Below are positions 1-64,000 of a stretch of 64,000 bases of DNA, in pieces. The DNA is taken from positions 263,720-327,719 of the forward strand of contig CAVQOJ010000003.1 in the NCBI GenBank assembly GCA_963714385.1, read 5' to 3'. How positions within the stretch are numbered: position 1 is the first letter of the stretch; the number at the start of each line of letters is the position of its first letter. Below the pieces are notes generated by a model that ran no database searches, was not told where the DNA came from, and saw only the letters and a program-made list of their open reading frames with translations. The stretch comes from an uncultured Holophagae bacterium. Lineage in GTDB: Bacteria > Acidobacteriota > Thermoanaerobaculia > Thermoanaerobaculales > Sulfomarinibacteraceae. A program made the position numbers and the translations under genes.

Positions 1-1436
1 ACTCGGGGGTCGCGCCGCGACTCTGCCCGGATGGTCTTTTCATCGAGACGGAGGACCCGGCCTCGGCGGGGTCCGCGGTGGGCTTCCGCGTGGTTCTGGC
101 CGATGGTGTGGTGTTGATTCAGGGGTGGGGTACCGTGCTGTGGACCCGGCTGCCGGGGTCGATCGAGGGGCCCCCCGGAATGGCCGTCCAGTTCGGCGAT
201 ATCAACGGTGACACGCGGGAGACCATCGATGCGGTCATCGACGCCCACCTGTCGACCGGTGGCGAGCTCTTCGACCTCGATGGGCGCGGCATCCGGGACG
301 TGTACCCGACGGACGTCCTCGATCAGTCGACCCAGATGACGGCGGCGTCGCCAAGGTGGCTGCCGGATGCCGAGCTTGGAGGTTTGCCGGCCGGAGCCTG
401 GACGGGACGTGCAACCGCGGCCGACGCCGGTGACGACGACACCGGCGTCGTCGACCTCAGATTCGAAGAGGCGATTTCGGGCTTGACGCAGGGCGGTGGA
501 GGGCCGGATCCCGGCGAGGTGGGAGCCATCGATCAGGCGATCGCTGCGGCGGTTATTGCGCCGGCCACCGGCGACGTTCCGGCCGGCGACGAACCCGCCG
601 ACAGCGCCGCGGGCGTTTCCTGGGAGGACGGGAATGGGGACCAGATTCCGGACATCCTGGACGAGTGGCGGGAGGAGCTGCGGATCGCCAGTCCCAAGCC
701 GGACCAGGTGCGGACCGGCTCAGGGTCGGGTTTTGAAACCGCGCCCTGGGAATCTCTGCTGCCGTTCTTGGGGGACGACGACAGCTTGAGAGATGGACCC
801 GGAACTGCGCCGCGGCCGGATCGACGGGTTTCTAGCGCACGACGGTCCACCGTCAATTCCGTCGGCTGGAATCGGCTCTGGTTGGTGCTTCCCGGGGCGC
901 TCGTGATTCTCACCATCGGAGCGGTGGTGCTGTTGATCGGCGGCGGCCCAGAGGTGCCGGACGAGGCGATCGAGTCGGCACCGGTTCCGGTGGTCGCCGC
1001 ACAGATCGAGGAGTCCGAGGGTGAGGTCACGGAGGGTGTGGAACCGAAGACCGTACCCACGGTGGCTGTAGCCTCATCATCCGCCGCACCGGCGGCGATC
1101 GTCACCGCGGTCGAGTGGAGCTCGGAGCCCGGCGCCACCGAGGTGGTCATCCGTGGAAACGGCCCCTTCGATCCGGGCCAGGTGGACGCCAGTCGATTGA
1201 CCGACCCGCCGCGGGTCCTGGTGCGCCTGCGGCGCATCGGCAAGCCCTACGCTCCGATTCAAATCGAGGTCGGCACGCCGGAGCTTGCCGCCGTGCGGAT
1301 CGGGCACCACCCCGAGCTGCGGCCGGCGACCCTTTACGTGGTGCTGGACCTGACGACGCCGACGGTCAGCTCCACCGATGCCCTGAGGGTGGATGGCAAT
1401 GTGGCCCGGGTGACCGTGCGGTCCGCCGGTCGATGA
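1..1436 (+). CDS. PilZ-like / AMIN-domain membrane protein, 5-prime partial
   Basis: ORF 78..1436 stays open upstream to base 3 (..LCPDGLFIETEDPASAGSAVGFRVVLADG.. looks like the end of a PilZ fold). One TM segment (LWLVLPGALVILTIGAVVLLIGG). The C-terminal ~100 aa (VTAVEWSSEPGATEVVIRGNGPF...LYVVLDL...ARVTV) resembles an AMIN domain. Confidence 0.55.
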   Translation, partial: SGVAPRLCPDGLFIETEDPASAGSAVGFRVVLADGVVLIQGWGTVLWTRLPGSIEGPPGMAVQFGDINGDTRETIDAVIDAHLSTGGELFDLDGRGIRDVYPTDVLDQSTQMTAASPRWLPDAELGGLPAGAWTGRATAADAGDDDTGVVDLRFEEAISGLTQGGGGPDPGEVGAIDQAIAAAVIAPATGDVPAGDEPADSAAGVSWEDGNGDQIPDILDEWREELRIASPKPDQVRTGSGSGFETAPWESLLPFLGDDDSLRDGPGTAPRPDRRVSSARRSTVNSVGWNRLWLVLPGALVILTIGAVVLLIGGGPEVPDEAIESAPVPVVAAQIEESEGEVTEGVEPKTVPTVAVASSSAAPAAIVTAVEWSSEPGATEVVIRGNGPFDPGQVDASRLTDPPRVLVRLRRIGKPYAPIQIEVGTPELAAVRIGHHPELRPATLYVVLDLTTPTVSSTDALRVDGNVARVTVRSAGR

Positions 1437-1457
1437 GGTGAGCGGGCGGAAAGAAGG

Positions 1458-2309
1458 GTGAGCGGCTTGCGCTGTCTCTTCGTGTCGGACCTCCACGGGC
1501 GATCCGAGCGGTATGGCAAGCTGGTGGCGGCGGCCTTGGACGAGCGCCCCGATGTAGTGCTGATCGGCGGCGACCTGCTGCCCTTCGGGCGCCAGTGGGC
1601 GGGGGGCAGCTTCGTGGCCGAGGTGATGGGACCTGAGTTTTCAAAGCTCGTCGATCGGCTCGGCAGCGATGCGCCAAAGGTGCTGATCATCTGCGGCAAC
1701 GACGATCCCCGCGACCGCGAGCCCGAGCTGCTTGAGGGAGATGCGGCGGGTCTCTGGACCTACTTGAACGAGCGGTCGGTGGAGATCGGAGGGTTTGGCT
1801 TCACCGGCTACTGCTTTGTCCCGCCGACGCCGTTCATGCTCAAGGACTGGGAACGGTACGACGTGTCGCGTCATGTGGACCCGGGCTGCGTCTCTCCCGA
1901 GCACGGCAGGCGCACGGTGCCGGTTGCGGCCGGCGAGGCCCGGGACCGAACCATCGCCGCGGACCTCGCGAGCCTCGCTGCGGACCGTGATGTGTCGCGG
2001 GCGGTGATCCTCTTCCACTCACCGCCCTACCGGACGGCGCTGGATCGGGCGGCCCTCGACGGAAAGGCGGTTGACCACGTGCCGCTGGACGTCAACGTGG
2101 GGTCGGTGGCCATTTCGCGCTTCATCGTAGAGCGCCAGCCGCTGCTGACCCTGCACGGCCACGTCCACGAGTCGACCCGACTCACCGGTTCATGGCGTGA
2201 CAAGATCGGACGAACCCACGCCTTCAACGCCGCTCACAACGGGCCCGAGCTGGCGCTCATCCGTTTTGATCTGAACGATCTGGACAACGCCACGCGTCAG
2301 CTGATCTGA
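1458..2309 (+). CDS. metallophosphoesterase (calcineurin-like phosphoesterase)
   Basis: 283-aa ORF with the ordered motifs SDLHG, GGDLLP, GNDD, HSPP and HGHVHES typical of the metallophosphatase fold. Confidence 0.8.
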   Translation: MSGLRCLFVSDLHGRSERYGKLVAAALDERPDVVLIGGDLLPFGRQWAGGSFVAEVMGPEFSKLVDRLGSDAPKVLIICGNDDPRDREPELLEGDAAGLWTYLNERSVEIGGFGFTGYCFVPPTPFMLKDWERYDVSRHVDPGCVSPEHGRRTVPVAAGEARDRTIAADLASLAADRDVSRAVILFHSPPYRTALDRAALDGKAVDHVPLDVNVGSVAISRFIVERQPLLTLHGHVHESTRLTGSWRDKIGRTHAFNAAHNGPELALIRFDLNDLDNATRQLI

Positions 2310-2382
2310 ATCAATCAAAAATCGAAGATCCCCGCGCGCCCGCCGGGGTGGAGGGGCTATGGGGCGATGAGCTTTGGGGCGC

Positions 2383-2417
2383 CGAGATTCCAGATCCCCG
2401 AATCCCGAGCCCCGATG
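2383..2417. repeat. weak period-7 array (CGAGATT CCAGATC CCCGAAT CCCGAGC CCCGATG)
   Basis: Five degenerate heptads in register. A G-rich stretch lies just upstream (2345..2379, GGGG T GG A GGGG CTAT GGGG .. GGGG). Lies in the convergent spacer 2310..2523. Confidence 0.4.
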
Positions 2418-2462
2418 ATTGGTGTTTTGCTGTGTCCCTTTTCCGCGCGGGTGGGTGGGGGC

Positions 2463-2497
2463 AATTTTCAATTTTCAATTTTCAATTTTCAATCTTT
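2463..2497. repeat. period-7 tandem array AATTTTC x4 plus one degenerate unit, preceded by a G-box
   Basis: Perfect units at 2463-69, 2470-76, 2477-83 and 2484-90, then AATCTTT. GGGTGGGTGGGGG lies immediately upstream (2449..2461). Confidence 0.9.
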
Positions 2498-2523
2498 CGA
2501 TCGCCTGTCCGCGGACGCACCGA

Positions 2524-5500
2524 TCAATCGGGTGCTTTCCCCAGCGGCAGCTTGAGGGCGGGATCGGTGACCGCACCGATCTTGGCGGCGAAGCTGGTCC
2601 GGCGAGTGATGTCGTCGTCGGTGACGAAGTGCACGTCGAGCAGCCTGCGGCTCCGGTAACCCGTCCGCAGGTAGTTGATTTCGCCAAGGCAGAGGCTCCA
2701 CCCGTCGAGCCAGGTCTTGAGGTCTCGCTGTTGATCCGCGGAACCGTTGACATGGATCAGCAGGTCGATGTCCGACGACGGGCCAGCGCTGGCGTTCTTG
2801 GTGCTGCCGATGACGTAGAAGGCCTTCACGCCGAAGCGCTCAGCGTCGATTTCCCGCCCGATCTGCTCGGCCATCCGCATCCGCCACCGCCAGAACCCGC
2901 CGGGCCGTTCGGGTGTTTGACCTCCGGGGCGGGAATCGGAGGTACCGCGCCCGGCCTCGGGATCAGCGAGGAATCCGACGGCTTCGTCGAGATCCGCGTT
3001 CATCAGGACGCGCAGCACCCGTCCGTGCGACGACATGGGGACGTCGATCACCCGGACCACCGACTCGAGGTGGGCGTACTCCGGCGCCATTTCGGCCAGG
3101 AGGTTGGGCGCCCGGAGCAGGAAACGCTGGTTGAGAACTCCGGCCGAATCGTCGGGGTAGAGCGGGATGTACCTGATGGACGACTCCACCAGATCCTGGA
3201 AGAAGTGGGTTCCGAAGGAGAGATCGGGCACGTAGCTGCCCTTTTGACGGGCGATCTCGACCAGCACAGCGGTGTTGTTGATGTCCGAGTAGGTGACGTT
3301 GACGCCCATCCGGATGTCGCCGCGACTGCCCCAGCGGCCCGGCCCCATGAGGATGAACTGGCGTTTCGGCAGGACCTTGTTGAGCTTGCCGACCGCCTGG
3401 CCGACCGCGACCAGGTCGGCCCGTTCCGGCAGGGCGCCGTAGCCGTCAGGGTCGACGTAGACGATATGGGTGATGTCCGGAACCCAGCCGTTGGAAATGT
3501 AGCGGTTGGCCCGGAAGACCTTGTCTTCCTCGGCGATGTCCATCGGGATGGGGGCAGGAGTGTCCTGGGCCGAGTAGCTCTGGGGCCGGCATTGGAGGAG
3601 GTAGAAATCACTGCCGTCGAAGGCGAACTCGATGTCCACCGGGGTGCCGAGGTGCTCCTCCAGGATTTTGAGGATGTTGCCCACGTCACGAACGAAGGAG
3701 GTGTCCGAGATCAGCCCGTTGAAGTCGGCGACCAGCTCGTCTCGTTCGGGATCCACCAACACCGGCACCGCCCTCCGAAGGGTGTCGTCCTCGAGCACCG
3801 AGAAGACCTTGTCGAAGGCCGGATACGCGCCCCCGCACGATCGGAGGAGGTCCTTGATGCTCATTGTCTCGAAGCAGTTTGTGGTCAGGTTGAGGACGTC
3901 GATCTGGGTGGGCGAGTAGCGAATGGTCTCGTCGATGGTGGTGTTGACTCGGAGGCTCGGCTGCCCCGGAACCGCCAGGATCGGATAGTCGTCGCTGACC
4001 CGGTCGACGGCGCGCGTGCCGAGGCCGGGGACCAGCCGCAGCAGGCCGTCTTCGCGCTGGATTCGCGGCGACCAGCGGAACTCGTTGTTGGAGAAGGCCA
4101 CCCCGGCCAGGGCCGGGAAGAAGTAATCGCCGACCCGGCGTCCGACCACCTCCTGGATCAGCACCGCCATCTCCTCGTGAAAGTCGAGCAGGCCCTTCTC
4201 CCTTCGGTAGGCGATCGGATCGGGTCCGAAGATGGACGCGTAGACCTCGGTGATGGCGTCGAGCACGGCGCGCAGCCGCTCCGATTTGTCGCCCTGATTG
4301 GCCAGGAACAGGCTCTTGTACTTACCCGAGAAGGCGGAGCCCATCCGATCCTCGAGCAGGCTCGACGAGCGCACGATGAGAGGGTTCTCTCCGACCTCGT
4401 CCAACAGCATGGACAGGCCGCGGACGATGTCGGGTGGGAAGCGGGAGCTTTTGAACAGCTTGACGATGTTGGGGTACTCATGCCTGACCTGCTGGATCTC
4501 GCGGTACTTCTGTTGGAGAACCTCCTCGAGGTCGTTGTACTCGATGAAGTTCATGATCTCTTCGGAAGCCACGTACCAGCTTCGAGGCACCTTGACGGTG
4601 CCTACGGATCGGTCTTCATCCTGGAGTTTGGTCAGGATCTTCTGTGCGAGGAAGAGCCCGGAGGTCTTGCCGCCCAGCTTGCCGTAGCTGTCGGAGGACA
4701 GGATGACGTGGTCGAGCAGGTCGAGGAAGTCGCTGATGTCGAGGACCTCCTTGGCGACGGTGATGAGCTCGAGCTGCTCGGTGAGGAACCGTCGGATGAG
4801 GGCGACGGTCAGGCCGTCGACGGTGGACCGCGACAGCTCAGTGCCGCCGGACACGAGGTGGTGAAAGCGCTGCAAGCTCTCCGAGACCTCGGGAAGTGAG
4901 GACCTCGGGTTGTTGAGCACCTTCGGCAGGAAGCTGGCGTTGTCCTCGACGATCCACCCCTGGATCAGGTTGAACACTTCGTTGTGGCCGAGCACCGACG
5001 ACGCCAGCTCGAAAGGTCTGCCCCCCAGGAGCATTGGCTCGTTGATTCGACCCACCGGACCGGGGACATTGACCTCACCCGTGACACCCTGTGCCGGCTC
5101 CACCTCCCCGTACATTTCCTCGAGCAGCGCCTGGGATCCGTCGACACCGGCCCACCGCAGGTGGTTGACCATCTTGCGGGCGATCCGCAGGTAGAGCTTG
5201 CGGTCCGTGTGGCGGAGCAGGTCGATGGGACCCCGCCAACGGTCGGCCACCTGATCCTCGGTGTCCATTCCGGCGGTGGTCCACTCCAGCCGCATGTCGC
5301 GGAGCCGCTGGTAGAGAATGAAGTGTCCGATCCGCTCGGCGATGGTCCGGATCAGCCGCTCTTCCTCCTTCAGGAACGGCCCGATGTCCTCCCGGGGGCG
5401 CTCCTCGAGATAGCAGACGGTGAGGCTGCCAACCACCTCGTCCTGGGTGGTGATCGACGTGGTTTGCTCCCAGGGGGTGGAGCGAAAATCGGGGCTTTGA

Positions 5501-5712
5501 AACAGGCGGTCGCCGTAATGGATCTTCGCCCGGCAAACGTCGGGGTACTGCCAGCCGGGGGGAATCGCCTTCACCACGGCCTGGAGGGCCTCGTCCAGCG
5601 GGCGGTCGAGCTGGCCGAAGATCTGCTCGACCTCGTACAGGCAGTTCAGCTCCTTGGCGCGCTCCTGGAGGGATGCCAACAGCTTTTCGACCGGCCGTTC
5701 GGAGTCAGTCAT
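2524..5712 (-). CDS. PEP/pyruvate-binding (PPDK_N ATP-grasp) protein with C-terminal nucleotidyltransferase domain
   Basis: 1062-aa ORF. Central GGKTSGLFLA ... VRSSSLLEDRMGSAFSGKYKS block is PPDK_N-like. The LMGPGRWGSRGD ... SFGTHFFQDL block is shared with two paralogues in this window. C-terminal FYVIGSTKNASAGPSSDIDLLIHV is a minimal nucleotidyltransferase motif. No phosphohistidine swivel motif seen. Overlaps the upstream gene by 8 nt. Confidence 0.75.
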   Translation of the reverse strand: MTDSERPVEKLLASLQERAKELNCLYEVEQIFGQLDRPLDEALQAVVKAIPPGWQYPDVCRAKIHYGDRLFQSPDFRSTPWEQTTSITTQDEVVGSLTVCYLEERPREDIGPFLKEEERLIRTIAERIGHFILYQRLRDMRLEWTTAGMDTEDQVADRWRGPIDLLRHTDRKLYLRIARKMVNHLRWAGVDGSQALLEEMYGEVEPAQGVTGEVNVPGPVGRINEPMLLGGRPFELASSVLGHNEVFNLIQGWIVEDNASFLPKVLNNPRSSLPEVSESLQRFHHLVSGGTELSRSTVDGLTVALIRRFLTEQLELITVAKEVLDISDFLDLLDHVILSSDSYGKLGGKTSGLFLAQKILTKLQDEDRSVGTVKVPRSWYVASEEIMNFIEYNDLEEVLQQKYREIQQVRHEYPNIVKLFKSSRFPPDIVRGLSMLLDEVGENPLIVRSSSLLEDRMGSAFSGKYKSLFLANQGDKSERLRAVLDAITEVYASIFGPDPIAYRREKGLLDFHEEMAVLIQEVVGRRVGDYFFPALAGVAFSNNEFRWSPRIQREDGLLRLVPGLGTRAVDRVSDDYPILAVPGQPSLRVNTTIDETIRYSPTQIDVLNLTTNCFETMSIKDLLRSCGGAYPAFDKVFSVLEDDTLRRAVPVLVDPERDELVADFNGLISDTSFVRDVGNILKILEEHLGTPVDIEFAFDGSDFYLLQCRPQSYSAQDTPAPIPMDIAEEDKVFRANRYISNGWVPDITHIVYVDPDGYGALPERADLVAVGQAVGKLNKVLPKRQFILMGPGRWGSRGDIRMGVNVTYSDINNTAVLVEIARQKGSYVPDLSFGTHFFQDLVESSIRYIPLYPDDSAGVLNQRFLLRAPNLLAEMAPEYAHLESVVRVIDVPMSSHGRVLRVLMNADLDEAVGFLADPEAGRGTSDSRPGGQTPERPGGFWRWRMRMAEQIGREIDAERFGVKAFYVIGSTKNASAGPSSDIDLLIHVNGSADQQRDLKTWLDGWSLCLGEINYLRTGYRSRRLLDVHFVTDDDITRRTSFAAKIGAVTDPALKLPLGKAPD

Positions 5713-7453
5713 GGCGGGTCATCACTCCCCGTCCCCGGCTCCCGTCGACGCGGACGCCGAGAGGTTTGGGGACTCTGACGTGACGGATGTTGTCGGTTTC
5801 GAAGACGGCGGGTTGCGACTCCAGCCATGCCCAGTCGACGGTGCCCGGGCGGTGGTGCTCGACGGCGAGGCAGAGCACCTGGAAGCTGAGCACGTTGTGG
5901 AAGAAGTGCGAGCCCTGGCTGAGGTCCGGGTCGATCTCGGGGGTCGTGACCTCGATGATGACCCTGGCGCCGCTGATCTGTCCCCAGGCCACCGGAACGC
6001 CGAGCCGCTCGTCGGAGGTGCCCCAGCGGCCGAAGCCCAGCAGAACGTACCGGCGCCCGTCGGCGAGCAGGTTCCGATTGATCGTCTCCAGGTCCCGGGC
6101 CATGATCGAGGTAGAGCGGGGATCGAAGGCGTCCGGGCGGATGTAGACGATGTCTCTGATGTCGTGGAGCTCGCCGTTGCCGAGCACCCTGGTGGACGAA
6201 ATCACCACGTTGTCGCCGGTCAGATCGGCATCTTCGACGCGCACTTCCTCGAGGCCCACCCGCATCGGCCGAACCTGGAGAAACCCGAATCGCGCGGGCA
6301 GGAGATCTGTGCGATGGAGGCGCACGGCGAACTCGATCTCGACGTCGGCCCCCAGCGACGCCTTCGAGTGGTTCAGCAGATCGGTGATCAGGCTGACGAA
6401 GCCATCCCACCGCGAGCCGATCAGGGGGGCGAAGGTGAGGGCTCTCGGCCCTCGACCCCCCATTCCGGGGTTGATCCGGTCGGAACCTCCATCGTAGGTG
6501 GAGACGACGTGGTTGAGGGAGCCGTCCGCTTCCGCCTCCTTGAGGCCGGGCCGCACCAGGTACTCGGTCTCCCGCACCGGGTCGGGCAGCGGCGGGTCCC
6601 CCATGTGAACCGCCCAGAACTCCCGCTGGGTGTTCTTGAGCAGGTCGCCGACGTCGTTGAAGGGCGGCGGCGCAGCCGGCGCCGAGGGCGAGAAACCCCA
6701 GCACAGGCCGCCGTCGACGATGGTCTTGCCCAGCCCGAGCGCCAGATAGACCACGCCCTCATCGCCCCGAGCGCGGCCGGTGGGGTAGAAGTTGAACGAG
6801 CGCGCCACCCCGGACACGGTTGGGTAGAAACGGTCACCGACGCGCTCGCCGATCACCTCCTGAACGATCACCGCCATTTCCTCTGCCGGCGTGTCGTGGC
6901 CGAGGGCACGGTGGTAATCCCGGGCGGCGGAGAAGAAGGTGCTCGCATAGACGAACTTCACCGCCTCCGCCAGGCGGCGGAACCTGGCATCCTCCTCGAT
7001 CTCGTTGTTGGGGATCATCTTGGTGGCGTAGACCCCGGCAAAGGGGTGGCGAAGGTCGTCCTCGAGCAGGCTCGACGAGCGAACCGCCAGTGGAGTGTGG
7101 ACCGACGAGATTAGGCCTCGCAGGTCGCCCACCAGCTCGGCGGGGAGCTCGGCTCGTTGGAAGGCGTGGGCGATGCGGTCATCCGAGACGTCGGACGTCA
7201 CCACGGGGCGGAGTTGGTTTTGATCCATGAAGGCGCGGAACAGATCGGTGGAGATCACGGTCATTGTCGGCACCGTGACGGTGATCCCGGGATACTTCCC
7301 CTGATCAAGCCGGGGGAGGATGTCCGCGTCGATCAGACGCAGGCCGCTCGCCTTGCCGCCGAGTGCACCCGTACCGATCCGGGTGAGGGTCTCACCGGTC
7401 TCGGTGAAGGTGCGATCGAACCGCGGGATGTCCCGCGACGGGTCCTTCGTCAT
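5705..7453 (-). CDS. PEP/pyruvate-binding (PPDK_N ATP-grasp) domain protein, no swivel domain
   Basis: 582-aa ORF with GALGGKASGLRLI and LAVRSSSLLEDDLRHPFAGVYATK, followed by the C-terminal LLGFGRWGTSDERLGVPVAWGQIS ... SQGSHFFHNV block. Confidence 0.75.
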   Translation of the reverse strand: MTKDPSRDIPRFDRTFTETGETLTRIGTGALGGKASGLRLIDADILPRLDQGKYPGITVTVPTMTVISTDLFRAFMDQNQLRPVVTSDVSDDRIAHAFQRAELPAELVGDLRGLISSVHTPLAVRSSSLLEDDLRHPFAGVYATKMIPNNEIEEDARFRRLAEAVKFVYASTFFSAARDYHRALGHDTPAEEMAVIVQEVIGERVGDRFYPTVSGVARSFNFYPTGRARGDEGVVYLALGLGKTIVDGGLCWGFSPSAPAAPPPFNDVGDLLKNTQREFWAVHMGDPPLPDPVRETEYLVRPGLKEAEADGSLNHVVSTYDGGSDRINPGMGGRGPRALTFAPLIGSRWDGFVSLITDLLNHSKASLGADVEIEFAVRLHRTDLLPARFGFLQVRPMRVGLEEVRVEDADLTGDNVVISSTRVLGNGELHDIRDIVYIRPDAFDPRSTSIMARDLETINRNLLADGRRYVLLGFGRWGTSDERLGVPVAWGQISGARVIIEVTTPEIDPDLSQGSHFFHNVLSFQVLCLAVEHHRPGTVDWAWLESQPAVFETDNIRHVRVPKPLGVRVDGSRGRGVMTRHD

Positions 7454-7533
7454 GACCTGTCCAGGGTGCGGTCGAGACAGAACGATGTCAAGCAGAGGGC
7501 TCGCACCGTACGAGCGGAATGACCTTCCGAGCG

Positions 7534-7561
7534 AGTCAAAAGTCGAAAGTCGAAAGTCAAA
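7534..7561. repeat. period-7 array AGTCAAA AGTCGAA AGTCGAA AGTCAAA
   Basis: Four units in exact register. Left arm of an inverted pair with 7607..7641. Confidence 0.9.
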
Positions 7562-7606
7562 AATCCATTGACTCGGGTCGAATCAGCAAGGACGAGCGGC
7601 AACCAG

Positions 7607-7641
7607 GACTTTAGACTTTGGGCTTTAGACTTTAGACTTTT
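7607..7641. repeat. period-7 array GACTTTA GACTTTG GGCTTTA GACTTTA GACTTTT
   Basis: Five units, reverse-complementary in 6 of 7 positions per unit to the 7534..7561 array. The spacer between the arms is 45 nt. Confidence 0.9.
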
Positions 7642-7653
7642 TTCTCGAGAAGT

Positions 7654-8941
7654 TCAGACCCACCCGCGTTCATAGCACAGAGTGGCGACCCGATCGACGG
7701 CGATGACCAGGGCGGCCTCGCGCATGGTAAGCCCCTTTTTGCGGCTGAGCTCGGAGACCGCGATGAACGCCGAGGTGATCTGGCGGTCGAGCTTGGAGAG
7801 GATCTCGTCGAGCCGCCAGTAGTAGTTCATGGCGCCCTGGACCTGCTCGAAGTACGAGCAGGTGACGCCGCCGCCGTTGGCCAGGATGTCCGGAATGATG
7901 AAAACACCGCGATCGAGCAGAATCTGCTCGGCGGCCGGGGTGGTGGGTCCGTTGGCGCCCTCGGCGACGATCCGGACCGTCGACCGAACCCGGACTACGT
8001 TGTCGGCGGTGATCTGATGCTCCAGGGCGGCGGGAATCAGAATCTCCACCTCCTGCTCGAGCCAGGCATCGCCCGCCAGCACTTCATACCCGAGCTTCGA
8101 CGCCTTGTCGCGGTCGATGTCGCCGAGACGGTCCGAGGCTTCTCGGAGCTCCGCGAGGTCGACGCCACCGTTCTTGCGGAACGCCACCGCCTCGCCGCGA
8201 CCGTGATCCCAGCACGAAACGCACACCACGGCTGCCGCCGATCCGCTGATAGAGCTCGATGGCGTGCTGGGCCACGTTGCCGAATCCCTGCACCGATGCG
8301 GTGGTGGCGGCAGGGTCGAGGCCGACCTCCTTGAGCGCCTCGCGAAGGGTGTAGACCAACCCGTAGCCGGTGGCTTCGGGCCGTCCCAGGGAGCCTCCGG
8401 CACCGATGGTCTTGCCGGTGAGCGAACCGGGAGCGTGCTCGCCCAGCACCGTCTCGTACTCGTCGAGCATCCAGGTCATGTGCTGGGCTGTGGACATGAT
8501 GTCGCGCGACGGCACGTCGCGGCCCGGACCGAGGTAGCGGGCGGTCTTGCGGACCCAGGCGCGGCAAAGCCGCTCCTGCTCCGCCGGGCTCAGCCGGTGG
8601 GGGTCGCACAAGACTCCGCCCATGCTGCCGCCGAGAGGCAGGTCCAAAAGCGCGGTCTTCCAGGTCATCCACATGGCCAGAGCCCTGATGGTGTCGATGG
8701 TCTCGAGGGGGTGGAAGCGGACGCCGCCCCAGAATGGGCCCCGCACGTCGTTGTGCTGCACCCGGTGCCCCCTGAAGACCTCGACCTTGCCGTTGTCCAT
8801 TTTCACCGGCAGGGCGAAGTGGTGCTCGTGCAAGGGGGATCGTAGGAGCTGCCGCACCGGCTCGTCGAGTCCCATCAGGTCGGCCGTGTTGTCGAACTGG
8901 GTCTGGGCGACTGCGAAGGCATTGAAAACGGTGTCGTTCAT
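7654..8941 (-). pseudogene. Glu/Leu/Phe/Val dehydrogenase family gene interrupted by one frameshift (or an assembly indel)
   Basis: N-terminal half lies in ORF 8084..9067 from ATG 8941 (MNDTVFNAF ... [13 protein letters not shown] ... [22 protein letters not shown]). C-terminal half lies in ORF 7654..8403 (AAVVCVS ... [46 protein letters not shown]). The frames meet near 8232..8245, and skipping one nt restores a single ~428-aa protein. Confidence 0.75.
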
Positions 8942-9023
8942 CGGGATGGACCCCCTCGGAGCGATGATGGCACATCTTGAGAACGGGGGTGGAGAGAGTA
9001 TGGGGGTGGGGAGGGTGAAGGAG

Positions 9024-9051
9024 GAAATTCGAAATTCGGAATTCGAATTCC
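9024..9051. repeat. period-7 array GAAATTC GAAATTC GGAATTC GAATTCC, preceded by a G-box
   Basis: Four units in register. G tracts at 8985-89, 9002-06, 9008-11 and 9013-15 lie immediately upstream. Confidence 0.85.
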
Positions 9052-9066
9052 GAGTATGGAGTAACA

Positions 9067-9092
9067 AAACGGCGGCCCGAAGGCCGCCGTTT
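9067..9092 (-). terminator. hairpin terminator downstream of gdhA
   Basis: AAACGGCGGCC cgaa GGCCGCCGTTT: perfect 11-bp stem with a 4-nt loop, 21 nt after the gdhA stop. On the minus strand it is followed by TGTT. Confidence 0.6.
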
Positions 9093-9112
9093 GATTCGAG
9101 CCGATTTTAAGA

Positions 9113-10531
<1,419 letters not shown>

Positions 10532-10706
10532 TCAGATGACAGCGTGATGATCCGAGTTTCGAGCGACGACTCTTCGGTCGGGGGCAGGTGAGGAACGCGG
10601 GTTCGTGACGAAAGCTGGAGTGGACGCTCCATGGCCAGCGAGGATACTCTTGCGGCCCAACGATGACAACCGGGGGATTTGGCGACTGTCGATAGCCCGC
10701 CCCCCG

Positions 10707-13685
10707 TCAGTCGGCGGCACCCTCGAGAATCACCCCGCGGCCGGAGGCGCCGTCGACCAGAACCTGCGCCGGCCGCTCCAGCCGGATGTGCCTGATGACG
10801 CCGTCGAGCAAGGTGGCGACTGTATCCTGGCCGTCGAACCACGGCCAGTTGACGGTACCCTGATCGCAGTGCGCGTGAACCGCAAAAAATGCGACGCCAA
10901 AGCAGGTGAGGTTGTGGAAGAAATGCGATCCCAGTGAGGGTTCGACCTGCAGATCGTAGAAATCGGTCTCGACGATCGCCCTGACGGAGGAGATCTGGGG
11001 CCAGGTGACCGGAATCCCGAGCCACGGGTCCCTGGATCCCCAACGGCCGGGGCCGATCAGAATGCTATGGCGACCCTCCAGCCGGAGGCTTCGATTGAGG
11101 GCCTCGATGGCGCTCGCAGCCTGGGCGGTGGCGGCGCGGTCGAAGCCGTCCGGGTGAATCAAAATGACGTCGGAGATGGTCTCTCTCCGGCCGTGGCCGA
11201 GGGCCATCTCGGACCGCACCAGAGCTTTTTCCAGGGTTTTCGGATCGAGGTGGATCTCGACGTTCATGTCCTCCACCACCAACGGCCGGAGCTGAAGAAC
11301 GTGGAGGGTTTGGATTCGGCCCAGGCCGGGCTCGATGTCGGCGGCGAACTCGATCTCCACCGGGCTGGCCAAGCCTTCGGCGCAGGCCGGCAACAGCCGG
11401 CGCAGCACCTCCGGAAGCGGCAGGATCCTGCCCTTCAGGATGGGCCCGAAGGTGATCAGGGGGGTGCCGCCGTCTTCCAAACCGACGGTGACCCTGTCGT
11501 CCGCACGTCGATAGGTGGAGACGATGGCGTTGGCGGCGCCGTCGGCGATGGCCACGGAGGTCTCCATGTGGACCAGGTTGGCGTCGGGTTCGAGACCGGG
11601 CAGGACGTCGCCGCGTGACATGTCCAGGGCGTAGAACCGTCGCTGGGCGTTGCGCAACATGTCGGGGACCGAGGAAAACTGGGGCAACGACTGAGGGTAG
11701 GCCGGCGAGAACCGGAGCGCCTCGAAGCCCTCGACCACGCTCTTGCCGAGACCGAGGGCCACCTGGGCGACCCCGTCCTCGGGCGTCATGTTGCCGAAGG
11801 GGTAGAAGTTGTAGGACGAGGCGACGCCGGACAGGGTGGGGTAGAAGTGGTCACCCCATCGCCGGCCGACCAGACGTTGGACCAGCACCGCCATCACCTC
11901 CTCCTCGATCCGGTAGGGGGTGGTTTCGATGTAGGCTCGCGAGTGCCGGAAGTAGGTGGAGGCGAACACGGTCTTGACCGCCTCGAGCAGCTGAGCCAGC
12001 CGAACATCGAGCGAGGGGTGGGTGTTGGGCAGCATGATGGTCGAGTAGACGCCGGCAAACGGCTGGTACACCGAGTCTTCGAGAATGCTCGACGACCGAA
12101 CCGCCAGCGGATCGTGGTTGGACTCGAGAAAAGCGATCAGCTGCGAGACCAGGCCCGGCGCGAAGCGGCCGCTGCGAAACTCGTCGAGGATCTCCGCGTC
12201 GGTCAGCAGATCGGCCTCGAGGGCCAACCGCCGCAGGTCGTTTCCGTCCAGGAAATCCTCGAAGACATCGGAGGCGAGCACCACGGTCTGCGGGACCGAC
12301 ACCCGGACGCCCGCCGTCTCCAGATCACCGGTGGCCAGCAGCTTGTGCATGAAGGCCAGGCCTCGGCCCTTGCCGCCGAGGGACCCGGTTCCGATTCTGG
12401 CGAAGGCCACAAAACGGTCGTAGGTCGCGGGGTCGAAATCAGTGATGACGTGGCTCTGGATGTCCCGGAGATAGGTGGTGATGGTCTGGATGAGGAACTG
12501 GCGGAGCTCGGCGGACGAGGCAAACTCGGAGACCTTGCGCGGCCGCATCGCCGACGCCAGCTCGAACTCGGTTCGCGCTTTCAACCATGCCGAGAAGTGG
12601 TTGCGGCTGGCGTGGTACACCAGCGACTGGTCGGGCATGGATTCGAGCAGGTGGAGCATTTCGCGCATGTCCTTGGCGCGGGCGATAGGTTTGCCGTCGG
12701 GGAACTTGAAGACGAAATCACCGAACCCGAAGTGGTCCTGGATGAAGTGGCGGAGGTCCTCGAGCAGGGTGGCCGACTTCTTCCACACGAACTCGGCGTT
12801 CACCTCGATCGCCTGCGGCTCGTGGGTCTTGTCCGCCGATTGCAGCAGGATCGGCAGGTCTTCGTCCTCCGATCGAATCTTGCGGGCGAGCTCGATGCCG
12901 GCGAGCTCGTCCAGCTTGCCGCCGCGCGGAAAGGAGACGTCGCAGATGACGCCCAGGATGTTCTTGCCGTACTTGCGGTACAGCTCCCACGCCTCCTCCC
13001 AGGTCTGTGCGAGCAGGATTTTGGGCCGCGCCCTGATCCGCAGCATGCGGTGTGAGAGGTTGAGGCCGTCGGCCATCAGCCGGCTGGTCTGGGAGGTGAC
13101 CTCGGTGTAGATCTGGGGGAGGTAGGCCGAGTAGGCGCGCACGTCGTCCTCGATGATGACGATCGCCTGGACCCCGCCCTCGAGGATGTCGTGGTCGGCA
13201 TTGCGGCGGTCTTCGACCTGCTTGATCATGGCCAGTAGGGCCTGGACGTTGCCCTGCCAGAGGAAGACCCAGTCGACGGCACCGGTCGATCTGAGCTCTT
13301 CCAACCACGGCAGCTCCCAGGCGTGGGCCGCCACCAGTCCAACCGGGATTTCCGGCTCGATCTCCCGCAACCGTTGGACGAAATCCACAGGCTCGGTGTC
13401 CTGCAGCCGTGGGGTGGTGATCACCATGTCGAAGTCGCGTTCCTGAACGTACTTGCAGGCCTCTGCGGCGGAGGAAACCCGAGTGAAACGTGGCGCGTAG
13501 CGCAGGTTCAGGTCGAGATTCCGGTACTCTTCGAAGACCAACTCGGTGAGCTGCCCGTCCTCCTCCAGCACGAAGGCGTCGTAGTGGGAGGCCACCAGCA
13601 GGATTTCGATGATCCGGTGCTTCATCAGCGCCGAGAACTCCTCGGTGCGCATTCCGTAGCGGCTGGACAGCTCGAGTGGGGCCAT
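10707..13685 (-). CDS. receiver-domain protein fused to a PEP/pyruvate-binding (PPDK_N ATP-grasp) module
   Basis: ORF 10707..13913 trimmed to ATG 13685, because the upstream 76 codons read through the GAATTCG array. Two receiver-like N-terminal modules come first. They are followed by GSLGGKGRGLAFM, LAVRSSSILEDSVYQPFAGVYST and the GPGRWGSRDPWLGIPVTWPQIS ... SLGSHFFHNL block shared with 5705..7453. Confidence 0.75.
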   Translation of the reverse strand: MAPLELSSRYGMRTEEFSALMKHRIIEILLVASHYDAFVLEEDGQLTELVFEEYRNLDLNLRYAPRFTRVSSAAEACKYVQERDFDMVITTPRLQDTEPVDFVQRLREIEPEIPVGLVAAHAWELPWLEELRSTGAVDWVFLWQGNVQALLAMIKQVEDRRNADHDILEGGVQAIVIIEDDVRAYSAYLPQIYTEVTSQTSRLMADGLNLSHRMLRIRARPKILLAQTWEEAWELYRKYGKNILGVICDVSFPRGGKLDELAGIELARKIRSEDEDLPILLQSADKTHEPQAIEVNAEFVWKKSATLLEDLRHFIQDHFGFGDFVFKFPDGKPIARAKDMREMLHLLESMPDQSLVYHASRNHFSAWLKARTEFELASAMRPRKVSEFASSAELRQFLIQTITTYLRDIQSHVITDFDPATYDRFVAFARIGTGSLGGKGRGLAFMHKLLATGDLETAGVRVSVPQTVVLASDVFEDFLDGNDLRRLALEADLLTDAEILDEFRSGRFAPGLVSQLIAFLESNHDPLAVRSSSILEDSVYQPFAGVYSTIMLPNTHPSLDVRLAQLLEAVKTVFASTYFRHSRAYIETTPYRIEEEVMAVLVQRLVGRRWGDHFYPTLSGVASSYNFYPFGNMTPEDGVAQVALGLGKSVVEGFEALRFSPAYPQSLPQFSSVPDMLRNAQRRFYALDMSRGDVLPGLEPDANLVHMETSVAIADGAANAIVSTYRRADDRVTVGLEDGGTPLITFGPILKGRILPLPEVLRRLLPACAEGLASPVEIEFAADIEPGLGRIQTLHVLQLRPLVVEDMNVEIHLDPKTLEKALVRSEMALGHGRRETISDVILIHPDGFDRAATAQAASAIEALNRSLRLEGRHSILIGPGRWGSRDPWLGIPVTWPQISSVRAIVETDFYDLQVEPSLGSHFFHNLTCFGVAFFAVHAHCDQGTVNWPWFDGQDTVATLLDGVIRHIRLERPAQVLVDGASGRGVILEGAAD

Positions 13686-13719
13686 GACTCCGTCGAGATT
13701 ACCAGAAGCGGGGGGGAGT

Positions 13720-13754
13720 GAATTTGGAATTCGGAATTCGGAATTCGGAAAACC
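13720..13754. repeat. period-7 array GAATTTG GAATTCG x3 GAAAACC
   Basis: Five units in register with a G7 run at 13710-16. Lies 35 nt upstream of the ATG at 13685. Near-identical to 37689..37723 and 54166..54193 when read on the other strand. Confidence 0.9.
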
Positions 13755-13827
13755 GATCCCGAATCGCGGCGGGTCCGTCGATCGATTTCTTATGACCTGT
13801 GCGCAGCGAGAGGTAGAAATTCGATCG

Positions 13828-14952
<1,125 letters not shown>

Positions 14953-14980
14953 GGCGTGACCGCGGTGTCCAGATTGGGGC

Positions 14981-14998
14981 GTCAAACGCTAAAAGTCA
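14981..14998. repeat. left part of a period-7 array (GTCAAAC GCTAAAA GTCA) split by the 14999..15846 element
   Basis: It continues at 15847..15865 (AAAAGTCAAACGTCCGGA). Removing the element and one AAAAGTCA copy restores GTCAAAC GCTAAAA GTCAAAC GTCCGGA in exact register. Confidence 0.7.
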
Positions 14999-15197
14999 GG
15001 TTCATCCGGGAAAGCGTGAGGTCGAGTGATCCGTTTCCGACATTCAGGGTCAGCGGCCGCGTTCAGTGGCGGTGGCAGGGTTCAGCGGACAGCGACTGTG
15101 GGCGGTGATCAGGGGCAGCGACCGGGAACAGCGAGCAGGGACAGAGATCAGTCTTCAGCGGCAGCAATCAGTTGCATCGGCGGCCATAGCACGTGGA

Positions 15198-15339
15198 CAC
15201 CTTCGGATCGTTCAAAGGAACAAATCGCCGGCGGGCAGCCGATGTCAAGGGCAAGCCGGCCCACGGGTCCGGTGTTACACACCCTTGACATCGGCTGCCT
15301 CACCGGCTTGCGAGAGAGGGCATGAACGACCCGGAGGTG
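15198..15339 (+). promoter_or_regulatory. long nested hairpin covering the RBS and start codon of the four-helix-bundle ORF
   Basis: Inner perfect 17-bp stem GCAGCCGATGTCAAGGG (15235-51) with CCCTTGACATCGGCTGC (15282-98) and a 30-nt loop. Outer stem CACCTTCGGATCGTTCA (15198-214) with TGAACGACCCGGAGGTG (15323-39). The same architecture is conserved in copy 2 (21477..21618). Confidence 0.6.
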
Positions 15340-15693
15340 ACCATGTCCAAAGCCGTCGCGAACACCAACCTCGTTGCCCACGAGAAAGCCCTCGAAGCAG
15401 CAGGCATCGCCATCAAGCTCGTCATGAGGGTTCCTGCCCCATTAAAGTCGATTGCTGATCAGGTAATCCGGTCGGCGAGCTCGGTCCCGGCCAACCTGGC
15501 GGAAGGACACGGCCGATTCGGAAGAGACCGCCAGCACCACTGGAGGATCGCCTACGCCTCGGCCAAAGAGGTCGACAGCCACCTGCGACTCCTCGCTGCC
15601 GCCGGTGCAGTCAATGGAATCGGGGCAGAGAACGCCCTGGAGACCTTTGACCACGTTCGTGCGATGACGTGGCGCCTGCTCAATCCCATCTGA
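15322..15693 (+). CDS. four-helix-bundle protein (23S rRNA intervening-sequence protein / Avd-like family)
   Basis: 123-aa ORF. IADQVIRSASSVPANLAEGHGRFGRDRQHHWRIAYASAKEVDSHLRL matches the Q..RSA.S...N.AEG..R ... A.GS..E signature of this family. An alternative start is ATG 15343. Confidence 0.8.
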   Translation: MNDPEVTMSKAVANTNLVAHEKALEAAGIAIKLVMRVPAPLKSIADQVIRSASSVPANLAEGHGRFGRDRQHHWRIAYASAKEVDSHLRLLAAAGAVNGIGAENALETFDHVRAMTWRLLNPI

Positions 15694-15903
15694 GCGCGCC
15701 CGGTTCTCCGATGCTGACGCTGTCAACTGACGCCGTCCCTGATAGCCGCTTCCGCCCATGAAGCCGCGGTTCCTCTTCGGGCGGGCGGGTGCAGTTGTGA
15801 AATCCGATCTCGATCGACCCCCATCTCACCGAATTCCAGATGAGCCAAAAGTCAAACGTCCGGAATCGTCTGAGACGACCCGGCGGATCTCGGCGACCTC
15901 GAA

Positions 15904-15938
15904 CGTTTAACCTTTAACCTGTAACGTTTAACGTTATA
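15904..15938. repeat. period-7 array CGTTTAA CCTTTAA CCTGTAA CGTTTAA CGTTATA
   Basis: Five units in register, ending 10 nt from the aceF stop codon (15949). Confidence 0.85.
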
Positions 15939-15948
15939 TTGTGCTCGG

Positions 15949-17325
15949 TCAGCCCTCGAGGACGAGCAGGAGCGGTTGTTCGAGCGCCTCCGCGACCCAC
16001 CGCACAAAGCGAGCGGCGTCGGCGCCATCCACCAGTCGGTGGTCGTAACTCAGCGACAACGGGAGGATCAGCCTGGGCTCGAAGGACTCCCCGGACCACC
16101 GCGGTTCCATCAGACCCCGAGAGACTCCGAGAATGGCCACCTCGGGCCAATTGACGATGGGCGAGAACCCGGTGCCGCCGATGCCGCCGAGATTGGAAAT
16201 CGAAAACGTGCCGCCCTGCATGTCGGCGGGTGACAGCTTGCGTTCACGGGCTCGCCGGGCGAGGTCATCCAGCTCAACCGAGATCTCGGTGATGTTCTTG
16301 GCATCCGCGTTCCGGATCACCGGAACGAGGAGGCCGCGCTCGGTGTCTACCGCCACACCGACGTGCACGAAGTCCTTGTAGACGATCTCGCCGGCCGCCT
16401 GGTCAACACTGGCGTTGAGCTTGGGGAAGACTCTCAGCGCCGCCGCCGCCACCTTCACCAGGATCGCGGTGATGGTGAGCTTGCCGCCGGCGGCCTCGAC
16501 ACGGCCCCGGTAGCGGGTGCGCAGCTCCTCGAGGGCGGTGATGTCGGCCCAGTCGTTGTGGGTGACATGGGGCACGGCAGCCCAGGCGCGCGCGAGGTTG
16601 CGGGCGGTGGCCTGTCGGATCTTCGACATCGGCTCGCGGCGGACGGGTCCCCACACGGTGAAGTCGGGCAACTGGGGAGCCGCGCCCGCCGGCATGCCGG
16701 AGGTGGCCCCACCGAGCAGCCGCGAGGTGTGGACCTTGACGTCGTCGATGGTGATCCGCCCGCCGTTACCGGACCCGGTGACGGTGTTGATATCGACACC
16801 GACCTCGCGGGCGAACCGGCGCACCGACGGCGCAGCCGGCACGGCCGGCCGCGGCCCTTCGGGCACGCTCCAGCGGGGTGCGAGGAGATCGTCGTCCGGC
16901 GGGTGAGGATCGGGTTCGTCCGCGCGAGTGGCGGGCTCGGCTGCGACCGGCTCCCGCCGGGCGGGCTCGGTGGCTTCCGCTCCGGCGCCGGTCGCGAGGG
17001 CGTCGGTTTCGTCCGCCTGGGAACCGTCCGGTGTGGCGACCGCATCAGACGGTTCAGCGGTGTCTTCGGGCTCATCCCGGGCCCCTTCTGCCGGCTCGAT
17101 AGCGACGATGGGATCGCCCGCGCTCAGGCTGTCGCCGACCTTGACGTGGACCTCGGTGACCACACCGGAGACCTCGGACGGGACCTCCACCGAGGCCTTC
17201 TCGGTTTCCACCTCGACGATCGGCTGGTCGACGACGACCCGGTCACCGGCGACGACCAGCACCTTCACCACCTCGACCGCATCGACTCCTTCACCCAACT
17301 CGGGGACCTTCAGCAACGCCGCCAT
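15949..17325 (-). CDS. aceF: dihydrolipoamide acetyltransferase, E2 component of pyruvate dehydrogenase
   Basis: Trimmed to ATG 17325 (MAALLKVPELGEG). Lipoyl domain VEVETEKASVEVPS, Ala/Pro/Glu-rich linker, E3-binding segment, and catalytic SLSYDHRLVDGADAARF. Confidence 0.9.
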   Translation of the reverse strand: MAALLKVPELGEGVDAVEVVKVLVVAGDRVVVDQPIVEVETEKASVEVPSEVSGVVTEVHVKVGDSLSAGDPIVAIEPAEGARDEPEDTAEPSDAVATPDGSQADETDALATGAGAEATEPARREPVAAEPATRADEPDPHPPDDDLLAPRWSVPEGPRPAVPAAPSVRRFAREVGVDINTVTGSGNGGRITIDDVKVHTSRLLGGATSGMPAGAAPQLPDFTVWGPVRREPMSKIRQATARNLARAWAAVPHVTHNDWADITALEELRTRYRGRVEAAGGKLTITAILVKVAAAALRVFPKLNASVDQAAGEIVYKDFVHVGVAVDTERGLLVPVIRNADAKNITEISVELDDLARRARERKLSPADMQGGTFSISNLGGIGGTGFSPIVNWPEVAILGVSRGLMEPRWSGESFEPRLILPLSLSYDHRLVDGADAARFVRWVAEALEQPLLLVLEG

Positions 17326-17335
17326 GCCCACCCCC

Positions 17336-20023
17336 TCAGACCGTGACCGGGTTCGGGGCGTCGGGATCGACGCCCAGGTCGGATATTGCAGCCTCGACCA
17401 AGTCGTGCCCGACCGAACCCTGTTCGGCCAGCTCGTGCAGGGTCGCCAACACGATGTGGGCGGGATCGACCTCGAAGAACCGGCGCAGAGCGGGCCGGCT
17501 GTCCGAGCGGCCGAAACCATCGGTTCCCAGCGCGGCGGGCGGTCTCGGGAACCACCGCCCGATGGACTGCGGCAGGGCCTTGACGTAATCGGACGCGATC
17601 ACGTAGACGCCGTCGGTCTGCTCCAGGCATTGCCGGATCCAGGGCGTCGGCTGATCCGCACCGGGGTGGAGCCGTCGGTGCCGGTCGCAGGCGAGGCCGT
17701 CCATATAGAGCTCCTTGAAGCTCGTGATGCTCCACACGTCGGCGGCGACGCCGTAGCGCTCCCCGAGGATCTGCTGGGCGGCGAGTACCTGGTTGAGAAT
17801 CGCGCCGCTGCCGAAGAGGTGGGCGCGGTGCCCGCCCTCAGATTCGGCCCGGCGATAGCGGTACATGCCGCGCACGATGCCCTCCTCGACGCCGGCCGGC
17901 ATCTCCGGCATGGGGTAGGGTTCGTTCTCGACGGTCACGTAATAGAAGATGTCCTCCTGCTCGGTGAACATGCGGCGGATTCCGTCGGAAACGATCACCG
18001 CCAGCTCGTACGCGAAGGCCGGATCGTAGGCCTTCAGATTGGGCACGGTGTAGGCCAGCAGATGGGAGTTGCCGTCCTGGTGCTGGAGACCCTCGCCGTT
18101 GAGGGTGGTGCGGCCGGCGGTGCCGCCGATCATGAAGCCGCGCGCCCGCATGTCGCCGGCGGCCCAGATCAGGTCACCGATCCGCTGGAGACCGAACATC
18201 GAGTAGAAGACGAAGAACGGGATCGTGTTGATGCCATGGGTGGCGTGAGCGGAGCCGGCGGCGATGAAGGAGCACATGGAGCCGGCCTCGGTGATGCCTT
18301 CTTCCAACAGCTGGCCGTCCTTGGCCTCGTGGTAGTACATCAAGGTGTTCGCGTCCACCGGTTCGTAGAGCTGGCCGGCGTGGGAGTAGATCCCGATCTG
18401 CCGGAACAACGACTCCATGCCGAAGGTTCGCGCCTCGTCGGGGATGATCGGCACGATCAGCTTGCCGATCTGCCGGTCCTTGAGCAGCTTGGTCAGGATC
18501 CGGACGAAGGCGCCGGTGGAGGAAATGGGGCGGCCGTCCGAGCCCTCCTTGAATTCTTCGAAGATCTCGGCCGAGACGGGGGGAAGCGGATCGCAGCGCA
18601 CCCCGCGGGTGGGCACCGGCCCGCCCAGCTCGCTGCGCCGCTGCTGGAGATAGACCAGCTCGGGGCTGTTTTCCGGAGGGTGGTAGAAGGTGGCGTCACG
18701 GGCCTCGTCGTCCGACATGGGAATGCCGAATCGGGTCCTGAACTCGAGCAGCTCTTCCTGGTTGAGTTTTTTCTGTTGGTGGGTGACGTTTCGGCCCTCG
18801 CCGGCCTCGCCCAGCCCGTAACCCTTGATGGTGCGGGCGAGAATCACGGTCGGGGAGCCCCGGTGCTCCACGGCCGTCTTGAAGGCGTTGTAGACCTTCT
18901 GGGGATCGTGTCCACCGAGCCGCAGCCGGCGCAGCTGCTCGTCGGACAGGTGGGCCACCATCTTTTTGAGCTCCGGGTCGACGCCGAAGAAATGCTCCCT
19001 GATGTACTCGCCCGACGACACCGAGAACTTCTGGCTCTCGCCGTCGAGCACCTCGTTCATCCGACGGACCAGACGACCGTCGGTGTCGGCCGCGAGCAGG
19101 GAATCCCAGTCCGATCCCCAGATCACTTTGATTGCATTCCAGCCGGCCCCTCTGAACGCCGCCTCGAGCTCCTGGATGATCTTGCCGTTGCCACGAACGG
19201 GTCCGTCGAGCCGCTGCAGGTTGCAGTTGACAACAAAGATCAGGTTGTCGAGCTTTTCGCGGGTGGCGAGGGTGATGGCGCCGAGCGCCTCCGGCTCGTC
19301 CATCTCACCGTCGCCGAGGAAGGCCCACACCTTGTGGTTCGATCTGGGGTGGAGCCCGCGATCCTCCAGGTAGTGGTTGAAGCGGGCCTGGTAGATGGCC
19401 ATGATGGGAGCGAGTCCCATGGACACCGTGGGAAACTCCCAGAAGGTGGGCATCAGCCAGGGATGGGGGTAGGAGGAGAGTCCGGCACCGATGCCCGCCC
19501 GCACCTCCCGCCTGAAGTTCAGCAGATGGTCCCGGTCGAGGCGCCCCTCCAGGTACGCCCTGGCGTAGATCCCGGGTGAAGAGTGACCCTGAAAGTACAC
19601 CTGGTCGCCGTCGAAGTGCTCGCTCTTGCCGTGTAGAAAATGATTGAAGGCCACCTCGTAGAGGGTGGCCGCCGAGGCGTAGGTGGAGATGTGGCCGCCG
19701 ATGCCGTCCTCCTCGAAGTTGGCCCGGACCACCATCGCCATGGCGTTCCACCGGATCAGGCTCTTGATGCGGCGCTCGATTTCGCGGCTGCCGGGGTACG
19801 GCACCTCTTGGCTGGGAGAGATCGAGTTGATGTGAGGAGTGTTGGCGGAGAACGGAATTTGGACGCCGGCCTTGCGGGCGTAGATCTGCAGGTCCTGGAG
19901 CAATCGCCGGACCCGGTCCGGTCCGCCGTGGGAGAGGACCCACTCCAGCGAGTCGATCCATTCCTGAGTCTCGATCGCGTCAAGTTGCGTTTGCTGCGAT
20001 GTCCGTGCAGGGTCTGATGCCAT
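17336..20023 (-). CDS. aceE: pyruvate dehydrogenase E1 component, homodimeric type
   Basis: Trimmed to ATG 20023 (MASDPARTSQQTQLDAIETQEWIDSLEWV). ~895 aa, collinear with AceE, with the GDGEMDEPE thiamine-diphosphate motif. Lies 10 nt upstream of aceF. Confidence 0.9.
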   Translation of the reverse strand: MASDPARTSQQTQLDAIETQEWIDSLEWVLSHGGPDRVRRLLQDLQIYARKAGVQIPFSANTPHINSISPSQEVPYPGSREIERRIKSLIRWNAMAMVVRANFEEDGIGGHISTYASAATLYEVAFNHFLHGKSEHFDGDQVYFQGHSSPGIYARAYLEGRLDRDHLLNFRREVRAGIGAGLSSYPHPWLMPTFWEFPTVSMGLAPIMAIYQARFNHYLEDRGLHPRSNHKVWAFLGDGEMDEPEALGAITLATREKLDNLIFVVNCNLQRLDGPVRGNGKIIQELEAAFRGAGWNAIKVIWGSDWDSLLAADTDGRLVRRMNEVLDGESQKFSVSSGEYIREHFFGVDPELKKMVAHLSDEQLRRLRLGGHDPQKVYNAFKTAVEHRGSPTVILARTIKGYGLGEAGEGRNVTHQQKKLNQEELLEFRTRFGIPMSDDEARDATFYHPPENSPELVYLQQRRSELGGPVPTRGVRCDPLPPVSAEIFEEFKEGSDGRPISSTGAFVRILTKLLKDRQIGKLIVPIIPDEARTFGMESLFRQIGIYSHAGQLYEPVDANTLMYYHEAKDGQLLEEGITEAGSMCSFIAAGSAHATHGINTIPFFVFYSMFGLQRIGDLIWAAGDMRARGFMIGGTAGRTTLNGEGLQHQDGNSHLLAYTVPNLKAYDPAFAYELAVIVSDGIRRMFTEQEDIFYYVTVENEPYPMPEMPAGVEEGIVRGMYRYRRAESEGGHRAHLFGSGAILNQVLAAQQILGERYGVAADVWSITSFKELYMDGLACDRHRRLHPGADQPTPWIRQCLEQTDGVYVIASDYVKALPQSIGRWFPRPPAALGTDGFGRSDSRPALRRFFEVDPAHIVLATLHELAEQGSVGHDLVEAAISDLGVDPDAPNPVTV

Positions 20024-20162
20024 GTTCACCTCTGTCGTAATGAGCCCGTTGCCGGGTTCGAAAGATGATAACAGCGATGTGCCCCGTCCTGTTTCCGCTG
20101 CCCAACGCCGCGCACCCGGTGTGATGGGGTGAGCAGCGGGTTGAGGTACTCTGAGCCAGCCG

Positions 20163-21248
20163 ATGGCTATAGCGACCAAACTCCTGATCCGCGGGGGGCT
20201 GGTCATCGCCGGGGCGCTGGCCGCCCTGGCGGCGGCCGAGGTGGGACTGCGGCTGTGGTCCGGCGCCACCGGTGAGGTTTCCGAGGACCTATCCCGGGCG
20301 CTGTCCGCGCCTCCGGCAACGACGGCCGGTCAGGCGGGCCTGGCCGATCTGCTGCAGCCCAGCGCCGATCCCGACCGGATTTACGAGCTTCGATCAGGCC
20401 TCGAGTGGGTGTTCAAGGGCGTGGAGGTCACCACCAATTCGTTCGGGATGCGGGACCGCGAGCTGACCCTGGCCAAGGCGGATGGGACCTCGCGAGTGGT
20501 CGGACTCGGCGACTCCGTCATGTTCGGCTGGGGGGTCCGCGTGGACGATGGCTACATGCGGGTTGCCGAGAGGATGCTGGCGCCGAAACAACCGGGGCAA
20601 TCATCGGTGGAGTTCCTGAACTTCGGAGTCCCCGGGTACAACACGGCGATGCAGGTGGCGCTGTTCGAGGATCTGGCGGTGCGCTTCGATCCCGACGCCG
20701 TGGTGATCCACTTCGTGAACAATGATCTCGATCTGCCGAGGTTCATGCTCGAATCGGCTGATCCGTGGACCCTGGACCGGCTGTGGTTGGCCGATCTGGT
20801 GACCGGGGGCTGGACGGCGGTGGCGGATCGCGGCGGCTGGGTGAGCCCCCGCGACGTCGCCGAGATGGGTGGCCGGCGAGGTGCGCGAGTCCGCGAGAAG
20901 TACGCCCACCTTGCCGGTGAGGGGCCGTTCCGGCGGGCGATGGCGAAGCTCGCCGAGGGTGCGCGCGCCCGATCGGTCCCGGTCGTCTTCCTGACCCTCC
21001 AGGTCGACGGTGAGCCTTGGAAGACCGGGGCTGCGGTGGCCGGAGAACACGGCTTCCAGGTGGTTGCGGCCGGCCCGCGATACCTGGAATTCATGGCCCG
21101 GCACGGGATCGAGCCGAGCCGCGCGGGCTGGATTCGGACCTTCTCGGTGTCCGGCGACGACCCCCACCCGAACGCCACCGGACACGTTCTTTTCGCCGAG
21201 ACGCTGGTCGAAGCCTTGTTGGACGTCGGGATCGGCGACCGTCGGTAG
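20163..21248 (+). CDS. SGNH/GDSL-family hydrolase with N-terminal membrane anchor
   Basis: VVGLGDSVMFGWG (block I GDS), GVPGYNT, and DPHPNATGH (block V D..H). N-terminal hydrophobic segment. Confidence 0.75.
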   Translation: MAIATKLLIRGGLVIAGALAALAAAEVGLRLWSGATGEVSEDLSRALSAPPATTAGQAGLADLLQPSADPDRIYELRSGLEWVFKGVEVTTNSFGMRDRELTLAKADGTSRVVGLGDSVMFGWGVRVDDGYMRVAERMLAPKQPGQSSVEFLNFGVPGYNTAMQVALFEDLAVRFDPDAVVIHFVNNDLDLPRFMLESADPWTLDRLWLADLVTGGWTAVADRGGWVSPRDVAEMGGRRGARVREKYAHLAGEGPFRRAMAKLAEGARARSVPVVFLTLQVDGEPWKTGAAVAGEHGFQVVAAGPRYLEFMARHGIEPSRAGWIRTFSVSGDDPHPNATGHVLFAETLVEALLDVGIGDRR

Positions 21249-21250
21249 GG

Positions 21251-21296
21251 GTTGAAGGCTGGAAGTTGAAAGTTGAAAGTTCCCGCCCTCCCTCCC
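21251..21296. repeat. period-7 array (GTTGAAG GCTGGAA GTTGAAA GTTGAAA GTT) fused to the C-box CCCGCCCTCCCTCCC
   Basis: The array starts 3 nt after the stop codon at 21246-48. The C-box at 21282..21296 is GGGAGGGAGGGCGGG on the other strand, a canonical four-tract G-quadruplex motif. Confidence 0.9.
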
Positions 21297-21316
21297 AATT
21301 TGAGAGTTGAAAGTTG

Positions 21317-21866
21317 GGTTCATCCGGGAAAGCGTGAGGTCGGGGTTCTGCCGTGCCCGTGCCCGGAATGCAGCGGCTGCGACAGTATTCAGCGGCAGCG
21401 ACCGGGAACAGCGATCAGGGACAGCAATCAGTATTCAGGGGCAGCAATCAGTTGTCTTGGCGGAATAGCACATGGACACCTCCGGGTCGTTCAAAGGAAG
21501 GAGTAGCCGGTGGGCAGCCGATGTCAAGGGCAAGCCGGCCCACGGGTCCGGTGTTACACACCCTTGACATCGGTTGCCTCACCGGCTTGTGAGGGAGGGC
21601 ATGAACGACCCGGAGGTGACCATGTCCAAAGCCGTCACGAACACCAACCTCGTTGCCTAGCGCCTGCTCAATCCCATCTGAGCGCACCCTGCTCTCCGAT
21701 ACTGACGCTGTCAACTGACGCTGCCGCGGGTCCCCGCCGCTGGCTTCTGACGCTGTCCCTGATTGCTGATTCCCCGGATGAAGCCGCGGTTCCTCTTCGG
21801 GCGAGCAGGTGCCGTTGTGAACTCCGAACTCGATCGACCCCCACCTCACGGAATTTCGGATGAGCC
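21317..21866 (+). mobile_element. degenerate second copy of the intervening-sequence-like element (ORF core deleted)
   Basis: Termini GGTTCATCCGGGAAAGCGTGAGGTCGGGGT and ..ACCCCCACCTCACGGAATTTCGGATGAGCC are about 23/30 complementary. Collinear with 14999..15846 but lacks ~290 bp: ..AACCTCGTTGCC joins directly to CGCCTGCTCAATCCCATCTGA, leaving an in-frame TAG. Confidence 0.6.
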
Positions 21867-21867
21867 C

Positions 21868-21916
21868 AACTTTCAACTTTCAACTTTCAACCGGGGGGGT
21901 GGGTGGGGGGGCTGGG
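21868..21916. repeat. period-7 array AACTTTC x3 fused to the G-box GGGGGGGTGGGTGGGGGGGCTGGG
   Basis: Units at 21868-74, 75-81 and 82-88. G-box at 21893..21916. The array is the reverse complement of the GTTGAAA array at 21251..21281. Confidence 0.9.
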
Positions 21917-21918
21917 AA

Positions 21919-24150
21919 TCAACCGGTCGGCGTCTGCATCCGGTCGTCGAGGATCTTGCGGAGGTGGTTTTCCTCCTTGAGGGTTCGAGCCAGGAGCTCG
22001 TCGGCCTCCTCTACGGGCACCGGCGCCGAAATGAACATCCCCTGAGCACGGTCGACTCCCAGGTCGCGAAGGGCGTCGAATTGGGAGCGGGTTTCGACCC
22101 CCTCGGCCACCGTCTGCTTGCCGAGGTTGCCGGCTAGGGTGGTGATGGTCTTGACGATCTGCGAGCTCTCCTCGTCGGCGAGCATCCGCGACACGAAGGA
22201 GTAGTCGATCTTGAGGGTGTCGATCTTGAACCGCCGGAGGTAGGCGAGGGACGAGTAGCCGGTTCCGAAGTCGTCGATGCTGATGCCGATATCCAGGGAT
22301 CTCAGCTGGTCGAGCATCTCCGACGCGTACTGAGCGTTCTCCATCAGGACGCTCTCCGTCACCTCGAGAGTCAGGCTGCGGCCGTAAAGCCCGGTCTTGC
22401 GCAGGATGTGGTCGATGCGGGTCACCAGGTCGGGCTGCATGAACTGGGTGCCCGAGACGTTGACGCTGACGTTGAGGGGGGGATTGTGACGGTACTGGCC
22501 TTGCCACGCCCGCAGCTGCCGGCAGGCCTCTTCGCAGACGAATCGATCGATCTGGATGATGGCGCCCATCTCCTCGGCCACGTGGATGAACTCTCCGGGT
22601 AGGAGCAGTCCACGCTCCGGGTGGTCCCACCTGACCAGAACCTCGAACCCGGTGATCCGCCCGACGGCGATCGAGACGATCGGCTGGTAGTAGACCTCGA
22701 ACTCGTTGCGGGCGATGGCGCGGCGGAGGTCGGTCTCGAGCTTGAGGGTTGCCACCACCTTGGCGTGCATCTCCTCGTCGAAGACGGCAAAGTTGTTGCG
22801 GCCCATCGCCTTGGCGCGGTACATGGCGGTGTCCGAGTCGCGGAGCAGATCCTCGGGCCGCTCGTAGCTCGGCTTCCAGACGGCGATGCCGATGCTGACC
22901 GTGGAAAAGACCTCGAGGCCGGCGACGTCGAATGGGATCCGGAACTCCTCGTGGATACGCTCGGCGGCCACCGTGGCACCGCGGACATCGGTGATGTCCT
23001 CGACGATGATGACGAACTCGTCGCCGCCGAAACGCGCCACGGTGTCCGATGGGCGGCAGGCCGACTGCACGCGCTGGGCGATGGCGCTCAGCAGGCGGTC
23101 GCCGGTGAGGTGGCCGAGGCTGTCGTTGACGTTCTTGAAACGGTCCACGTCGAAGAACAGCACCGCGAACGGCCGGCTGGGATCGCGGCGGGCGCGCGCG
23201 AACGCGAGTCGCAGCCGATCCATCAGCACAGTACGGTTGGGCAGCTTGGTGAGGGGGTCGTGGAGACCGCCGATCCGAATTTCTCCGTTCGGCTCCTCGG
23301 AGTGAACGTCGATCTGGCGGCCGACAATCCGGTGGACCGCACCGGTTGCGTCGCGCAGCATCTCGGCGCGCGCGAGCATCCACCTGTAGTCGCCGTCCTT
23401 GTGGAGGATCCGGTAGCGATGCTCGATGGGAGTCATGCTGCCGGCCAGGTTGGCATCGATCATGTTCCTCAGGCGCTCTCTGTCGTCCTCGTGAACGAGG
23501 TCGAACCAGACCTCCGGGGTCGATCCAAGCTCGTCTCCCGAGTAGCCCAGCATCTGCTTCCACCGGAGGGAGTAGTGCACCGTGTTGTGGTCGACATCCC
23601 AATCCCAGATCCCGTCGTCCTGGCCACCGCAGGCGATCACGAATCGGTCGTAATCGGATCGCAGTTCCCGATTCGAGTCGACGATGTCGGCCACGTGACC
23701 GATCCGGCCGGCAAGGAATCTGAGCTTGGTCGTGATGTCTTCGACAGCAACTGGATGGGAAATGAAATCGTCGCAGCCGAGGGCCAGCACCTCCTCGAGG
23801 GTGCCGGCGTCGTGGTCCGGGACGATGGCGAGAACCTGGGGTCCGGCGTACTCGTCTCGTCGGAGCTCGGCAAGGATCTCCCTGAGGTTCGCCGAGGGCA
23901 GGCGCCAGTCGACCACGGCCATGGACGGCGCGCTGCAGCGCACAACGGTGCGTGTTTCGTCGGGATCGGGAACGATGTGGGCGACATTCCCCATTTCAAC
24001 CACCACGCCCGCGACCATGTCGGCGAGTTCCCGGTCGCCCGACACGATCACCACGTTTCGGCTGGCTGCAGGGGGAGGTGAGTCCTGAACATCCGGGCCG
24101 GTTGAGTCCGTCATTCCACGGAGGCGGGCCAGCAGGTCGCGCCAAGTCAT
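21919..24150 (-). CDS. response-regulator receiver / PAS / GGDEF / EAL c-di-GMP turnover protein
   Basis: 743 aa. N-terminal receiver-like domain, PAS (DGIWDWDVDHNTVHYSLRWKQMLGY), RFGGDEF, EAL-domain blocks (EVLVRW, DDFGTGYSSL, KIDYSFV). Confidence 0.9.
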   Translation of the reverse strand: MTWRDLLARLRGMTDSTGPDVQDSPPPAASRNVVIVSGDRELADMVAGVVVEMGNVAHIVPDPDETRTVVRCSAPSMAVVDWRLPSANLREILAELRRDEYAGPQVLAIVPDHDAGTLEEVLALGCDDFISHPVAVEDITTKLRFLAGRIGHVADIVDSNRELRSDYDRFVIACGGQDDGIWDWDVDHNTVHYSLRWKQMLGYSGDELGSTPEVWFDLVHEDDRERLRNMIDANLAGSMTPIEHRYRILHKDGDYRWMLARAEMLRDATGAVHRIVGRQIDVHSEEPNGEIRIGGLHDPLTKLPNRTVLMDRLRLAFARARRDPSRPFAVLFFDVDRFKNVNDSLGHLTGDRLLSAIAQRVQSACRPSDTVARFGGDEFVIIVEDITDVRGATVAAERIHEEFRIPFDVAGLEVFSTVSIGIAVWKPSYERPEDLLRDSDTAMYRAKAMGRNNFAVFDEEMHAKVVATLKLETDLRRAIARNEFEVYYQPIVSIAVGRITGFEVLVRWDHPERGLLLPGEFIHVAEEMGAIIQIDRFVCEEACRQLRAWQGQYRHNPPLNVSVNVSGTQFMQPDLVTRIDHILRKTGLYGRSLTLEVTESVLMENAQYASEMLDQLRSLDIGISIDDFGTGYSSLAYLRRFKIDTLKIDYSFVSRMLADEESSQIVKTITTLAGNLGKQTVAEGVETRSQFDALRDLGVDRAQGMFISAPVPVEEADELLARTLKEENHLRKILDDRMQTPTG

Positions 24151-24367
24151 GGCTCACTTCACCTGGCGGGTGCGGGCGTCGTCGCGCTGTGGGGACGGTG
24201 ACACGGGCGTGGTGAATCCCTCTCGTTGTGTGTTCACGCTTCGATCAAACATACCACTGCCGGGCCCGACAGGGCAAAGCCCCGCGCCATCGACCGGCCC
24301 GGCGGTCAACGGGGTTGTCCGATTCCCTGCCAGAACAGAAAATGTCCCCGGGATGTAAACTGCGCTG

Positions 24368-27300
24368 GTGAAGAGGGTCCGGCGATGGTTGGTGGCTGCG
24401 GCTGCGGTTCTGCTGGTGGTGATGACCGCCGGGCTGGTGCTGGTCCACCTCCCGCCGGTCCAGCGGCGTGCCTGGTCGAAGATCGTGGAGTCGGTGGCCG
24501 CCGAAACCGGCTGGCGGCTCGAGGCTCGGAGCGTCCGTTTCCGGTTGTTTCCGGCCGTCTTGGTGATCGACGGTTTCGGCATGGGAACGGGCGACGCGCA
24601 GCCGATCGCCGCCGACCACCTGGAGATTCGTTTTAGCTGGCGGCGGCTGATGGGAACGCCGCGCTCCGTCGACCGTGTGGTGATCGAAGGGCTCGAGGTG
24701 GACGGCACCCAGTTTGAGCTTCCCGAGCCAACAGGATCTCCTCAAGAGCCCCCAGCCGTCGATCCCTGGCGGACCCTCGAGATCGCCGAGCTCAGCCTGG
24801 CGGACGGCCGGCTGGTGGCGGCGGGCGGGGGAGTGGGCCTGAACGTGCAGCGGCTCAGCATCGCCGGGGCGCTGCGTGAAGGCACCGCCGAGGTCGAGAT
24901 CGATGCCGGGAGCCTGGCGGTCGACCGGGACGGCCGACGGCTGGATGCAGGCAGGTTGGTCATCGCCGCCCGAGCGGCGGCCTCGGGCGTCACATTGGAC
25001 CGAGTTCGGCTCGACGGGGCCAATGCACGGCTCATCGCATCCGGTGATCTCTCGGTATCGCCCGCGGTCGCCGGAACAGGAACGATCACCGCCGAGGCCG
25101 ACCTCCCAGCTCTGGTGAGCTGGTGGGATCCCGGGTTGGTTGACGTTTTCTCGCCCGAAGGTCGTCTCGCCATCGACGCCGGGATCTCGTACGCCCCGGA
25201 CGGCGGGTTCGAAATCAACATCCATCAGCGCGGCGATCCGGTTGGCATTTCAGGGTTTTCGGTCAGCAACCTCGCTGTGGAGCACGGCGGGGGCGTCACC
25301 CGGGCCTCGGCGGAGCTCGTGGGGCTGGGAACGGTGGAGCTGGCGTCCGTCGGAGCGCAAGGCTACCGACTGGTGGCCGACGTGGGTGAGGTGCGGATCG
25401 CCCGGCTTCTCGCCCTGGTGAACCGCCCGGCCATCGATGTCCTGCCGGAGGAGTTGACGGTCGGCGGTGAGGTCGAGGCGACCTTCGTCATGCCGATCAA
25501 CCTGGAGACCGCCGCGGCCGGTGGGCGGCTCGTGGTCCGCTGGCCGGAAGGCCACGTGGAGATCGAAGGATCGGGCGGCGGCCGGGATTGGGACCTGCGC
25601 CGGCTGGAGCTCGAGGTGCCGGGGGCGATTGGCTCCGGCAGGGGTGCGCTTGCCGGCGGCTCGATCACTGCGGATGTCCACATCCAGATCACGGACCCCG
25701 CGGCATTGGCCCGGGCGGCCGGTCCGTGGGTTCCTGCGATCGCCGCGCTGGCGGTCGGTGGTGGGCCGATCTCCCTCGACCTGAGGGCTTCGGGCGCATT
25801 GGAAAACCCCTATCTCGAAGCCGATCTGGACTGGATTGGTCCGGAGGTCGGCGGGGCGTCGATGGACGAGCTCCGGGCTGCGATTTCGGGGACCCTCGAT
25901 GATCTGGGTTGGAATGTGGAGCTGCGGCCGGGTCCTGGTGCCCTCGTGTCGGCGGATGGCAGGGCCGGCTTCCCGGAGCTGAGCGTCACTGGATCGTGGG
26001 CGGTGACGGTGGATTCGATCGTTGACCTCGAGCTGGTTCGACGATGGTTGCCTCAGGAGATCTCGGGAGAGCTCGCCGCGACCGGCCATTTCCGGTGGCA
26101 AGGGGGGGATTCCTGGAAGGTCGCCGGGTTCGCGGAGGCCGGCGACGTTGGCGTGGGCGGCTGGCTGGTGGACGAGGCGTCGGCGCGATTCGAGCTGGGT
26201 CCGGGTGGCGGGTCGGTGGCCGACGCGCGACTGCGGATGGGCACGGCCACGCTGGAGCTGGATGCCGATCTGCTGCCGTTGAGCCTCCAGGGGGATCTTC
26301 AAGCCGCGGTGCGGGTCGAAGGGTTGGATCTCGGCCAACTGGGATTGGGAGAGGCGGCGCGGGGCAGCCTTCGGGCGACGGTGGCGGTCGGCGGAACTCC
26401 ATCCGAACCGGTGCTGGTGGGGGATTTGGACTGGGCCGACGACGCCGAGGTGGCGATCGCCGACCCGGTGCGGATGCACCTAACCCTAGAGAGCGGCCGG
26501 TTCGAAGCGGTTACCGAGACCTGGCGGACGGTCGCCGGACCGATCCAGGCCGAGGTCGACATTCCCCTCGGAGACCTGCCGCGGCCGGAGTGGTTCTGGC
26601 CCGATTCGCCGACCGGGCCGATCCGGGCCCGGCTGACCGGAATCGGGCTCACCTCCAGCCCGCTGGTGGCGGCGCTCGGGCTGGACCCGTTGCCGGGAGA
26701 GGCATCGGGAGACGTGAACGTGGAGGTGGCCTGGGATCTGTCGGGCCCGGGGTCGCGCCTGGTACTGGTCGAGATCGACGGGCTCACCGCCAAGGGCGCC
26801 CACATGGACCTGACCGCCCAGGAAACCGTTCGGTTGCGATTCCTCGACAACCGCCTCGAGGTCGAGTCGGTCAGCCTGGTCGGGCCGCGCAGCAGGGTCG
26901 AGCTCGGGGGGGTCTACGACCTCGGCAGCCGCCGTCTGGTGGGCGCCGCCGACCTCAGTCTCGACGCCAGGGTCGTCGAGATGCTGCCGTTTCCGATTCG
27001 TGCCACCGGTCCGATCCGAATCCAGGCCGGTGTGGACGGCCCGATGGAGGGTCTCACCGCCACTCTTCTGGTGGACCACGAGGGCGGGTCGATCGTGATG
27101 CGTGATCCGGCCGTCGAGCTCACCGATCTCCGACTCCGGGTGGAGATCGACGACGGGGTGGTGTGGATCCAGGACGGGGAGGCCGGGCTCAATCAGGGGC
27201 GGCTGTGGATCGGCGGCGGCTGGGACCCAGCCATTCGGCAGGGCGTGGTGCTGGAGTTCGAGGACGTCAAGGCCCTGCTCGGCACCAGCATCGTCACCAG

Positions 27301-30253
27301 CTGGAGCGGGGCCGTCGCCATCGAGCCGGATCCCGAGCGCCTGGCACTGGTGGTCGGCGAGCTCGGTTTGAACGCCGGAGTCTGGGAGCGACCCTTCGAC
27401 CTCAAGGGGGCTTTCTTCGGCTCCGACGACGTCGCTCCGGAGGAGGACGACCCGTTGGCCGACATCGGCCTCGATCTTCAGGTGGCGGGATATGGCGGGA
27501 TCAAGGTCGACAACAACCTCGGGCGCTTCGACGCCAGTTGGGGAATCCTCGAGGTGGGGGGCACGGTTGCCCGACCCGACCTGGTCGGGACGGTCCGGCT
27601 GGCCCCGGGCGGAACCGTCAATCTGCCGGGCCAGACGGTGACGATTCGCCGGGCGACCCTGGACTTCACGGGCAATCCGGACACCGACCCGGTGATGGAG
27701 ATCGTGCCCGAGAAGTACTCGGTCGGCCTGGGCGGCAGCGAGGGCGGGGGTGGCCTGGATACCAGGCTGCTGGCCGCCGAGACCCTCGCCCGCAGCGCCG
27801 GTTCGGTGCTCGGCCTCGAGAACACGACCCTCCAGCCCGCCGAGGTCGCCTTCGAGACCCAGACCGACGCCAGTTCGGCCTTCACCGCCGGCCAGCGGCT
27901 GACCAGGAACGTCGCGATCTTCCTGACCACCGATCTGAGCGACGTGCAGAGGCAGACGACCATGCTCCAGCTGTGGAATCTGCGCGGCCTGCCGGGGCTG
28001 GCGCTCCAGGGGTACACCAAGACGGGGGAGGCCGACCACGGTGGCAACCTCATCGAGCGCTACCGTTGGGGAGGTGGCGCGGGGACCGATGACCGGCCGG
28101 TGATCCAGAAGATCAAGTTCGACGGCGAATGGCCGATCGGTCGGCGCCGCCTGCTGAAGACCACCGGCCTGCGGAAGGGAGAGCCCTTCGAACCGTTCCT
28201 CCTGTTCGCGGCCGGGCTCAGGCTGGAGGGCGCCCTGGCCGAGCTCGGCTACTCCCGAGCCAGAGTGCGCGGGGAGGCGGCGGGGGACCCGAAGCTGCCG
28301 GCCCTGATCTTCACCGTCGATCCGGGTCCCCGCGTTGACTTCGAGTTCACCGGGGATCAGATTCCCGCCCATGTCAGGCGCGCCGCCACTAGCCTGTACC
28401 TGGAGCCGCCCCTCGAAGAGGGCTCGTTCCTCGAGATCCGGCGGACCGTGATCCGCCACCTGCTGGGCGAGGGTTTTCCGGACGCGGAGGTCACCGTGGA
28501 GCGAGTCGCGGATGCAGTCGTCGTGACCAGCCACCGGGGAGAAAAGTCGGTCCTCAACGGGCCGCTGGTGGTGGGTCTGTCGGACGCCGATTCCGCGTCC
28601 CTGAGACGCCATGCCGGGACTGCGCTGATGCTGGCCGAGTTGGTCCGGGAGCCGGAGCTGGCCGCCCGGCTGGTGGAGCGTTGGCTGCGGGTCGAGGGAT
28701 ATCCCGAGGCGAAGCTCGAGGAGGTGTGGGTGACCGACCGCGACGATGGCACCCGTTGGGTCAATCTCAGGATCGATCCCGGACCCCGCCAGCGGCTGGG
28801 CCGGGTGGAGGTGGTGGGGGAAGACCCACTGGGGCTGACCTCAGGCGGTGTCCCCGATGTCGAGGCCGGGATGCCGTTGGACCGGCGGGCGATCGATCAG
28901 GCCCTGGGCCGGTTGCGGTCGAGGTACCGTGCGGCCGGGTACCCGGACGTCGCCGTCTCGATGAGCTTGCAGAGCGGCGACACAGCGGAACCGTCCATGG
29001 TGGTGACCCTCGAGCCGGGATCGCAACGAACGGTTCGCCAGGTGGAGGTGACCGGTCTGCGCTACATCCGCGAGTCGGTGATCCTGAAGGGGCTGACCGT
29101 CGAGCCCGGCCAGATCCTGCTGGCGTCGGACCTGGACACCAGCGCGGTCCGGACGGCCTTCTTCGCCCCGGTGGAGAAGGCGAACGTCAACACCCGAGAC
29201 GTGGGGTTGAATGTGACGGACGTGACCTTCGACGTCACGGAAAAGACACGATGGGCGGTGGAGGCCGGCGCCGGCTGGAGCACCGAGCGGGGGGCCAGCG
29301 TGCAGGCCGGGTTCCGTGACGACGGGCTGTTGGGTCGAGGGGCGGGGCTGAGCCTGCGAACCATATGGGACGAACGGCAGCACCAGGCGACACTGTACGC
29401 GTCGCTGCCCCCGCCTCCGGGCGGGCGCTGGTCCATGGTCGGGAACTTCCTGTGGTTTGACGGCGACTCGAGATCCAGCCCCGATTCGTTCAAGGAGGAA
29501 CAGGTGGGCGGCGCAGTGGAGGCGACCTACAGGGTCACCGACACGACCTCGCTGCGGGGTTACCTCAGGAGGCAGAGGACCGTAACAGAACTCAAACACC
29601 CGGAGGATCTCCCCCCGGGATTGGCGCCCGATCCAGTGACCAGCCACGAGACCATCGTCGGATCTCAATTCGTCTGGGACCGAATGGACAACCCCTTCGA
29701 TCCCCGGCGCGGGTCAGCCGTCGCCGTCGACCTGAGCCATAACGCGCCGAACCTGGGGTCCGATCTGAATGACCTTCGCCTCGTGCTGACCGGATCGCTG
29801 GTCACCGAACCGAGGGGCGGTTGGACCTGGGCCCAGACGCTTCGTCTGGGAGGGGTCGAGGGTCTCGGCGGAATGATCCCGGTCTTCAACCGCAAGTTCG
29901 TGGCCGGGGGTCAGGCGACGGTGCGGGGCTTCGACCTGGATTCCATCGGGCCGGTGATTCCGGCCGGGGGAGGCGGGTACAAGGCCAAAGGCGGGGGGGC
30001 GCTGTTCGTGTTGAACGAGGAGGTGCGTATCCCGATCGTGGCCAACATTCGGGCGGCGGTGTTCGCGGACGTGGGCCAGGTGTGGGAAACGTGGGGGGAC
30101 GCCACTTTAGAGTTCTCGGTCGGGGCAGGCTTCGGGCTTCGGCTGTCCACCCCGGTCGGCCCTCTCTGGGCTGACGTGGCGTGGCCCGTTGCGAACCCCA
30201 ACATCAGCTCGCCCGGGGCGAAGTACTACTTCGGTCTGGGAACGAACTTCTGA
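24368..30253 (+). CDS. TamB-like (AsmA/DUF490) protein fused in frame to a POTRA/Omp85 (BamA/TamA-like) outer-membrane barrel
   Basis: Single 1961-aa ORF. N-terminal signal anchor (WLVAAAAVLLVVMTAGLVLV) and ~1230 aa of TamB-like beta-rich sequence ending in a DUF490-like tail (FTAGQRLTRNVAIFLTTDLS ... LQGYTKTGEADHGGNLIERYRW, to 28069). After a Gly-rich linker, POTRA-like repeats start (VIQKIKFDGEW, ~28100), then an Omp85 barrel ending ..KYYFGLGTNF. No internal signal peptide. Confidence 0.8.
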   Translation: MKRVRRWLVAAAAVLLVVMTAGLVLVHLPPVQRRAWSKIVESVAAETGWRLEARSVRFRLFPAVLVIDGFGMGTGDAQPIAADHLEIRFSWRRLMGTPRSVDRVVIEGLEVDGTQFELPEPTGSPQEPPAVDPWRTLEIAELSLADGRLVAAGGGVGLNVQRLSIAGALREGTAEVEIDAGSLAVDRDGRRLDAGRLVIAARAAASGVTLDRVRLDGANARLIASGDLSVSPAVAGTGTITAEADLPALVSWWDPGLVDVFSPEGRLAIDAGISYAPDGGFEINIHQRGDPVGISGFSVSNLAVEHGGGVTRASAELVGLGTVELASVGAQGYRLVADVGEVRIARLLALVNRPAIDVLPEELTVGGEVEATFVMPINLETAAAGGRLVVRWPEGHVEIEGSGGGRDWDLRRLELEVPGAIGSGRGALAGGSITADVHIQITDPAALARAAGPWVPAIAALAVGGGPISLDLRASGALENPYLEADLDWIGPEVGGASMDELRAAISGTLDDLGWNVELRPGPGALVSADGRAGFPELSVTGSWAVTVDSIVDLELVRRWLPQEISGELAATGHFRWQGGDSWKVAGFAEAGDVGVGGWLVDEASARFELGPGGGSVADARLRMGTATLELDADLLPLSLQGDLQAAVRVEGLDLGQLGLGEAARGSLRATVAVGGTPSEPVLVGDLDWADDAEVAIADPVRMHLTLESGRFEAVTETWRTVAGPIQAEVDIPLGDLPRPEWFWPDSPTGPIRARLTGIGLTSSPLVAALGLDPLPGEASGDVNVEVAWDLSGPGSRLVLVEIDGLTAKGAHMDLTAQETVRLRFLDNRLEVESVSLVGPRSRVELGGVYDLGSRRLVGAADLSLDARVVEMLPFPIRATGPIRIQAGVDGPMEGLTATLLVDHEGGSIVMRDPAVELTDLRLRVEIDDGVVWIQDGEAGLNQGRLWIGGGWDPAIRQGVVLEFEDVKALLGTSIVTSWSGAVAIEPDPERLALVVGELGLNAGVWERPFDLKGAFFGSDDVAPEEDDPLADIGLDLQVAGYGGIKVDNNLGRFDASWGILEVGGTVARPDLVGTVRLAPGGTVNLPGQTVTIRRATLDFTGNPDTDPVMEIVPEKYSVGLGGSEGGGGLDTRLLAAETLARSAGSVLGLENTTLQPAEVAFETQTDASSAFTAGQRLTRNVAIFLTTDLSDVQRQTTMLQLWNLRGLPGLALQGYTKTGEADHGGNLIERYRWGGGAGTDDRPVIQKIKFDGEWPIGRRRLLKTTGLRKGEPFEPFLLFAAGLRLEGALAELGYSRARVRGEAAGDPKLPALIFTVDPGPRVDFEFTGDQIPAHVRRAATSLYLEPPLEEGSFLEIRRTVIRHLLGEGFPDAEVTVERVADAVVVTSHRGEKSVLNGPLVVGLSDADSASLRRHAGTALMLAELVREPELAARLVERWLRVEGYPEAKLEEVWVTDRDDGTRWVNLRIDPGPRQRLGRVEVVGEDPLGLTSGGVPDVEAGMPLDRRAIDQALGRLRSRYRAAGYPDVAVSMSLQSGDTAEPSMVVTLEPGSQRTVRQVEVTGLRYIRESVILKGLTVEPGQILLASDLDTSAVRTAFFAPVEKANVNTRDVGLNVTDVTFDVTEKTRWAVEAGAGWSTERGASVQAGFRDDGLLGRGAGLSLRTIWDERQHQATLYASLPPPPGGRWSMVGNFLWFDGDSRSSPDSFKEEQVGGAVEATYRVTDTTSLRGYLRRQRTVTELKHPEDLPPGLAPDPVTSHETIVGSQFVWDRMDNPFDPRRGSAVAVDLSHNAPNLGSDLNDLRLVLTGSLVTEPRGGWTWAQTLRLGGVEGLGGMIPVFNRKFVAGGQATVRGFDLDSIGPVIPAGGGGYKAKGGGALFVLNEEVRIPIVANIRAAVFADVGQVWETWGDATLEFSVGAGFGLRLSTPVGPLWADVAWPVANPNISSPGAKYYFGLGTNF

Positions 30254-30256
30254 AAA

Positions 30257-31102
30257 CTAGCCTGCGAAGGCTGCCGAGAGCGCGCGTGCTGTGTCCGCCT
30301 CGGGCGCCGAAGGGGCGAGGGCGAGGAACCGCGAAAAGTCGTCTAGCATCAGGTCCTTCCGATCGAGCTTTGACCACGCGAGACCGCGGTAGAAGAACGC
30401 TGGTGCGAAGCGGTCGTCGAGGGTGATGACCGCCGTGAAGGCATCCACGGCCTTGGTCCACTGCTTTTCGAGCACATACGTCAGCCCGGTCTGGTAGCCG
30501 GTCATTCTCTTGTCAAAGCCCTCCTGCGCCGCGGCGGCGAGCGCGGTGCGTGCGGGTCCCGGCTGCTCGTGCCTGACCAACGCCGCACCGAGGTAGAACT
30601 GAGCGTGGGCGTTTTTCGGTTGGGCGGTCACCAGCGCCTTGGCTCGGTCGCGCGCCTTGGTCCAGGCGGCTCGAGCGGGGTCGGGTTTCTTCTGTGCCTG
30701 AAGCACCTCGCCCTTGAAATACTCGGCCGTCGGATCGGAGGGATCGGCGGTGGATGCCGCCTGGAGCAGGTCGACGGCGTCTTGGAGCTTGCCCTCGTTG
30801 TAGCGCAGCAGGCCGGTGGCGGTCTTGAACTCCGGCGTCGCTCCGTACTGCTGCCTCGCGCCGTCGAGGATGTTCTTGCCGGCGTTGGTCTTCCAACCGA
30901 CCAGCTCTGCGATCGCCCGGTCTGCAACTTTGCGGGCTCCGCCACCATTGGTCGAAACCTGGGTCGGCTGCTGCGCCGGTACCGCGCGGCCGCCGCGGCG
31001 CGGCGCCGGGACCGGCGTCGCTTCCTGGGCGACGGTCCAGCCCGCTACGAGTAACGCCACACCGCCGAGTAGAAACCGAGAACCGATACGTGCCATGCCC
31101 AC
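30257..31102 (-). CDS. secreted TPR-repeat protein
   Basis: 281 aa. N-terminal signal sequence (FLLGGVALLVAGWTVAQEA) and several TPR-like Ala/Tyr/Phe-spaced helical repeats. Confidence 0.65.
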   Translation of the reverse strand: MGMARIGSRFLLGGVALLVAGWTVAQEATPVPAPRRGGRAVPAQQPTQVSTNGGGARKVADRAIAELVGWKTNAGKNILDGARQQYGATPEFKTATGLLRYNEGKLQDAVDLLQAASTADPSDPTAEYFKGEVLQAQKKPDPARAAWTKARDRAKALVTAQPKNAHAQFYLGAALVRHEQPGPARTALAAAAQEGFDKRMTGYQTGLTYVLEKQWTKAVDAFTAVITLDDRFAPAFFYRGLAWSKLDRKDLMLDDFSRFLALAPSAPEADTARALSAAFAG

Positions 31103-31258
31103 CTCCTGGACGTCTTCACCCTCTGATCCGCCACGGACCGCCGGTGGGGAAGGAAACGCCGGTCATGTTCGTGACCAAAGCACAGTCTTCCCCGAGGGCT
31201 CTACCGTGGCAATTGGTATACGGAACAGGTAGGCTCCTCGTTTAATGGTCTTCTATTC

Positions 31259-32584
31259 GTGCTGACTGCAGACCGCCGTGGGCGGATCCTGAGCCTCGCC
31301 CTGCCGATCATCGGGGGCATGGCGTCTCAGAACGTGCTCAACCTGGTGGATACAGCCATGGTGGGACTTCTGGGCGCCGCGCCGCTGGCTGCGGTGGGCA
31401 TGGCGAGCTTCGCCAACTTCATGGCCGCAGCCTTCATCATGGGTCTGTCGGCCGGGGTTCAGGCGATGGCGGCGCGACGCCTCGGCGAGGACCGTCACTC
31501 AGAGACCGCGGTGCCCTTGAATGGGGGCCTCCTGCTGGCGCTGGTGGTGGCCGTTCCGTGGTCGATGCTGTTGATCGCAGAAAGTGCAAGTTTCTTCCCG
31601 TTCCTGGTGGCCGACCCGGAAGTGGTGGCGCACGGCGTTCCCTATCTCCAGGCCAGACTGGTCGCGATGGTGGCGCTGGCGATGAACTTCTCCTTCCGGG
31701 GCTATTGGAACGGTGTCGGACTGTCCAAGGTTTACATGCGCACCCTGATCGTGATGCACGCCACCAACATCGTGTTGAACTGGGTGCTGATCTTCGGTCA
31801 CCTGGGCTTCCCCGCGCTTGGCGCCACCGGTGCTGGGGTCGCGTCGGCCATCTCTACCTTCGTCGGCACCGGGTTGTACCTGTACCAGGGCTCGCGGATC
31901 GCGCGGGACAACGGTTTTCTGCGCGGCCTGCCCGACCGTTCGACCATCTTCACCATGCTCAGGCTGTCGGTCCCGGCCGGGATCCAGCAGTTCTTTTTCG
32001 CGGCCGGGATGACGGCACTGTTCTGGATTCTCGGTCGCATCGGGACGGCGGAGCTCGCCGCATCCAACGTGCTGGTTCAGCTGCTCCTGGTGGCCATCCT
32101 CCCGGGCATCGGATTCGGCATGGCGTCGGCCTCCCTGGTCGGGCAGGCGCTGGGCAGAGGCGACCCCGAGGGCGCCCGGGCCTGGGCTTGGGATGTGGTG
32201 CGGCTGGGCGTCGCCACGGTCGGGGCCATTTCCCTGCTCGGCCTCGTGTTTCCCGATTTCCTGCTCGGCTTCTTTCTTCACGACCCGGTGACCTTGGCTT
32301 TGGCCCGCACCCCGCTTCGCATCCTCGCCGTTGCGATGTGGGTGGACACCATCGGCCTCGTACTGCTCAACTCGTTGCTCGGAGCCGGCGACTCGAGGCG
32401 GGTGATGATGGTGACGGTGTCCCTGCAGTGGCTGATTTTTCTGCCGACTGCCTGGGTGCTCGGTGCACAGCTGGGGGTCGGGATGACCGCGGTGTGGGTC
32501 GCCCACGCGGTCTACCGGGGGCTGCAGAGCCTGGTCTTCATCTCCATGTGGCAGGGTCGCAGGTGGACCGAGATATCTCTGTGA
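31259..32584 (+). CDS. MATE-family efflux transporter
   Basis: 441 aa, ~12 hydrophobic segments. N-terminal [27 protein letters not shown] is the typical MATE signature. Confidence 0.85.
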
Positions 32585-32615
32585 AACGTGAAAAATGAAC
32601 GGTGAAAAGTGGGAC
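32581..32615. repeat. period-7 array GTGAAAC GTGAAAA ATGAACG GTGAAAA GTGGGAC
   Basis: Starts on the MATE stop codon (TGA 32582-84). Left arm of an inverted pair with 32644..32674. Confidence 0.85.
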
Positions 32616-32643
32616 CAGATTGGTGACGTTCCAAATGCCATGT

Positions 32644-32674
32644 CACATTTCACTTTTCACGTTTCACTTTCACG
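32644..32674. repeat. period-7 array CACATTT CACTTTT CACGTTT CACTTT CACG
   Basis: Reverse complement of the GTGAAAA array. The 28-nt spacer is CAGATTGGTGACGTTCCAAATGCCATGT. Confidence 0.85.
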
Positions 32675-32814
32675 TCGCGATTGCCGCAGCGTGGCTTTCG
32701 CCGGCACGGCGACGGGTGGTACCCTGCCCGGCGCCGGTCAAACGGCTCACTCAATTGGGGTTCTGCGGTGTTCGCGGCCTGCGGGTGCGCGTCGATTCGA
32801 GAGGATGGAGCGAG

Positions 32815-33831
32815 ATGCGATTCGAAAACGTCAGCATATTGAGCGTCGAGCACGTGGATGCTCCGCACAGGCTCAGCTCGGAGGAGATTGAACGGCGGCT
32901 CGGCCCGGCGATCAGCCAGCTCGGAATCCGACCCGGGTTGCTGGTCGAGGTGTCCGGAATCGTCGAGCGGCGGCTGTGGGACCCCGGCGTCACGCCGAGC
33001 GTTCCGGCGACCTCGGCTGGAGAGCGGGCTATCCAGGCGGCAGGCCTGGACCGGTCGAAGGTGGGCGTCCTGGTCAACACCTCGGTGTCACGCGACTACC
33101 TGGAGCCTTCAACGGCCTGTGCGATCCACAATGGCCTCGGCCTGCCCGAGACCTGCATGAACTTCGACGTCTCCAACGCCTGCCTCGGCTTCATGAACGG
33201 CATGGATGTCGTGGGCAACATGATCGAACGGGGTCAGGTGGAGTACGGCATCGTCGTCGACGCCGAGAGCAGTCGGGAGTTGATCGAGGCGACGATCCCC
33301 CGCCTGCTCGACGGGTCGATGGATGCAACCGCCTTTCGCGAGAACTTCGCCAGCCTCACCCTCGGTTCGGGGGCGGTGGCGATGGTGCTGGCCCGTTCGG
33401 ACCTGGCGCCGGAGGGACATCGTTATCTGGGCGGCGTCACCCTGGCGGCCACCGAGAACTGCCAGCTGTGCTGCGGCAACATGGACCGGATGGTCACCGA
33501 CACCCAGGCGCTGACCGTCGCCGGCCTCGAGCTTGCGATGCGGACTTGGAGGCGCGCCGCCGAGGTGCTGGGATGGACCACGGACACCCACGACCACTAC
33601 GTCCAGCACCAGGTGAGCAAGGGCCACGCCGAAAAGGTCGCGGGCATCCTCGGGCTCGACTTCGACAAGGTCTACCGGCTGTACCCGACCTACGGCAACG
33701 TGGGCCCGGCCGGGGTCGCCATCGTGCTGTCCAAGCTCGGGAAGGAAGGTATCGCCGCAGCCGGAGATCGGATCGCCATGATGGGCATCGGCAGCGGGAT
33801 CAACTGCACGATGGCGGAGGTGATCTGGTAG
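32815..33831 (+). CDS. oleA: OleA, FabH-like thiolase for head-to-head fatty-acyl condensation
   Basis: Trimmed to ATG 32815 (MRFENVSILSVEHV). FabH/KAS-III-like with active-site NACLGF. First gene of a thiolase / alpha-beta hydrolase / AMP-ligase / short-chain reductase set in the canonical ole order. Confidence 0.8.
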   Translation: MRFENVSILSVEHVDAPHRLSSEEIERRLGPAISQLGIRPGLLVEVSGIVERRLWDPGVTPSVPATSAGERAIQAAGLDRSKVGVLVNTSVSRDYLEPSTACAIHNGLGLPETCMNFDVSNACLGFMNGMDVVGNMIERGQVEYGIVVDAESSRELIEATIPRLLDGSMDATAFRENFASLTLGSGAVAMVLARSDLAPEGHRYLGGVTLAATENCQLCCGNMDRMVTDTQALTVAGLELAMRTWRRAAEVLGWTTDTHDHYVQHQVSKGHAEKVAGILGLDFDKVYRLYPTYGNVGPAGVAIVLSKLGKEGIAAAGDRIAMMGIGSGINCTMAEVIW

Positions 33832-33836
33832 GGCGG

Positions 33837-33871
33837 AGTCAAAAGTTAAAGTCAAAAGTCTAAAGTCCGAG
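33837..33871. repeat. period-7 array AGTCAAA AGTTAAA GTCAAAA GTCTAAA GTCCGAG
   Basis: Starts 6 nt after the oleA stop. The leader GCGGAGTCAAAAGT is also found after the murB stop (63194..). Left arm of an inverted pair with 33910..33944. Confidence 0.85.
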
Positions 33872-33909
33872 GTCAGCGCACCGACTTTCCCCGACGATCA
33901 GGTTCAGAC

Positions 33910-33944
33910 GACTTTGGACTTTTGACGTCGAGACTTTAGACTGA
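33910..33944. repeat. period-7 array GACTTTG GACTTTT GACGTCG AGACTTT AGACTGA
   Basis: Reverse-complementary to 33837..33871 with a 38-nt spacer. Ends 19 nt before the oleB ATG. Confidence 0.85.
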
Positions 33945-33962
33945 CTCGACGGTTGAGATTTC

Positions 33963-34868
33963 ATGAAGAGCGTGCCGAAAGAGCTGTATCCGTTTGAACC
34001 GCACTACGTTGAGGTGCAGGGTGTGCGGATGCACTACGTGGACGAGGGCGTGGGCGATCCGGTGCTCTGCGTCCACGGCAATCCCACCTGGTCGTTCTAC
34101 TACCGTCGGCTGATCCTGAGCCTGAGGGACGGCCACCGCGTGGTGGCACCCGATCATGTCGGCTGCGGGCTCTCCGATCGACCAGGTGACGATCGCTATG
34201 CGTACACCCTCGCCCGCAGGATTGACGATCTCGAGGCGCTGGCGGATGACCTCGAGCTGACCGGGGTCAATCTGGTGGTCCACGACTGGGGAGGCGCGAT
34301 CGGGCTCGGCTGGGCGGTGCGACATCCCGAGAGAGTGCGGCGCCTGGTGATCCTCAACACGGCGGCGTTCCATCTGCCGGCCGGGAAGAAGCTGCCGTGG
34401 CAGCTGAGGCTGGTTCGCGACACGGCGGCCGGCGCGTTCGTGGTGCGCGGCCTGAACGCATTCGCACGGGGAGCCACCCACGTTGCCTGCACCCGGCGGC
34501 GGTTGACCAAGGCAGAACGCGACGCCTACTGCGCTCCCTACGACAGCTGGACGAACCGGATCGCCACCCTCCGCTTCGTCCAGGATATTCCGCTCGGCCC
34601 GGGGGACCCCGCCTACCCGGTCATCACCCAAATCCAGGAGTCGCTGGGGGAGCTCGCCGACCGGCCGATCCTGGTGTGTTGGGGCCTGCGTGACTTCGTC
34701 TTCGACCGCCATTTCCTGGCCGAGTGGCGCCGGATCTACCCCGGTGCCCAGGTGCACGAGTTCCCCGACAGCGGGCATTACGTGCTCGAGGACTCCGGCG
34801 ACGAGATCGTCGGGCTGGTAGGTGCCTTCCTGTCCGCCGACCGGGTGTTAGACTCGACCGCACGGTGA
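33963..34868 (+). CDS. oleB: OleB, alpha/beta hydrolase (haloalkane-dehalogenase-like beta-lactone decarboxylase)
   Basis: 301 aa. HGNPTWSFYYR and VVHDWGGAIG motifs of the haloalkane-dehalogenase-like subfamily. Its stop overlaps the oleC start (GTGA). Confidence 0.8.
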   Translation: MKSVPKELYPFEPHYVEVQGVRMHYVDEGVGDPVLCVHGNPTWSFYYRRLILSLRDGHRVVAPDHVGCGLSDRPGDDRYAYTLARRIDDLEALADDLELTGVNLVVHDWGGAIGLGWAVRHPERVRRLVILNTAAFHLPAGKKLPWQLRLVRDTAAGAFVVRGLNAFARGATHVACTRRRLTKAERDAYCAPYDSWTNRIATLRFVQDIPLGPGDPAYPVITQIQESLGELADRPILVCWGLRDFVFDRHFLAEWRRIYPGAQVHEFPDSGHYVLEDSGDEIVGLVGAFLSADRVLDSTAR

Positions 34869-36523
34869 GCGGCCCGGTCAATATCGCGTCGTACCTGCCG
34901 CGGAGAGCCTCCGAGCGGCCCCACGCCATGGCGGTGGCGTGTCCCGTCGGGCGCGACGCTGGCGGTCGAACCAGCTACGCCCACCTGACCTACCGCCAGC
35001 TCGACACCCGGTCCGACCATATCGCCAACGGCCTGGCGTTGAGTGGTATCGGCCCCGGTGTGCGGACGGTGCTCATGGTCCGACCCGGGCTCGACCTGTT
35101 TTCTCTGGTCTTCGCCATGCTCAAGGTGGGGGCGGTTCCGATCCTGATCGACCCGGGCATCGGACGCCGCCACCTCAAGCGGTGTATCGCCGACGCTCGA
35201 CCCGAGGCGTTCATCGGGGTTCCCGAAGCCCAGCTGGCCAGCCTCGCGTTCGGGTGGGGACGAGGCACCGTGCGCCGCCGCGTGACGGCCGGTCGAAAGG
35301 TTCCCGGCGGCGGAATCACCCTGGCGAAGATCGAGAGAGACGGCGCCGCGGTTCGCCGCCGGGAGCCGGTGGACGCCGGCGCCGACGAGATGGCCGCGAT
35401 CGTGTTCACGTCCGGATCCACCGGACCGCCGAAGGGCGTGGTCTACCGGCATCGCAACTTCACCGCCCAGGTGGAGGCGATCCGAGAGATGTTCGACCTG
35501 AAGCCGGGGGAGGTCGATCTCCCGACCTTCCCGCTGTTTGCCCTGTTCGACCCGGCGCTGGGCATGACCACCATCATTCCCCGGATGGATCCCACCCGGC
35601 CGGCGATGGTGGATCCGCGGAGGATCATCGAACCGATCGACGACTTCGGGGTGACCATGATGTTCGGCTCGCCGGCGCTGCTGGACACGGTGGGAAGGTA
35701 CGGCGAGCGGCACGGGGTCCGCCTGCCGTCGCTGAAACGGGTGCTCTCCGCCGGCGCACCGGTCCCGCCTCGGGTGATCGCCCGGTTTGCCGGGATGCTC
35801 CCCGAAGATGCCCGGATCCTCACACCCTACGGGGCCTCGGAGGCCCTGCCGGTGGCCGTGATTTCATCGGACGAGATCCTTGGGGAGACGGGATCCGGCA
35901 CCGACCGGGGGGCCGGCGTGTGCGTCGGACGAGCCGTGCCGGGCATCGAGCTCGAGCTGATCCGAGTGACGGACGAGCCTATCCAGGCCTGGGATCCGGG
36001 GCTCGCGGTGGCCCCGGGCGAGATCGGCGAGATTGTCGTCAAAGGAGAACAGGTCACCACGGCCTATTTCAACTCTCCCCACCACGACCGGCTGTCGAAG
36101 ATGCGGGACACCGACGGCAGCGTCCGCCACCGCATGGGGGACCTCGGGTACCGGGACGATCGGGGGCGGTTGTGGTTCGTGGGCCGCAAGTCTCAGCGAG
36201 TGGTGACCGCGAGCGGCACCCTCTACACCGATCAGTGCGAGGGGGTGTTCAACACCCACCCGGCGGTGTACCGGAGCGCGCTGGTGGGGGTCGGTGACGG
36301 TGGCGACGTCGAGCCGGTGATCTGCGTGGAGCTCGAAAAGACCTCTTCGATCAGCAGGCGGCAGCTGATCCTGGAGCTCGAGGAGCTCGGCGGGCGATTC
36401 GAGCACACCAGGTCGATCCACCGATTCCTGTGCCATCCGGGCTTTCCGGTGGACATTCGCCACAACGCCAAGATCGGGCGGGGGCAGCTGGCCCGGTGGG
36501 CGGCGAAAAAGCTGAATCGTTGA
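34865..36523 (+). CDS. oleC: OleC, AMP-dependent synthetase (beta-lactone synthetase)
   Basis: Start set at GTG 34865, overlapping the oleB stop. Adenylate-forming motifs IVFTSGSTGPPKG, YGASE and GDLGYRDDRGRLWFVGRK. Confidence 0.8.
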   Translation: MSGPVNIASYLPRRASERPHAMAVACPVGRDAGGRTSYAHLTYRQLDTRSDHIANGLALSGIGPGVRTVLMVRPGLDLFSLVFAMLKVGAVPILIDPGIGRRHLKRCIADARPEAFIGVPEAQLASLAFGWGRGTVRRRVTAGRKVPGGGITLAKIERDGAAVRRREPVDAGADEMAAIVFTSGSTGPPKGVVYRHRNFTAQVEAIREMFDLKPGEVDLPTFPLFALFDPALGMTTIIPRMDPTRPAMVDPRRIIEPIDDFGVTMMFGSPALLDTVGRYGERHGVRLPSLKRVLSAGAPVPPRVIARFAGMLPEDARILTPYGASEALPVAVISSDEILGETGSGTDRGAGVCVGRAVPGIELELIRVTDEPIQAWDPGLAVAPGEIGEIVVKGEQVTTAYFNSPHHDRLSKMRDTDGSVRHRMGDLGYRDDRGRLWFVGRKSQRVVTASGTLYTDQCEGVFNTHPAVYRSALVGVGDGGDVEPVICVELEKTSSISRRQLILELEELGGRFEHTRSIHRFLCHPGFPVDIRHNAKIGRGQLARWAAKKLNR

Positions 36524-37548
36524 TGTTGACCTCAACGCGAGCAGTGAAGGCCCTGGTCACCGGAGGCGGGGGGTTCCTCGGCGGGGCGATCGTCCGCCGG
36601 CTGGTCGAGCGCGGGTGGATGGTGAGGACGTTGCAGCGCGGCCAGTATCCGGCTCTCGACGACCTCGGGGTGGAGCAGATCCGGGGTGACATCGCCGATC
36701 AGGCGGCGGTCGATCGGGCGGTGGCCGGGTGCGACCTGGTGTTTCACGTCGCGGCCAAGGTCAAGATGTGGGGACGATACGACGACTTCCAACGCATCAA
36801 CGTCGACGGCACGGGCAACGTCCTCGCCGCCATGGACCGCCACGGCGTGAGCCGGCTCGTCTACACCAGCACGCCGAGCGTGGTTCACGGCGGGCAGTCG
36901 ATCGAGGGCGCCGACGAGACGGCGCCGTACCCGACCACCTTTGATTCTCCCTACCCGGAGTCGAAGGCCGCCGCCGAACGGGCGGTGCTGGCGGCCAACG
37001 GGCCCCGGCTGGCCACGGTCGCGCTGAGGCCGCACCTGATCTGGGGGCCGGGAGACACCAACCTGGTGCCCCAAGTCGTCGCCCGCGCCAGGGCGGGTCG
37101 CCTGCGATTCGTCGGCGGCGGCGACAACCTCGTGGATACGGTCTACATCGACAACGCGGTCGATGCCCACCTGCTGGCCGCCGACCGGCTGAAGCCGGGC
37201 GCGCCGTGCGCCGGCCGGCCGTACTTCATCACCAACGGGGAGCCGAGGCCTTTGAAAGAGGTGATCAACGGGATTTTGGCGGCGGCGGGCCTGCCGCCGG
37301 AAAACCGGTCGCTGCCGCTGGCCGTGGCGCTGGCCGCCGGCAGCCTGTTGGAGGCGGTGCACCGCGTGCTGCCGGGCGACCACGATCCGGTCATGACCCG
37401 GTTCATCGCCCGCAATCTCGCCACCGCCCACTGGTACGACATCTCGGCCGCTCGCCGCGACCTCGGCTACGAGCCTCGAGTCAGCATGGATGAAGGACTC
37501 AGGCGACTCGGAGACTGGTTCCGAACCCGACGGACGAGCGATATTTAG
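36523..37548 (+). CDS. oleD: OleD, NAD(P)H-dependent reductase (3-beta-hydroxysteroid dehydrogenase/epimerase family)
   Basis: ATG 36523 overlaps the oleC stop (ATGA). Rossmann motif VTGGGGFLGG and catalytic YPESK. Confidence 0.8.
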   Translation: MLTSTRAVKALVTGGGGFLGGAIVRRLVERGWMVRTLQRGQYPALDDLGVEQIRGDIADQAAVDRAVAGCDLVFHVAAKVKMWGRYDDFQRINVDGTGNVLAAMDRHGVSRLVYTSTPSVVHGGQSIEGADETAPYPTTFDSPYPESKAAAERAVLAANGPRLATVALRPHLIWGPGDTNLVPQVVARARAGRLRFVGGGDNLVDTVYIDNAVDAHLLAADRLKPGAPCAGRPYFITNGEPRPLKEVINGILAAAGLPPENRSLPLAVALAAGSLLEAVHRVLPGDHDPVMTRFIARNLATAHWYDISAARRDLGYEPRVSMDEGLRRLGDWFRTRRTSDI

Positions 37549-37564
37549 AATTCTGCCGGTTTTT

Positions 37565-37645
37565 CCCAATTTCGTGCCTCTGATTCGACTGCAAATCGCT
37601 GCGGATTCGCCGCGGTGGTCCGCGAATCAGAGGCACGAAATTGGG
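37565..37645. repeat. perfect 23-bp inverted repeat (possible terminator or REP-like hairpin) after oleD
   Basis: CCCAATTTCGTGCCTCTGATTCG (37565-87) and CGAATCAGAGGCACGAAATTGGG (37623-45), with a 35-nt loop. Begins 17 nt after the oleD stop. No T-run follows. Confidence 0.7.
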
Positions 37646-37688
37646 CTGTTAGCAGAGTTATTCGTTTGGCGCCGGCCGTTTTTGTGAC

Positions 37689-37723
37689 GGTTTTCCGAAT
37701 TCCAGATTCCGAATTCCGAATTT
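37689..37723. repeat. period-7 array GGTTTTC CGAATTC CAGATTC CGAATTC CGAATTT
   Basis: Five units in register, ~120 nt upstream of mdh. Same family as 13720..13754 and 54153..54193. Confidence 0.9.
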
Positions 37724-37841
37724 GCCGCCGAGGTGGTATGCTCCGTGCCGTGTCAAAGCTCGTGCATTTTTTCACACGCACTGGCCGGCCGGGAGCCTCG
37801 ACACCCCGAGCACGGCACAGCAGCAGGGAAAGGAGTGAGTG

Positions 37842-38852
37842 ATGCTCAAGAAAATCGGTGTCATCGGAGGCGGGTACATCGGCGGCGTCCTGACCCAGGA
37901 GATCGCCCAACGGCGCCTTGCCCGCGAGGTCGGGCTGTCCGACCCGGCGCCCTTCGTCAACCCGGACGACCCGCCGGAGCGGCAGGAGGTCGTGGCCAAG
38001 CAGTCGGTGTCCAAGGGCAAGTGCCTCGACATCGCGGAAGGGCTGCCCACGATCCGCAGCGACATCCGCTGCGTCGGTTCCAAGGACTACTCGGCCCTTG
38101 CCGGTGCGGAGCTCATCATCAACACGGCGGGGGTCCCGCGGAAGGCTCGCCCGGACGGTACCTTCCCGAGCCGGGAGGAGCTGCTGACCATCAACCTGAA
38201 GGTGACCAAAGCGGTCGCCGAGGGCATCAAGCAGAACTGCCCGAACGCGACGATCATCTCGATCGCCAATCCGCTCGACGCTATCGTCTACACCCTGGAC
38301 AAGGCCCTGGCTCCAGCCAAGAACAAGCTCATGGGCATGGCCGGGCAGCTGGACTCCGGCAGGTACTGCTACTTCGTCGCCGAGGCCGCCAATGTCTCGG
38401 TGGAGAACGTGAACGCCATGGTGTTGGGCGGTCACGGCGACGACATGGTTCCCGTGCGGTCCTCCTGCCTGATCGCCGGCGTTCCGGTCAGCAAGTTCCT
38501 GGATGACGAAACCCTGGCCAAGATCGAGATGCGGACCCGCAAGGCGGGCGGCGAGGTGGTCGGTTTGCTGGGCTTCGGATCGGCCTTCGTGTCCCCGGCC
38601 TGGGCTGCCCTCGAGATGGCCGAGGCGATCATCTTCGACAAGCGCAAGATCATCCCGGTGTGCGCCAAGCTGGAGGGCGAGTACGGCGTCAACGGCCTGT
38701 TCGTCGGCGTGCCGGCCATCGTCGGCAAGAACGGCGTCGAGAAGATCATCGAGCTCGACCTGACCGATGAAGAGAAGGACGCCCTTGCCAAGTCGGTCGC
38801 CGGCGTGCGCAAGACCTGCGACGAGGCCGACCAGCTGCTGGCCTCCTTCTGA
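37842..38852 (+). CDS. mdh: malate dehydrogenase, LDH-like family, with two unusual insertions
   Basis: ATG 37842 lies 7 nt after AAAGGAG. KIGVIGGGYIGG Rossmann motif, GVPRK...SREELL loop, IANPLD, GGHGDDMVP, and a C-terminal half collinear with LDH-like MDHs. Confidence 0.85.
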   Translation: MLKKIGVIGGGYIGGVLTQEIAQRRLAREVGLSDPAPFVNPDDPPERQEVVAKQSVSKGKCLDIAEGLPTIRSDIRCVGSKDYSALAGAELIINTAGVPRKARPDGTFPSREELLTINLKVTKAVAEGIKQNCPNATIISIANPLDAIVYTLDKALAPAKNKLMGMAGQLDSGRYCYFVAEAANVSVENVNAMVLGGHGDDMVPVRSSCLIAGVPVSKFLDDETLAKIEMRTRKAGGEVVGLLGFGSAFVSPAWAALEMAEAIIFDKRKIIPVCAKLEGEYGVNGLFVGVPAIVGKNGVEKIIELDLTDEEKDALAKSVAGVRKTCDEADQLLASF

Positions 38853-38875
38853 CATCTCCAGATCGTGTTATCGAA

Positions 38876-38906
38876 AGCCCCCGGATCTCCGGGGGCTCTT
38901 GTTATT
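38876..38906 (+). terminator. rho-independent terminator after mdh
   Basis: AGCCCCCGG atct CCGGGGGCT (9-bp GC-rich stem, 4-nt loop) followed by CTTGTTATT. Lies 24 nt after the mdh stop. Confidence 0.75.
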
Positions 38907-38961
38907 GCCGCCTGCGATTTTTCGAAACGTGTATGCTATGCCGGTTTGTGGAGGTGAGTGA

Positions 38962-40062
38962 ATGACTCGTGGGATCCACCGGATTGCCGTCAACACTGGA
39001 GGAGGGGACGCCCCGGGCCTCAACGCCGTGATTCGGGCGATCGTGCTGTCAGGGCTGCGCCGGGGGTGGGAGGTGTTGGGAATCCACAAGGGGTACGCCG
39101 GGCTGCTCGACACCTCCAAGATCATCCAGCTCGACCGGGATTCGGTGCGCGGCATCACCCACATCGGCGGCACGATTCTCGGCACGACGAACACCGGAAA
39201 CCCTTTCAGCTTCCCGGTGAAGTTGCCCAGCGGGGAGGTCACGCTGGTGGACCGCTCCGACGAGGTCATGGAGGCCTTCAAGCGGCTTCGAATCGACGCC
39301 ATGATCGCGATCGGCGGCGACGGCTCGATGAAGATCGCCTCCCAGTTCGCCGCCAAGGGGATGCCCATCGTTGGGGTCCCGAAGACGATCGACAACGATC
39401 TGTCAGGGACCGTCGCCACCTTCGGTTTCGACACCGCGGTGACGGTGGCGACCGAAGCCATCGACCGACTCCACTCCACCGCCGAGGCCCACGAACGGGT
39501 CATGGTCACCGAGGTGATGGGGCGGTATGCCGGTTGGATCGCCCTGTTCGCCGGGGTGGCGGCGACCGCGGATGTGATCTTGATTCCGGAGATTCCGTTC
39601 GACATCGAGGCGGTGTGCGAAAAGATCAACGATCGCGAAGCCCAAGGCCAGCGATTCGCCATCGTGGTGGTGGCCGAAGGTGCGATTCCGATTGGTGGAA
39701 AGGTGGTGATCAAGAACCACGAGGTCGGTCGCGACGCCCAGTTGGGGGGCATCGCCGAGCACGTGGCGGCGGAGATTCACCGCCTGGCCGGCAAGGAGAC
39801 GCGGACCGTCGTCCTCGGACACCTCCAGCGGGGCGGTCCGCCGACCACCACCGACCGTCTGCTCGCGCTGCGATTCGGCGCCGCCGCCGTGCGGCTGGTG
39901 GGCCAGGGGATGTTCAAACACATGGTGGCCCTCGATCCGCCGAATGTTCGGGCGGTGCCTCTGGAGGAGGCCACCAGCCGGATGAAGACCGTTCCGTTGG
40001 ATAGCGACATCGTCGACACGGCGAGGGATCTCGGTATTTCCTTCGGGGATGCGTCCGACTGA
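38962..40062 (+). CDS. pfk: 6-phosphofructokinase (ATP- versus PPi-dependence not decidable from sequence)
   Basis: 366 aa. NTGGGDAPGLNAVIRA, IGGDGSM, VPKTIDNDL and MGRYAGW PFK motifs. The Gly in GGDG is ATP-type and the Lys in PKTIDND is PPi-type, so the signature is mixed. Confidence 0.9.
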   Translation: MTRGIHRIAVNTGGGDAPGLNAVIRAIVLSGLRRGWEVLGIHKGYAGLLDTSKIIQLDRDSVRGITHIGGTILGTTNTGNPFSFPVKLPSGEVTLVDRSDEVMEAFKRLRIDAMIAIGGDGSMKIASQFAAKGMPIVGVPKTIDNDLSGTVATFGFDTAVTVATEAIDRLHSTAEAHERVMVTEVMGRYAGWIALFAGVAATADVILIPEIPFDIEAVCEKINDREAQGQRFAIVVVAEGAIPIGGKVVIKNHEVGRDAQLGGIAEHVAAEIHRLAGKETRTVVLGHLQRGGPPTTTDRLLALRFGAAAVRLVGQGMFKHMVALDPPNVRAVPLEEATSRMKTVPLDSDIVDTARDLGISFGDASD

Positions 40063-40081
40063 GGTACCATGAGACGATCCA

Positions 40082-40417
40082 ATGATCGTCTCGGCGTGGC
40101 ATGACGGAGGTGGCGGATTCGGGCTTCGGGTTCCCGAGGACAATATCAGTCTGTTTTTCCGCCCGGAGTGGAGCCGGGTTTCGATCTACCTTCCGGGTGA
40201 GACGGAACCTGCCCAGATCAACCTCACCGAGAGCTTTTGGAGCACGGCTCCGGAGCTCCGATCGTCCCGGATCCGGTCCTTTTTCGAGCGCCACGGCCTG
40301 GTTCCGTGGATCAAGCACCGTCCGCCCCACTTCGAGCTCGAACCTCTCGGGGACGGCGAGTTTCGGCTGCTGTGGCTGGAACGCGTCGAAGGTCAACAGT
40401 CGCTGCCACTCGACTGA
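40082..40417 (+). CDS. hypothetical protein (111 aa)
   Basis: ORF starts 20 nt after pfk and has coding-like composition. I do not recognise any motif. Confidence 0.45.
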   Translation: MIVSAWHDGGGGFGLRVPEDNISLFFRPEWSRVSIYLPGETEPAQINLTESFWSTAPELRSSRIRSFFERHGLVPWIKHRPPHFELEPLGDGEFRLLWLERVEGQQSLPLD

Positions 40418-40449
40418 CGATGGTCCGGATCGGATTGAGGGTGGTTTTT

Positions 40450-41544
40450 CTACTCACGCTCCTGGGATGAGCGTGGGCCGCGAGGGCTGCGAAATGCGAG
40501 GGCGCGGCGTTGACTGATGCCCTGGCGCCAGAGCGGGATGAAGGTGCCGAGATCACGCAGCGAGTCGTCGAGGCCGCGGAGGTAGGGGATCAACCTGCTG
40601 CTGATCGTGGCGCTCACCGCGGCGGCGTGCGGCGTCGAATCCTCGGGCCCCTCGCGTCCCAGGGAAAGGGCGGTAAGGATCTGGCGTCCGGCCTCGTAGA
40701 GCTCGACGAGCAATCGGCAGTTGACCGGCATCTCGACGGCGTGGTGGCTGAGCAGGTCGAGCTCGGTCAGCCGAATGGCGCGCAGCGAGAGGGTCTTTTT
40801 CAGACGGTCGGTGAGGTCGGCGGAGAGAAAACGGAGGAAGGAGTCCATGGGCGCCCAGTCGGAGGGTTCGGGAATCCGCTGGCGGCCGGCGATCTTCTCG
40901 AGGAACGGAGGAAAGAGCTGCCGTCGTTCGGCTTCGATCTTTTGGAAATCCGCGTCCAGAGAAATCACCGAGGTGTACAGCCACTCCGACTCTTCGACGT
41001 CGCGCGGGAACTCCCTGGACAGGTAGTAGTCGGCATCGTGGCAGCCGCGTGGGTCGCTGGCCATGAGGCTGCCGAAGGAGTCCTGCAGGAAGGCGTGAAG
41101 CTGGCCGACGGCCACGCACAGGAAACGCCGCAGCTGATCCTCGTCTCGAGGCTGGGGATCGGCGGGTAGATCGTCGATCTGGGCAAGCAGGGTGAGCTGC
41201 AGGTGAGCGAGGTTGGTGGCCACCGCCTGGCGCGCCGATTCGAGCTTCGGCACCACCGATGGGCTGTCGATCAGCGGAGCGAGGTCGTTCTCGATCCTTT
41301 CGGCGACCTCGCGGACCGTCTTCCAGATTGCCAACAGCCGCGTGGGTGAGGCGTAGAGGATGGCGGTGTTGCTCTCCAACGCGCTGCTGATCCTGCGAAG
41401 ACAGCCGAGCAAGGTCCGAATTCGGGGGTTCTGCCACCCCTCCATTTCGGGCCGCCACTGCTTGATCGAAACCCCCTCGGGCAGGGTCACCTGACCGAAA
41501 TCCGGGGAGTTTCCGTCGGCGTTTGATTGCAAGAAGCTCATCAA
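40450..41544 (-). CDS. hypothetical helical protein (364 aa)
   Basis: Long ORF with Leu/Arg/Glu-rich helical composition. No recognisable motif. Convergent with 40082..40417. Confidence 0.5.
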   Translation of the reverse strand: MMSFLQSNADGNSPDFGQVTLPEGVSIKQWRPEMEGWQNPRIRTLLGCLRRISSALESNTAILYASPTRLLAIWKTVREVAERIENDLAPLIDSPSVVPKLESARQAVATNLAHLQLTLLAQIDDLPADPQPRDEDQLRRFLCVAVGQLHAFLQDSFGSLMASDPRGCHDADYYLSREFPRDVEESEWLYTSVISLDADFQKIEAERRQLFPPFLEKIAGRQRIPEPSDWAPMDSFLRFLSADLTDRLKKTLSLRAIRLTELDLLSHHAVEMPVNCRLLVELYEAGRQILTALSLGREGPEDSTPHAAAVSATISSRLIPYLRGLDDSLRDLGTFIPLWRQGISQRRALAFRSPRGPRSSQERE

Positions 41545-41626
41545 TATCCCATGCTACGGCAGGCGCACCGTGCCTCCCTCCAGGTCTTTGGTACCCTGCG
41601 GCGCCCGGAATGATCGCCCAACCGAA

Positions 41627-43792
41627 TCACTCGACAGCGAGCGGCAGTCCGGCAGCCCGCCAGGCCAGGATTCCTCCCTTGAGTCCGTAGTACCTCTCGA
41701 AGTTCAGCTCGCGAAGGGTCTGCATGGCCCGCGCGGTTCTGCGGCCCGATCGATCGACGATCAGGATGGTTCGATCGCGGGGCAGGCTGTCGATCTCGGA
41801 GTACAGCGTCCGCAGCGGTTTCAGCTCGGAACCCGTGATGTACCCCCTTTCGAACTCCTCGGGCTCTCTGACGTCGATCACGGTCGCTTTGGCGGACTCC
41901 ATCAGGTCGCAAAACGTGGCGGCGTTGACGAACCGGGTGGCATCGAGGCTGCGGTGGGGGAGGATCGGCAGCTGCTCTGACGACGGGTGCTTCTGGATCG
42001 CCTGACACTCGGCGAAGACCCGGTGCTCGCAGCCGTAACTGCAGACCGACGGATCCACCACGTGGTCAAACAGAAATTCGATGGCGCCTTCCTGGGGCAG
42101 GATGTGTCCCTCTCCAAGGGTTTCAGCTATGAAGCCGCTTTGCTCCATGACCTCGAGCACAGGCTGCCGGGGCCGGACCAGGAAGACGTCACCGCCGAAG
42201 GCACGGTAGGTGGCGACGGTTGCCTCGAGCATCTCGATTCCGCTCAGGTCGATGATGTCGACCCCGTGCATCCTGAGCAAGAGGACGTTCTGACCCGGGT
42301 TGTCCTCGAGGTTGAGGCGGAGCTCCTCCTCGATGTGGTAGACGGCGCCGAAAAACAGCGGTCCGCGGATGTTCATGACGCCCACCTGCGGGCAGACGGG
42401 TTCGTTTACCCGGCGGATCAGGTGGCGGAAGGTGGGGTCGGGAACGGTGGGGTAGACGCTGGGCATGCTCGAACGAATCACGAAGATGGCCAGGGAAAGG
42501 ATGACGCCGGAAAGGACCGCGAAATCGAGGGGCAGGGTGAGGGTGGCGGCGAAGGTCATCGCCATCACCGCCGTCTCGGACCGTGAGGTTTTGATCGCTT
42601 TCCGGGTGCCCTCGCGATCGATCATCCCCCAGGCGACCACCAGCAGCACGGCAGCGATGCTGGCCTTCGGAATGAAGTGCGCGTAGGGTGCCAGGACCAG
42701 CATCGCGCCGAGGATCGTCAACCCGGTGACTATTCCGGCCATGCGCGTCTTGGCTCCCACCTGCTGATTCAGCGAGGAGCGGGTGAACGAGCCGGAGGTC
42801 GGATAGCCGGAGAAGAACCCGGCAGCCAGGTTGGCGAGGCCCTGTCCGAAGAACTCCTGGTTGCTGTCGAGACGGTCGTTGGTCCGCTTGGCGAGGGTCT
42901 GGGCCGAGGCGACGGCCTCGACCAGGCCGAGCGCGGTGACGGCGAGGGATCCCACGACGAGGGCTCGAATGGTCGACAGATCCGGCAGATCCGAGAAGGA
43001 CCTGAAGGTGAACGGCGGCAGCGAGCGGGGGATGGATCCCACCACCCAGACTCCCCGGTCGTCGAGGGCGAAGGCCCAGACCACGATCGCGGCCGCCGCG
43101 ACCGCGACGAGGGCGGCGGGGACCCTGGGGCCGAGACGCCGGAGGACGAGCAGGAGGACGAGAGTCGCCAATCCGAGGCCGAGGCTCAGGAAATGCGTGT
43201 CTCCGATTTGAGCCGCGATGTTGATCGCGGTGTTGTAAAGCTCCGGAGACGAGGGGACCTTGATTTGCAGCAGGTTCTTCATTTGACCGACCGCGATGTG
43301 GACCGCGGCGCCGGCGGTGAATCCGAGCAGCACGGCGCGGGATGCCAGGGTCACCAGGGCCCCGAATCGCAGCACGGCGAGCAGAATCTCCGACACCCCG
43401 ACCATGAGGGCGAGGGTTGCAGCCGCGATCACGAATGTGGCGGTGCCGGGCTCGGCCACCGCCAACAAAATGGGCAGAACGAGCAGCGAAACGGCGTTGA
43501 CCGGCCCGGTGGCCAGAAACCTGGACGATCCCCACAACGATCCCACCACGGCGGCTACCACGGCGGCGTAGAGACCGGTCTGGGGCGGGAGCTCGGCAAT
43601 CGAGGCGTAGGCGATGGCCTGGGGGACGGCGACCGCGGCCACGGTGGCGCCGGCGATCAGATCAGGGGTGAGATTCGAGCGGTCGTAGTCCCGGAAGAGG
43701 CCGAGCGGGCGCGACAGGAACTCGACCACCCTCCGCGCCTGAATGACCGGGTTGGGCCGGAGCCATGATGTGGAGTCAGTCCCGTCTTGCAT
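41627..43792 (-). CDS. SulP-family anion transporter with STAS and C-terminal rhodanese domains
   Basis: 721 aa. The SulP signature region (DLIAGATVAAVAVPQAIAYASIA) and many TM segments are followed by a STAS-like region. A rhodanese-like tail closes the protein (ATVIDVREPEEFERGYITGS ... ILIVDRSGRRTARA). Confidence 0.85.
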   Translation of the reverse strand: MQDGTDSTSWLRPNPVIQARRVVEFLSRPLGLFRDYDRSNLTPDLIAGATVAAVAVPQAIAYASIAELPPQTGLYAAVVAAVVGSLWGSSRFLATGPVNAVSLLVLPILLAVAEPGTATFVIAAATLALMVGVSEILLAVLRFGALVTLASRAVLLGFTAGAAVHIAVGQMKNLLQIKVPSSPELYNTAINIAAQIGDTHFLSLGLGLATLVLLLVLRRLGPRVPAALVAVAAAAIVVWAFALDDRGVWVVGSIPRSLPPFTFRSFSDLPDLSTIRALVVGSLAVTALGLVEAVASAQTLAKRTNDRLDSNQEFFGQGLANLAAGFFSGYPTSGSFTRSSLNQQVGAKTRMAGIVTGLTILGAMLVLAPYAHFIPKASIAAVLLVVAWGMIDREGTRKAIKTSRSETAVMAMTFAATLTLPLDFAVLSGVILSLAIFVIRSSMPSVYPTVPDPTFRHLIRRVNEPVCPQVGVMNIRGPLFFGAVYHIEEELRLNLEDNPGQNVLLLRMHGVDIIDLSGIEMLEATVATYRAFGGDVFLVRPRQPVLEVMEQSGFIAETLGEGHILPQEGAIEFLFDHVVDPSVCSYGCEHRVFAECQAIQKHPSSEQLPILPHRSLDATRFVNAATFCDLMESAKATVIDVREPEEFERGYITGSELKPLRTLYSEIDSLPRDRTILIVDRSGRRTARAMQTLRELNFERYYGLKGGILAWRAAGLPLAVE

Positions 43793-44012
43793 ACCTTATA
43801 ACCATCTAAGAATATAATCGAGAAAGGCCGGTTGTCAACCGCAGGTGAGACTTCGGTTTTCGTGGGCTACACTTGGGTCCGATGAGAATCGCTCTGGTTC
43901 AGCAGCCCGCCGGGATTGATCGCGACGACAACCGACGCCGAGGACTCGCGGCACTCGGTGAGGCGACGGGGCAGGGCGCCGACCTGTTGTGCCGGACCCT
44001 AGGAGGCGGATA

Positions 44013-44465
44013 ATGGACGATCTCAAAACCCCGGCCGGGCCCACCGGTCAACTCCCGCTGGCGGGATATCGGATCCTGGTGGTTGACGACGACGAGGACA
44101 CCAGGACCTACCTGCTGACCGTCCTGGCCGATGCCGGTGCCCAGATCTGCGAGGCGGAGGACGGCGACGAGGCGATCGAGGTGGCCGGGCGGGAGAGTCC
44201 GGACCTGATAACCCTCGACCTTTCGATGCCGCACAAGGACGGCGTGGCGGCGCTGTGCGAGCTGCGCGGGACGCCGGGGTTGGAGGAGATTCCGGTGTGT
44301 ATCATTACCGGCCACCCGGAGTTTCGCCGGGTCATCTACGACCGCCCGACGAGGCCCCCCGAGGGCTATCTGAACAAGCCGGTTGATGCGGACGATCTGG
44401 TCCGAACCGTGCGACGCATCCTGGGGCTGGGACGGCGCCGCCGGGATCGGCCTCATCCGCGCTAG
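44013..44465 (+). CDS. single-domain response regulator (CheY-like receiver)
   Basis: ATG 44013 lies 7 nt after AGGAGG. RILVVDDDEDTR, DLITLDLSMPHKDG and a conserved Lys region (YLNKP). Confidence 0.8.
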   Translation: MDDLKTPAGPTGQLPLAGYRILVVDDDEDTRTYLLTVLADAGAQICEAEDGDEAIEVAGRESPDLITLDLSMPHKDGVAALCELRGTPGLEEIPVCIITGHPEFRRVIYDRPTRPPEGYLNKPVDADDLVRTVRRILGLGRRRRDRPHPR

Positions 44466-44502
44466 TCGACCCTGCTCATCTGCTTTCTGCTGCTGTCGGC
44501 GA

Positions 44503-44541
44503 GTTGAAAGTTGAAAGTTGAAAGTTCCCGCCCGCCCACCC
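44503..44541. repeat. period-7 array GTTGAAA x3 GTT fused to the C-box CCCGCCCGCCCACCC
   Basis: Units at 44503-09, 10-16 and 17-23. C-box at 44527..44541 (GGGTGGGCGGGCGGG on the other strand). The ~50-nt segment from CTGCTGCTGTCGG onward is homologous to 61524..61570. Confidence 0.9.
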
Positions 44542-44574
44542 GAGGCAGGCCCAGCGCCCGCGTCGGGGCCCAGC

Positions 44575-44730
44575 GACGGCGGCAGTCTTCAGCGTCAGCC
44601 TCCAGAATGGCCGGTGCAGAGAGTTCCAATCAGAATTCTGGGTTGAACGACCCGGAGGTGGTCATTTGCTGTGCCGACAAGGCAACTGATCGCTGCCGCT
44701 GAAGACTGATCTCTGTCCCTGCCGCTGCAG
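44575..44730 (-). mobile_element. relic fragment of the intervening-sequence-like element
   Basis: 44682..44722 is the reverse complement of 15135..15175 at about 40/41 identity (GCAGGGACAGAGATCAGTCTTCAGCGGCAGCRATCAGTTGC). 44643..44660 (TTGAACGACCCGGAGGTG) matches the outer-stem / ORF-start sequence. No TIRs, hairpin core or ORF remain. Confidence 0.5.
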
Positions 44731-44742
44731 TTCGGACGCCGA

Positions 44743-44777
44743 CAATTCGCAATCCGCAATCCGCAATTCGTAATCCA
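44743..44777. repeat. period-7 array CAATTCG CAATCCG CAATCCG CAATTCG TAATCCA
   Basis: Five units in register, ending 7 nt from the M16 peptidase stop codon (44785). Confidence 0.9.
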
Positions 44778-44784
44778 CCAGGGG

Positions 44785-47499
44785 CTAGTCGGCCGGCCTG
44801 CCCTGCTGGTCCACCACCTGCGGAGCCGGAAATCCGGCCTCCACCAGCTGGGAGGCGACAGCCTCGGCGTCGCCAACCAGGACTATCCGGAACCCGTTCC
44901 AGTCGAACAGGCCTGAACGGGCGATCCGGTTCACCAGCTCGAGGTCCACGGCGGAGAGGCTGCCAAGGTCGGTTGCCACCGAGTCCAACGGTCTCCCGTC
45001 GGCGGCCAAAGCCACAAGGGTGGCGGCGAGGGATCTCGTGCTCTCACCGGTCTTGATCAGCTCGTAGCTCACGGTGCTGGTGGCCTTGGCGAGCTCGTCG
45101 GCGCTGATGTCTCCTTCGGCGAGGCGGGCGAACTCTTCTCTGAGCTCGGCGAGGGCCGCCGCCGTGACTTCCGCCTGGACCGCGGAGTAGGCGTAGAGCT
45201 CGAACTGGTTGCCGCGCTGATCGAGGGCGCTGCCGGCATGATAGGTGTAGCCGTGCTGCTCGCGGAGATTGCGCATCAGGCGGCTGGTGAAGGTGGCGCC
45301 GAACAGGGTGTTGACGCACCGCCGCCCGATCCTCTCCGCCCCGTCTTCGGGAGCAGCCACCGGACGGAGCATGAAGATCACCGTCTGAGCAGCGTTGGGC
45401 CGGTCAACGATGGCCAGCCCGGCAGCGGCTTCGGTCACCGCCGCCGGCATCGCCATGGACTCCGGTGGCGGCGCGCGCCACGACCCGAATCGCCGGTTGA
45501 GGGCGTTTCTCAATGCCTCGGCCTCCACATCGCCGGCGAAGACGAACCGGGAACGCGCCGGGTGAAGCAGCTGGGGCAGCGCCGCCCGGACGTCCTCAAG
45601 CTCGACGGCAGCCGCGGTCTCCTCATATCCGGAGCGGGGACGGCCGCGCGGGTCGTCCCGCCCATACACCATGGCGCCGGCCGCCAGGTAGGCGACGGAG
45701 TGGGGGTTCTGACCCCGGCTGCGGATTCGCTCGAGGGCGAGGCGGCGCTCGCGACGAAAGTCCTCCTCGCCGAGATTGGGCCTCAGCACCGCGTCAGCGA
45801 ACAGATCGAGGGTCGCATCGAGGCGGGACGAGAGGCCCTGGACCTTCACCTGAAAATCGTCCCAGCCTGCGGTGGCCGTCACGTCGGCGCCGAGGGATGC
45901 GACGGCGTCGGCGAACTCCACGGCCGATCGGCCCCCGGCGCCAGCGGTCAACATGGAGGCCGCCAACGCGGCCAGGCCGGCGCTGTCCGCCGCGACCATC
46001 CGCTCCCCACCGTCCGCCAGCAGCGCGCCCGCGAACAGTCCGGTGCCGGGGCGGCTGATCAGCGCCACCTCGATGCCGTTGGCGAGCGTGACGGACTCTG
46101 ACGAGGGGGGACGGTAGGTCGATGACGTCCAGTCGGTGGGACGGACATCGAGGTCGGCTTGGACCTCGGCAGCCGCCTCGGGCAGAATCCGGAGGTCGAG
46201 CCGAGCCGACGTGAGAACCTCGCGGGACCAATCTCGGACGCCCTCCCGGGTGGCACCCGTCCACCGGGCGAGGTCGCGGGCGAAGGAGTCCGGTTCACCA
46301 AACTGGTCGCGGTAGGCGTTGAGGGCATCGGCACGGTTGACGAGGTTCTCCATGCTTCTCAGGAACGAAGCCTCCTGAGCCGCCTTGACCCTCGCAAGCT
46401 CCTGGGCGGTCGGCCCATACGCCTGAAGCCCGCCAATGACCTCGAGGACGGCGCGCTTGATCAGCTCCAGGTCGCCGTCGGCGGCGGCGGTCGCCTCGAT
46501 GAAGAACATCGATCCCAGGCCCTCGGACGCCTGGTAGGCCGTCACGTCCTGAGCGGTCGCGTCCTCGATGACCAGTCGCTGGTACAGGCGGCTCGACGGT
46601 CCATCGGCCAGGATCGACGCCACCAAGTCCATTTCGGCGTCTCCCGGCGAGTAGGCCGGCGGCGATGGCCACACTAGGTAGAACCGGGCCGCGTCCACGC
46701 GGTCGGTTTCGACGCGCCGGATTTCGCGATCCAGGGTGACCGGCGGGACGGTCACGTGCTCCGGCGCGGGCCTGATCGGAACTGCCCCGAAGGTGGCGAG
46801 AACCAGCTGCCTCGTCTTTTCGGGGTCGATGTCGCCGGCGACCACCAGGCTGGCGTTGGCGGGTACGTAGTAGGTGTTGAAGAAGTCGACAACGTCCTCC
46901 AGGGTGGCCGCCTGGAGGTGCTCGGTCTCGCCGATCCCGGACAGATGATAGGGGTGATCCGGGGGATAGATTGCCTTCGGGATGATGATGTAGGCCTTGT
47001 TGTAGGGCGCGTTTTCGTAGTTCTCCCGGCGCTCGTTGAGCACCACGTCCCGCTGGAGGTCGAGCTTTTCAAGGGTCATGGCGCGCCCGAGACCGTCGAG
47101 GCGGTCGGCGTCGAGCCAGAGCAGGGTCGGCAGCAGCGACGACGGTCCCCAGATGTAGTAGTTGGTGCGATCCATGCCGGTGGAGGCGTTGTTGGCGCCG
47201 CCGCCGGCTTCCATGATGTCATCGTAGCCGCTTCCGGGGACCCGCTCGGTTCCCATGAACATCAGGTGCTCGAAGAGGTGGGCGAAGCCGCTGCGCCCGG
47301 GCGGGTCGTCCTTCGAGCCGACGTAGAACCAGGTGTTCACCACCACCTGGGGCAGGGAGTGGTCCTCGTGCAGGATGACGGTCAGCCCGTTGGGCAGGGT
47401 GAAGATCTGGTACTCGACCTCGAGCTCGGAGGCGGTGACGGCGGTGGCGACCAGGAGAAGGGCGGCGAAGACGACGGCTGAACGCGGGCGTGGGGGCAT
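44785..47499 (-). CDS. secreted M16-family (pitrilysin/insulinase-like) zinc peptidase, double module
   Basis: 904 aa with a signal sequence. Inverted zinc motif HLFEHLMFMG (H..EH) in the first module, then a second non-catalytic M16 pair. Confidence 0.85.
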   Translation of the reverse strand: MPPRPRSAVVFAALLLVATAVTASELEVEYQIFTLPNGLTVILHEDHSLPQVVVNTWFYVGSKDDPPGRSGFAHLFEHLMFMGTERVPGSGYDDIMEAGGGANNASTGMDRTNYYIWGPSSLLPTLLWLDADRLDGLGRAMTLEKLDLQRDVVLNERRENYENAPYNKAYIIIPKAIYPPDHPYHLSGIGETEHLQAATLEDVVDFFNTYYVPANASLVVAGDIDPEKTRQLVLATFGAVPIRPAPEHVTVPPVTLDREIRRVETDRVDAARFYLVWPSPPAYSPGDAEMDLVASILADGPSSRLYQRLVIEDATAQDVTAYQASEGLGSMFFIEATAAADGDLELIKRAVLEVIGGLQAYGPTAQELARVKAAQEASFLRSMENLVNRADALNAYRDQFGEPDSFARDLARWTGATREGVRDWSREVLTSARLDLRILPEAAAEVQADLDVRPTDWTSSTYRPPSSESVTLANGIEVALISRPGTGLFAGALLADGGERMVAADSAGLAALAASMLTAGAGGRSAVEFADAVASLGADVTATAGWDDFQVKVQGLSSRLDATLDLFADAVLRPNLGEEDFRRERRLALERIRSRGQNPHSVAYLAAGAMVYGRDDPRGRPRSGYEETAAAVELEDVRAALPQLLHPARSRFVFAGDVEAEALRNALNRRFGSWRAPPPESMAMPAAVTEAAAGLAIVDRPNAAQTVIFMLRPVAAPEDGAERIGRRCVNTLFGATFTSRLMRNLREQHGYTYHAGSALDQRGNQFELYAYSAVQAEVTAAALAELREEFARLAEGDISADELAKATSTVSYELIKTGESTRSLAATLVALAADGRPLDSVATDLGSLSAVDLELVNRIARSGLFDWNGFRIVLVGDAEAVASQLVEAGFPAPQVVDQQGRPAD

Positions 47500-47564
47500 G
47501 ATCTCTCCTTCGGCTCAACGAATCCATCGGGCTCCAGGAATCTACGATGATCCGGGAGGAGAGT

Positions 47565-49341
47565 TTATCGCGGACCCGTCAGCGTCGCGAAGGGGACCCT
47601 GGTCGAGGACCCGGTGCCGGCACGGTGACCGCGGGCGCGGAACTCGAGCCACCTGATCATGGTCGCTGCCGGGTCGAAGGTGACGCGACCAGAGGACCGG
47701 CGAACCGGCGACCCGATGATCGACAGAGTCGCCGGGTTGGTCACCAACCGGCCCGCGGCATTGGTGATCACGCAGTCGTAGTCCCCGAGATCCTCATAGC
47801 CGAGACCGTGGAGGGTGACTTCCGGGCCGGTGGCGCCGGAGATCCGGTGGTTGTCCTCGAGGGCGATGGTGTGTCGGCGCCACCGGTACGACATCTCGCT
47901 GTCCGACGCCACCACCACCGAAAACGCGGTCGAACCGTTGAATGGCGCCGTGGCGGCCGTCGGGCCGGCCAGGATCTCCGGCGGCTCGTGGGCGGTGAGG
48001 GTCACGGTGTTGAATGCCGCATCGCCGAATCGTGGACCGCCAATGCGGACGAGGCGCGCATAAACGCCGACCGTCCGATTGGGCTGGTCGGGCCGGATCG
48101 ACGTCGAGATCAGCACGCCGTCGAGGGTTTGCGTCTCGCCCGGGCCCACCGGCACTGAGACGGCGACGGGGTCCACCGAGTGGGTCCAGCCCTGCTCCGA
48201 GACATCGAAGATCAGGTAGTAGCCATCCTCCGCCCTCCAAGTGGAGGTGCCGGTGTTCCGAACCTCGATCTGAATCGGTTGCGACTCCCGCGACCCCAGG
48301 GTGGCGGGCACGCCGTGAATCGCGACTTCGGCGTCGTCGATATCGGCGGTGTCGATGAAAGAGGCATAGGCGTGGTATGCGAGCTTGGGCTCGAGATCCG
48401 GCGGGGGCCCGAGGATGCCCCAGGTATTGGCTGGGTTGGACGCCGGGTCGACCATCTCGTAGAAGAAAACCCTGGCAAGCCAGGTGTTGTCCCGATCCTC
48501 CCCGAACCAGCCCTCGAGCACGCCGAGATAGAAGTCCTCCTGACCGGCTTCGCCGAACTCGCCGCTCTGAACGCCGGTCTCGGTGAGCCACACCGGACGT
48601 TGGGACCAGCCGGCATCGTCCAGGACCGAGCGGACCGACGGCGGGTCCCAGGGGAACTGGCCGCCCTCGTCGAGCTTTTCCCGAACGTCGCCGCTCGTGC
48701 CGTCGGACGGGTAGACGTGGTGAGTGACCACGTCGAGCAGATCCCGTGTTCTGGAGACGATGTCGTCAAGCCAGTCGTCCCAGTCGGCGCTCACCAGGTG
48801 GGCGAGATCGGGAGCGGCCACGAAGGCATCCGGGTCGACGGTTCGAACCGCTTCGATGCCGGCCAGCAGGATCTCATCCAGATACTGACTGCGGCTGCCC
48901 TCCCAGAAGTGATAGAGATTCGGTTCGTTCCAGAACCCCCAGGCGTCGACCCGGTCGTGGTACCTGGATGCGAGAACGTAACAAAAATCGCGCCAGTCCG
49001 CCGGGTTTTCCGGTACTCCGCTGAACTCGGATCCCGCGGTCGCCCAGAGGGGAGTGCCCGAGACGGTGGCGAAGACCCTGAGGCCCCTCGATTCCAGGCG
49101 ATCCATGAGCTCGTCGATCCGGATGCCAATCGTAGCGATCCGGCTCGGGTTCGATGAGGGCCCAGACGACGTCAATTCGGACCCATTCGATGCCGGCGGC
49201 GGCGATCTCGTCGGCAACGGGATCCGACGGGATGTGGGCGTCGACGCCGAAGGTCGAGGCCTCACCGGCACCGGAGCAGACCCCGAGCAGCACTGCCGCC
49301 GACAGGGTCACCGCACGACCGGACGAGCGTACGAGCTTCAT
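47565..49341 (-). pseudogene. clan-A glycoside hydrolase (GH5-like) with C-terminal Ig-like domain, interrupted by one frameshift (or an assembly indel)
   Basis: The N-terminus from ATG 49341 (MKLVRSS ... LLGVCSG ... GIEWVRIDVVWALIEPEPDRYDW) lies in ORF 48874..49353. It continues in ORF 47565..49271 (IRIDELMDRLESRGLRVFATVSGTPLWA ... GFWNEPN ...). The switch is near 49125..49135. The C-terminal I-set-like segment is YEDLGDYDCVITNAAG. Confidence 0.65.
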
Positions 49342-49395
49342 GCCACTCACCACAACGCGGATTGTACATCCCGGTATTCTGAAAGCCGACCCCGG

Positions 49396-51689
49396 CTACC
49401 TGGCAAATCGTGCCAGATTCCGCCAGAAGGCGAGATTCGCCGGCGGATCCTGGGTCGCGCCGAGCATGCCGAGGTCCGCCAGCACCACCACGGTGCCGGC
49501 GCCGTGCTGCACCACCGTCGCGGCGATTTCACCGTCGATTTCGGCCAGGGACTGACCGCCGGCCGCGCTGATCGGCGAGGCCGTTGTCGGCGGCCATCCT
49601 GATAACGGACACGCCGGCGACCAGAGGGTGGTTGCCGGTTGTGAAGGCCAGGTTGGTCTGCAACACCGTCGGTTGGTAGGCGACCCCGAACCGGTCGGCG
49701 ACGTCGTTGACCTCCAGCCGGTCCTCGTTCTCGTCGTAGGTCAGGTTGAGGTACTTGAGCCGGTGGACGGTGGTCGGTGAGCACCAGCACGCCGCCATCG
49801 GCAACGTACTGCTCGATGACGTCGACCTCGGAGGGTTGCCAGCTCTCGTCATAGAGGGAGAGATCACCTCCCGCCGTCGGGTAGTCGTGGACCGGCAACA
49901 GCACCACCAGGTCGGCGTCCCCGAGCGCCTCGGCGGTGACCGGTTCGCCGTACGGGATCATGTCGACGTCAAAGCCCTCCCAGGCCAGGGTCATGCCGAA
50001 CTCGGTCAAGCCAGCCGGCGACATGTGGATGCCCTCGGTGTGACTGCCGACGAAGAGGGCCCGGCGGTCCGGTGCCGGCGTCACCTCGAGGTCGGGATCG
50101 TCGGCCGCGGTGTGGAGGGCGGCCGCCAGCATGACCGTGGCCATCTGCTCGAAAGGCTCGCCTTCGAGCTCGGCCAGATCCATGCCGTCGTAGGGATCGT
50201 GGAGGTGGTTGCCATAGTGCACCTCCGCCGGCGCGAAGGGGTTCATGAAGATCATGTTGGCGTTGGGAACGCCGTAGCCGGAGAAGCTCGAGTTGTCCGA
50301 GACCAGGCCGTGGACGTCCGCGATGCGGGTGGCGATGCCCCGGTCCGAGGCCAGATCTTGCAGGTAAGCGGGCCAGGGAATGCTCCCGTCGCCCTGGGCT
50401 TCGAAGGACCACGTCTCCAGCCAGATCTCGTTGGTGATGCCGTCGAGCGGATGGCCGAGGCAGTCCATCTGGAGCATGGCGATGGTGCGGTCGAGCAGTT
50501 GAGAGTTGTGAGCGGTGAAGTTGTAGGACCCGTAGAGCCCTCGTTCGTGGGACCCGAACCACGCCAGGATGAGGTCCACCTCGGGGATCACCCAGGCCCG
50601 GTCCAGCACCCGCGCCACCTCCAACAGTGCGGTTGATCCGCTGCCGTCGTCGAAGGCTCCGGGGGTGTTCGAGGAGTCGATGTGGGCGCCCAGGATGATC
50701 GCCCGCGATGAATCCCGGCCGGGGATGCGGGCCGCCAAGAACTGCGAATCCCCGGGGGCGAACAGGTCGACGTCCCAGGTGACCTCGACCCGATCCAGGG
50801 TCTCGAGGTCGGACCAGCCGTGAACTCCGAACGGTTCCAGGTCCTCCATCCGGAGGCTGAGCACCGGAATCTCGTACCCGACCTCGACCCACGTCGGCGC
50901 CGGAAAATCACCTGCAAAGCTGCCGTGACTTTCGCCGTTGACGTTTGAAAACCGGGTGATCATCACCACCGCTGCGGGGTTCTTTTCGATCAACACCCAG
51001 GCCCTGGTCACGGCTTCGTTGAAAGTCACGATCGACCGGTCGATCACCGCGTAGTCCAGGAGAACGACCCGGCCGGACACCCGATCGGGCGACAGTCCGT
51101 AGAGCTGATTGGCCGAACGCACCACCAGCGGCCGGCCCCTCACGACCATGGGATCGCGCCTGCGATCGTTGAGCTCGCCGTCGGAATCGATGCGCAGGGC
51201 GAGGTCGATCCAGTCCCGGTGCCCGGGCATGCCGTCGGCCGGGGCGACGAAGACCTCGCCGTTAAGTTCGATCGCGACGCTGGTCTCCCAGAACTCGACG
51301 CCGGTGAAGGTCCGGAACGGTTGCCGCCAGGTGTGCAGGCCAGAGCGCTTCAGGAACTCCATTCGGGAGAGCCTGTCCTCGACGAACGACATGGCGTCGG
51401 CCTCGCCGAGGGTGGTGGATTGGCGCCACCCGAGGTGAGGGCGAATCGCCGTCAGCTCCCCGAGGGTGTCGAGTAGGGACTGGCTCGAAAGGTACTCGAA
51501 GGGGTCTCCCTGGGCGCGGTCGCGCCCGCTCGCCCGGCGGGGAGGCACGTCCTCTGAGAGCTCGGCCGGGGTCACCGGAGCCACGGTTCGGGGGGCCATG
51601 GGTGCCCTTTCCATCTGGCCGGCGGCCGGGCCGGCGACGAGCACGGTCAACAACAGAACGATGACGCACGGCAGGGTTGATCGTCGCAT
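49396..51689 (-). pseudogene. secreted M28-family aminopeptidase interrupted by two frameshifts (or assembly indels)
   Basis: Signal peptide plus M28 core (ILGAHIDSSNTPGAFDDGSGSTALLEVARVL) in the 51689 frame down to about 49775. The middle part (TVHRLKYLNLTYDENEDRLEVNDVADRFGVAYQPTV ... AADNGLA) lies in the 49529..49867 frame. The tail (SAAGGQSLAEIDGEIAATVVQHGAGTVVVLADLGMLG ... ARFAR, stop 49396-98) lies in the third frame. The switches are near 49760..49775 and 49565..49573. Confidence 0.65.
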
Positions 51690-51803
51690 CGGACCCCCTC
51701 ATGAATGTACTGTCGGCCCTGCCCTTTGGTTTCACCCGTAGGCAGGGCACGAACGGACCCCTCGTTCATTCATGCGACAACGGTGACCCTATACCGCAGC
51801 GGG

Positions 51804-53195
51804 CTAGCTCGGCTCGTCGTCGCCTCGCTGGCCGGCGAGGGCGGCCCGCATCTCGTCGTGGAAGGCGGCGATGATGGACTGCGGGTCGGGAATCAAGCCG
51901 GCGTCGGTGGCCACACCGAGTCGAACCTGTCCGGCGTAGCTGAGGATGCTTACGCCGAGGCCGAGCCTGGCCGATTGGGGCACCCAGAACATCATGCTCC
52001 GCATCGGGACTCCGGCGAGGTAGATCGTCTCCCGGGGACCCGGGACGTTGGTCATGACGGCGGTGGCCTTGGAGCCGAAGAACTGGACGGCGGCGCTCTC
52101 CACGTCGGGGCTGGTCATGCCCAGGGCGTTGAGGATGGCGAAGGTGACCACGGCCTCGGACGAGCCCTTGATCTCATCCATTCGCTCCTTGAGCAGCCTG
52201 AGCCGCTGCCATCGGTCCGCTTCGCCCACGGGCAGCGACAGGAAGACCAGCCCGAAACGGTTGCCGAGTTTCTCCGGCTCGTCTTCGGGCCTGAGATTGA
52301 CCGGGATCACCGCCCGGATGTCGAGCCCCTCGGCCACCGAGCCCTGCCGATCGATCAGGTAGCGCCTGAGGGCGCCGGTGACGCCTGTCAGCAAGACGTC
52401 GTTGATGGTCGCCCCCTTGCTCTTGCTGAACCTCTTGACGTCCTCTAAAGGCAGCACCTCGGACCAGGCGCACCGCTTGGTGGTGACCAGCTTGCCGCGG
52501 AGCGGGGTCTGGGGATCGGCGGAGAGGGCGGCCAGGCGAGCGACAATTCCCGCAGCCTGGGCCCCGTCGCGGAGGTGCCCGGCGAGCTTGGCGGGATGGG
52601 TGAGGGTCTGGATCCCTTGCTGGATCACCGGCCCGGTGGCCCGTCGCACGGATCGGACCGTATCGTTGACCACCTCGGGCAGCCAGGTGCCGCCGCCGAG
52701 GGGCTTGCTCCGGCGACGCTGGCGCCGCGTCACCGGAGACCCGACCGGAGAGTCATCGGTCATACCCAGGAGCACCCGCACCAGAGCGATGCCGTCGGCG
52801 ATGCAGTGGTGGATTCGGCCGACCAGGGCCGAGCCGCCGCGGTAGTTCTCGATGTACTGCATCTGCCACAGCGGTTTGGAGGTGTCCAGCGGGGTGCTCA
52901 TCAGATCCGAGACCATCTCCTGGAGTTCGACCTGGCCGCCGGGGTCGGGCAAAGCGACCCGCTGCAGGTGGGAACGCAGGGCGAAGTGCTCGTCCTCGAC
53001 CCACCGCGGGTGGCCGAAGGCCGAGTGGATGCCCACCACCCGTTGCCGGAAACGGTCGTAGCAGATGAACCGGTCCTCGATCACCCCCTTGAGCTGGGCG
53101 AAGTCGAGGCGTTCCGGGAAGGTCATCACCCCGGTAATCGTCATCAGGTTGGTGCGGTCCTCCATGCGCAGCCACGCCGCGTCCACGGTGGACAT
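51804..53195 (-). CDS. wax ester synthase / diacylglycerol acyltransferase (WS/DGAT)
   Basis: Trimmed to ATG 53195 (MSTVDAAWLRMEDRTNLM). Active-site HHCIADGIA (HHxxxDG). ~463 aa, collinear with the WS/DGAT family. Confidence 0.85.
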   Translation of the reverse strand: MSTVDAAWLRMEDRTNLMTITGVMTFPERLDFAQLKGVIEDRFICYDRFRQRVVGIHSAFGHPRWVEDEHFALRSHLQRVALPDPGGQVELQEMVSDLMSTPLDTSKPLWQMQYIENYRGGSALVGRIHHCIADGIALVRVLLGMTDDSPVGSPVTRRQRRRSKPLGGGTWLPEVVNDTVRSVRRATGPVIQQGIQTLTHPAKLAGHLRDGAQAAGIVARLAALSADPQTPLRGKLVTTKRCAWSEVLPLEDVKRFSKSKGATINDVLLTGVTGALRRYLIDRQGSVAEGLDIRAVIPVNLRPEDEPEKLGNRFGLVFLSLPVGEADRWQRLRLLKERMDEIKGSSEAVVTFAILNALGMTSPDVESAAVQFFGSKATAVMTNVPGPRETIYLAGVPMRSMMFWVPQSARLGLGVSILSYAGQVRLGVATDAGLIPDPQSIIAAFHDEMRAALAGQRGDDEPS

Positions 53196-53280
53196 CGCCT
53201 CGCCTTTGCGACCCGGAAAAATGGTGGGGAGTTTCACCTTCTGGTTGATCTCCTGTGTCAGTCGATCAACTGTAGCAGAC

Positions 53281-54009
53281 TCAGGCGTAGAGCTCGAGGA
53301 AGCGTCGCATGATGGCGTCGGCTTCGAGGGTGGGTCGCAGCCGCCGGATGATCTCGAGGAAGCTCTCCCGGTCGGGGACATAGCTGTCGACGTAGACGTC
53401 GAGCCGCTCGCGCAGCCGTTCTTCGTTCATCTCGCTGTGAAACTGGGTGCCGTAGACGGGCTTGCCGGCGAGCCGGATCGCCTGGTTGGGACAGAGATCC
53501 GAGACCGCGAGGTCGACCCAGCCGGGACCGAGCGAGGACACCCGGTCCTTGTGGCCGAACTGGACGTGGAAGCCGTCGGGCAAACCGTCGAACAGGGGGT
53601 CGGCTCGACCTTTGCGGGTGAGCCGGATGGGGAGGGTCCCGATCTCGGTGCGGTCAGGGTCCTCGATGACCGTGCCGCCTCCGGCGACGGCCATGAACTG
53701 GTGACCCCAGCAGGAGCCGAAGACCGGCCGGTCACGGTGGATCAATTCGAGGAGGACCTGCCGGAGGGGCTCGGTGAAGGGGTGGTTCTCGGTGACCGAG
53801 TAGGCCCCGGCGCCTCCGATGATCACCGCGTGGGCGTCGGCCACGTCGCGCCAGAGGACCTCGGGCTCGTCGACGAGGTTGATGAACCGGAACTGGCGGC
53901 GGGCCACCCGACAACGCTCGATGAAGCAGCCCTGCTCCTGGCGCAGCGGCAATCCGTCCTCCCGCACCTGAAGCAGGACGAGCCTCAGACGGGTGCGCGG
54001 CGTCCCCAT
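53281..54009 (-). CDS. class-I glutamine amidotransferase-like protein
   Basis: Trimmed to ATG 54009. GSCWGHQFMA nucleophile-elbow motif and a C-terminal QFHSEM block typical of GATase1. Confidence 0.7.
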   Translation of the reverse strand: MGTPRTRLRLVLLQVREDGLPLRQEQGCFIERCRVARRQFRFINLVDEPEVLWRDVADAHAVIIGGAGAYSVTENHPFTEPLRQVLLELIHRDRPVFGSCWGHQFMAVAGGGTVIEDPDRTEIGTLPIRLTRKGRADPLFDGLPDGFHVQFGHKDRVSSLGPGWVDLAVSDLCPNQAIRLAGKPVYGTQFHSEMNEERLRERLDVYVDSYVPDRESFLEIIRRLRPTLEADAIMRRFLELYA

Positions 54010-54152
54010 CAGCCCTTCGCCCCTGGTGGAGAGGAAACGACCGAATCGCGGCGATGACCGTTGTGCAAACTCATCAGCTCCCAATGACCAACGGCCGTCA
54101 CCCCCCGATTATTCACCGCCGCTCCGACCAGCCGTCCGAAACGAACCGTCTT

Positions 54153-54193
54153 CGTTTTCGAATTCGGTTTTCCGAATTCCGAATTCCGAATTT
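54153..54193. repeat. period-7 array CGTTTTC GAATTC GGTTTTC CGAATTC CGAATTC CGAATTT
   Basis: 54166..54193 is near-identical to 37689..37723 and to the reverse complement of 13720..13754. Lies between the gloB stop and the GATase start. Confidence 0.9.
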
Positions 54194-54225
54194 CCTCGTG
54201 CCGGCCAATCTCGGCCATACCCCGA

Positions 54226-55002
54226 TCACCCCCGCCACCCATCCTTCCAAGCTCGGATGGTGGCGAACACATCCACAGGGTCGGCCATGGCTCGCCCGGC
54301 GTGCCGTTCGGCGGCGGCGATCACGTCAGGCTCGGCGCAGCGCAGGAACGGATTTGTACCGAGCTCGTCAGCCATGGTGGAGGGCACCGTCGCGAGGCCG
54401 CGGCCGCGCAGCTCCCGGACCCGATCCCGGCGTGCGGCCAGCGCGGCGTTGCCGGGCTCCACCATCGCGGCGAATCGGAGGTTCGCCTCGGTGTACTCGT
54501 GCGCGCAGTAGATCCGGGTGCCCGAAGGCAGGGCAGCCAGGCGAGCCAGCGAACCGACCATCTGGGCGGGGGTGCCCTCGAAGACCCTGCCGCACCCTCC
54601 CGCGAACAAGGTGTCGCCGCAGAGAACGAAGCCGTCCCCAGCGAAAGCTATGTGGCCGGCGGTGTGGCCCGGAACGTCGAGCACCTCGAGTGCGACGCCC
54701 ACTGCGGAAAACTCCAACCGGTCACCGCCGTTCACGGGGCGGTCGACCCCGGCGATCGCTTCTCCCGCCGGACCGTGTACCGGGGCTCTCCGGTCCTCGA
54801 CCAGGCTCGCCACGCCACCGACGTGGTCCGAGTGGTGATGGGTCAATAAAACGGCGGCAACCGTCAAGCCCCGGCCCGCCAGCTCCGCCGCCACTGGGGG
54901 ACCGCTGCCGGGATCCACCACCACGACGTCCGGGGAGGTTGGGGACTGGAGGATCCACACGTAGTTATCGCCGAGCACCGGGATGGGCCAAATCTCCACC
55001 AT
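54226..55002 (-). CDS. gloB: hydroxyacylglutathione hydrolase (glyoxalase II)
   Basis: Trimmed to ATG 55002 (MVEIWPIPVLGDNYVWILQ). Metallo-beta-lactamase motif THHHSDHVGG. ~258 aa. Confidence 0.85.
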   Translation of the reverse strand: MVEIWPIPVLGDNYVWILQSPTSPDVVVVDPGSGPPVAAELAGRGLTVAAVLLTHHHSDHVGGVASLVEDRRAPVHGPAGEAIAGVDRPVNGGDRLEFSAVGVALEVLDVPGHTAGHIAFAGDGFVLCGDTLFAGGCGRVFEGTPAQMVGSLARLAALPSGTRIYCAHEYTEANLRFAAMVEPGNAALAARRDRVRELRGRGLATVPSTMADELGTNPFLRCAEPDVIAAAERHAGRAMADPVDVFATIRAWKDGWRG

Positions 55003-55096
55003 GCTCCGATGTTGCCAGGACCCCAACCTCCGGTCAACGGACCGTAACTGGAGGAAACGCGAATACTGAAGGGCGCCAACGCGTTAAGATCGGGAA

Positions 55097-56077
55097 ATGG
55101 ATACTCGCTACCTGCTGGTCGCCGACCCCGTGTCAACCCTCAACCCGACCTTCGACCTCGGCGTGTGCGTCGCCGCGGAGTTGATCCGCCGGGGCATCAC
55201 GGTCGATTACCTCGACCTGCTCGCCAGCGACGTCTCCCTCGCCAGCAATGACTACCTGTCGAACCTCCCGGTGCGCCGAATCCTGTCCTCGGATGCAGGC
55301 CGTGATCCGTTCTGGGTGCTGGCCGAGGAGCGCGTGGCGAGGGTCGGTGAGTACCGGGTCATCCTGCAGCGCAAGGACCCCCCGGTCGACGAGCGGTTCG
55401 TGGCCTTCAGCCGGCACTTCGAGCAAGTCCCCGAGGACATCGTCCAGATCAACCGGCCGCCGGCCACCTACGGTCTCTCCGAGCACACCGTCATCGATCG
55501 TTATCCCGACTACGCCGCCCCGACTGAGGTGGCGACGAGCTTCGAGGAGCTGGCGGCGGCCGTCCGGTCGATGCCCGGCGAGGTGGTTCTGAAGCCGAAG
55601 AGCACCTACTGCGGAATCGGCGTGACCTTCGTCTCCAACCGCGCGGCGGCCGCCGAGCTGCGCGAGTTCTGGGAGGCCTGGCGCCCGGAGGTGATCGTCC
55701 AGCAGTATCTCGAAGCCATCGAGGCCAGTGGAGACCTGCGGATTCTGACCATCAACGACCGCATCCTCGGCTCCGTCCTCCGGGTTCCTGCGCCAGGGTC
55801 TCGGTTGGCCAATCTCCACCAGGGGGCGTCGGCGGCGAGGTTGGAGCCGACCCCGCGGCAGATCGAAGCGTGTCACGCGGTGGCTGCCGACCTGAACCCC
55901 ATGGGGCTTCACCTGCTGGGGCTCGACTTCATCGGGGAGCACCTCACCGAGGTCAACTTCACCTCGCCGACCACGATCGTCCAGATCAACCAGGTCAACC
56001 AAATCCGGGCGGACGTGGAGCTGGTGGACGAGCTCGAACGGATGTGGCGGGCACGCGCCGGCGGCTCGAGTGTCTGA
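55097..56077 (+). CDS. gshB: glutathione synthetase (prokaryotic ATP-grasp type)
   Basis: 326 aa. Collinear with GshB (VILQRKDPPVD, GDLRILTINDR, GLDFIGEHLTEVNFTSPT). Divergent from gloB. Confidence 0.75.
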   Translation: MDTRYLLVADPVSTLNPTFDLGVCVAAELIRRGITVDYLDLLASDVSLASNDYLSNLPVRRILSSDAGRDPFWVLAEERVARVGEYRVILQRKDPPVDERFVAFSRHFEQVPEDIVQINRPPATYGLSEHTVIDRYPDYAAPTEVATSFEELAAAVRSMPGEVVLKPKSTYCGIGVTFVSNRAAAAELREFWEAWRPEVIVQQYLEAIEASGDLRILTINDRILGSVLRVPAPGSRLANLHQGASAARLEPTPRQIEACHAVAADLNPMGLHLLGLDFIGEHLTEVNFTSPTTIVQINQVNQIRADVELVDELERMWRARAGGSSV

Positions 56078-56378
56078 TCGGGCGAGCCGCAACCGGGTGG
56101 TCTGCCGTGATCGTGGGGTTCCCGACGGCTGGGTCGTGGTGGCGGTCTACCACAACCCGGCGTGCCCGGGCGATGGCGCCAACGCCCTGGTCGTCAAGCG
56201 CCCCGGCCGCCGCGACGTCGTGTGGTCCGAGTCGCCCGTTCCAGACGGCTACTCGAAAACACGGTCGACCCACTCGGAGCACTTCCCGGGCGAAGGCGAC
56301 AATGCCGTCGTCATCGAGCGGAAAATCGAGAATGAAAAATGGAAAATGAAAAAACCGAGATCGCCGCGGGAGAGTTGA
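56070..56378 (+). CDS. small hypothetical protein with an internal duplication
   Basis: GTG 56070 overlaps the gshB stop. Two ~30-aa repeats (VPDGWVVVAVYHNPACPGDGANALVVKRP and VPDGYSKTRSTHSEHFPGEGDNAVVIER). The last ~15 codons run through the heptad array at 56320..56354. Confidence 0.4.
   Translation: MSDRASRNRVVCRDRGVPDGWVVVAVYHNPACPGDGANALVVKRPGRRDVVWSESPVPDGYSKTRSTHSEHFPGEGDNAVVIERKIENEKWKMKKPRSPRES
56320..56354. repeat. period-7 array GGAAAAT CGAGAAT GAAAAAT GGAAAAT GAAAAAA
   Basis: Five units in register. Related to the reverse complement of the AATTTTC array at 2463..2497. Confidence 0.85.
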
Positions 56379-56465
56379 CTCTCAGCTATGCCCCAGGTTG
56401 ATACGAGGGACCGGAACGAGCCGCTAGTCAGCGACGGTAAGGCTGGCTCAAAAGAAACAAAATCA

Positions 56466-56509
56466 CTTCGAAAAGCGGGGTAGGGAGGGAAGGGGGCAGC
56501 TTTTCGAAG
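56466..56509. repeat. hairpin with a G-quadruplex motif in its loop
   Basis: Arms CTTCGAAAAGC (56466-76) and GCTTTTCGAAG (56499-509), 11 bp perfect. The loop GGGGTAGGGAGGGAAGGGGGCA carries four G tracts. An extra right-arm copy CGCTTTTCGAAGCG lies at 56554-67. A second copy of the element starts at 63967. Confidence 0.8.
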
Positions 56510-56567
56510 AGACAATCGCCACCGTTCTTGTCAGCAATGACGAACCGGGGGACCGCTTTTCGAAGCG

Positions 56568-57290
56568 TTAATCGCCGGCGCTGGCTCTGGCGGGGAGGTT
56601 CCTGTCGACGAACATCTCCAGCCGCAGCCGGTCAGAGCCCTCGAACGAAACGAAGCGGACCCCCACGCCGTGCACCATCTCGCGCCGGGGATCGGTGGTC
56701 CTGGTGATCTCGGCGGAGCCGCGGATCGCGTTGGGTTCGTCCGGCACCACGATCTCGAACTCGAGGGTGGTCCCGATCGGGAACTGGGTGACCCCCCGAA
56801 GCAGCATGCCCGACGCCGACAGGTTTTCGATCTGGGCCATCAGGCGGAGCGGGCGCCCGTCGGCGAAGAGCTGAACTCGGGCAGGCATGCGCACCGACAC
56901 GCGCGGCGCCGGACGGGCGAGCTCCTCGACGGCGGACAGGATCTTGCTTTCCAGCTCCCGATCCAGGACGACCCGGTTCGCCCCCTTGCCGATCAGCGTC
57001 GAAGCCGCGTCGGAATGCTCGCCCTCGGTGATCAGCAGCAGGCCGGCACGGCGGCAGGCGGCGCCAGGGGCCCGGGCGGTGTCCAAAAACCTGTTCAGCG
57101 CGGCCTTCGACACCGGATAGCCGATGATGATGACGTCGAACGACGTGCCCTGGACCAGCTCGAGAGTGGTGCGGTCCCATCGCGCGTAATGCAAATCGAC
57201 CCGCGCCGTGCGCAGCAGCTCGGTCACCCGGCGGTGGGTGGCGTCGTCCACCCGGGTCAAAAGAACCTGTTTCTTGCTTCCAGCCGACAT
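56568..57290 (-). CDS. PilZ-domain protein with receiver-like N-terminal domain
   Basis: 240 aa. C-terminal RVSVRMPARVQLF ... IENLSASGMLL ... GVGVRFVSF matches the PilZ RxxxR / D.S.GG pattern. The N-terminal half is receiver-like. Confidence 0.7.
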   Translation of the reverse strand: MSAGSKKQVLLTRVDDATHRRVTELLRTARVDLHYARWDRTTLELVQGTSFDVIIIGYPVSKAALNRFLDTARAPGAACRRAGLLLITEGEHSDAASTLIGKGANRVVLDRELESKILSAVEELARPAPRVSVRMPARVQLFADGRPLRLMAQIENLSASGMLLRGVTQFPIGTTLEFEIVVPDEPNAIRGSAEITRTTDPRREMVHGVGVRFVSFEGSDRLRLEMFVDRNLPARASAGD

Positions 57291-57310
57291 CCCCAGAGAT
57301 TATACCGACT

Positions 57311-60300
57311 TCAGTACGCACCCTCCATGGTTGAAGCCGAAGCCGGAATGTAGACCGGGTCGCCGCTGTCGCCGTCGACCACCGAGGCATGGGCCACGAA
57401 GCGGGCAGCCGCGTCGTCACTGTGAAGGACGGCCCACGCGGTGCCGACGTGGCCAAGCTCGCTTGAGAGGATCCTGGTCACCTGGAAAAACCCTCCGGCG
57501 ACCAGCGGAACAGAGATCTCTCCGAGCAGGGCGCCGCCGTCGGCGAAGACCTGCACCGCGACCGTGGTCGCCTCGCCGGCGAAGGAGGTGATGCCGAGGT
57601 TGGTGCGGAAACCGTCGGCCGAGCTGAGCCCGCCGAGGACGACGGCCTGCCCGACCGTCACCGCCTGTGAATCCGTGACCGCCGGCACGAGCTGTCCGTA
57701 GGTCCCGGCAACGGCATCGTTGTAGGTGCGGCTCGATGCCGTGATCCCGGGAGCGGCAGGCATCAGCTCCAACCACCCGGATCCGGTTGTGGCGAAGACC
57801 TGGCGCACGAGATCCTCGAGCAGCAGCGCGGCGCCGGCGGCCAACGTGCGGCTGGATTCGGCGGTCGTTGATCCGTCGGCAGGGTGAAACACCAGGCCGA
57901 CGTCGACCGCGACGTCGCTGAGGTTGACCATCGAGAGATCGGACCTCCACATCGTCTGGTTGTCGCCTGGATTGGAGGCGACGACCGGGATGACCAACCG
58001 GCCGGCGGGCAGGTCTGTCGCATCCACCGGCAGAATGAGGGTCGGGTCGTGGGAGCCGTCGTCGACCACCGAACCGTAGGCGGAGAAGCGTGCGCTGTCG
58101 TCGGTCGCGGAGATGACCGCGTAGCCTCCGCGCACCGCCTCGGTGGTGAATTCCGCAATGACCTCGTTGTTTTGTGCGAACGCACCGGCCGCGACGGTCA
58201 GGGTCCCCGACCCCAGCACGGCGCCGTCAACGCCGTACAGCTCGTAGAGCAACACCAGGGATTGGTCGCCGAAGTTGAAGGCCCCGATGTTGGTGTGGAA
58301 GCCGCCGTTCCCGGCCAGGCCCGGCAGCACGTACGACCGGTCGCCCGGGAGCGCTGCCCCGCGGGCCAACGACGGAATGTACTGGCCGTAGGTGCCGCCC
58401 TGCTCGTCGGAAAAGGTGCGCGACACGCCCACGAATCCGGACCCCGACGCACGGATGGCGATGCCGCCTGCCCCGTGGTGGCCGGTGGCGGCGACCAGGT
58501 CGGCCAGCGACCGTTGACTGCGAGCCGGCAGCGACATGGTGAGGTCGGGCCCGGGGTCGGTGCGGGGGGCGGTCGGCCGGAAGCTCAGGTCCACCATCAG
58601 GTCGGTGTTGGTGGGATTCAGGAAGAAACCGCGCGACCGCCACTGGGATCCGCCCAGTCCGGGCGTGCTGGCCGCCGCCGGGAAGGCCCACTCCTCGACC
58701 GCCTGGACATCCCCAACCAGGTGAGCGCTGACCGGCACGATCGCGCGAGGCAGACCGCGATCGTCTGAAGACACGGTCAAGCTGCCGCGCGGGTCCGCCG
58801 AGCCCCCGTCCTCGACCACCAGCGAAAGCTCGCCGCTGGCCCCGGGCGGGAGCACCGACCCGGCGCCGAATGGCCCGTTAACGATGGCGAAGGGGCCGTC
58901 GACCTGCACATCCAGGACGGTCAGGTCTTCGGTTCCGGTGTTGCTGACCGTCACCGGTCGGGAGGCTCCCTCGACCGTGACGCCGAAGCCGATAGGCGCC
59001 GGGGAGATTTCGATCCGGGGCGCACCGGCGCCGGTTCCGGAGATCTGGATCTGCTTCTCCGGGGTGTCGGGATCGTTGCTCAGCAGGGTGAGAACGGCGG
59101 CGTGCGGGCCCACGGTCTCCGGCGCGAACCGAATGAAGATCGGCAGTGAGTCTCCGGCCGCGATCGCCTCGGGAATGGCAGTGCCCATGCTGAAGCCGGC
59201 GCCGGTCAGCTGAGCGCTCAACGCGAGGGGCGCCGCACCGAAGTTGAGGACGGCGACGATCGCCTGCCCGAAGTCTCCGATCGGAACCGTTCCGGCATTG
59301 GAGGTGGAGGGAGACACCAGGCGCGGGTTCTCCGACAGGGCGCTGCGTCCCGTGATGGGCAGGTATGCAAAGCCCCCCAAGTACGAGGGATCGTTGGTGT
59401 AGAAGAGGATCCAGTCGGACTGCTCCCCCGACGACGACGAGCTGAATTCAATCACCAGATCGAAGGACTCGCCGGCGGCGAGGGTGATCGGCAGGTCGGT
59501 GGGGGAGGTGATCGAAAAGCGCGAACCGCTGCTCATCGCGAGGTCATCGATGATCAGGTCGCTGCCGCCGGTGTTGGTGATCGGCAGGACGACGGTAGAG
59601 GGCTGTCCGCGCCACACCTGGCCGGCGTCGAGGTCGGGTGCATCGGGACCGAAGTCGAGATCGGGCTGGGACGAATGGCTCAGGTGGCTGAGGACGATGC
59701 CGTCCGGGTCCAGCTCGACGCCGGTGGCGGTCGCGCCCAGCTGGAGATCGATGACCTGCTCGGCCACCGCTTCGAGGTCGATGCGGTGGCGTTCGGTGCC
59801 AGAGGTGGTGGTGACCGCCACGTCCATGGGGATTCTGAAGTAGGGTGCGTTCGAATGCTCCTGGGTTACCGTGAGCCGGACCGCCGGACCCGCGACGGCC
59901 TGCCAGTCGAACTGGATCCTGGGCCGGTTGGACCCGTAGACCCACTGGTCGAAGAACCAGTCGAGCTCGGTGCCGGAGGTGGCTTCGAGCACGGCCCGCA
60001 GCTCCTCGCTGGTGGCGGAATCCTCGGCGAACGCTTCACGGTAGGCGCGCAGGCCGGGAAAGAAGGCGTCGTCGCCCATGACGTCGCGCAGCATCCGCAG
60101 CACCAGGGCGCCCTTGTCGTAGACGGTTCGTGAAAACGACACCGGGTTGTCGTAGAGGGGACCGGTGAAGAACTGGGCGGGGTCGGCGTCTTCGGCGTAC
60201 TGCCTGACGAAGTCCTCATCGTAGCGATCTTCGGCCCACACAAACTCCGAGTAGCTCGCGAAGCTCTCGTTGAGCCACAGCTCGCGCCAGTCGTCGCAGG

Positions 60301-61396
60301 TGACCCAGTCGCCCCACCACTGGTGGCCGAGCTCGTGGACGTTGAGCCACTCCATCCAGGGATCGCCGAAGAAGTTGCCGATGGTGGTCAGGGTCTGGTG
60401 CTCCATGCCGCCGCCGAAGTTGGCGGTGAGATTGCCGTACTTCTCTTCAACGAACGGGTACTCATCGAACCGGGAGGCCAGGCTTTCGATCATCTGGGGG
60501 GTGATCGCGAGATCGGCCTCACCGGCATCGGCGAGCTCCGGGTACAGGTAGGCCACCACCGGCATGGTGGATCCGTCGAGGGCGTTGTAGGTCCATTCGC
60601 GGTAGGCGTAGTCCGAGAGGTTCATGACCACCAGGTAGGTGGCCACCTGGTACTGCGACGACCAGGTCGTGGTGGCGGTGCCGTCCGGATTGTCGATGCG
60701 GGACGTCTGGAGCCCGTTGGCGGCGACAGTCAGCTCCGCCGGCGCGGTGACGATCAGGTCCACCGTGGCCTTGTCGTCGGGCCGGTCGTTGCACGGGAAC
60801 CAGACCCGCGCTCCGAAGGGTTCGGCAAAGGTGAAGATCGACCGCGCTCCGGTGTGGTACGACCAGTTGATGCCGTAGCCGGACTGCGAGCCGTGGCCGC
60901 CGTAGGGAATCAAAAGACGTACCGACTCGCCCGCCGAAAGCGGCCGCGGGAGGTCGACGGTGAGGCGGTCCTCGGCGTGCTGGAAGTTGAGCGAGGACGG
61001 GGAGTCCCCGGGGAAGGCGCTGTCGGACAGCAGCACCACCGCCATAACCCTCAGCCCGAGAGCGACGTCGAGCTCGATTGATCGCAGACCGTCCTCGACG
61101 GCGGCGATGTCCACCGCCGCAGTCCCGGAGACCACCTCACGATTGACATCGAGGAGCAGGTCCAGTCGGTAATGGAGGACGTCGATGGGCGACGGGTCGG
61201 GCACCGGCGCCCAGTTCTCCGGTTGGGCCATGGCCATCAGGAGCGCCTTCTCGTGCGAGGCTCGCTTGGCCTCGGCCTCGGCCGCGTGGCGGCTCGTCGC
61301 GAAGGGCTGAAAGGTCCCATCGCCGGTATCCGCCTCATCGGCGAAGACGGGTAGAGCGATCAGCGAGCAGAGACAGAAAGTGGCGAAAAAACGCAT
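57311..61396 (-). CDS. secreted M1-family (aminopeptidase N-like) metallopeptidase with a ~850-aa beta-rich C-terminal extension
   Basis: ATG 61396 lies 5 nt after GGAGG. Signal sequence FFATFCLCSLIALPVFA. GGMEHQT, HELGHQWWGD and WLNESFASY (GxMEN / HExxH-E). The C-terminal half contains repeated Ig-like or choice-of-anchor-like segments. Confidence 0.85.
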   Translation of the reverse strand: MRFFATFCLCSLIALPVFADEADTGDGTFQPFATSRHAAEAEAKRASHEKALLMAMAQPENWAPVPDPSPIDVLHYRLDLLLDVNREVVSGTAAVDIAAVEDGLRSIELDVALGLRVMAVVLLSDSAFPGDSPSSLNFQHAEDRLTVDLPRPLSAGESVRLLIPYGGHGSQSGYGINWSYHTGARSIFTFAEPFGARVWFPCNDRPDDKATVDLIVTAPAELTVAANGLQTSRIDNPDGTATTTWSSQYQVATYLVVMNLSDYAYREWTYNALDGSTMPVVAYLYPELADAGEADLAITPQMIESLASRFDEYPFVEEKYGNLTANFGGGMEHQTLTTIGNFFGDPWMEWLNVHELGHQWWGDWVTCDDWRELWLNESFASYSEFVWAEDRYDEDFVRQYAEDADPAQFFTGPLYDNPVSFSRTVYDKGALVLRMLRDVMGDDAFFPGLRAYREAFAEDSATSEELRAVLEATSGTELDWFFDQWVYGSNRPRIQFDWQAVAGPAVRLTVTQEHSNAPYFRIPMDVAVTTTSGTERHRIDLEAVAEQVIDLQLGATATGVELDPDGIVLSHLSHSSQPDLDFGPDAPDLDAGQVWRGQPSTVVLPITNTGGSDLIIDDLAMSSGSRFSITSPTDLPITLAAGESFDLVIEFSSSSSGEQSDWILFYTNDPSYLGGFAYLPITGRSALSENPRLVSPSTSNAGTVPIGDFGQAIVAVLNFGAAPLALSAQLTGAGFSMGTAIPEAIAAGDSLPIFIRFAPETVGPHAAVLTLLSNDPDTPEKQIQISGTGAGAPRIEISPAPIGFGVTVEGASRPVTVSNTGTEDLTVLDVQVDGPFAIVNGPFGAGSVLPPGASGELSLVVEDGGSADPRGSLTVSSDDRGLPRAIVPVSAHLVGDVQAVEEWAFPAAASTPGLGGSQWRSRGFFLNPTNTDLMVDLSFRPTAPRTDPGPDLTMSLPARSQRSLADLVAATGHHGAGGIAIRASGSGFVGVSRTFSDEQGGTYGQYIPSLARGAALPGDRSYVLPGLAGNGGFHTNIGAFNFGDQSLVLLYELYGVDGAVLGSGTLTVAAGAFAQNNEVIAEFTTEAVRGGYAVISATDDSARFSAYGSVVDDGSHDPTLILPVDATDLPAGRLVIPVVASNPGDNQTMWRSDLSMVNLSDVAVDVGLVFHPADGSTTAESSRTLAAGAALLLEDLVRQVFATTGSGWLELMPAAPGITASSRTYNDAVAGTYGQLVPAVTDSQAVTVGQAVVLGGLSSADGFRTNLGITSFAGEATTVAVQVFADGGALLGEISVPLVAGGFFQVTRILSSELGHVGTAWAVLHSDDAAARFVAHASVVDGDSGDPVYIPASASTMEGAY

Positions 61397-61456
61397 GCGG
61401 TCCTCCAAGGGCGGGCATTGTACAAGGTCCGCGGGATGTCGGCACGCCGACGGAAG

Positions 61457-61512
61457 CAGTTGGCCGTTAGCCGTTGGCCGTTAGCAGTTAGCCGTTGGCA
61501 GTTTACGGTGTC
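61457..61512. repeat. period-7 array, 8 units (CAGTTGG CCGTTAG CCGTTGG CCGTTAG CAGTTAG CCGTTGG CAGTTTA CGGTGTC)
   Basis: Longest array in the window. Its reverse complement family (AACGGCC / AACTGCC) lies at 61992..62026. Confidence 0.9.
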
Positions 61513-61539
61513 GCAGCCGTTGGCTGCTGCTGTCGGTGA

Positions 61540-61570
61540 GTTGGAAATTGAACGTTCCGCCCGCCCTCCC
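61540..61570. repeat. period-7 units GTTGGAA ATTGAAC GTT fused to the C-box CCGCCCGCCCTCCC
   Basis: Homologous to 44503..44541 and 21265..21296, including the upstream CTGCTGCTGTCGG segment. Confidence 0.8.
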
Positions 61571-61971
61571 ATCATTGGAGACAGAAAAACACAGAGAAAC
61601 ACTGACTTCCCCCGCCCGCCCGGGTGAGAAGGGGAGGAGGGGAGAAAAGGAGAAAGAAAAAACCCTGAATGTGGATAGGGAAACCCATCCTCCCACCTGG
61701 GTGAGATGAGGAGAAGGGGAAGGCTCCCGTCGACGCCTCCTTCCATTGTCATCCCGAACGAGGGCCGAAGGGCCGAGGAGGGATCCGTTCGACTCGCTTC
61801 TCTCGCTCAGGACAAGTCTGGGTCAGCGGTTGATGCCATAAACCACTCGAGAGAGCCCGAACAGGACGACTCGGTTGCACATAACGAACCGATCCGCGCC
61901 GAACGATTCCCGAGATTGCCCAGGTTCTTCCGTGACCCTTCAGTTCCCGTTCCCAATGACATCCATCGGCT

Positions 61972-62052
61972 GGGCCGGGTGGGCGGGCGGGAATTCCCAA
62001 CTGCCAACGGCAAACGGCCAACTGACATCCGGGTGGGTGGGCGGGGGCTGGG
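61972..62052. repeat. G-box, period-7 array, G-box composite
   Basis: GGGCCGGGTGGGCGGGCGGG (61972-91). AATTCCC AACTGCC AACGGCA AACGGCC AACTGAC (61992-62026). GGGTGGGTGGGCGGGGGCTGGG (62031-52). Ends 38 nt before murB. Confidence 0.9.
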
Positions 62053-62089
62053 CTTGAGGCGGGGCGTGCCTTAGGGCACACTGGCCCGG

Positions 62090-63190
62090 ATGGAATTCGA
62101 CCGGGCCATGCGCCCCGTGAAAACTCGCGACGCAGTCGACCTGGCGTCACTCACCACTCTGGAGGTTGGGGGACCGGCCCGTCACTATCTGGAGGTCGAT
62201 GACGAGGGCGCGCTGTTGGAGGCGCTGGGGTGGTCGAGGACCGAAGGGCTGCCGGTCACCGTCCTCGGCGGGGGCAGCAACGTGGTGATCGCGGACGCCG
62301 GGGTCGAGGGGTTGGTGCTCCGAGTCGGCCTCGGCGGGATCCGGGTGCAACGAGATGGTGACGCCGCCTTACTGACGGCGGCGGCGGGAGAGCCGTGGGA
62401 CGGCGTCGTCGCACATTCCCTGGCCGATGGCCTGGCGGGTCTGGAGTGCCTGTCCGGGATTCCCGGATCGGCGGGTGCGACCCCGATCCAGAACGTCGGC
62501 GCCTACGGCCAGGAGATCGCCGACGTCATCGACTCGGTCCGGGTGGTGGACCGATCGACCCTGGAGGTATCCATCCTGTCGCCCGGCGATCTCGGCTTCG
62601 ATTATCGCACCAGCCGGCTGCGCGAGACTCCGGACCGGTTCGTGGTGCTCGACGTCAGCTTTCGGCTCACCAGGGGTGGCGACGCGGTCGTTCGCTATCC
62701 CGAGCTGCGGCGGGCGTTGGAGGTGCATGCTGCCGCCCCGTCCCCAGCCCAAGTTCGGGAGGCGGTGCTCGAGCTGCGGCGCTCCAAGTCGATGGTGATC
62801 GAGCCGGACGACCCGAACCGTCGCAGCGTCGGGTCGTTCTTCGTCAACCCCGTAATCGAGCCGTGGGCCGGCGCCGAGCTCGAGCGTCGGGTCGAGGGCT
62901 TGGGCGAGGGCCGCGCCGTGCCGATGTACGCGACCGAACCCGGGCGGGTGAAGGTCTCGGCAGCCTGGCTCATCGAGCACTCGGGCTTCGCCAGGGGACA
63001 CGGGCGCGGGGCGGTCGGCCTGTCCACCCGGCACTGCCTCGCCCTGGTCAACCGCGGCGGCGCCACGGCGCGCGAGATCATCGCCTTCGCGAGGGACATT
63101 CGTCGTGCGGTTCGGGACCGCTTCGGGATTCTCTTGCAGCCGGAGCCGGTCTTTCTCGGGTTCGATCGTTCGAATCCTCTCGACGAATAG
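62090..63190 (+). CDS. murB: UDP-N-acetylenolpyruvoylglucosamine reductase
   Basis: 366 aa. FAD-binding LTTLEVGGPA, VLGGGSNVV, GIPGSAGATPIQNVGAYG and a C-terminal SAAWLIE block. Confidence 0.9.
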   Translation: MEFDRAMRPVKTRDAVDLASLTTLEVGGPARHYLEVDDEGALLEALGWSRTEGLPVTVLGGGSNVVIADAGVEGLVLRVGLGGIRVQRDGDAALLTAAAGEPWDGVVAHSLADGLAGLECLSGIPGSAGATPIQNVGAYGQEIADVIDSVRVVDRSTLEVSILSPGDLGFDYRTSRLRETPDRFVVLDVSFRLTRGGDAVVRYPELRRALEVHAAAPSPAQVREAVLELRRSKSMVIEPDDPNRRSVGSFFVNPVIEPWAGAELERRVEGLGEGRAVPMYATEPGRVKVSAAWLIEHSGFARGHGRGAVGLSTRHCLALVNRGGATAREIIAFARDIRRAVRDRFGILLQPEPVFLGFDRSNPLDE

Positions 63191-63196
63191 GTGCGG

Positions 63197-63231
63197 AGTC
63201 AAAAGTCCAAAGTCAAAAGTCGAAAGTCGGA
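63197..63231. repeat. period-7 array AGTCAAA AGTCCAA AGTCAAA AGTCGAA AGTCGGA
   Basis: Starts 7 nt after the murB stop. Same leader (GCGGAGTCAAAAGT) as the array after oleA. Confidence 0.9.
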
Positions 63232-63372
63232 TGGCGAAGGTCGAGGGGGGTTGGGCATCGGGCTTGGATTGAAGGCCTGTCGGTCGGGCGTGGTTGGTTT
63301 AATTGGAAGGTGGTTGACGCGGTGAAGATCGGGCCGCACATTGGAGTGGGTTCGCTCCGAGGAGGGTTTGCA

Positions 63373-63864
63373 ATGAACGCAACGAAACTCGTCGGCGTGG
63401 TCGCAGTCATCGGTGTGGTAGGTCTGGCTGGAGTCGCCGGTGCGGCGGAGGGCTCGGATGACAATCGGCTGGCGGGGGTCGAGGAATCCCTGGCTCGAAT
63501 TGAAGCTCTCCTTGAGGAGCTGGTCGAGACCTCGAAGGCGAACGTCATCGCGTCCATCTACGAGACAACAGTGACGCGAATCGGTGTGGTAGAGAGCAGG
63601 CATGCCGAGATCGAGAAGGAGGAGCGTGCAACGCTGTTTGCAATCGAAGGCGTTCGAGGGCGACTCGACGATTTGTCCACCACGGGGATGGCGCTGACGA
63701 ACGACGAAAAGACCGAGATCGCTTCCGATCTTGAACAACGAGCGATTGAATTTGAAGAGTCCCTCAGGGATTTTAGGTCCGCGATCGCGGAGCTCGAAGT
63801 TGAACTCCTCAGTCTCGAGGTTCAAAGAAGCAAACTCGAGGAAGCGATCGCAGATCTGCAGTAA
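63373..63864 (+). CDS. small secreted coiled-coil protein, lower G+C than its neighbours
   Basis: ATG 63373 within ORF 62395..63864. Signal-like MNATKLVGVVAVIGVVGLAGVAGAAEG, then a heptad-rich Glu/Leu/Ile helix. Third codon positions are visibly richer in A/T than in flanking genes. Confidence 0.55.
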   Translation: MNATKLVGVVAVIGVVGLAGVAGAAEGSDDNRLAGVEESLARIEALLEELVETSKANVIASIYETTVTRIGVVESRHAEIEKEERATLFAIEGVRGRLDDLSTTGMALTNDEKTEIASDLEQRAIEFEESLRDFRSAIAELEVELLSLEVQRSKLEEAIADLQ

Positions 63865-63868
63865 AACT

Positions 63869-63914
63869 GGGCGGGCGGGTGGGAACTTTCGACTTTCAAC
63901 TTTCAACTGCCAAC
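63869..63914. repeat. G-box GGGCGGGCGGGTGGG fused to the period-7 array AACTTTC GACTTTC AACTTTC AACTGCC AAC
   Basis: The G-box starts 5 nt after the stop at 63862-64. The array is inverted relative to 63197..63231. Confidence 0.9.
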
Positions 63915-63966
63915 ACCGCGAGCGACCGCGAGTGTCCTTTGACCGCCCCACGGGAGTCTTCAATCA

Positions 63967-64000
63967 GTTCGAAAAGCGGGGCGGGGGAGCGGGTGGGCAG
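63967..64000. repeat. second copy of the G-quadruplex-in-loop hairpin, truncated by the window edge
   Basis: CAATCAGTTCGAAAAGCGGGGCGGGGGAGCGGGTGGGCAG parallels CAATCACTTCGAAAAGCGGGGTAGGGAGGGAAGGGGGCAG at 56461... The right arm would lie beyond base 64000. Confidence 0.6.

Follow-up and report, generated by a model that had tools for sequence, protein, structure and literature searches.

Tandem heptamer arrays in the intergenic spacers of an uncultured Holophagae bacterium: a dense example of a known repeat class, possibly maintained as selfish palindromes

Many intergenic spacers in a 64,000-nucleotide stretch of an uncultured Holophagae genome (contig CAVQOJ010000003.1; hereafter the window) contain short tandem arrays of 7-nt units, which raises the question of what these arrays are and how they arise. 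The window has a G+C content of 65.9%, and its nearest relatives are Acidobacteriota MAGs with Holophagae/Thermoanaerobaculia labels. A sequence-only reading of this DNA had described an exact 7-nt register with a different unit at each locus, and concluded that no described class fits.

Period-7 arrays in the intergenic spacers

For array detection, Tandem Repeats Finder (TRF) and our own lag-7 scan were applied over the window, with a threshold of at least three units and at least 85% lag-7 identity and with block shuffles as the control. The arrays reported previously were recovered at their positions; 61540–61556 consists of only about 2.4 imperfect units. The window contains 21 period-7 arrays, compared to a mean of 0.3 in the shuffles. 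Among periods 4–15, seven is the only one so strongly enriched; periods 4, 5, and 8–15 have zero or one array each, and period 6 has five. Arrays with at least three units number 17 per 6,365 intergenic bases and one per 57,635 coding bases, an approximately 150-fold spacer excess. Two three-unit G+C-rich matches within coding sequences (24508 and 49759) look like chance. On our gene map, an array is present in 15 of the 23 spacers that measure 80 bp or more, in line with the earlier estimate of about 15 of 22 spacers above 80 bp. The register is less exact than had been claimed: the enrichment of period 7 is clear, but TRF reported 3–15% indels in four arrays, and one unit in 33910–33944 has 8 nt. 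Super-periods of 14 and 21 nt are also present inside arrays according to TRF. Across 163 period-7 arrays, the median copy number is 4.3 (interquartile range 3.6–4.7).

The arrays are located near stop codons, as had been noticed before. The nearest stop codon is a median of 31 nt away, compared to 126 nt for random placement in the same spacers, and 12 of the 21 arrays are within 35 nt; none of 5000 random placements matched either the median or this count. Five arrays are only 0, 3, 6, 7, and 8 nt away. By spacer type, arrays are found in four of five convergent, 10 of 14 co-directional, and one of four divergent spacers. The earlier description of A/T-rich islands holds for arrays with 21–44% G+C, but not for CCGTTGG/AACNGCC (54–57%). 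Likewise, the arrays are confined to spacers as claimed, except that 32581–32615 runs over the MatE stop codon (gene end 32584). Two conserved promoters, those of the malate dehydrogenase (MDH) and PFK genes, have arrays adjoining the -35 position. The plus-strand array (ATTCCGA)×4–5 at 37689–37723 ends 10 nt before the conserved extended -10 of the MDH gene (TGGTATGCT, 37734–37742), and the order at the PFK gene of relatives is terminator, array, -35, 17 nt, and -10.

Array units, inverted pairs, and folding

The heptamers are variants of AAA(R)(G/T)(T/C)N and form about nine related families, several of which occur at two to five loci. On the A-rich strand, the units are AAAATTG, AAAAGTC, AAAGTCY, AAAGTTG (four arrays), AAACGTT, AAACGTG, AAATGTG, AAATTCG, AATTCCG (three arrays), AAAATGG, AATCCGC, AACGGCC, and AACTGCC. 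Common to them are an A3–4 tract and a G/T-rich triplet; the T-rich strand reads GACTTTT, CACTTTT, or CAACTTT. The claim of a fixed period with locus-specific units is thus upheld for the period in the window and its nearest relatives, whereas the units belong to limited families and the sister clades prefer period 8 (see below). Moreover, many units that had been listed as distinct are reverse complements of those in a neighboring array. Such inverted neighbors are 7533/7607, 32581/32639, 33837/33910, 21251/21865, 61457/61992, and 63197/63884.

Three short pairs fold into hairpins with z-scores of -2.9 to -3.6. The first, (AGTCRAA)×4 at 7533–7565 and (GACTTTN)×5 at 7607–7641, forms a long hairpin with a 41-nt loop (-39.8 kcal/mol, z -3.6) 13 nt past the point where the upstream minus-strand gene stops. 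The second, on the plus strand, is (GTGAAAN)×5 at 32581–32615 with (CACTTTN)×5 at 32639–32674 (-35.9 kcal/mol, z -3.2); the MatE stop codon falls in its first GTGAAAN unit. The third, also on the plus strand, is (AGTCAAA)×5 at 33837–33871 with (GACTTTN)×4.5 at 33910–33944 (-41.1 kcal/mol, z -2.9), located 6 nt past the stop of an oleA-like gene and 19 nt ahead of an oleB-like start. Other pairs are more widely spaced. On the plus strand, (AGTCRAA)×5–7 at 63197–63231, 7 nt past a stop, is followed by a small ORF (63373–63864), a G-tract (63869–63879), and (AACTTTC/GACTTTC)×4 at 63884–63914, 20 nt past the stop of this ORF; the two arrays are 74% complementary. The divergent spacer at 61457–62041 contains (CCGTTRG)×6–8 (61457–61512), GTTGGAAATTGAACGTT (61540–61556), a C-tract (61560–61570), a G-tract (61972–61983), (AACNGCC)×5 (61992–62026), which is the inverse of the CCGTTRG array, and another G-tract (62031–62041).

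The remaining arrays vary in structure. Self-complementary (GAAATTC/GGAATTC)×4 at 9023–9051 (fold z -2.9) adjoins a G-tract at 9002–9015 (a C-tract on the sense strand), and this module lies between the intrinsic terminator of the upstream GDH gene (9066–9092) and the next gene. The G-run GGGGGGGAG (13710–13718) followed by (GGAATTC)×4–5 (13719–13753) is about 35 nt upstream of a minus-strand ATG at 13684. The array (CGAATTC)×5–6 at 54153–54195 has a 14-nt super-period and a fold z of -2.3, and is 31 nt past the stop codon of the minus-strand gene upstream. In a convergent spacer, the G-tract GGGTGGGTGGGGG (2449–2461) is directly followed by (CAATTTT)×5 (2460–2497), with the stop of the minus-strand gene 27 nt away; the likely opposite half of this module is an imperfect A-rich array with a C-tract at 2313–2344. 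Another array, (AACGTTT)×5 at 15902–15938, has a unit that includes the palindrome AACGTT and is 11 nt past the stop of an E2 acyltransferase gene on the minus strand, and (GRAAAAT)×5 at 56320–56354 is unstructured (z +0.25) in a 490-bp convergent spacer. The unpaired CAATTTT, GRAAAAT, CAATCCG, and AACGTTT arrays have no partner and z-scores of -1.7 to +2.0, such that a hairpin is not the common denominator of the arrays.

G3/C3-tract motifs are a frequent neighbor. In the window, 12 of 13 are intergenic, and nine of these 12 lie within 9 nt of an array. Among all loci examined, a motif of this kind lies no more than 10 nt from 17 of the 78 A/T-rich period-7 arrays, at a motif density of only 0.09 per kb. 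One identical array with a GCGG flank was found behind three different genes. For the asymmetry of G·U against A·C, a test of selection at the RNA level, the counts are 24 for the sense strand and 19 for the antisense strand, with no clear sense-strand excess of G·U.

Turnover among relatives and preferred period

Alignment of orthologous spacers, a check that the sequence-only reading had proposed, indicated that the closest relative (L001) shares array position and period with the window but not unit sequence and copy number. At oleA|oleB, the L001 hairpin has one unit fewer on both arms. The MatE|oleA hairpin of the window is missing from L001, whose orthologous spacer retains just GTGTGAC AGGTGAC. 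The units at the MDH promoter have all diverged together (AATTCCG in the window, AATTTTC in L001), with (CAATTTT)×4.5 occupying the place of 37689–37723 in L001. Between oleC and oleD, modules are inserted in L001, L003, and L007, whereas the two genes overlap in most other relatives compared. After the oleA stop, most relatives have a small stem-loop, CGATTCGC-N4-GCGAATCG, that is conserved with compensatory changes; the window, L001, L003, L007, and L081 instead have heptamer hairpins of 113–131 nt. At this intercistronic site, the arrays occupy the position of the relatives' ordinary small stem-loop. In L163, one array family has grown to about 50 units.

Period 7 is almost the only period in the window, L001, L003, L007, and L161–L164, whereas the sister clades (MDH-based clusters 5 and 8) have mostly period 8, a contrast that is based on samples of about 20 kb per genome and in which repeated copies of single elements (L050) account for part of the period-8 signal. 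One sister-clade spacer type has period-8 arrays with the AACGTT core of the window's array at 15902. The earlier proposal that three heptamers (21 bp, two helical turns) present a phased surface is unsupported, as three 8-nt units amount to 24 bp, a non-integral number of turns. Relatives L058, L060, L066, and L071 have G+C-rich units such as GGGGACC, GACCGTG, and CCGGGGA.

Relation to known heptamer repeats

Tandem heptanucleotides with varying units are, as cited in two later papers, the most abundant category of longer SSRs in most bacterial genomes (Mrazek 2007 in PMC4679880, PMC4692102), and intergenic tandem heptamers appear in such accounts as the top intergenic periodic repeat reported in prokaryotes, with no function assigned there. 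The window's arrays belong to this class of prokaryotic intergenic heptanucleotide repeats, because their period-7 enrichment and restriction to spacers match the published traits. The earlier statement that no described class fits is therefore not upheld; its exclusion of CRISPR, attC, ERIC, and classical REP/BIME is. As in the 5–11-nt long SSRs (Mrazek et al. 2007, cited in both PMC4679880 and PMC4692102) and the tandem heptamer repeats of Mori et al. 2018 (PMC6344855), 7-nt units are joined head to tail in few copies, the intergenic excess is strong, and units vary between loci and genomes. Compared to heptanucleotide SSRs generally, the window is denser (21 arrays in 64 kb, 15 of 23 spacers), has A/T-rich units in a 66% G+C genome and sister clades with period 8, and ties its arrays to G3/C3-tract motifs and inverted pairing.

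The GGGAATC repeats of Xanthomonas and GGGGAYT of Nostoc (Rehm et al. 2015, PMC4692102) are similar in that most have about four units, many form inverted pairs and hence stem-loops, and they tend strongly to adjoin or overlap stop codons but are rare between divergent genes; sister species of Xanthomonas share the gene context but differ in array length. However, their G-tract lies inside every unit, making the array itself quadruplex-capable, whereas the window's G-tracts are a separate block beside an A/T-rich array, and one unit dominates each Xanthomonas genome, compared to about nine families here. Arrays of four or five heptamers at many loci are also known from Geobacter metallireducens (4×GGGACCG at 49 loci and paired 5×MTYCTGA; PMC2700814) and Beggiatoaceae (TAACTGA; PMC4679880), and GGGACCG resembles the G+C-rich units of L058, L060, L066, and L071. 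These genomes have one or two fixed units each. Moreover, the GGGACCG elements also occur within genes (PMC2700814), and TAACTGA is mostly directly upstream of start codons (PMC4679880), whereas the window's arrays favor the 3' side of genes. Cyanobacterial STRR, as cited in PMC4692102 for three tandem heptanucleotides of Calothrix PCC 7601, likewise place several heptamer units in the non-coding DNA of one genome. They are found in another phylum and have other units. We know of no link between STRR heptamers and G-tracts or inverted pairs.

REP/BIME and MITE palindromes are also intergenic, palindromic, and multi-copy, vary in presence between close relatives, favor 3' ends and convergent spacers, and serve as insertion targets for other mobile elements. 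In the window, however, tandem heptamers make up the arms in place of a fixed palindrome of 20–40 nt, and the short modules were not seen to have a GTAG/CGTC head, target duplication, or RAYT-type transposase.

Possible roles as RNA elements or protein-binding sites

The arrays could be selected RNA elements, in which long A/U-rich hairpins of paired arrays, transcribed just past stop codons, cause transcription termination or attenuation, shield 3' ends, or act as RNase III sites, similar to REP hairpins and rRNA intervening sequences (IVSs), with heptamers being merely the way in which stems grow. The proximity of 12 arrays to stop codons, the replacement of a stem-loop that has compensatory changes, and the joint change of both arms between the window and L001 are consistent with this explanation, as are the folds of the three short pairs and their orthologues in L001, L003, L007, and L081 (z -2.6 to -8.2). 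Xanthomonas heptamers are likewise near stop codons and mostly transcribed (PMC4692102). Nevertheless, solo arrays do not fold, and the oleA|oleB array of some relatives, (GAAGAAC)n, is unstructured. Both at 9023 and in the MDH|PFK spacers, a canonical terminator precedes the array, which is thus probably outside the main transcript. A simple terminator scan called no array hairpin and its matches were no more frequent than in shuffles, the sole match in an array spacer being a small stem within the 7533/7607 loop; a search of the arrays against Rfam had no match even at an E-value of 0.5. We therefore regard this explanation as rather unlikely.

A wider form of the phased-surface idea is that the arrays are candidate targets of a protein that recognizes nucleic acid in increments of 7 nt. 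For duplex DNA, this reader could be of the nucleoid or AT-hook type, or it could be the alpha subunit of RNA polymerase at UP-element-like sites; other candidates are cold-shock-domain proteins, each bound to one heptamer of the T-rich single strand, and the pentameric four-helix-bundle IVS protein itself. The narrow copy number of about 4–5 units (28–35 bp), which is the same in Xanthomonas and Geobacter, the shared tract and triplet of the units, and the arrays beside the MDH and PFK promoters would suit such a protein. CspB, according to work cited in PMC4679880, binds single-strand heptamers and prefers T-rich ones such as the T-rich strand here may offer, and a preferred period that is a clade-level trait is what a heritable factor would give. 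On the other hand, the 163 period-7 arrays comprise 92 distinct units with G+C contents from 13% to above 80%, which is hard to reconcile with one sequence-specific protein. The AACGTT core in period-8 arrays argues against helical phasing, many arrays are between convergent genes and distant from promoters, and a promoter scan placed a single consensus-like site in an array, with no excess of sites over shuffles. A dedicated 7-nt reader is accordingly a doubtful explanation.

A foldback element lodged in the arrays

A foldback mobile element is present on the plus strand at 14999–15846 (14991–15854 with its duplications). It has terminal inverted repeats (GGTTCATCCGG from 14999, CCAGATGAGCC to 15846) and an ORF (15322–15693) for a four-helix-bundle protein of the 23S-rRNA-IVS type (Pfam PF05635, E-value 4e-14; TIGR02436, 2.6e-14). 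The 8-bp target duplication, AAAAGTCA, is found at 14991–14998 and 15847–15854 and nowhere else in the window, and the insertion site is an imperfect heptamer array (AAACGCT AAAAGTC AAACGTC). A second copy, with the ORF deleted, is part of the composite convergent spacer at 21251–21911: (GTTGAAA)×4 (21251–21283), 3 nt past a stop, is followed by a C-tract (21282–21296), a short GTTGAAAGTTG, the foldback copy (21317–21866; 91% identity to 14986–15948 over 270 bp), (AACTTTC)×3.6 (21865–21893), and a G-tract (21893–21911). This entire spacer folds into a rod-like structure (-350 kcal/mol compared to -270 ± 9.5, z -8.5). A partial copy lies in 44499–44777, between (AGTTGAA)×3.6 (44499–44528) with its C-tract (44527–44537) and (CAATCCG)×5 (44742–44777), which is 8 nt from the stop of a minus-strand gene. 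Among nine copies of the element, six adjoin strong arrays and two adjoin moderate arrays. The arrays are preferred insertion sites of this multicopy element.

Like the 23S rRNA IVS of the Coxiella burnetii type (S23p ORF; PMC4990558), the element is a selfish, multi-copy sequence whose PF05635 ORF is enclosed by long inverted repeats, but it resides in intergenic arrays rather than in helix 45 of 23S rRNA and has 8-bp target duplications. If a transposable element inserted and excised again and again, each cycle would add a target-site duplication, with its length as the period and the local target as the unit. This process would predict a fixed period with locus-dependent units, and in the period-8 genome L010 the duplication is exactly one unit (GAACGTTA). 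However, the duplication is also 8 bp in period-7 genomes, namely in the window and in L161 (AGACGTTA/AAACGTTA), such that period and duplication length disagree. In addition, the arrays flanking the element are inverted rather than direct, empty sites with the array alone are found in L009, L013, L017, and L005, and identical arrays share non-repeat flanks at several loci. An origin as excision footprints is thus highly improbable; the element lodges in the arrays and is distinct from them. Finally, assembly or sequencing artefacts are a negligible explanation, as several independent MAG assemblies, including contigs of about 1 Mb, have the same array families at orthologous positions.

Proposed origin and maintenance of the arrays

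The explanation that we favor, with about even confidence, is that the arrays are slippage-driven, REP/MITE-like selfish palindromic repeats, a local form of the known heptanucleotide repeats. A module is an A/T-rich run of about 4–5 heptamers, often with a G3/C3-tract cap. As the two halves of a module are often inverted, the DNA or RNA can fold into a hairpin of at least 30 bp. Units may multiply and homogenize through slipped-strand or template-switch events of one or two units per step, with a preferred step of 7 nt in the window's clade and probably 8 nt in the sister clades, and whole modules may be gained, lost, and replaced in the manner of REP/MITE-type selfish palindromes. Neither a transposase nor a target duplication nor conserved ends came to light for the short hairpin modules themselves, such that their mobility is suggested only by presence/absence and common flanks. 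The arrays would persist where they cause the least harm, namely immediately past stop codons, in the stretch that separates a terminator from the following promoter, and in convergent spacers. The narrow copy number of about 4–5 units is not what free slippage predicts; it hints at a length constraint, and with it a function or binding partner. At these sites, the arrays may act as hairpins at transcript 3' ends or between cistrons, and may provide A/T-rich DNA upstream of some promoters.

Enrichment and Position of the Heptamer Arrays

The sequence-only reading had described tandem 7-nt repeats between the genes of the window. This observation is confirmed, and the interpretation attached to it is partly supported. 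Tandem Repeats Finder recovers period-7 arrays at essentially all of the coordinates first listed. A lag-p scan, which required at least 85% identity across at least three units, found 21 period-7 arrays in the window compared with a mean of 0.3 in block shuffles; in the same scan, period 6 gave five arrays and periods 4, 5, and 8–15 gave none or one. According to a gene map made from third-position G+C and Pfam matches, spacers make up 6,365 of the 64,000 bases yet contain all but one of the 18 arrays of three or more units. The confinement to spacers is thus borne out (17 arrays in 6.4 kb versus one in 57.6 kb of CDS), and the share of longer spacers (80 bp or more) that carry an array, 15 of 23, agrees with the first estimate of about 15 of 22. 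In the relatives, periods 7 and 8 are also mostly intergenic, whereas periods 6, 9, and 12 are mostly coding. An assembly artifact is very unlikely, because array families are shared at orthologous sites of independent assemblies.

Arrays occur in 4/5 convergent, 10/14 co-directional, and 1/4 divergent spacers. They lie a median of 31 nt from the closest stop codon, compared with 126 nt for random placement within spacers, and none of 5000 randomizations matched the observed value. Most arrays are A/T-rich, as had been claimed (21–44% G+C in a window of 65.9% G+C), with the exception of the CCGTTGG/AACNGCC pair (54–57%).

Among the neighboring genes on the minus strand, a glutamate/leucine-type dehydrogenase gene at 7654–9067 is split over overlapping frames (7654–8403 and 8084–9067) and has an intact paralogue at 9113–10468; the split copy reflects either pseudogene formation by frameshift or a sequencing error. 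Three further paralogues on this strand (2524–5712, 5705–7453, and 10707–13684) have a PPDK_N (pyruvate phosphate dikinase ATP-binding) domain, one of them with a nucleotidyltransferase domain and one with a response-regulator receiver domain.

Unit Families, Inverted Pairing, and G-Tract Blocks

Written on the A-rich strand, the units in the window are AAAATTG, AAAAGTC, AAAGTCY, AAAGTTG, AAACGTT, AAACGTG, AAATGTG, AAATTCG, AATTCCG, AAAATGG, AATCCGC, AACGGCC, and AACTGCC. They form about nine related, non-arbitrary families, several of which recur (AAAGTTG in four arrays, the AAAGTC family in five, and the AATTC family in four). The claim of a constant period with a locus-specific unit stands inside the window and its nearest relatives, with the units drawn from this limited set of families. 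The number of units per array is narrowly distributed (median 4.3, interquartile range 3.6–4.7; 163 period-7 arrays with 92 different units), and two-unit arrays are very scarce in the window spacers.

Six inverted pairs were found among the window arrays. Three, named by the first coordinates of their arrays, have loops of 23–41 nt (7533/7607, 32581/32639, and 33837/33910), with predicted folds of -36 to -41 kcal/mol (z -2.9 to -3.6); the other three are separated by about 480–650 nt (21251/21865, 61457/61992, and 63197/63884). Units based on GAATTC or AACGTT hold 6-bp palindromes; the GAATTC-type arrays have some self-structure (z -1.6 to -2.9) and the AACGTTT array has none (z -0.2). Hairpins are frequent but not universal, because solitary arrays without structure exist (CAATTTT, GRAAAAT, and CAATCCG; z -1.7 to +2.0). 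The pair 63197/63884 brackets, in a cassette-like manner, a small ORF at 63373–63864 (163 aa) without a family match, whose hydrophobic N-terminus leads into a coiled-coil-like region.

Blocks of G3 or C3 tracts accompany the arrays (e.g., GGGTGGGTGGGGG, GGGCGGGCGGGTGGG, and CCCGCCCTCCC). The window contains 13 matches to (G3+ N1-2)2 G3+ or its complement, of which 12 are in spacers and nine lie within 9 nt of an array. Across all fetched loci, where the background density of such blocks is 0.09 per kb, 17 of 78 A/T-rich period-7 arrays have one within 10 nt. The full module, with the order 5'-array, C-tract, loop, G-tract, inverse array-3', is present at 2313–2497 of the window and in the oleA|oleB spacers of three related loci (L003, L007, and L081). 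Separately, a hairpin of the form TTCGAAAAGC-loop-GCTTTTCGAA, its G-rich loop containing four G-tracts, occurs twice, at 56467–56500 and 63968–64000, the second copy being interrupted by the window end.

Comparison of Orthologous Spacers

The malate dehydrogenase (MDH) gene at 37839–38852 has its nearest matches in Acidobacteriota MAGs with Holophagae, Thermoanaerobaculia, or Sulfomarinibacteraceae labels, the best being L001 (94% identity). A metagenome scan for closer relatives with the oleB-like protein reached a maximum of 71% identity, and exact-sequence look-ups of MDH, P0001, and P0023 gave no match. About 25 MDH-retrieved loci share the gene order MatE, oleA, oleB, oleC, oleD, MDH, PFK, and this synteny provided six orthologous spacers for comparison. 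In the window, 32700–37548 is an oleABCD-like olefin-synthesis cluster, encoding a KAS III-like thiolase, an alpha/beta hydrolase, an AMP-dependent ligase, and a 3-beta-HSD-type reductase, with MatE upstream and MDH and PFK downstream.

At oleA|oleB, most relatives have either overlapping genes or a small stem-loop that immediately follows the oleA stop, CGATTCGC-N4-GCGAATCG (L009, L010, L011, L013, L017, L084, L088, and others), with compensatory variants CGATTTGC/GCAAATCG and CAATTCGC/GCGAATTG. In the clade of the window, heptamer hairpins stand in its place. The window and L001 share an AGTCNAA/GACTTTN hairpin, each arm being one unit shorter in L001; in L003, L007, and L081, the hairpin is of GAATTNT/ATTGAGA type and is built around a CCC/GGG core; and the (GAAGAAC)n array of L086, L092, and L027 is unstructured. 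At MatE|oleA, an 85-bp hairpin is present in the window, with the stop codon inside its first unit, and L001 has only GTGTGAC AGGTGAC at this site. At oleC|oleD, the genes overlap in most other relatives compared and are 11 nt apart in the window, and L001, L003, and L007 have array modules of 70–145 bp.

At oleD|MDH, the array in both the window and L001 ends 8–10 nt upstream of a conserved extended -10 (TGGTATGCT), and the units are all alike per genome, being AATTCCG in the window versus AATTTTC in L001. This extended -10 (TGGTATKCT) is strongly conserved upstream of MDH in about 25 loci and is followed by a conserved leader, CTCGTGCAWWTTTTCACAC; together, they span window 37734–37777, have no Rfam match, and may represent a cis-regulatory element. 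At 37565–37645, 17 nt past the oleD-like stop, the arms of a perfect 23-bp inverted repeat enclose a loop of 35 nt, and L001 has a diverged counterpart at the equivalent position. At MDH|PFK, Sulfomarinibacteraceae-type relatives have, in order, the stop codon, a canonical terminator, three to five copies of AACGTTNN, and a TTG 17 nt before the -10 box.

These alignments indicate that array position and period persist over short evolutionary distances, but unit sequence and copy number change, and that whole modules are gained and lost among relatives. The copy-number differences, seen among relatives that are not near-identical strains, range from one unit per arm between the window and L001 to a 50-unit expansion in L163. 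In the latter (1504–2010), the CCGTTGG/AACGGCC family has grown to an array of about 50 units that shows a 21-nt super-period (ACGGCTC ACGGCCA ACGGCCA); a 114-aa gene called over it has no family match and is probably spurious.

Repeat Period Across Clades

The window, L001, L003, and L007 have almost purely period-7 arrays, and the sister-genome loci L161–L164 have 19 period-7 and no period-8 arrays in 64.5 kb, with the unit families of the window. Period 8 prevails in MDH-based clusters 5 and 8; a further cluster combines period 7 with G+C-rich units, and arrays are absent from some clades. The AACGTT core occurs at period 7 in the window (15902) and mostly at period 8 in L005, L009, L010, L013, and L017. 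Sampled at about 20 kb per genome, the preferred period is a clade-specific trait. The earlier suggestion that three heptads (21 bp) make two helical turns, and thus a phased surface, is disfavored because one sister-clade spacer type has the AACGTT core of array 15902 at period 8; in view of the period-8 arrays of the sister clades, helical phasing was rejected.

One example from the mainly period-8 clusters, L050, has 13 intergenic period-8 and no period-7 arrays, a count that stems from three copies (89% identical) of one 600-bp non-coding element at 5980–6660, 11050–11720, and 13330–14010. The element is bordered by inverted tandem 8-mer arrays (ACGCAGAG, ACGCAAAG/CTTTGCGY, CTCTGCG) and contains several perfect hairpins; it lacks an obvious ORF and is not similar to the foldback element described below. 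Related arrays are present in the oleB|oleC spacers of L010, L017, and L035.

A Foldback Element Lodged in the Arrays

A foldback element occupies 14999–15846 (14991–15854 with its target duplication), and further copies are located at 21317–21866 and about 44540–44740. The spacers 14986–15948 and 21249–21918 share 270 bp at 91% and 210 bp at 75% identity, and the spacer 44466–44784 holds a fragment. The terminal inverted repeats are GGTTCATCCGG.../...CCGGATGAGCC, with a right end of ...CCGGATGARCC, and the internal sub-repeats are of CAGCGR/CAGGGA type. An ORF at 15322–15693 matches PF05635 (23S rRNA intervening-sequence protein; E 4e-14) and TIGR02436 (four-helix-bundle protein). In the copy at about 21.3–21.9 kb, the ORF interior is deleted, and the spacer 21249–21918 is predicted to fold into a 670-nt rod (z -8.5).

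The window copy is flanked on both sides by the 8-mer AAAAGTCA, which is absent elsewhere in the 64 kb. In L010, a unit of an AACGTT 8-mer array, GAACGTTA, stands on either side of the element, and L005, L009, L013, and L017 have this array without the element (empty sites). Nine copies were examined (two each in the window, L010, and L164, and one each in L161, L162, and L163); strong arrays adjoin six of them (GTTGAAA, AACGTT twice, RRACGTT, AGTCAAA, and AAAGTTG) and moderate arrays adjoin two. Homologues of the intervening-sequence (IVS)-type protein number 4147 at E below 1e-5; among them are many paralogues, 93–97% identical, on single contigs of about 1 Mb. Because 8/9 copies adjoin arrays and the homologues are highly multicopy, the arrays, whether of heptamers or octamers, are preferred landing sites of a multicopy selfish foldback element. 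For the period-7 genomes, the converse reading of arrays as target-duplication footprints is rejected because the duplication is 8 bp versus a period of 7 and the element-flanking arrays are inverted.

Like a 23S rRNA IVS, the element has a PF05635/TIGR02436 ORF between long inverted repeats; however, it lies between protein-coding genes rather than inside a 23S rRNA helix, and Rfam detected no rRNA in the window. This likeness belongs to the lodger and not to the arrays. The element also has all the features of a MITE (terminal inverted repeats, target duplication, multiple copies, and presence/absence variation), whereas the short array hairpins have the last two and no target duplication was found for them.

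Relationship to Known Repeat Classes

Tandem heptamers are reported to be the commonest periodic repeat of prokaryotic intergenic DNA, and the reason for the period of 7 is unexplained (PMC6344855). According to Mrazek 2007, as cited in PMC4679880 and PMC4692102, heptanucleotide repeats outnumber every other category of longer SSRs in most bacterial genomes; polymerase slippage has been put forward as the cause of the 7-nt step (PMC4679880, PMC4692102). The GGGAATC arrays of Xanthomonas mostly have four units, form 70–75 inverted pairs per genome, are found very near stop codons or overlapping them, and seldom occur between divergent genes; between two species, their gene context is kept but their length is not (PMC4692102). 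Geobacter metallireducens has 4 x GGGACCG at 49 loci and paired sites with 5 x MTYCTGA (PMC2700814).

The arrays had been thought to fit no described class. This view does not hold, as head-to-tail copies of at least three units above chance and a non-coding concentration are the defining features of intergenic heptanucleotide SSRs (within the 5–11-nt unit range). The arrays belong to this known, unexplained class and are unusually dense and multi-family. Their size, six inverted pairs, proximity to stop codons, and scarcity in divergent spacers are Xanthomonas-like. However, the Xanthomonas/Nostoc G-quadruplex heptamers have a G3-4 tract in every unit, whereas the window units are A/T-rich and the G-tracts form a separate adjacent block. 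This tight association with quadruplex-type G-tracts, and the use of arrays as insertion sites by an element carrying an IVS/Avd-like protein, go beyond the heptamer-repeat reports compared here.

The separation from REP/BIME and CRISPR was correct. REP/BIME sequences are conserved, imperfect 20–40-nt palindromes with a GTAG or CGTC head, whereas the arms in the window are tandem heptamers of several families; neither head was found in the array sequences inspected, and no RAYT (IS200/IS605-like) transposase was found among the annotated genes of the 64-kb window and sampled loci. CRISPR repeats are identical, 24–50 nt long, and interleaved with unique spacers of similar length, whereas the units here are 7 nt and directly adjacent. 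Among curated RNA families, there was no Rfam 15 match at gathering score or at E up to 0.5.

Possible Origins and Significance

The favored explanation is that arrays would grow by slippage or template switch in steps of one or two units, and that palindromic modules capped by G-tracts would be gained, lost, and replaced in a REP/MITE-like manner while being tolerated chiefly on the 3' side of genes. We infer slippage as the array generator, mobility of the short modules, and any transcript or promoter effect. Against a purely neutral view, the narrow 4–5-unit size and the clade-specific step hint at a trans-acting partner. A purely RNA-hairpin view is opposed by the solitary unstructured arrays; in addition, some arrays lie after terminators, and a G.U versus A.C asymmetry test for RNA-level selection (24 versus 19) gave no clear sense-strand G.U excess.

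Arrays as intrinsic terminators or sigma-70 promoters were rejected because consensus scan matches are at shuffle level. The array hairpins do not qualify as a G+C-rich stem with a T run; no array hairpin was listed in a terminator scan of 1–20000, where the sole array-spacer match was a small stem in the 7533/7607 loop, and canonical terminators (9066–9092 and 38877–38896) are separate from arrays. A manual -35/-10 search found good spacing only at the PFK promoter of the relatives and proximity to the extended -10 at MDH; nothing consistent was found at 9023, 13719, 54153, and 33910. A coding role for arrays or foldbacks was rejected, since the overlying ORFs lack family matches, the IVS protein excepted. 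For annotation, array spacers contain selfish repeats and spurious ORFs such as that over the L163 array.

With its unusually dense arrays, this lineage is useful for asking why the period is 7. The period can be separated from sequence because many unit families coexist in one genome, and a useful comparison is provided by close relatives that retain position and period but not unit and by sister clades that switched to 8. Comparative handles are offered by the contrast between periods 7 and 8, by the G-tract caps, and by the way the IVS-type element targets the arrays. It seems improbable, though conceivable, that the repeat step (7 versus 8 nt) is heritable and set by a trans-acting factor, with the capped 4–5-unit arrays as docking sites that are actively produced and maintained; candidates for such a factor are a replication/repair enzyme or the machinery behind the movement of the four-helix-bundle (Avd-like) foldback elements. 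If this were true, the arrays would be a genome-structuring system rather than passive microsatellites.

Follow-up and report, generated by a model that had tools for sequence, protein, structure and literature searches.

The 848-bp element at positions 14999–15846 of the window (the whole stretch of DNA analysed, 64 kb long) is probably a non-autonomous, ISL3-family "mobile insertion cassette", in which two 24-nt terminal inverted repeats (TIRs) surround a passenger module without a transposase. I place the probability of this reading at about 0.8. An earlier note on this DNA had likened the element to a 23S rRNA intervening sequence (IVS). That likeness holds for the gene family it carries and for its hairpin-like arms, but its termini are ISL3 insertion-sequence ends and probably not an IVS-type RNA stem. 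As the same ends bound ISL3 transposase genes, the element is best read as an ISL3 cassette, and not as an rRNA intervening sequence.

Organization of the element

Reading of the sequence places the 24-nt inverted termini at residues 14999–15022 and 15823–15846, abutted by 8-mers that are identical at 8/8 positions. The features of the element, and of two further copies in the window, are listed below.

14991–14998 (no strand): left copy of the 8-bp target-site duplication, AAAAGTCA (direct reading; family-wide statistics)
14999–15022 (+): left terminal inverted repeat, GGTTCATCCGGGAAAGCGTGAGGT, an ISL3-type end (23/24 match to one ISL3 end of contig L127)
15023–15191 (+): left arm, made up of degenerate repeats of 6/7 nt (CAGCGAC, CAGGGAC, CAGCGGC) whose type is complementary to that of the right arm
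15192–15214 (+): anti-Shine-Dalgarno (CACCTTC) strand, 5' side of the start-region helix (inverted repeats I9 and I12)
15227–15307 (+): leader hairpin, with conserved TGTCAAGGG/CCCTTGACA atop the stem and a variable loop (covariation)
15322–15693 (+): four-helix-bundle protein gene, PF05635/TIGR02436 (ORF list, profiles, AF2 model, dN/dS)
15323–15345 (+): 3' strand of the helix burying the ribosome-binding site and both candidate starts (inverted repeats, pairing)
15694–15822 (+): right arm, CTGACGCTGTC.. and GTCCCTG..-type units, the complement of the left-arm units
15823–15846 (−): right terminal inverted repeat, reading ATCTCACCGAATTCCAGATGAGCC on the + strand, with 3 differences from the family consensus ACCTCACGGAATTCCGGATGAGCC
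15847–15854 (no strand): right copy of the 8-bp target-site duplication, AAAAGTCA (direct reading)
21317–21866 (+): second cassette copy, with the same termini and an internally deleted ORF (the equivalent of ~15379–15671 is missing) (D1 94%, D4 85%, I4)
44580–44722 (−): remnant of a third copy, left arm and anti-Shine-Dalgarno strand only, between two heptad arrays (inverted matches I1 and I2)

The flanking 8-mers are thus where the earlier note had placed them. Its argument from the heptad register holds as well: since the duplication equals 1 modulo 7, the heptad frame is restored when the element and one copy are removed. The sole sizeable ORF within the element is the 123-aa gene at 15322–15693 (+), and the element is, as had been claimed, devoid of a transposase, a reverse transcriptase or a homing endonuclease. 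A MITE in the strict sense (under about 600 bp, non-coding) was considered and rejected, as the element is 848 bp long and carries a selected ORF; only derivatives such as 21317–21866 come near.

Copies, duplications and target sites

I gathered 4149 homologous proteins, and in GTDB genomes the loci that encode them number more than 460. The 80 loci kept all come from Holophagae, Thermoanaerobaculia or Ca. Sulfomarinibacteraceae MAGs, and dozens of family copies lie between unrelated genes. Across 35 full copies, the 8-mers abutting the element have a mean identity of 6.26/8, are perfect in 9 cases and match at 7/8 or better in 21, while flank identity is 4.1–4.4 at offsets of ±7 (the heptad echo) and 1.1–2.9 at other offsets. 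Where models of an 8-bp and a 1-bp duplication differ, the copies favor 8 bp over 1 bp (10 to 3). In some copies, such as L038 and L045, the duplication is perfect even though no array lies on the left. About 6 of the 35 copies show no recognizable duplication, including the second copy in the window, whose flanks are inverted heptads. The direct reading and the 35-copy statistics together bear out the earlier note's claim of a mobile element with inverted termini and an 8-bp duplication, and the further duplication-flanked copies that it proposed to look for are found.

In the 21 well-preserved duplications the target is N-AA-NN-TT-N, approximately RAACGTTY, with A at positions 2–3 and T at positions 6–7 almost invariably. 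The same motif abuts 29 of 44 independent TIR ends in metagenome contigs, versus a background of 0.2%. Reconstructed empty sites have a lag-7 self-identity of 0.53, versus 0.27 in the background. Copies probably sit in heptad arrays because AT-rich target sites are concentrated in the short intergenic heptad arrays of this GC-rich genome. The earlier note's statement that the element chose a heptad array therefore holds as to location, but the array is "chosen" since it repeats the AACGTT-like palindrome preferred by the transposase. About 19 short intergenic arrays of 7-nt units of this type are present in the 64-kb window, often as convergent inverted pairs.

The earlier note had also suggested looking for empty sites in relatives. 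In one related genome, L082, the same intergenic region (E2/TolB-like) is 248 bp long and contains arrays only, without the element. Sampled copies are 85–97% identical to each other, and since the closest pair reaches just 97%, there is no sign of very recent movement. In contigs of four sediment metagenomes, which are too fragmented to span the junctions, the family ORF is found at greater depth than its flanks.

The same module is also found within a second, unrelated type of ends (CACTGCTGTCCAAAACAG), with 9-bp duplications. These ends were seen only around cassettes and one 456-bp derivative, and no transposase was found for them. Around copies having neither end type, a search for a third kind of ends gave nothing above noise. 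I also considered whether the heptad arrays could be excision footprints (8 + 8 − 1 = 15); that the second end type makes 9-bp duplications, yet sits in period-7 arrays, argues against the simple version of this idea.

The termini and ISL3 insertion sequences

The same 24-nt termini bound complete 1.3-kb insertion sequences with an ISL3 DDE transposase, in the metagenome contigs L086 (1307 bp) and L127 (1304 bp). Their ends are of the type GGCTCATCCGG(A/G)AAA(A/G)CGTGAGGT, and the window TIRs agree with them over 21–24 nt. The ORF of these elements matches PF01610 (DDE_Tnp_ISL3) at 1.1e-71, as well as HTH_Tnp_ISL3. Both elements adjoin AACGTT-type arrays, with flanks matching at 5/8 and 6/8 positions; duplications of 8 bp are usual for ISL3 elements. 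Many different cargoes are found between these same ends.

In the alignment of the termini 91.9% of cells pair, but the covariation score is 0.064 versus 0.063 in shuffles, with no compensatory changes, and a third of the copies have uncompensated changes at positions 21–22. The termini thus appear to act as protein sites, and not as an RNA stem.

The ISL3 transposase is absent from the 64-kb window (tblastn) and from the ~430 kb sampled around the 80 MAG copies. Among homologues of the L086 transposase, the closest ones all come from short contigs, and none is on the large contigs of this genome. I infer that the cassette is mobilized in trans, and that this happened in this genome: an ISL3 DDE transposase made elsewhere would bind both cassette ends, and insertion would follow an 8-bp staggered cut at an AT-rich palindromic N-AA-NN-TT-N site, RAACGTTY being the best. 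The mobility of the cassette would then be ordinary trans-mobilization.

In several respects the element resembles known ISL3-type cassettes: its TIRs begin with GG, it makes an 8-bp duplication, it is multicopy, it lacks an internal transposase, and its ends match those of PF01610 elements. It differs from these in its passenger, a structured and conserved module that holds a selected four-helix-bundle gene and is present in dozens of copies per genome, in having inverted short-period arrays inside its ends, and in that the same module occurs in a second, unrelated pair of ends.

The passenger module

The 123-aa ORF matches PF05635 with 53.2 bits (cut-off 33.8) and TIGR02436 with 53.4 bits (cut-off 24), and its true start is likely the second ATG at 15343, with GGAGGTG ahead of it at 15333–15339. 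The AF2 monomer model (pLDDT 90.3) is a four-helix up-down bundle (helices 4–34, 42–63, 67–93 and 99–120) like 2GSC and 2RLD, which are the best PDB matches in Foldseek (TM 0.78–0.86 with an rmsd of 1.5–1.7, and TM 0.75–0.86, respectively). The retroelement protein Avd (PDB 4DWL, 8UB7) shares the four-helix-bundle fold (TM 0.73–0.84), but is only ~11% identical; homology between PF05635 and Avd has been stated (PMC10053308). The earlier note's placement of the ORF in the IVS-protein/Avd fold family, for which it had proposed an HMM search, is therefore supported by both profiles and fold. An exact-sequence look-up of the 123-aa and 116-aa forms of the ORF, and of the best match, returned no record. 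A diversity-generating retroelement was considered and rejected, as no reverse transcriptase is among the genes called at the syntenic loci of relatives.

Among paralogues dN/dS is 0.13–0.15, at dS 0.38–0.45, and 64 of 82 loci retain an ORF of 122–125 codons. The leader hairpin has a perfect 18-bp core (15234–15251 with 15282–15299), with compensatory double changes in 10 of 25 pairs and a covariation score of 0.164, versus 0.078 in shuffles, a value reached by 0 of 500 shuffles. Helix 1, between the anti-Shine-Dalgarno strand and the start region, is paired at 92.5% in 49 distinct copies, and shows no covariation because its 3' strand is coding sequence. The leader structure may gate translation of the protein. 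A scan for sigma-70 promoters found none; a TTGACA lies in the hairpin, with no usable −10 box.

The earlier note had described the upstream third of the element as quasi-heptadic. This region is indeed repetitive, but it is a mixture of 6- and 7-nt CAGCGAC/CAGGGAC-type units, with autocorrelation peaks at lags 6, 7 and 13 (65 copies); in the window copy, TRF reports a period of 13 at 15110–15144. The left arm and the reverse-complemented right arm have 8–9 8-mers in common, versus 0.8 in direct orientation. Copy-specific co-evolution of the arms was considered and rejected, cognate arms sharing 9.3 8-mers and non-cognate arms 8.1, with uniform ranks. Taken together, the passenger is a conserved unit of its own, made of inverted arms of 6–7-nt units, a covarying leader hairpin, a helix sequestering the ribosome-binding site, and an ORF under strong purifying selection. 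A dN/dS of 0.13 over dozens of copies is unlike that of a passive passenger, and a view of the ORF as mere cargo is probably incomplete.

Four-helix-bundle genes, heptamer arrays and other transposons

Short-period arrays, most of them heptads, likewise lie on both sides of four-helix-bundle genes carried by plasmids of cyanobacteria and Riemerella. A 2.57-kb element of Nostoc PCC 7120 (pCC7120gamma 12962–15527) is bounded by ISL3-type ends, with inverted (GGCAGAG)n arrays in subterminal position, and encloses both an ISL3 transposase (636 aa) and a four-helix-bundle gene. Further copies or derivatives of it are found at other sites in other plasmids, and deleted derivatives and solo ends exist. 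This Nostoc/Calothrix element is like the cassette in its ISL3-type ends, its subterminal inverted 7-nt arrays and the four-helix-bundle gene inside the ends, but it is autonomous, its ends read GGTTCTTGGCAACTTTTGGTGATC, and the proteins are ~30% identical. No clear duplication was seen at the three sites read.

Heptameric repeats have been reported to be over-represented between genes in Xanthomonas (GGGAATC) and Nostoc (GGGGAYT) (PMC4692102), and TAACTGA repeats in Beggiatoaceae and cyanobacteria (PMC4679880). Neither study links the arrays to four-helix-bundle genes or transposons, whereas in the present case arrays both serve as insertion targets and flank the gene.

A possible role for the protein

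The protein is a putative nucleic-acid-binding oligomer, which I infer to be tied to the persistence of its own element; its putative target is most likely the repeat arms or the leader hairpin. A stronger version of this idea, which I consider possible but rather unlikely, is that it is an active partner in the life of the element: bound to the subterminal arrays or the leader hairpin, it would serve as an accessory factor, with catalysis still left to an ISL3 transposase. Such binding would assist in pairing the ends, in choosing a target, in regulating transposition or in retaining the element. The purifying selection across paralogues would be explained, as would the occurrence of one module between two unrelated types of ends, which duplicate 8 bp and 9 bp, respectively. 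Two distant ISL3 lineages, with transposases ~30% identical, are tied to four-helix-bundle genes in two phyla, and both have inverted short-period arrays just inside their ends. All 10 sampled plasmid homologues are flanked by short-period arrays (heptads in 7), the Coxiella IVS has (GACAGAT)3-4 ahead of its ORF (PMC4990558), and the relative Avd, whose fold matches, is a pentamer that binds RNA and reverse transcriptase (PMC10053308). However, targeting can do without this gene, since L086 and L127 have none and are nonetheless found in AACGTT arrays; copies without the ORF persist, and cognate arms are no more complementary than non-cognate ones.

More speculative again is the proposal that four-helix-bundle (IVS-protein/Avd-like) genes and short-period, mostly heptameric, arrays form one widespread, so far unlinked system. 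Here, a putative array-binding protein (of DNA or RNA) would be encoded by modules of gene and arms, carried by ISL3-type and other transposons or moving next to them; rRNA IVSs would be modules that landed in rRNA, and part of the unexplained excess of intergenic heptamers in Xanthomonas, Nostocales, Beggiatoaceae and these Acidobacteriota would be traces or landing pads. I regard this as rather unlikely.

Comparison with rRNA intervening sequences

Like the IVSs of Leptospira and Coxiella (PMC4990558), the cassette encodes a protein of the same family, between complementary flanks able to form a long stem, and short tandem repeats precede the ORF in both (GACAGAT heptamers in Coxiella, CAGCGAC- or GACAGGG-type units here). 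The differences are that the cassette lies outside rRNA, has transposon ends and a target duplication, and is multicopy. In addition, its ORF is clearly under selection, while that of Coxiella is described as decaying (PMC4990558). None of the copies examined is within or close to an rRNA gene; IVSs are located in 23S rRNA helix 9, 25 or 45. That these are transposon remnants, or that the ORF is needed for mobility, are still cited as hypotheses (PMC4990558).

It could be argued that the element is itself an IVS-like RNA element, with termini and arms forming a stem cut by RNase III, and spreading through an RNA intermediate. The whole element does fold as a long imperfect hairpin on either strand (z = −5.6 and −4.3), its ORF family is common to the Leptospira and Coxiella IVSs, family members are present in metatranscriptome contigs, and several cyanobacterial homologues lie between genes of one operon. 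Nonetheless, I consider this reading very improbable. No rRNA or Rfam family was identified at gathering thresholds in the window or at 20 other loci (permissive searches gave generic, below-threshold hairpins), nor any rRNA motif in 618 kb. The termini lack covariation, and the same ends bound ISL3 transposase genes; duplicating 8 bp at a palindromic target is what characterizes a DDE transposase. Beside the element no reverse transcriptase is called. Synteny is conserved in relatives, with pyruvate dehydrogenase E1, E2, TolB-like and PPDK-like genes as neighbors. Processing of the arms by RNase III after transcription is possible.

Finally, that the element is not mobile, but an ancestral intergenic repeat with a regulatory or structural role, its duplication merely resulting from the periodic array, is already disfavored and hardly credible. 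In the related genomes L083 and L084 the same intergenic region does hold, in the same orientation, a copy lacking the ORF and a remnant with one end, respectively, and copies are not near-identical. Against this, the identity of the abutting 8-mers far exceeds the heptad echo, perfect duplications are also seen without an array on the left, dozens of copies lie between unrelated genes, the element is missing from L082, and the same ends carry varied cargoes.

Significance

The role of the ORFs carried by 23S rRNA intervening sequences, and the way in which the sequences themselves move, have been open questions since the early 1990s. In the ISL3 cassette described here, the same gene family is caught between genuine transposon ends that have target duplications; the copies number in the hundreds, selection on the protein is measurable, and the leader structure covaries. 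The cassette offers a specific and testable mechanism for the spread of such genes. Large paralogous families of small TIGR02436 proteins exist, and the cassette offers a lead on why they do, as well as on the over-representation of heptamer repeats in some bacterial genomes.

Transposon ends of the element

Direct reading of the window confirms the inverted termini and the 8-bp duplication that an earlier note had described, with 848 bp enclosed by the two AAAAGTCA copies and three changes in the right end of this copy. The element, and further copies in the window, comprise the following features:

14991-14998 and 15847-15854: 8-bp target-site duplication AAAAGTCA, read from the sequence
14999-15022: left end GGTTCATCCGGGAAAGCGTGAGGT, one half of an imperfect 24-nt inverted repeat
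15823-15846: right end ATCTCACCGAATTCCAGATGAGCC, the other half
15322-15693, + strand: sole credible ORF in the element
21317-21866: second cassette copy with the same ends, ORF mostly deleted
about 44580-44722, opposite strand: cassette remnant

Metagenome contigs were scanned with the 24-nt end, yielding 43 contigs with many different interiors. Two contigs hold complete elements, L086 (1307 bp) and L127 (1304 bp), with matching ends around a transposase ORF (DDE_Tnp_ISL3 at 1.1e-71, HTH_Tnp_ISL3 also matched), and AACGTT-type arrays adjoin both; a third contig, L117, includes the end of another such ISL3 element. The end sequence therefore defines ISL3 elements and their transposase-less derivatives, and the window element is one of these derivatives, carrying a passenger. 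The term "mobile insertion cassette", in the vocabulary of PMC3129680, fits it. Other interiors found in ISL3-type ends (contigs L085, L097, L100, L105, L108, L111, L123 and L125) include an IS200-like Y1 transposase (L105), an IS110-type gene that is probably nested (L100), arrays with C-rich boxes, and repeated GCCCCGAAGGGGCGACAGAT hairpins.

The two ends pair in 92% of cells, and their covariation is no higher than in shuffles; left-end positions 21-22 are changed in a third of the copies, and the right end never compensates. In sequence terms, the ends thus behave less like a maintained stem than like putative binding sites for a protein.

No ISL3 transposase was found in the window, nor in roughly 430 kb around 80 copies from metagenome-assembled genomes (MAGs), and close homologues of the L086 enzyme occur only on short contigs. 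The closest sampled copies are 97% identical, and the right end of the window copy is changed. I infer that the ISL3-type cassette was moved in trans; its family could be inactive here.

Target duplication and heptad arrays

The 8-mers abutting the element were compared for 35 full copies with both ends present.

Identity of abutting 8-mers (n = 35)
Offset 0: mean 6.26/8; 9 perfect, 21 at 7/8 or better
Offset +/-7, where an echo of the heptad array is expected: mean 4.1-4.4
Remaining offsets: mean 1.1-2.9

Where the cases discriminate between an 8-bp and a 1-bp duplication, 8 bp is correct in 10 and 1 bp in 3. The duplication is genuine and 8 bp long. Mobility, as the earlier note proposed, is upheld by these family-wide duplications together with the ISL3-type ends, and the further copies with 8-bp duplications and heptad targets that it called for exist.

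The duplicated octamers follow a common palindromic, AT-rich pattern, N-A-A-(C/A)-N-T-T-N, which also adjoins 29 of 44 ends that an independent search identified in metagenome contigs (background 0.2%; consensus RAACGTTY). Period 7 is clear in the reconstructed empty sites, and arrays of AACGTTn, AACTTTC or AAAGTTG type offer one site per unit. Heptad arrays are thus targets because they repeat the preferred insertion site, in agreement with the target originally suggested; insertion would occur at RAACGTTY-like sites, multiplied by the arrays.

In about six copies, for instance the second window copy and copies L030, L035 and L047, the flanks are unrelated or inverted; such flanks might result if copies recombined with one another or were nested in palindromic repeats of another kind. 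Inverted modules of a heptad array plus a CCCGCCC box delimit a further repeat family, at 61455-62024 (the example at 61.5-62.0 kb encloses about 470 bp, including tgtcatcccgaacgagggccgaagggccgagg), at 21249-21296 with 21874-21908, and at 44502-44541. The second copy is nested between such modules, a possible reason why its flanks are inverted and not direct.

Although the genome is GC-rich, the 64-kb window contains about 19 short arrays that are AT-rich and built of 7-nt units, the unit differing for each. Several form inverted pairs, such as (AGTCAAA)n at 7534 opposite (GACTTTA)n at 7607, followed by a T run and terminator-like, and the C-rich box CCCGCCCGCCCACCC or its complement stands beside many of them. 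Arrays in the window are located at:

2462-2498, 7534-7640, 9024-9050, 13720-13750, 15902-15935, 21251-21281
21867-21891, 32581-32675, 33837-33867, 37693-37722, 44502-44526, 44743-44776
54153-54192, 56320-56353, 61455-61503, 63197-63244, 63884-63914

The four-helix-bundle protein and the cargo module

The ORF clears the curated thresholds of PF05635 ("23S rRNA-intervening sequence protein") and TIGR02436 ("four helix bundle protein"), and its model is a confident four-helix bundle (pLDDT 90.3), with XCC0516 (2GSC) and BT_0352 (2RLD, "S23 ribosomal protein family") as top structural matches, followed by Avd chains of the Bordetella phage retroelement. The assignment to this family is secure, as first read. 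The true start is probably the second ATG (15343), which a strong ribosome-binding site, GGAGGTG (15333-15339), precedes.

The window protein has 4149 database relatives, many of which, 93-97% identical, share a few megabase contigs. A scan of one genome per species gave more than 460 encoding loci; the 80 retained all belong to MAGs of Holophagae, Thermoanaerobaculia or "Ca. Sulfomarinibacteraceae", each genome carrying dozens. A passenger irrelevant to propagation is expected to drift. The ORF is intact in 64 of 82 loci, and dN/dS among paralogues is 0.13-0.15 at a dS of about 0.4.

In the left arm of the cargo, units of CAGCGAC/CAGGGAC type have a mixed period of 6 and 7, and the right arm has units complementary to these. 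Cognate arms fit no better than arms of other copies, so their complementarity stems from the common unit type. Two structures are predicted inside the ends:

15192-15214 paired with 15323-15345: start-burying helix, conserved in nearly all copies
15227-15307: leader hairpin, compensatory double changes in 10 of 25 pairs

The predicted start-burying helix hides the ribosome-binding site and both candidate start codons. In the hairpin, one position varies between A-U, U-A, G-C and C-G, and covariation is 0.164, against 0.078 in shuffles (none of 500 reaches 0.164) and 0.02-0.04 in slid controls. In contrast to the ends, this pattern of substitutions argues for a single-stranded structure, most simply RNA.

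In contigs of two sediment metatranscriptome runs (X20 and X22), a family member corresponding to 15103-15545 has an internal deletion fusing the left arm to the 3' half of the ORF. Metatranscriptome depth over family members peaks at the 5' end of the ORF, in contig data with possible DNA carry-over.

The same cargo module also occurs in another shell, in one Sulfomarinibacteraceae MAG (L040-L081), between ends CACTGCTGTCCAAAACAG and CTGTCTTGGACAAGAGTG, with 9-bp duplications in GGATGCA- or CTGGATG-type heptad arrays (L050 2155-3005; L069 2154-3015 and 3361-3816). One derivative, of 456 bp, lacks the ORF, and no transposase was found with these ends. That the cargo is conserved and found in two kinds of shell suggests some importance to the host or to the success of the element.

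The orthologous locus

Relatives keep the gene order PDH E1, E2, spacer, TolB-like, PPDK-like, and their TolB-like proteins are 76-79% identical. The spacer between the E2 and TolB-like genes differs among three syntenic loci:

L082: 248-bp spacer that lacks the element and contains only heptad arrays
L083: copy without the ORF, in unchanged orientation and at almost the same position
L084: one-ended remnant

As the duplication in the window is perfect and the ORF is 97% identical to paralogues in its own genome, the data point away from one ancient event and towards gene conversion or a separate, later insertion in the same hot spot.

Elsewhere in the window, about 3300-13900 comprises two or three tandem paralogues of a large PPDK_N-type gene with a response-regulator-like N-terminus. 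They share 65-80% DNA identity over stretches, with direct repeats at 4069/6776/11793, 7006/12023, 6019/11036 and others, spaced by 5017 and about 2700.

Plasmid homologues and a Nostoc ISL3 element

The sole plasmid match of the window protein is a Geminocystis gene located between inverted (GGGAAAA)n and (TTTTCCC)n arrays. Ten plasmid-borne homologues, nine cyanobacterial and one from Riemerella, were chosen before their sequence was seen. The plasmid loci sampled, L128-L138, are from Geminocystis, Nostoc, Calothrix, Pseudanabaena, Picosynechococcus, Leptolyngbya, Oscillatoria and Riemerella. In each of the ten homologues, short-period arrays begin no more than about 60 nt from start and stop; heptads are clear in seven and arms inverted in seven, with a unit specific to each locus. 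In the flanks, identity at lag 7 averages 0.45-0.51, compared to 0.36-0.40 for lags 6 and 8 and 0.25-0.33 for most others; inside the ORFs it is 0.26. Several of the genes are wedged within one operon, as in cas6|gene|cas4 and cas10|gene|cmr3. This gene-array association is a lead, from a small sample (n = 10) without matched control genes.

On plasmid gamma of Nostoc PCC 7120, a 2566-bp element that ends in GGTTCTTGGCAACTTTTGGTGATC, with inverted (GGCAGAG)n arrays in subterminal position, encodes a 636-aa ISL3 transposase and an adjacent four-helix-bundle gene (L140 663-3228, pCC7120gamma 12962-15527; further, L141 204-2507 and L142 201-1096). Copies or derivatives, some of them deleted, occupy different sites on plasmid alpha and in Calothrix and Nostoc HK-01, with many solo ends besides; no clear target duplication was seen at the three sites read. 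Since the transposase of this element and that of L086 share only about 30% identity, and its small protein and the window ORF 31%, the link between ISL3 and the four-helix bundle has arisen, or persisted, in two distant lineages.

Two reports of heptamer repeats, in Xanthomonas and Nostoc (PMC4692102) and in Beggiatoaceae (PMC4679880), do not mention this gene family. A more novel but less likely reading is that the protein would be an accessory factor of the element, within a wider system of such genes and heptad arrays.

Comparison with rRNA intervening sequences

The proposed likeness to 23S rRNA intervening sequences (IVS) stands for the gene family and the complementary flanks, but membership fails on location: no rRNA was found in the window, and none at 20 further loci or across 618 kb of retrieved sequence; the element has no Rfam match. 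IVS and cassette both encode a protein of this family, enclose the ORF by complementary flanks and have short tandem repeats 5' of it, the Coxiella IVS possessing three or four GACAGAT heptamers at this position (PMC4990558). The proposed mechanism of the cassette is conventional; the unusual part is its cargo and the association of this cargo with short-period arrays. For IVS, "remnant of a transposition event" and "ORF required for mobility" are open hypotheses (PMC4990558), and the cassette family is direct evidence for such modules riding the ends of DDE transposons.

Follow-up and report, generated by a model that had tools for sequence, protein, structure and literature searches.

G-tract boxes edging gene-end heptanucleotide arrays in an Acidobacteriota lineage look like a local variant of known bacterial intergenic repeats

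Introduction

Heptanucleotides are the commonest long simple sequence repeats (SSRs) in bacteria, the heptamers of the cyanobacterial STRR repeats among them, and polymerase slippage has been proposed as their cause (Mrazek et al., 2007, as summarized in PMC4679880). A related group, the TAACTGA direct repeats of Beggiatoaceae, Cyanobacteria and Bacteroidetes, lies a few nucleotides upstream of start codons and has been proposed to act as translational signals (MacGregor, 2015, PMC4679880). The GGGNATC/GGGGAYT heptamer repeats of Xanthomonas and Nostoc have a G-tract in every heptad, prefer four units and show G-quadruplex (G4) potential by CD (Rehm et al., 2015, PMC4692102). REP and BIME elements are spacer palindromes, the REPs being unique-sequence palindromes of 20–40 bp that are tied to RAYT transposases (for example Di Nocera et al., 2013, PMC3733652).

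Here we describe G-boxes, short (GGGN)3-5 tracts that edge A/T-rich heptanucleotide arrays, in a 64,000-nt stretch of DNA (the window; 65% G+C, Acidobacteriota-like); the resulting modules appear peculiar to this Acidobacteriota lineage. Like the 7-nt long SSRs, as far as these are summarized in the source above, the arrays are tandem heptads of 3–7 units, intergenic, of many families per genome and phyletically scattered; unlike the SSRs described there, about half of them form inverted pairs at gene 3' ends and about a third carry a one-sided (GGGN)n box. With the TAACTGA repeats they share a single heptamer repeated two to six times in spacers and an equal scatter across phyla, but our arrays mostly follow stop codons, use many units and have G-boxes. 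Like the Xanthomonas and Nostoc repeats they are intergenic, depleted between divergent genes and within ~50 bp of ORF ends; their heptads, however, are A/T-rich, with the G-tracts set apart in a period-4 box at the array edge, and the only array of the former type is (GGGACTC)n at L123 20173–20217. The likeness to REP/BIME elements lies in short, dispersed, imperfect spacer palindromes, often after genes and in either orientation, which occur singly or in composite clusters and are targets of IS insertion, although here the arms are tandem heptads whose units vary by locus, and a RAYT gene was not found. Bidirectional intrinsic terminators consist of an A/T-rich tract, a GC-rich stem, a loop, a GC-rich stem and an A/T-rich tract between convergent genes. 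The elements described here have this layout, with flanks able to lengthen the stem, but they lack a continuous U-tract, their loops are often >8 nt, their orientation is sometimes antisense to both neighbours, and a simple terminator scan shows no enrichment.

Results

The counts of box side and polarity cover 36 boxes in the window and three related contigs (L121–L123), while orthologous gene ends were compared with L120 and also L121. In all, 140 kb of four genomes were sampled, and the copies are in part homologous; the five AACTTTC-type copies in the window are mutually homologous, and therefore not independent events. The original prediction listed seven arrays abutting boxes of at least four G3+ tracts with 1–2 nt loops, and the sequences it gave are present at all of their coordinates (Table 1). 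Six of these boxes have the four short-loop tracts (G4Hunter scores 1.95–3.4), that at 21893–911 (G7TG3TG7) only by splitting a G7 or adding the downstream GGG; the box at 61557–70 has three G3 tracts and a GG only. The three boxes that had been called looser, at 2449–61, 8985–9015 and 13710–16, are indeed so.

Table 1. Positions of G-boxes, heptad arrays and associated elements in the window.
Feature	Position	Strand	Context
G-box GGGTGGGTGGGGG	2449..2461	+	three tracts; solo module; no local hairpin
(CAATTTT)5 array	2462..2498		26 nt past stop of minus-strand PPDK-like gene; orthologue in L120 is a (TTGAAGA)n array
Loose G-rich box GGGGGTGG...GGGGGTGGGGAGGG	8985..9015	+	four tracts only via 11-nt loop; C-rich on sense strand; upstream of GDH paralogue start at 8941
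(GAAATTC/GGAATTC) array	9024..9050		self-complementary; downstream of canonical terminator hairpin ~9068-9100
Single G7 run	13710..13716	+	adjoins array; not a G4 motif
(GGAATTC)4 array	13720..13750		between PD40 gene and response-regulator/PPDK gene; spacer also array-occupied in L120 and L121
(GTTGAAA) array	21251..21281		starts 2 nt past lipase stop codon; left outer arm of 670-nt palindrome; 88-92% complementary to 21867-92
Box GGGAGGGAGGGCGGG	21282..21296	-	four tracts; C-box on + strand
Decayed PF05635-type palindromic element	21297..21866		between two array arms; 85-94% identical to 15063-15849
(CAACTTT)3.6 array	21867..21891		right arm of palindrome
G-box G7TG3TG7CTGGG	21893..21916	+	2 nt from stop of minus-strand EAL/GGDEF gene
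(AGTTGAA)3.6 array	44502..44526		36 nt past response-regulator stop codon
Box GGGTGGGCGGGCGGG	44527..44541	-	four tracts; solo; module shares array and 14 nt of flank with copy at 61524-61570
(AGCCGTT/GGCAGTT)7 array	61455..61503		outer left arm; pairs with 61992-62024 (33 nt, 85% complementary)
Degenerate GTTGRAA array and box GGGAGGGCGGGCGG	61540..61570	-	three tracts (box at 61557-70, reverse complement); C-box 93% complementary to 61977-90
G-box GGGCCGGGTGGGCGGGCGGG	61972..61991	+	five tracts
(AACTGCC/AACGGCA) array	61992..62026		right arm; module four times in tandem in L122
Terminal G-box GGGTGGGTGGGCGGGGGCTGGG	62031..62052	+	37 nt before MurB start codon; kept in L122, within a stretch (61999-63184) 91.6% identical to L122
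(AGTCAAA) array	63197..63244		6 nt past MurB stop codon; inverted partner of 63885-63919; left end of ~750-nt insertion that L122 lacks
G-box GGGCGGGCGGGTGGG	63869..63883	+	four tracts; 7 nt past stop of small ORF 63373-63861; G-rich strand is sense strand; no local hairpin (z=+1.8)
(AACTTTC/GACTTTC) array	63884..63914		right end of insertion

Strict short-loop G4 motifs number seven in the window against 0.74 in dinucleotide shuffles, and all seven fall in the 5.8 kb of intergenic spacers, where 0.035 would be expected (an enrichment of ~200-fold); the three-tract boxes are intergenic in 12 of 13 cases, with 0.75 expected in spacers. Six of the seven strict motifs are no more than 12 nt from an array, and the seventh (56477–96) is the loop of a separate stem-loop. 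The boxes have a period of 4, of the (GGGN)n type, and a consensus, GGGYGGGCGGG, common to the window, L121, L122 and L123; four or more G-tracts occur in only 11 of the 36. The four-tract share of array-adjoining boxes is 6/9 in the window versus 3/16 in L121/L123, whose boxes instead pair with C-rich stem partners. Random exact matches to the box elsewhere, in metagenomes, had no array beside them, and no box pairing was seen for (AACTTTC)n arrays in other phyla.

The window holds 21 period-7 arrays (19 by TRF) against ~0.6 in shuffles, almost all of them intergenic, and no arrays of periods 8–11 were found in the window scan. Across the sample 37 of 55 arrays have no box, about a third bearing one on one defined side, and the box-adjoining arrays are no purer than the others (p=0.38). 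The units AACTTTC and AATTTTC fit the AAnTTnC type that had been predicted, but GAAATTC, GGAATTC and AACKGCC are also box-linked, and at least ten unrelated units carry boxes (AACTTTC, CAATTTT, GAAATTC, AACKGCC, TTCGTTC, TTCCTTG, GAGAATT, AACGTTY and others). Related genomes also contain G3-containing period-6 and period-7 arrays, (GGGTAC)n and (GGGACTC)n. Arrays occupy 12/15 convergent, 14/31 tandem and 5/16 divergent spacers (convergent versus divergent, p=0.011), and the majority of spacers located after a stop codon have an array no more than ~40 nt from it. An inverted partner or self-complementarity was found for 26/55 arrays versus 5/55 in the control (p=1e-5). Canonical intrinsic terminators numbered 10, 14, 8 and 6, versus 10.3, 10.2, 9.3 and 2.5 in shuffles, and are not enriched.

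On the G-rich strand the box precedes the array in eight cases in the window and follows it in two, at 21893–916 and at 62031–52, the latter having escaped the original prediction. With L121–L123 added the order is 17 to 6 (p=0.035). An array lies on the 3' side of 17/36 boxes, versus a spacer background of 9.8% (p=1e-8), while the 5' side (6/36, p=0.14) shows no significant enrichment. The pairing of box and array is thus beyond chance, as had been expected, and its polarity is a roughly 3:1 bias rather than a rule. The palindromic layout reads alike on both strands, so that the G-rich strand, whichever it is, has the G-box ahead of the array, and this would account for most of the polarity. 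No strand rule emerged with respect to transcription or replication: of 18 boxes compared with the nearest gene upstream, 13 are C-rich on its sense strand (p=0.10), and the replication strands are occupied 9:4, neither bias being significant.

Compact copies are palindromes of the form [array][C-box]-loop-[G-box][array'] with strong predicted folds; in L121:18968–19100 (z=-5.8) and L123:11111–11216 (z=-5.6) both array:array' and C-box:G-box are paired. The three-tract G-boxes of L121/L123 form the 3' arm of GC-rich stems of 6–13 bp that run into the heptad array, which is T-rich after the stem in 3/4 copies folded. In the window, where the inverted pairs are 21250–75/21867–92, 61457–89/61992–62024, 61557–70/61977–90 and 63193–227/63885–919, heptad arms alone give hairpins of z=-2.9 to -3.2. 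Neither a local C-rich partner nor a significant fold (z ~0 to +1.8) was found for the modules at 2449, 8985, 13710, 44527 and 63869; a role as hairpin clamp cannot account for the retention of their boxes, and they may be decayed halves or act in some other way. The modules have no uniform orientation towards the genes around them, and several terminator-like copies of L121/L123 are antisense to the genes on both sides. Read as RNA, the array 3' of the G-box is U-rich in the AACUUUC, CAAUUUU and UUCGUUC families and A-rich in GAGAAUU, so a classical hairpin-plus-U-tract terminator is not general.

Box and array are copied as a unit, with homology between copies confined to the two; the five AACTTTC-type copies in the window and the tandem [G-box + array] modules, four in L122 versus one in the window, bear out the composite element that had been suggested. 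At the orthologous 3' ends of E2, GDH2 and PPDK the unit family is unchanged in the window, L120 and/or L121, and arrays of the same family persist at the same gene ends across genomes whose MurB is only 56% identical. While array position and unit family are conserved, boxes come and go at the array edges, C-boxes at orthologous arrays being present in one genome and absent from another. Modules also border inserted DNA, namely the PF05635 element, a cassette of 750 nt and, in L122, an IS110.

Discussion

We tentatively propose that the modules are lineage-specific compound repeats of the REP/BIME (or long-SSR) kind, situated just past stop codons, in which the box is accessory. The arrays would be the primary and older part, and the G/C box an optional GC-rich stem segment. 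Where both arms are boxed, the C-box of the 5' arm would pair with the G-box of the 3' arm and make up a GC-rich core, next to the loop, in a long hairpin, while solo modules resemble halves or copies of palindromic units.

It is less probable, though conceivable, that the modules are functionless compound microsatellites that arose by mutation and multiplied through duplication or as passengers of mobile cassettes, with both the (GGGN)n and the 7-nt units born of slippage. A stable G-rich structure may stall DNA polymerase once the stretch immediately 3' of the box has been copied; 7-nt slippage at this point would yield one-sided polarity, so the observed enrichment is what template-strand stalling predicts. 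The prevalence of heptanucleotides among long bacterial SSRs, as given in PMC4679880, the box period and the relatives' G3-containing arrays, the change in module number between close relatives, the flanked insertions and the fast box turnover are all consistent with such an origin. Against it, same-unit arrays persist at the same gene ends, unlike free-running slippage noise, box-less arrays are abundant, box-adjoining arrays are no purer, and the strong bias to gene 3' ends needs an added explanation.

We consider it unlikely that the box acts as a G-quadruplex, in the displaced or template DNA strand or the nascent RNA, forming with the A/T-rich periodic tract a structural signal that halts or pauses RNA or DNA polymerase and in which the G4 stands in for a terminator hairpin. 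At mitochondrial CSB II an RNA G4 together with a U-run reportedly stimulates termination (Wanrooij et al., 2010), which favours this reading. The short loops, G4Hunter scores and spacer enrichment of the four-tract boxes argue for this, as do the solo window modules that have no hairpin partner and are still four-tract, the higher four-tract share in the window than in L121/L123, and the prevalence of C-rich sense strands. A second family also points this way: a four-tract G-run is looped out of an 11–13 bp stem (56463–56512; 63960–64000), and its orthologue at L122 2697–2737 keeps the tracts although the loop letters differ. However, 25 of the 36 boxes fall short of four tracts, orthologous arrays can do without a box, duplex stems in paired copies would compete with a G4, and the bias to C-rich sense strands is not significant, with none for replication. 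G4 folding of the four-tract copies is possible, but it is not the conserved feature, contrary to the operative role originally envisaged. A recognition site for a single protein, or for a separate protein on each part (for instance a nucleoid-associated or termination factor on GGGTGGGCGGG and a cold-shock or S1-type protein on single-stranded 7-nt units), is very improbable: the shared box consensus and the proposal of cold-shock and S1 proteins as heptamer readers in Beggiatoaceae (PMC4679880) favour it, but no single sequence-specific reader fits the many unrelated box-carrying units, random exact boxes in metagenomes lack arrays, and the window genes include no candidate linked to the modules.

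Taken together, the G-boxes and arrays look like a local variant of known bacterial repeats rather than an established G-quadruplex device. As compound gene-end repeats they would fold into stem-loops in RNA or cruciforms in DNA and so serve as punctuation there, through termination, insulation from read-through or 3'-end protection, and the hairpins may double as landing pads for small cassettes. The earlier suggestion of a punctuation mark, here placed at gene ends, is plausible from position alone, and it holds for arrays and hairpins whether boxed or not. Such gene-end hairpins would matter in a genome in which the number of canonical intrinsic terminators does not exceed chance.

Heptad arrays and G-boxes in spacer DNA

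The window has a G+C content of 63-70%, and its genes are of the housekeeping kind, with Pfam matches to pyruvate dehydrogenase E1/E2, two glutamate dehydrogenases (GDH), PPDK-like kinases, MurB, a BamA/TamB giant and an M1 peptidase; the closest relatives of the GDH and MurB proteins come from Acidobacteriota MAGs named Holophagae, Thermoanaerobaculales or Sulfomarinibacteraceae. A planctomycete origin, first suspected on composition, was rejected in the light of these names. The contig to which the window belongs is 850 kb long. The second GDH paralogue (7657-8941, - strand) is broken across two frames near 8180-8229 and unbroken in two relatives (L120, which is syntenic, and L121); either the gene has become a pseudogene by frameshift or the assembly is wrong here.

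Tandem arrays of 7-nt units are a genuine and specific feature of this DNA. TRF reports 19 arrays in the window. By a lag-7 criterion there are 21, where shuffled sequence gives about 0.6, and the same criterion applied to periods 8-11 returns none in the window. Only 4 of the 55 arrays in the window and its relatives lie within called genes, and the units run head to tail, over lengths beyond chance and mainly in non-coding DNA, as in the repeats classed as LSSR/STRR.

Short (GGGN)n tracts, or G-boxes, accompany these arrays, and every sequence quoted in the original prediction was found in place. A strict G4 motif (four runs of G3+, loops of 1-2 nt; the general class definition allows 1-7 nt) occurs seven times in the window (21893, 56477, 61972, 62031 and 63869 on the + strand, 44527 and 21282 on the - strand), compared with a mean of 0.74 in dinucleotide shuffles. 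All seven are intergenic, in 5.8 kb of spacer DNA where 0.035 would be expected and where the G+C content (58.7%) is below that of coding DNA; twelve of the 13 three-tract boxes are likewise intergenic, against 0.75 expected. An array is found within 12 nt of six of these strict motifs, and the proposed pairing of boxes with arrays beyond chance is supported. The motif at 56477-96 forms the loop of a separate stem-loop.

The description of the boxes as canonical G4 motifs fits part of them only. It suits six of the seven that were cited, the box at 61557-70 having only three G3 tracts; among the looser boxes, 2449-61 has three tracts, 13710-16 consists of one G7 run, and 8985-9015 has four tracts only if a loop of 11 nt is allowed. 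We added three related contigs with boxes of this kind, two of them (L121 and L123) belonging to a single genome and the third (L122) to a closer relative; 11 of the 36 boxes in this combined set have four or more tracts. The short-loop four-tract boxes have G4Hunter scores of 1.95-3.4, which express predicted propensity.

Polarity of the modules

The boxes were expected to precede their arrays on the G-rich strand, with one exception. This order was observed in eight window cases (2449, 8985/9002, 13710, 21282, 44527, 61557, 61972 and 63869), and 62031 is a second exception besides 21893. For the set of 36 boxes we called an array wherever the adjoining 30-mer had at least 11/14 lag-7 matches, a threshold passed by 9.8% of spacer 30-mers. 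An array lies on the 3' side of 17 boxes and on the 5' side of six; against this background, arrays are in significant excess 3' of the boxes (p=1e-8) but not 5' of them (p=0.14), with p=0.035 for the 17:6 split. The bias spans at least ten different heptad units and so involves more than one copied family. Five AACTTTC-type copies in the window are mutually homologous, over the box and array only, with a further 14 nt of common flank in two of them. The adjacency and the one-sidedness of the boxes are real and statistically solid. A proposal that arrays beside boxes are purer or younger was rejected (p=0.38).

The orientation of the boxes is not firmly tied to transcription or to replication. 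By programmatic count, the nearest upstream gene has the C-rich strand as its sense strand in 13 of 18 cases (p=0.10), and the idea that this applies to every gene abutting a box was dropped. The suggested replication-strand bias also failed to appear, with nine boxes on the + strand and four on the - strand (non-significant) in a stretch of uniformly positive GC skew on one replication arm. This absence of strand logic counts against a G4 function for the boxes.

Hairpin architecture

Compact copies of the module (box plus array) in the relatives have the layout 5'-[heptad array][C-box]-loop-[G-box][array']-3', in which a C-box is the complementary-strand reading of a G-box. Because this layout equals its reverse complement, the G-rich strand of either arm shows a G-box and then an array. 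In the folds of two such copies array pairs with array' and C-box with G-box, and one of them takes up all 106 nt that separate the stop codons of a convergent gene pair. The window has the same nesting, stretched around insertions. An inverted partner within 800 nt, or self-complementarity, was found for 26 of 55 arrays, against 5 of 55 in a control (p=1e-5). The solo modules at 2449, 8985, 13710, 44527 and 63869 in the window, which have no local C-rich partner, gave no significant fold.

Coordinates of modules, hairpins, G-rich families and inserted elements
Feature	Position	Remarks
Compact copies	L121 18968-19100; L121 6507-6746; L123 11111-11216	z=-5.8 for the first; z=-5.6 for the last, which fills a convergent spacer
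Nested inverted arms	window 61455-503 ... 61557-70 / 61972-91 ... 61992-62026	
Inverted arms	window 21251-96 / 21867-916	decayed PF05635 element between
Inverted arms	window 63193-227 / 63885-919	~750-nt cassette between
Heptad-arm-only hairpins	window 7534/7607, 32581/32639, 33837/33906	z=-2.9 to -3.2
ACGGCACGCCCGCCCATCGCGCCC family	L121 13370-13465 (-); L121 11620-11720; L123 20755-20845; L123 19050-19135	
CTTCGAAAAGC/GCTTTTCGAAG family	window 56463-56512, 56553-56565, 63960-64000 (cut by window end); L122 2697-2737	convergent spacers
PF05635 element	window 14999-15868 (ORF 15289-15693)	decayed copies 21317-21866, ~44545-44735
PF05635 element, other loci	L120 4730-5545; L121 to 13928; L123 from 18586; L076 2631-2969	
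Insertion relative to L122	window 63191-63938	ORF 63373-63861; G-run 63245-55 (+) and G-box 63869-83 (+)
IS110-family transposase and adjacent four tandem modules	L122 149-1105, 1320-1521	
G3 periodic arrays of other periods	L120 5479-5499, 11568-11588; L123 20173-20217	(GGGAAC)n, (GGGTAC)n; (GGGACTC)n in L123

The three-tract boxes of the L121/L123 genome are the 3' arms of GC-rich stems of 6-13 bp that are directly continuous with a heptad array. A dispersed family in this genome has the form ACGGCACGCCCGCCCATCGCGCCC...CTCC-GGGTGGGCGGG-TG(TTTCGTTC)n, and it looks terminator-like because its GC-rich stem runs into an array that is T-rich in three of the four folded copies; two of its copies are antisense to both flanking genes.

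A second G-rich family consists of an 11-13 bp stem, CTTCGAAAAGC/GCTTTTCGAAG, around a loop of 20-22 nt that is itself a four-tract G-run. In thermodynamic folding the G-run is a competitor of this stem, which is therefore not favoured (z=-0.2). The copy at the end of the window and that in L122 are orthologous, and they keep their G-tracts as the other loop letters change, which is a point in favour of G4 function.

Elements inserted into the arrays

A nested palindrome about 870 nt long, with the ends GGYTCATCCGG...CGTGAGGT, has a PF05635 gene (23S rRNA intervening-sequence or Avd-like four-helix bundle) in its loop. The element, which the window and L120 share in their E2/PD40 spacer, is invariably found inside a heptad array, flanked by AAAAGTCA on both sides, by AAAGGTT on both sides, or by GTTGAAAGTTG before and CAACTTTCAAC after. 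MITEs and other small non-autonomous transposons are marked by terminal inverted repeats, a target-site duplication and multiple, nearly identical copies with a common interior. Copies of the box-array module have only about 35-55 nt in common. The PF05635 element has inverted repeats at its termini and heptad-like duplications on its flanks (AAAAGTCA; AAAGGTT), but it is distinct from the modules and has inserted into arrays. Its protein has a near-identical match in a Holophagae MAG, and PF05635-like ORFs directly adjoin (AACTTTC)n arrays in one Bacteroidales and one Cytophagaceae MAG. A general enrichment of PF05635 at such arrays across phyla was not retained, as the count of seven ORFs in 950 kb, two of them directly adjacent, is suggestive and has no proper background.

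Manual alignment of the flanks revealed an insertion of about 750 nt relative to L122 near the end of the window. Between its inverted heptad arrays lies an ORF of 163 aa with a signal-peptide-like N-terminus, coiled-coil-like sequence and zero Pfam matches. A hairpin-like repeat, GTCATCCCGAACGAGGG...CTCGCTCAGGAC, at 61732-61835 reaches a contig depth of up to 65x in sediment metagenomes, compared with 0-10x for the adjoining sequence, and therefore looks like another widespread dispersed repeat.

Arrays lie at gene ends and are conserved there

When spacers of 40 nt or more are counted, arrays are present in 12 of the 15 convergent, 14 of the 31 tandem and 5 of the 16 divergent ones (convergent versus divergent, p=0.011). 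Most spacers behind a stop codon have an array within about 40 nt of that codon (for example at 2, 6, 9, 10, 12, 13 or 15 nt). The arrays of the window are 6-33 nt away from stop codons in most spacers, and 29-162 nt away from start codons. A scan of the window for canonical terminators showed no enrichment and left the modules unflagged; sigma-70 promoters are not enriched in the window and do not coincide with modules, Rfam gave zero family matches anywhere in it, and no RNA runs with window sequence were found.

The 3' ends of the E2, GDH2 and PPDK-like genes carry the same unit family (AAACGTT/AAAGGTT, AAAGTCN, TTGAARA) in the window and in L120 and/or L121, despite a MurB identity of only 56% between the window and the L121/L123 genome. 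The boxes are not kept at these edges: a C-box follows the PPDK array in the window and L121 and is absent in L120, and L121 alone has one after the E2 array and one inserted between the GDH2 stop codon and its array. Upstream of MurB there is one [G-box+(AACKGCC)4] unit in the window and four in tandem in L122. Placement and unit family of the arrays are thus kept while boxes and module number vary, which makes the arrays the stable part and the box accessory. The four L122 modules form a 46-nt higher-order repeat beside an IS110-family transposase, itself located inside the array region upstream of MurB.

The composite outside the lineage

Among the matches listed, over 119 species have an exact array of three or more AACTTTC units, the source lineage being outside these, and the phyla among them include Bacteroidota, Cyanobacteria, Acidobacteriota, Planctomycetota and Patescibacteria. 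None of the 18 G-boxes in the listed loci adjoins an array. Many of the listed arrays adjoin other heptad families or an inverted partner, and among the matches listed those of Bacteroidota frequently end 5-15 nt before an ATG, for instance at rplB in locus L116.

Metagenome occurrences of GGGTGGGCGGGCGGG served as a useful negative control: 2 of 119 have a flank above the lag-7 array threshold, both low-complexity and C-rich, and the scan gave zero new module copies. At most 14% of the window's words are present in sediment metagenomes, and sediment DNA runs hold distant relatives only, in which short contigs confirm the repeats as multi-copy. L120 has arrays in the same spacers, no short-loop box, and (GGGAAC)n and (GGGTAC)n hexamer tracts instead. 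Since none of these controls shows the pairing, the composite is specific to the lineage and not a general rule. The G3 periodic arrays of L120 and L123 are formal G4 motifs with loops of 3-4 nt, and the L120 hexamers form a C-rich/G-rich inverted pair in the spacer orthologous to window 8942-9112.

Relation to known repeats

Heptanucleotide units are the commonest bacterial long simple repeats, with slippage as their proposed origin (Mrazek 2007, summarised in PMC4679880). TAACTGA repeats stand just upstream of start codons (PMC4679880), ending a few nucleotides before them, which the window arrays do not. The G4-forming GGGNATC repeats known from Xanthomonas and Nostoc are depleted between divergent genes and lie close to the ends of ORFs (PMC4692102). 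Repeats of the Rehm 2015 type have G3-4 within each 7-nt unit and a preference for four units, whereas the heptads of the window are A/T-rich without G3 and its G-tracts, of period 4, are external to the array; the sole exception is the (GGGACTC)n array of L123. REP/BIMEs are palindromes dispersed in spacers (PMC3733652), and our modules resemble them as dispersed imperfect palindromes in spacers, enriched in convergent ones; however, REP families share one palindrome, while the arms of the modules are periodic and vary in sequence by locus. No RAYT (Y1 HUH) transposase, the cognate of REP/BIMEs, is among the Pfam matches of the window genes. An intrinsic terminator has a GC stem, a loop of 3-8 nt and an immediate U-tract, all on the sense strand of the gene upstream, in contrast to the interrupted U-rich or A-rich heptads of the module tails; several module copies are antisense to both neighbours. 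A partial likeness exists in the L121/L123 family. The modules thus share features with heptamer LSSRs, TAACTGA and GGGNATC repeats and REP/BIMEs, yet match none: their heptads are A/T-rich, their period-4 box is separate and one-sided, their arms are periodic, and no RAYT is among the Pfam matches of the window genes.

Possible roles of the box

The most economical account, which we favour tentatively, is that the modules are REP/LSSR-like compound hairpin elements located at gene ends, to whose stem the box adds an accessory GC-rich segment. A neutral mutational or mobile origin is a weaker candidate, though a possible one.

A true G4 function of the boxes seems unlikely. The short-loop four-tract motifs with their high G4Hunter scores, the extreme enrichment of motifs in spacers, and the solos that retain four tracts without any pairing partner are all consistent with it, as is the frequency of four-tract boxes beside arrays in the window (6 of 9, vs 3 of 16 in L121/L123). 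Against this, most boxes of the lineage are unable to form an intramolecular G4, paired copies favour the duplex, and the boxes are dispensable. For a subset of boxes G4 folding, as predicted from the motif, is possible.

We think it improbable that the G-box acts as an interchangeable structural barrier, a G4 or, where a C-box partner is present, a GC hairpin. Such a barrier might serve as a factor-independent polymerase stop or insulator at gene ends in a lineage without canonical terminators; it might also, or instead, stall DNA polymerase and thereby seed and maintain 7-nt slippage arrays on its 3' side, as a cis-acting generator of heptad repeats. The occurrence of four tracts without a partner in window solos, and of three with a C-rich stem partner in L121/L123, is a hint of interchangeability. 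A clean dichotomy between four-tract solos and three-tract paired boxes was dropped, duplex energies being too noisy in GC-rich flanks. That the modules are the binding site of a protein is very improbable.

Taken together, this lineage offers an unusually legible case, with arrays at gene ends that are conserved in place and unit family across genomes, that are laid out as the arms of hairpins, and that have a G-box on one side. Should the modules be no more than selfish or mutational debris, they would still be useful as markers of spacer dynamics and of hotspots for the insertion of small cassettes. If the one-sidedness reflects a hairpin or G4 barrier, it would connect non-B structures, the punctuation of gene ends and the origin of 7-nt repeats in a testable way, and would point to a means by which gene ends are marked in bacteria that lack canonical terminators.
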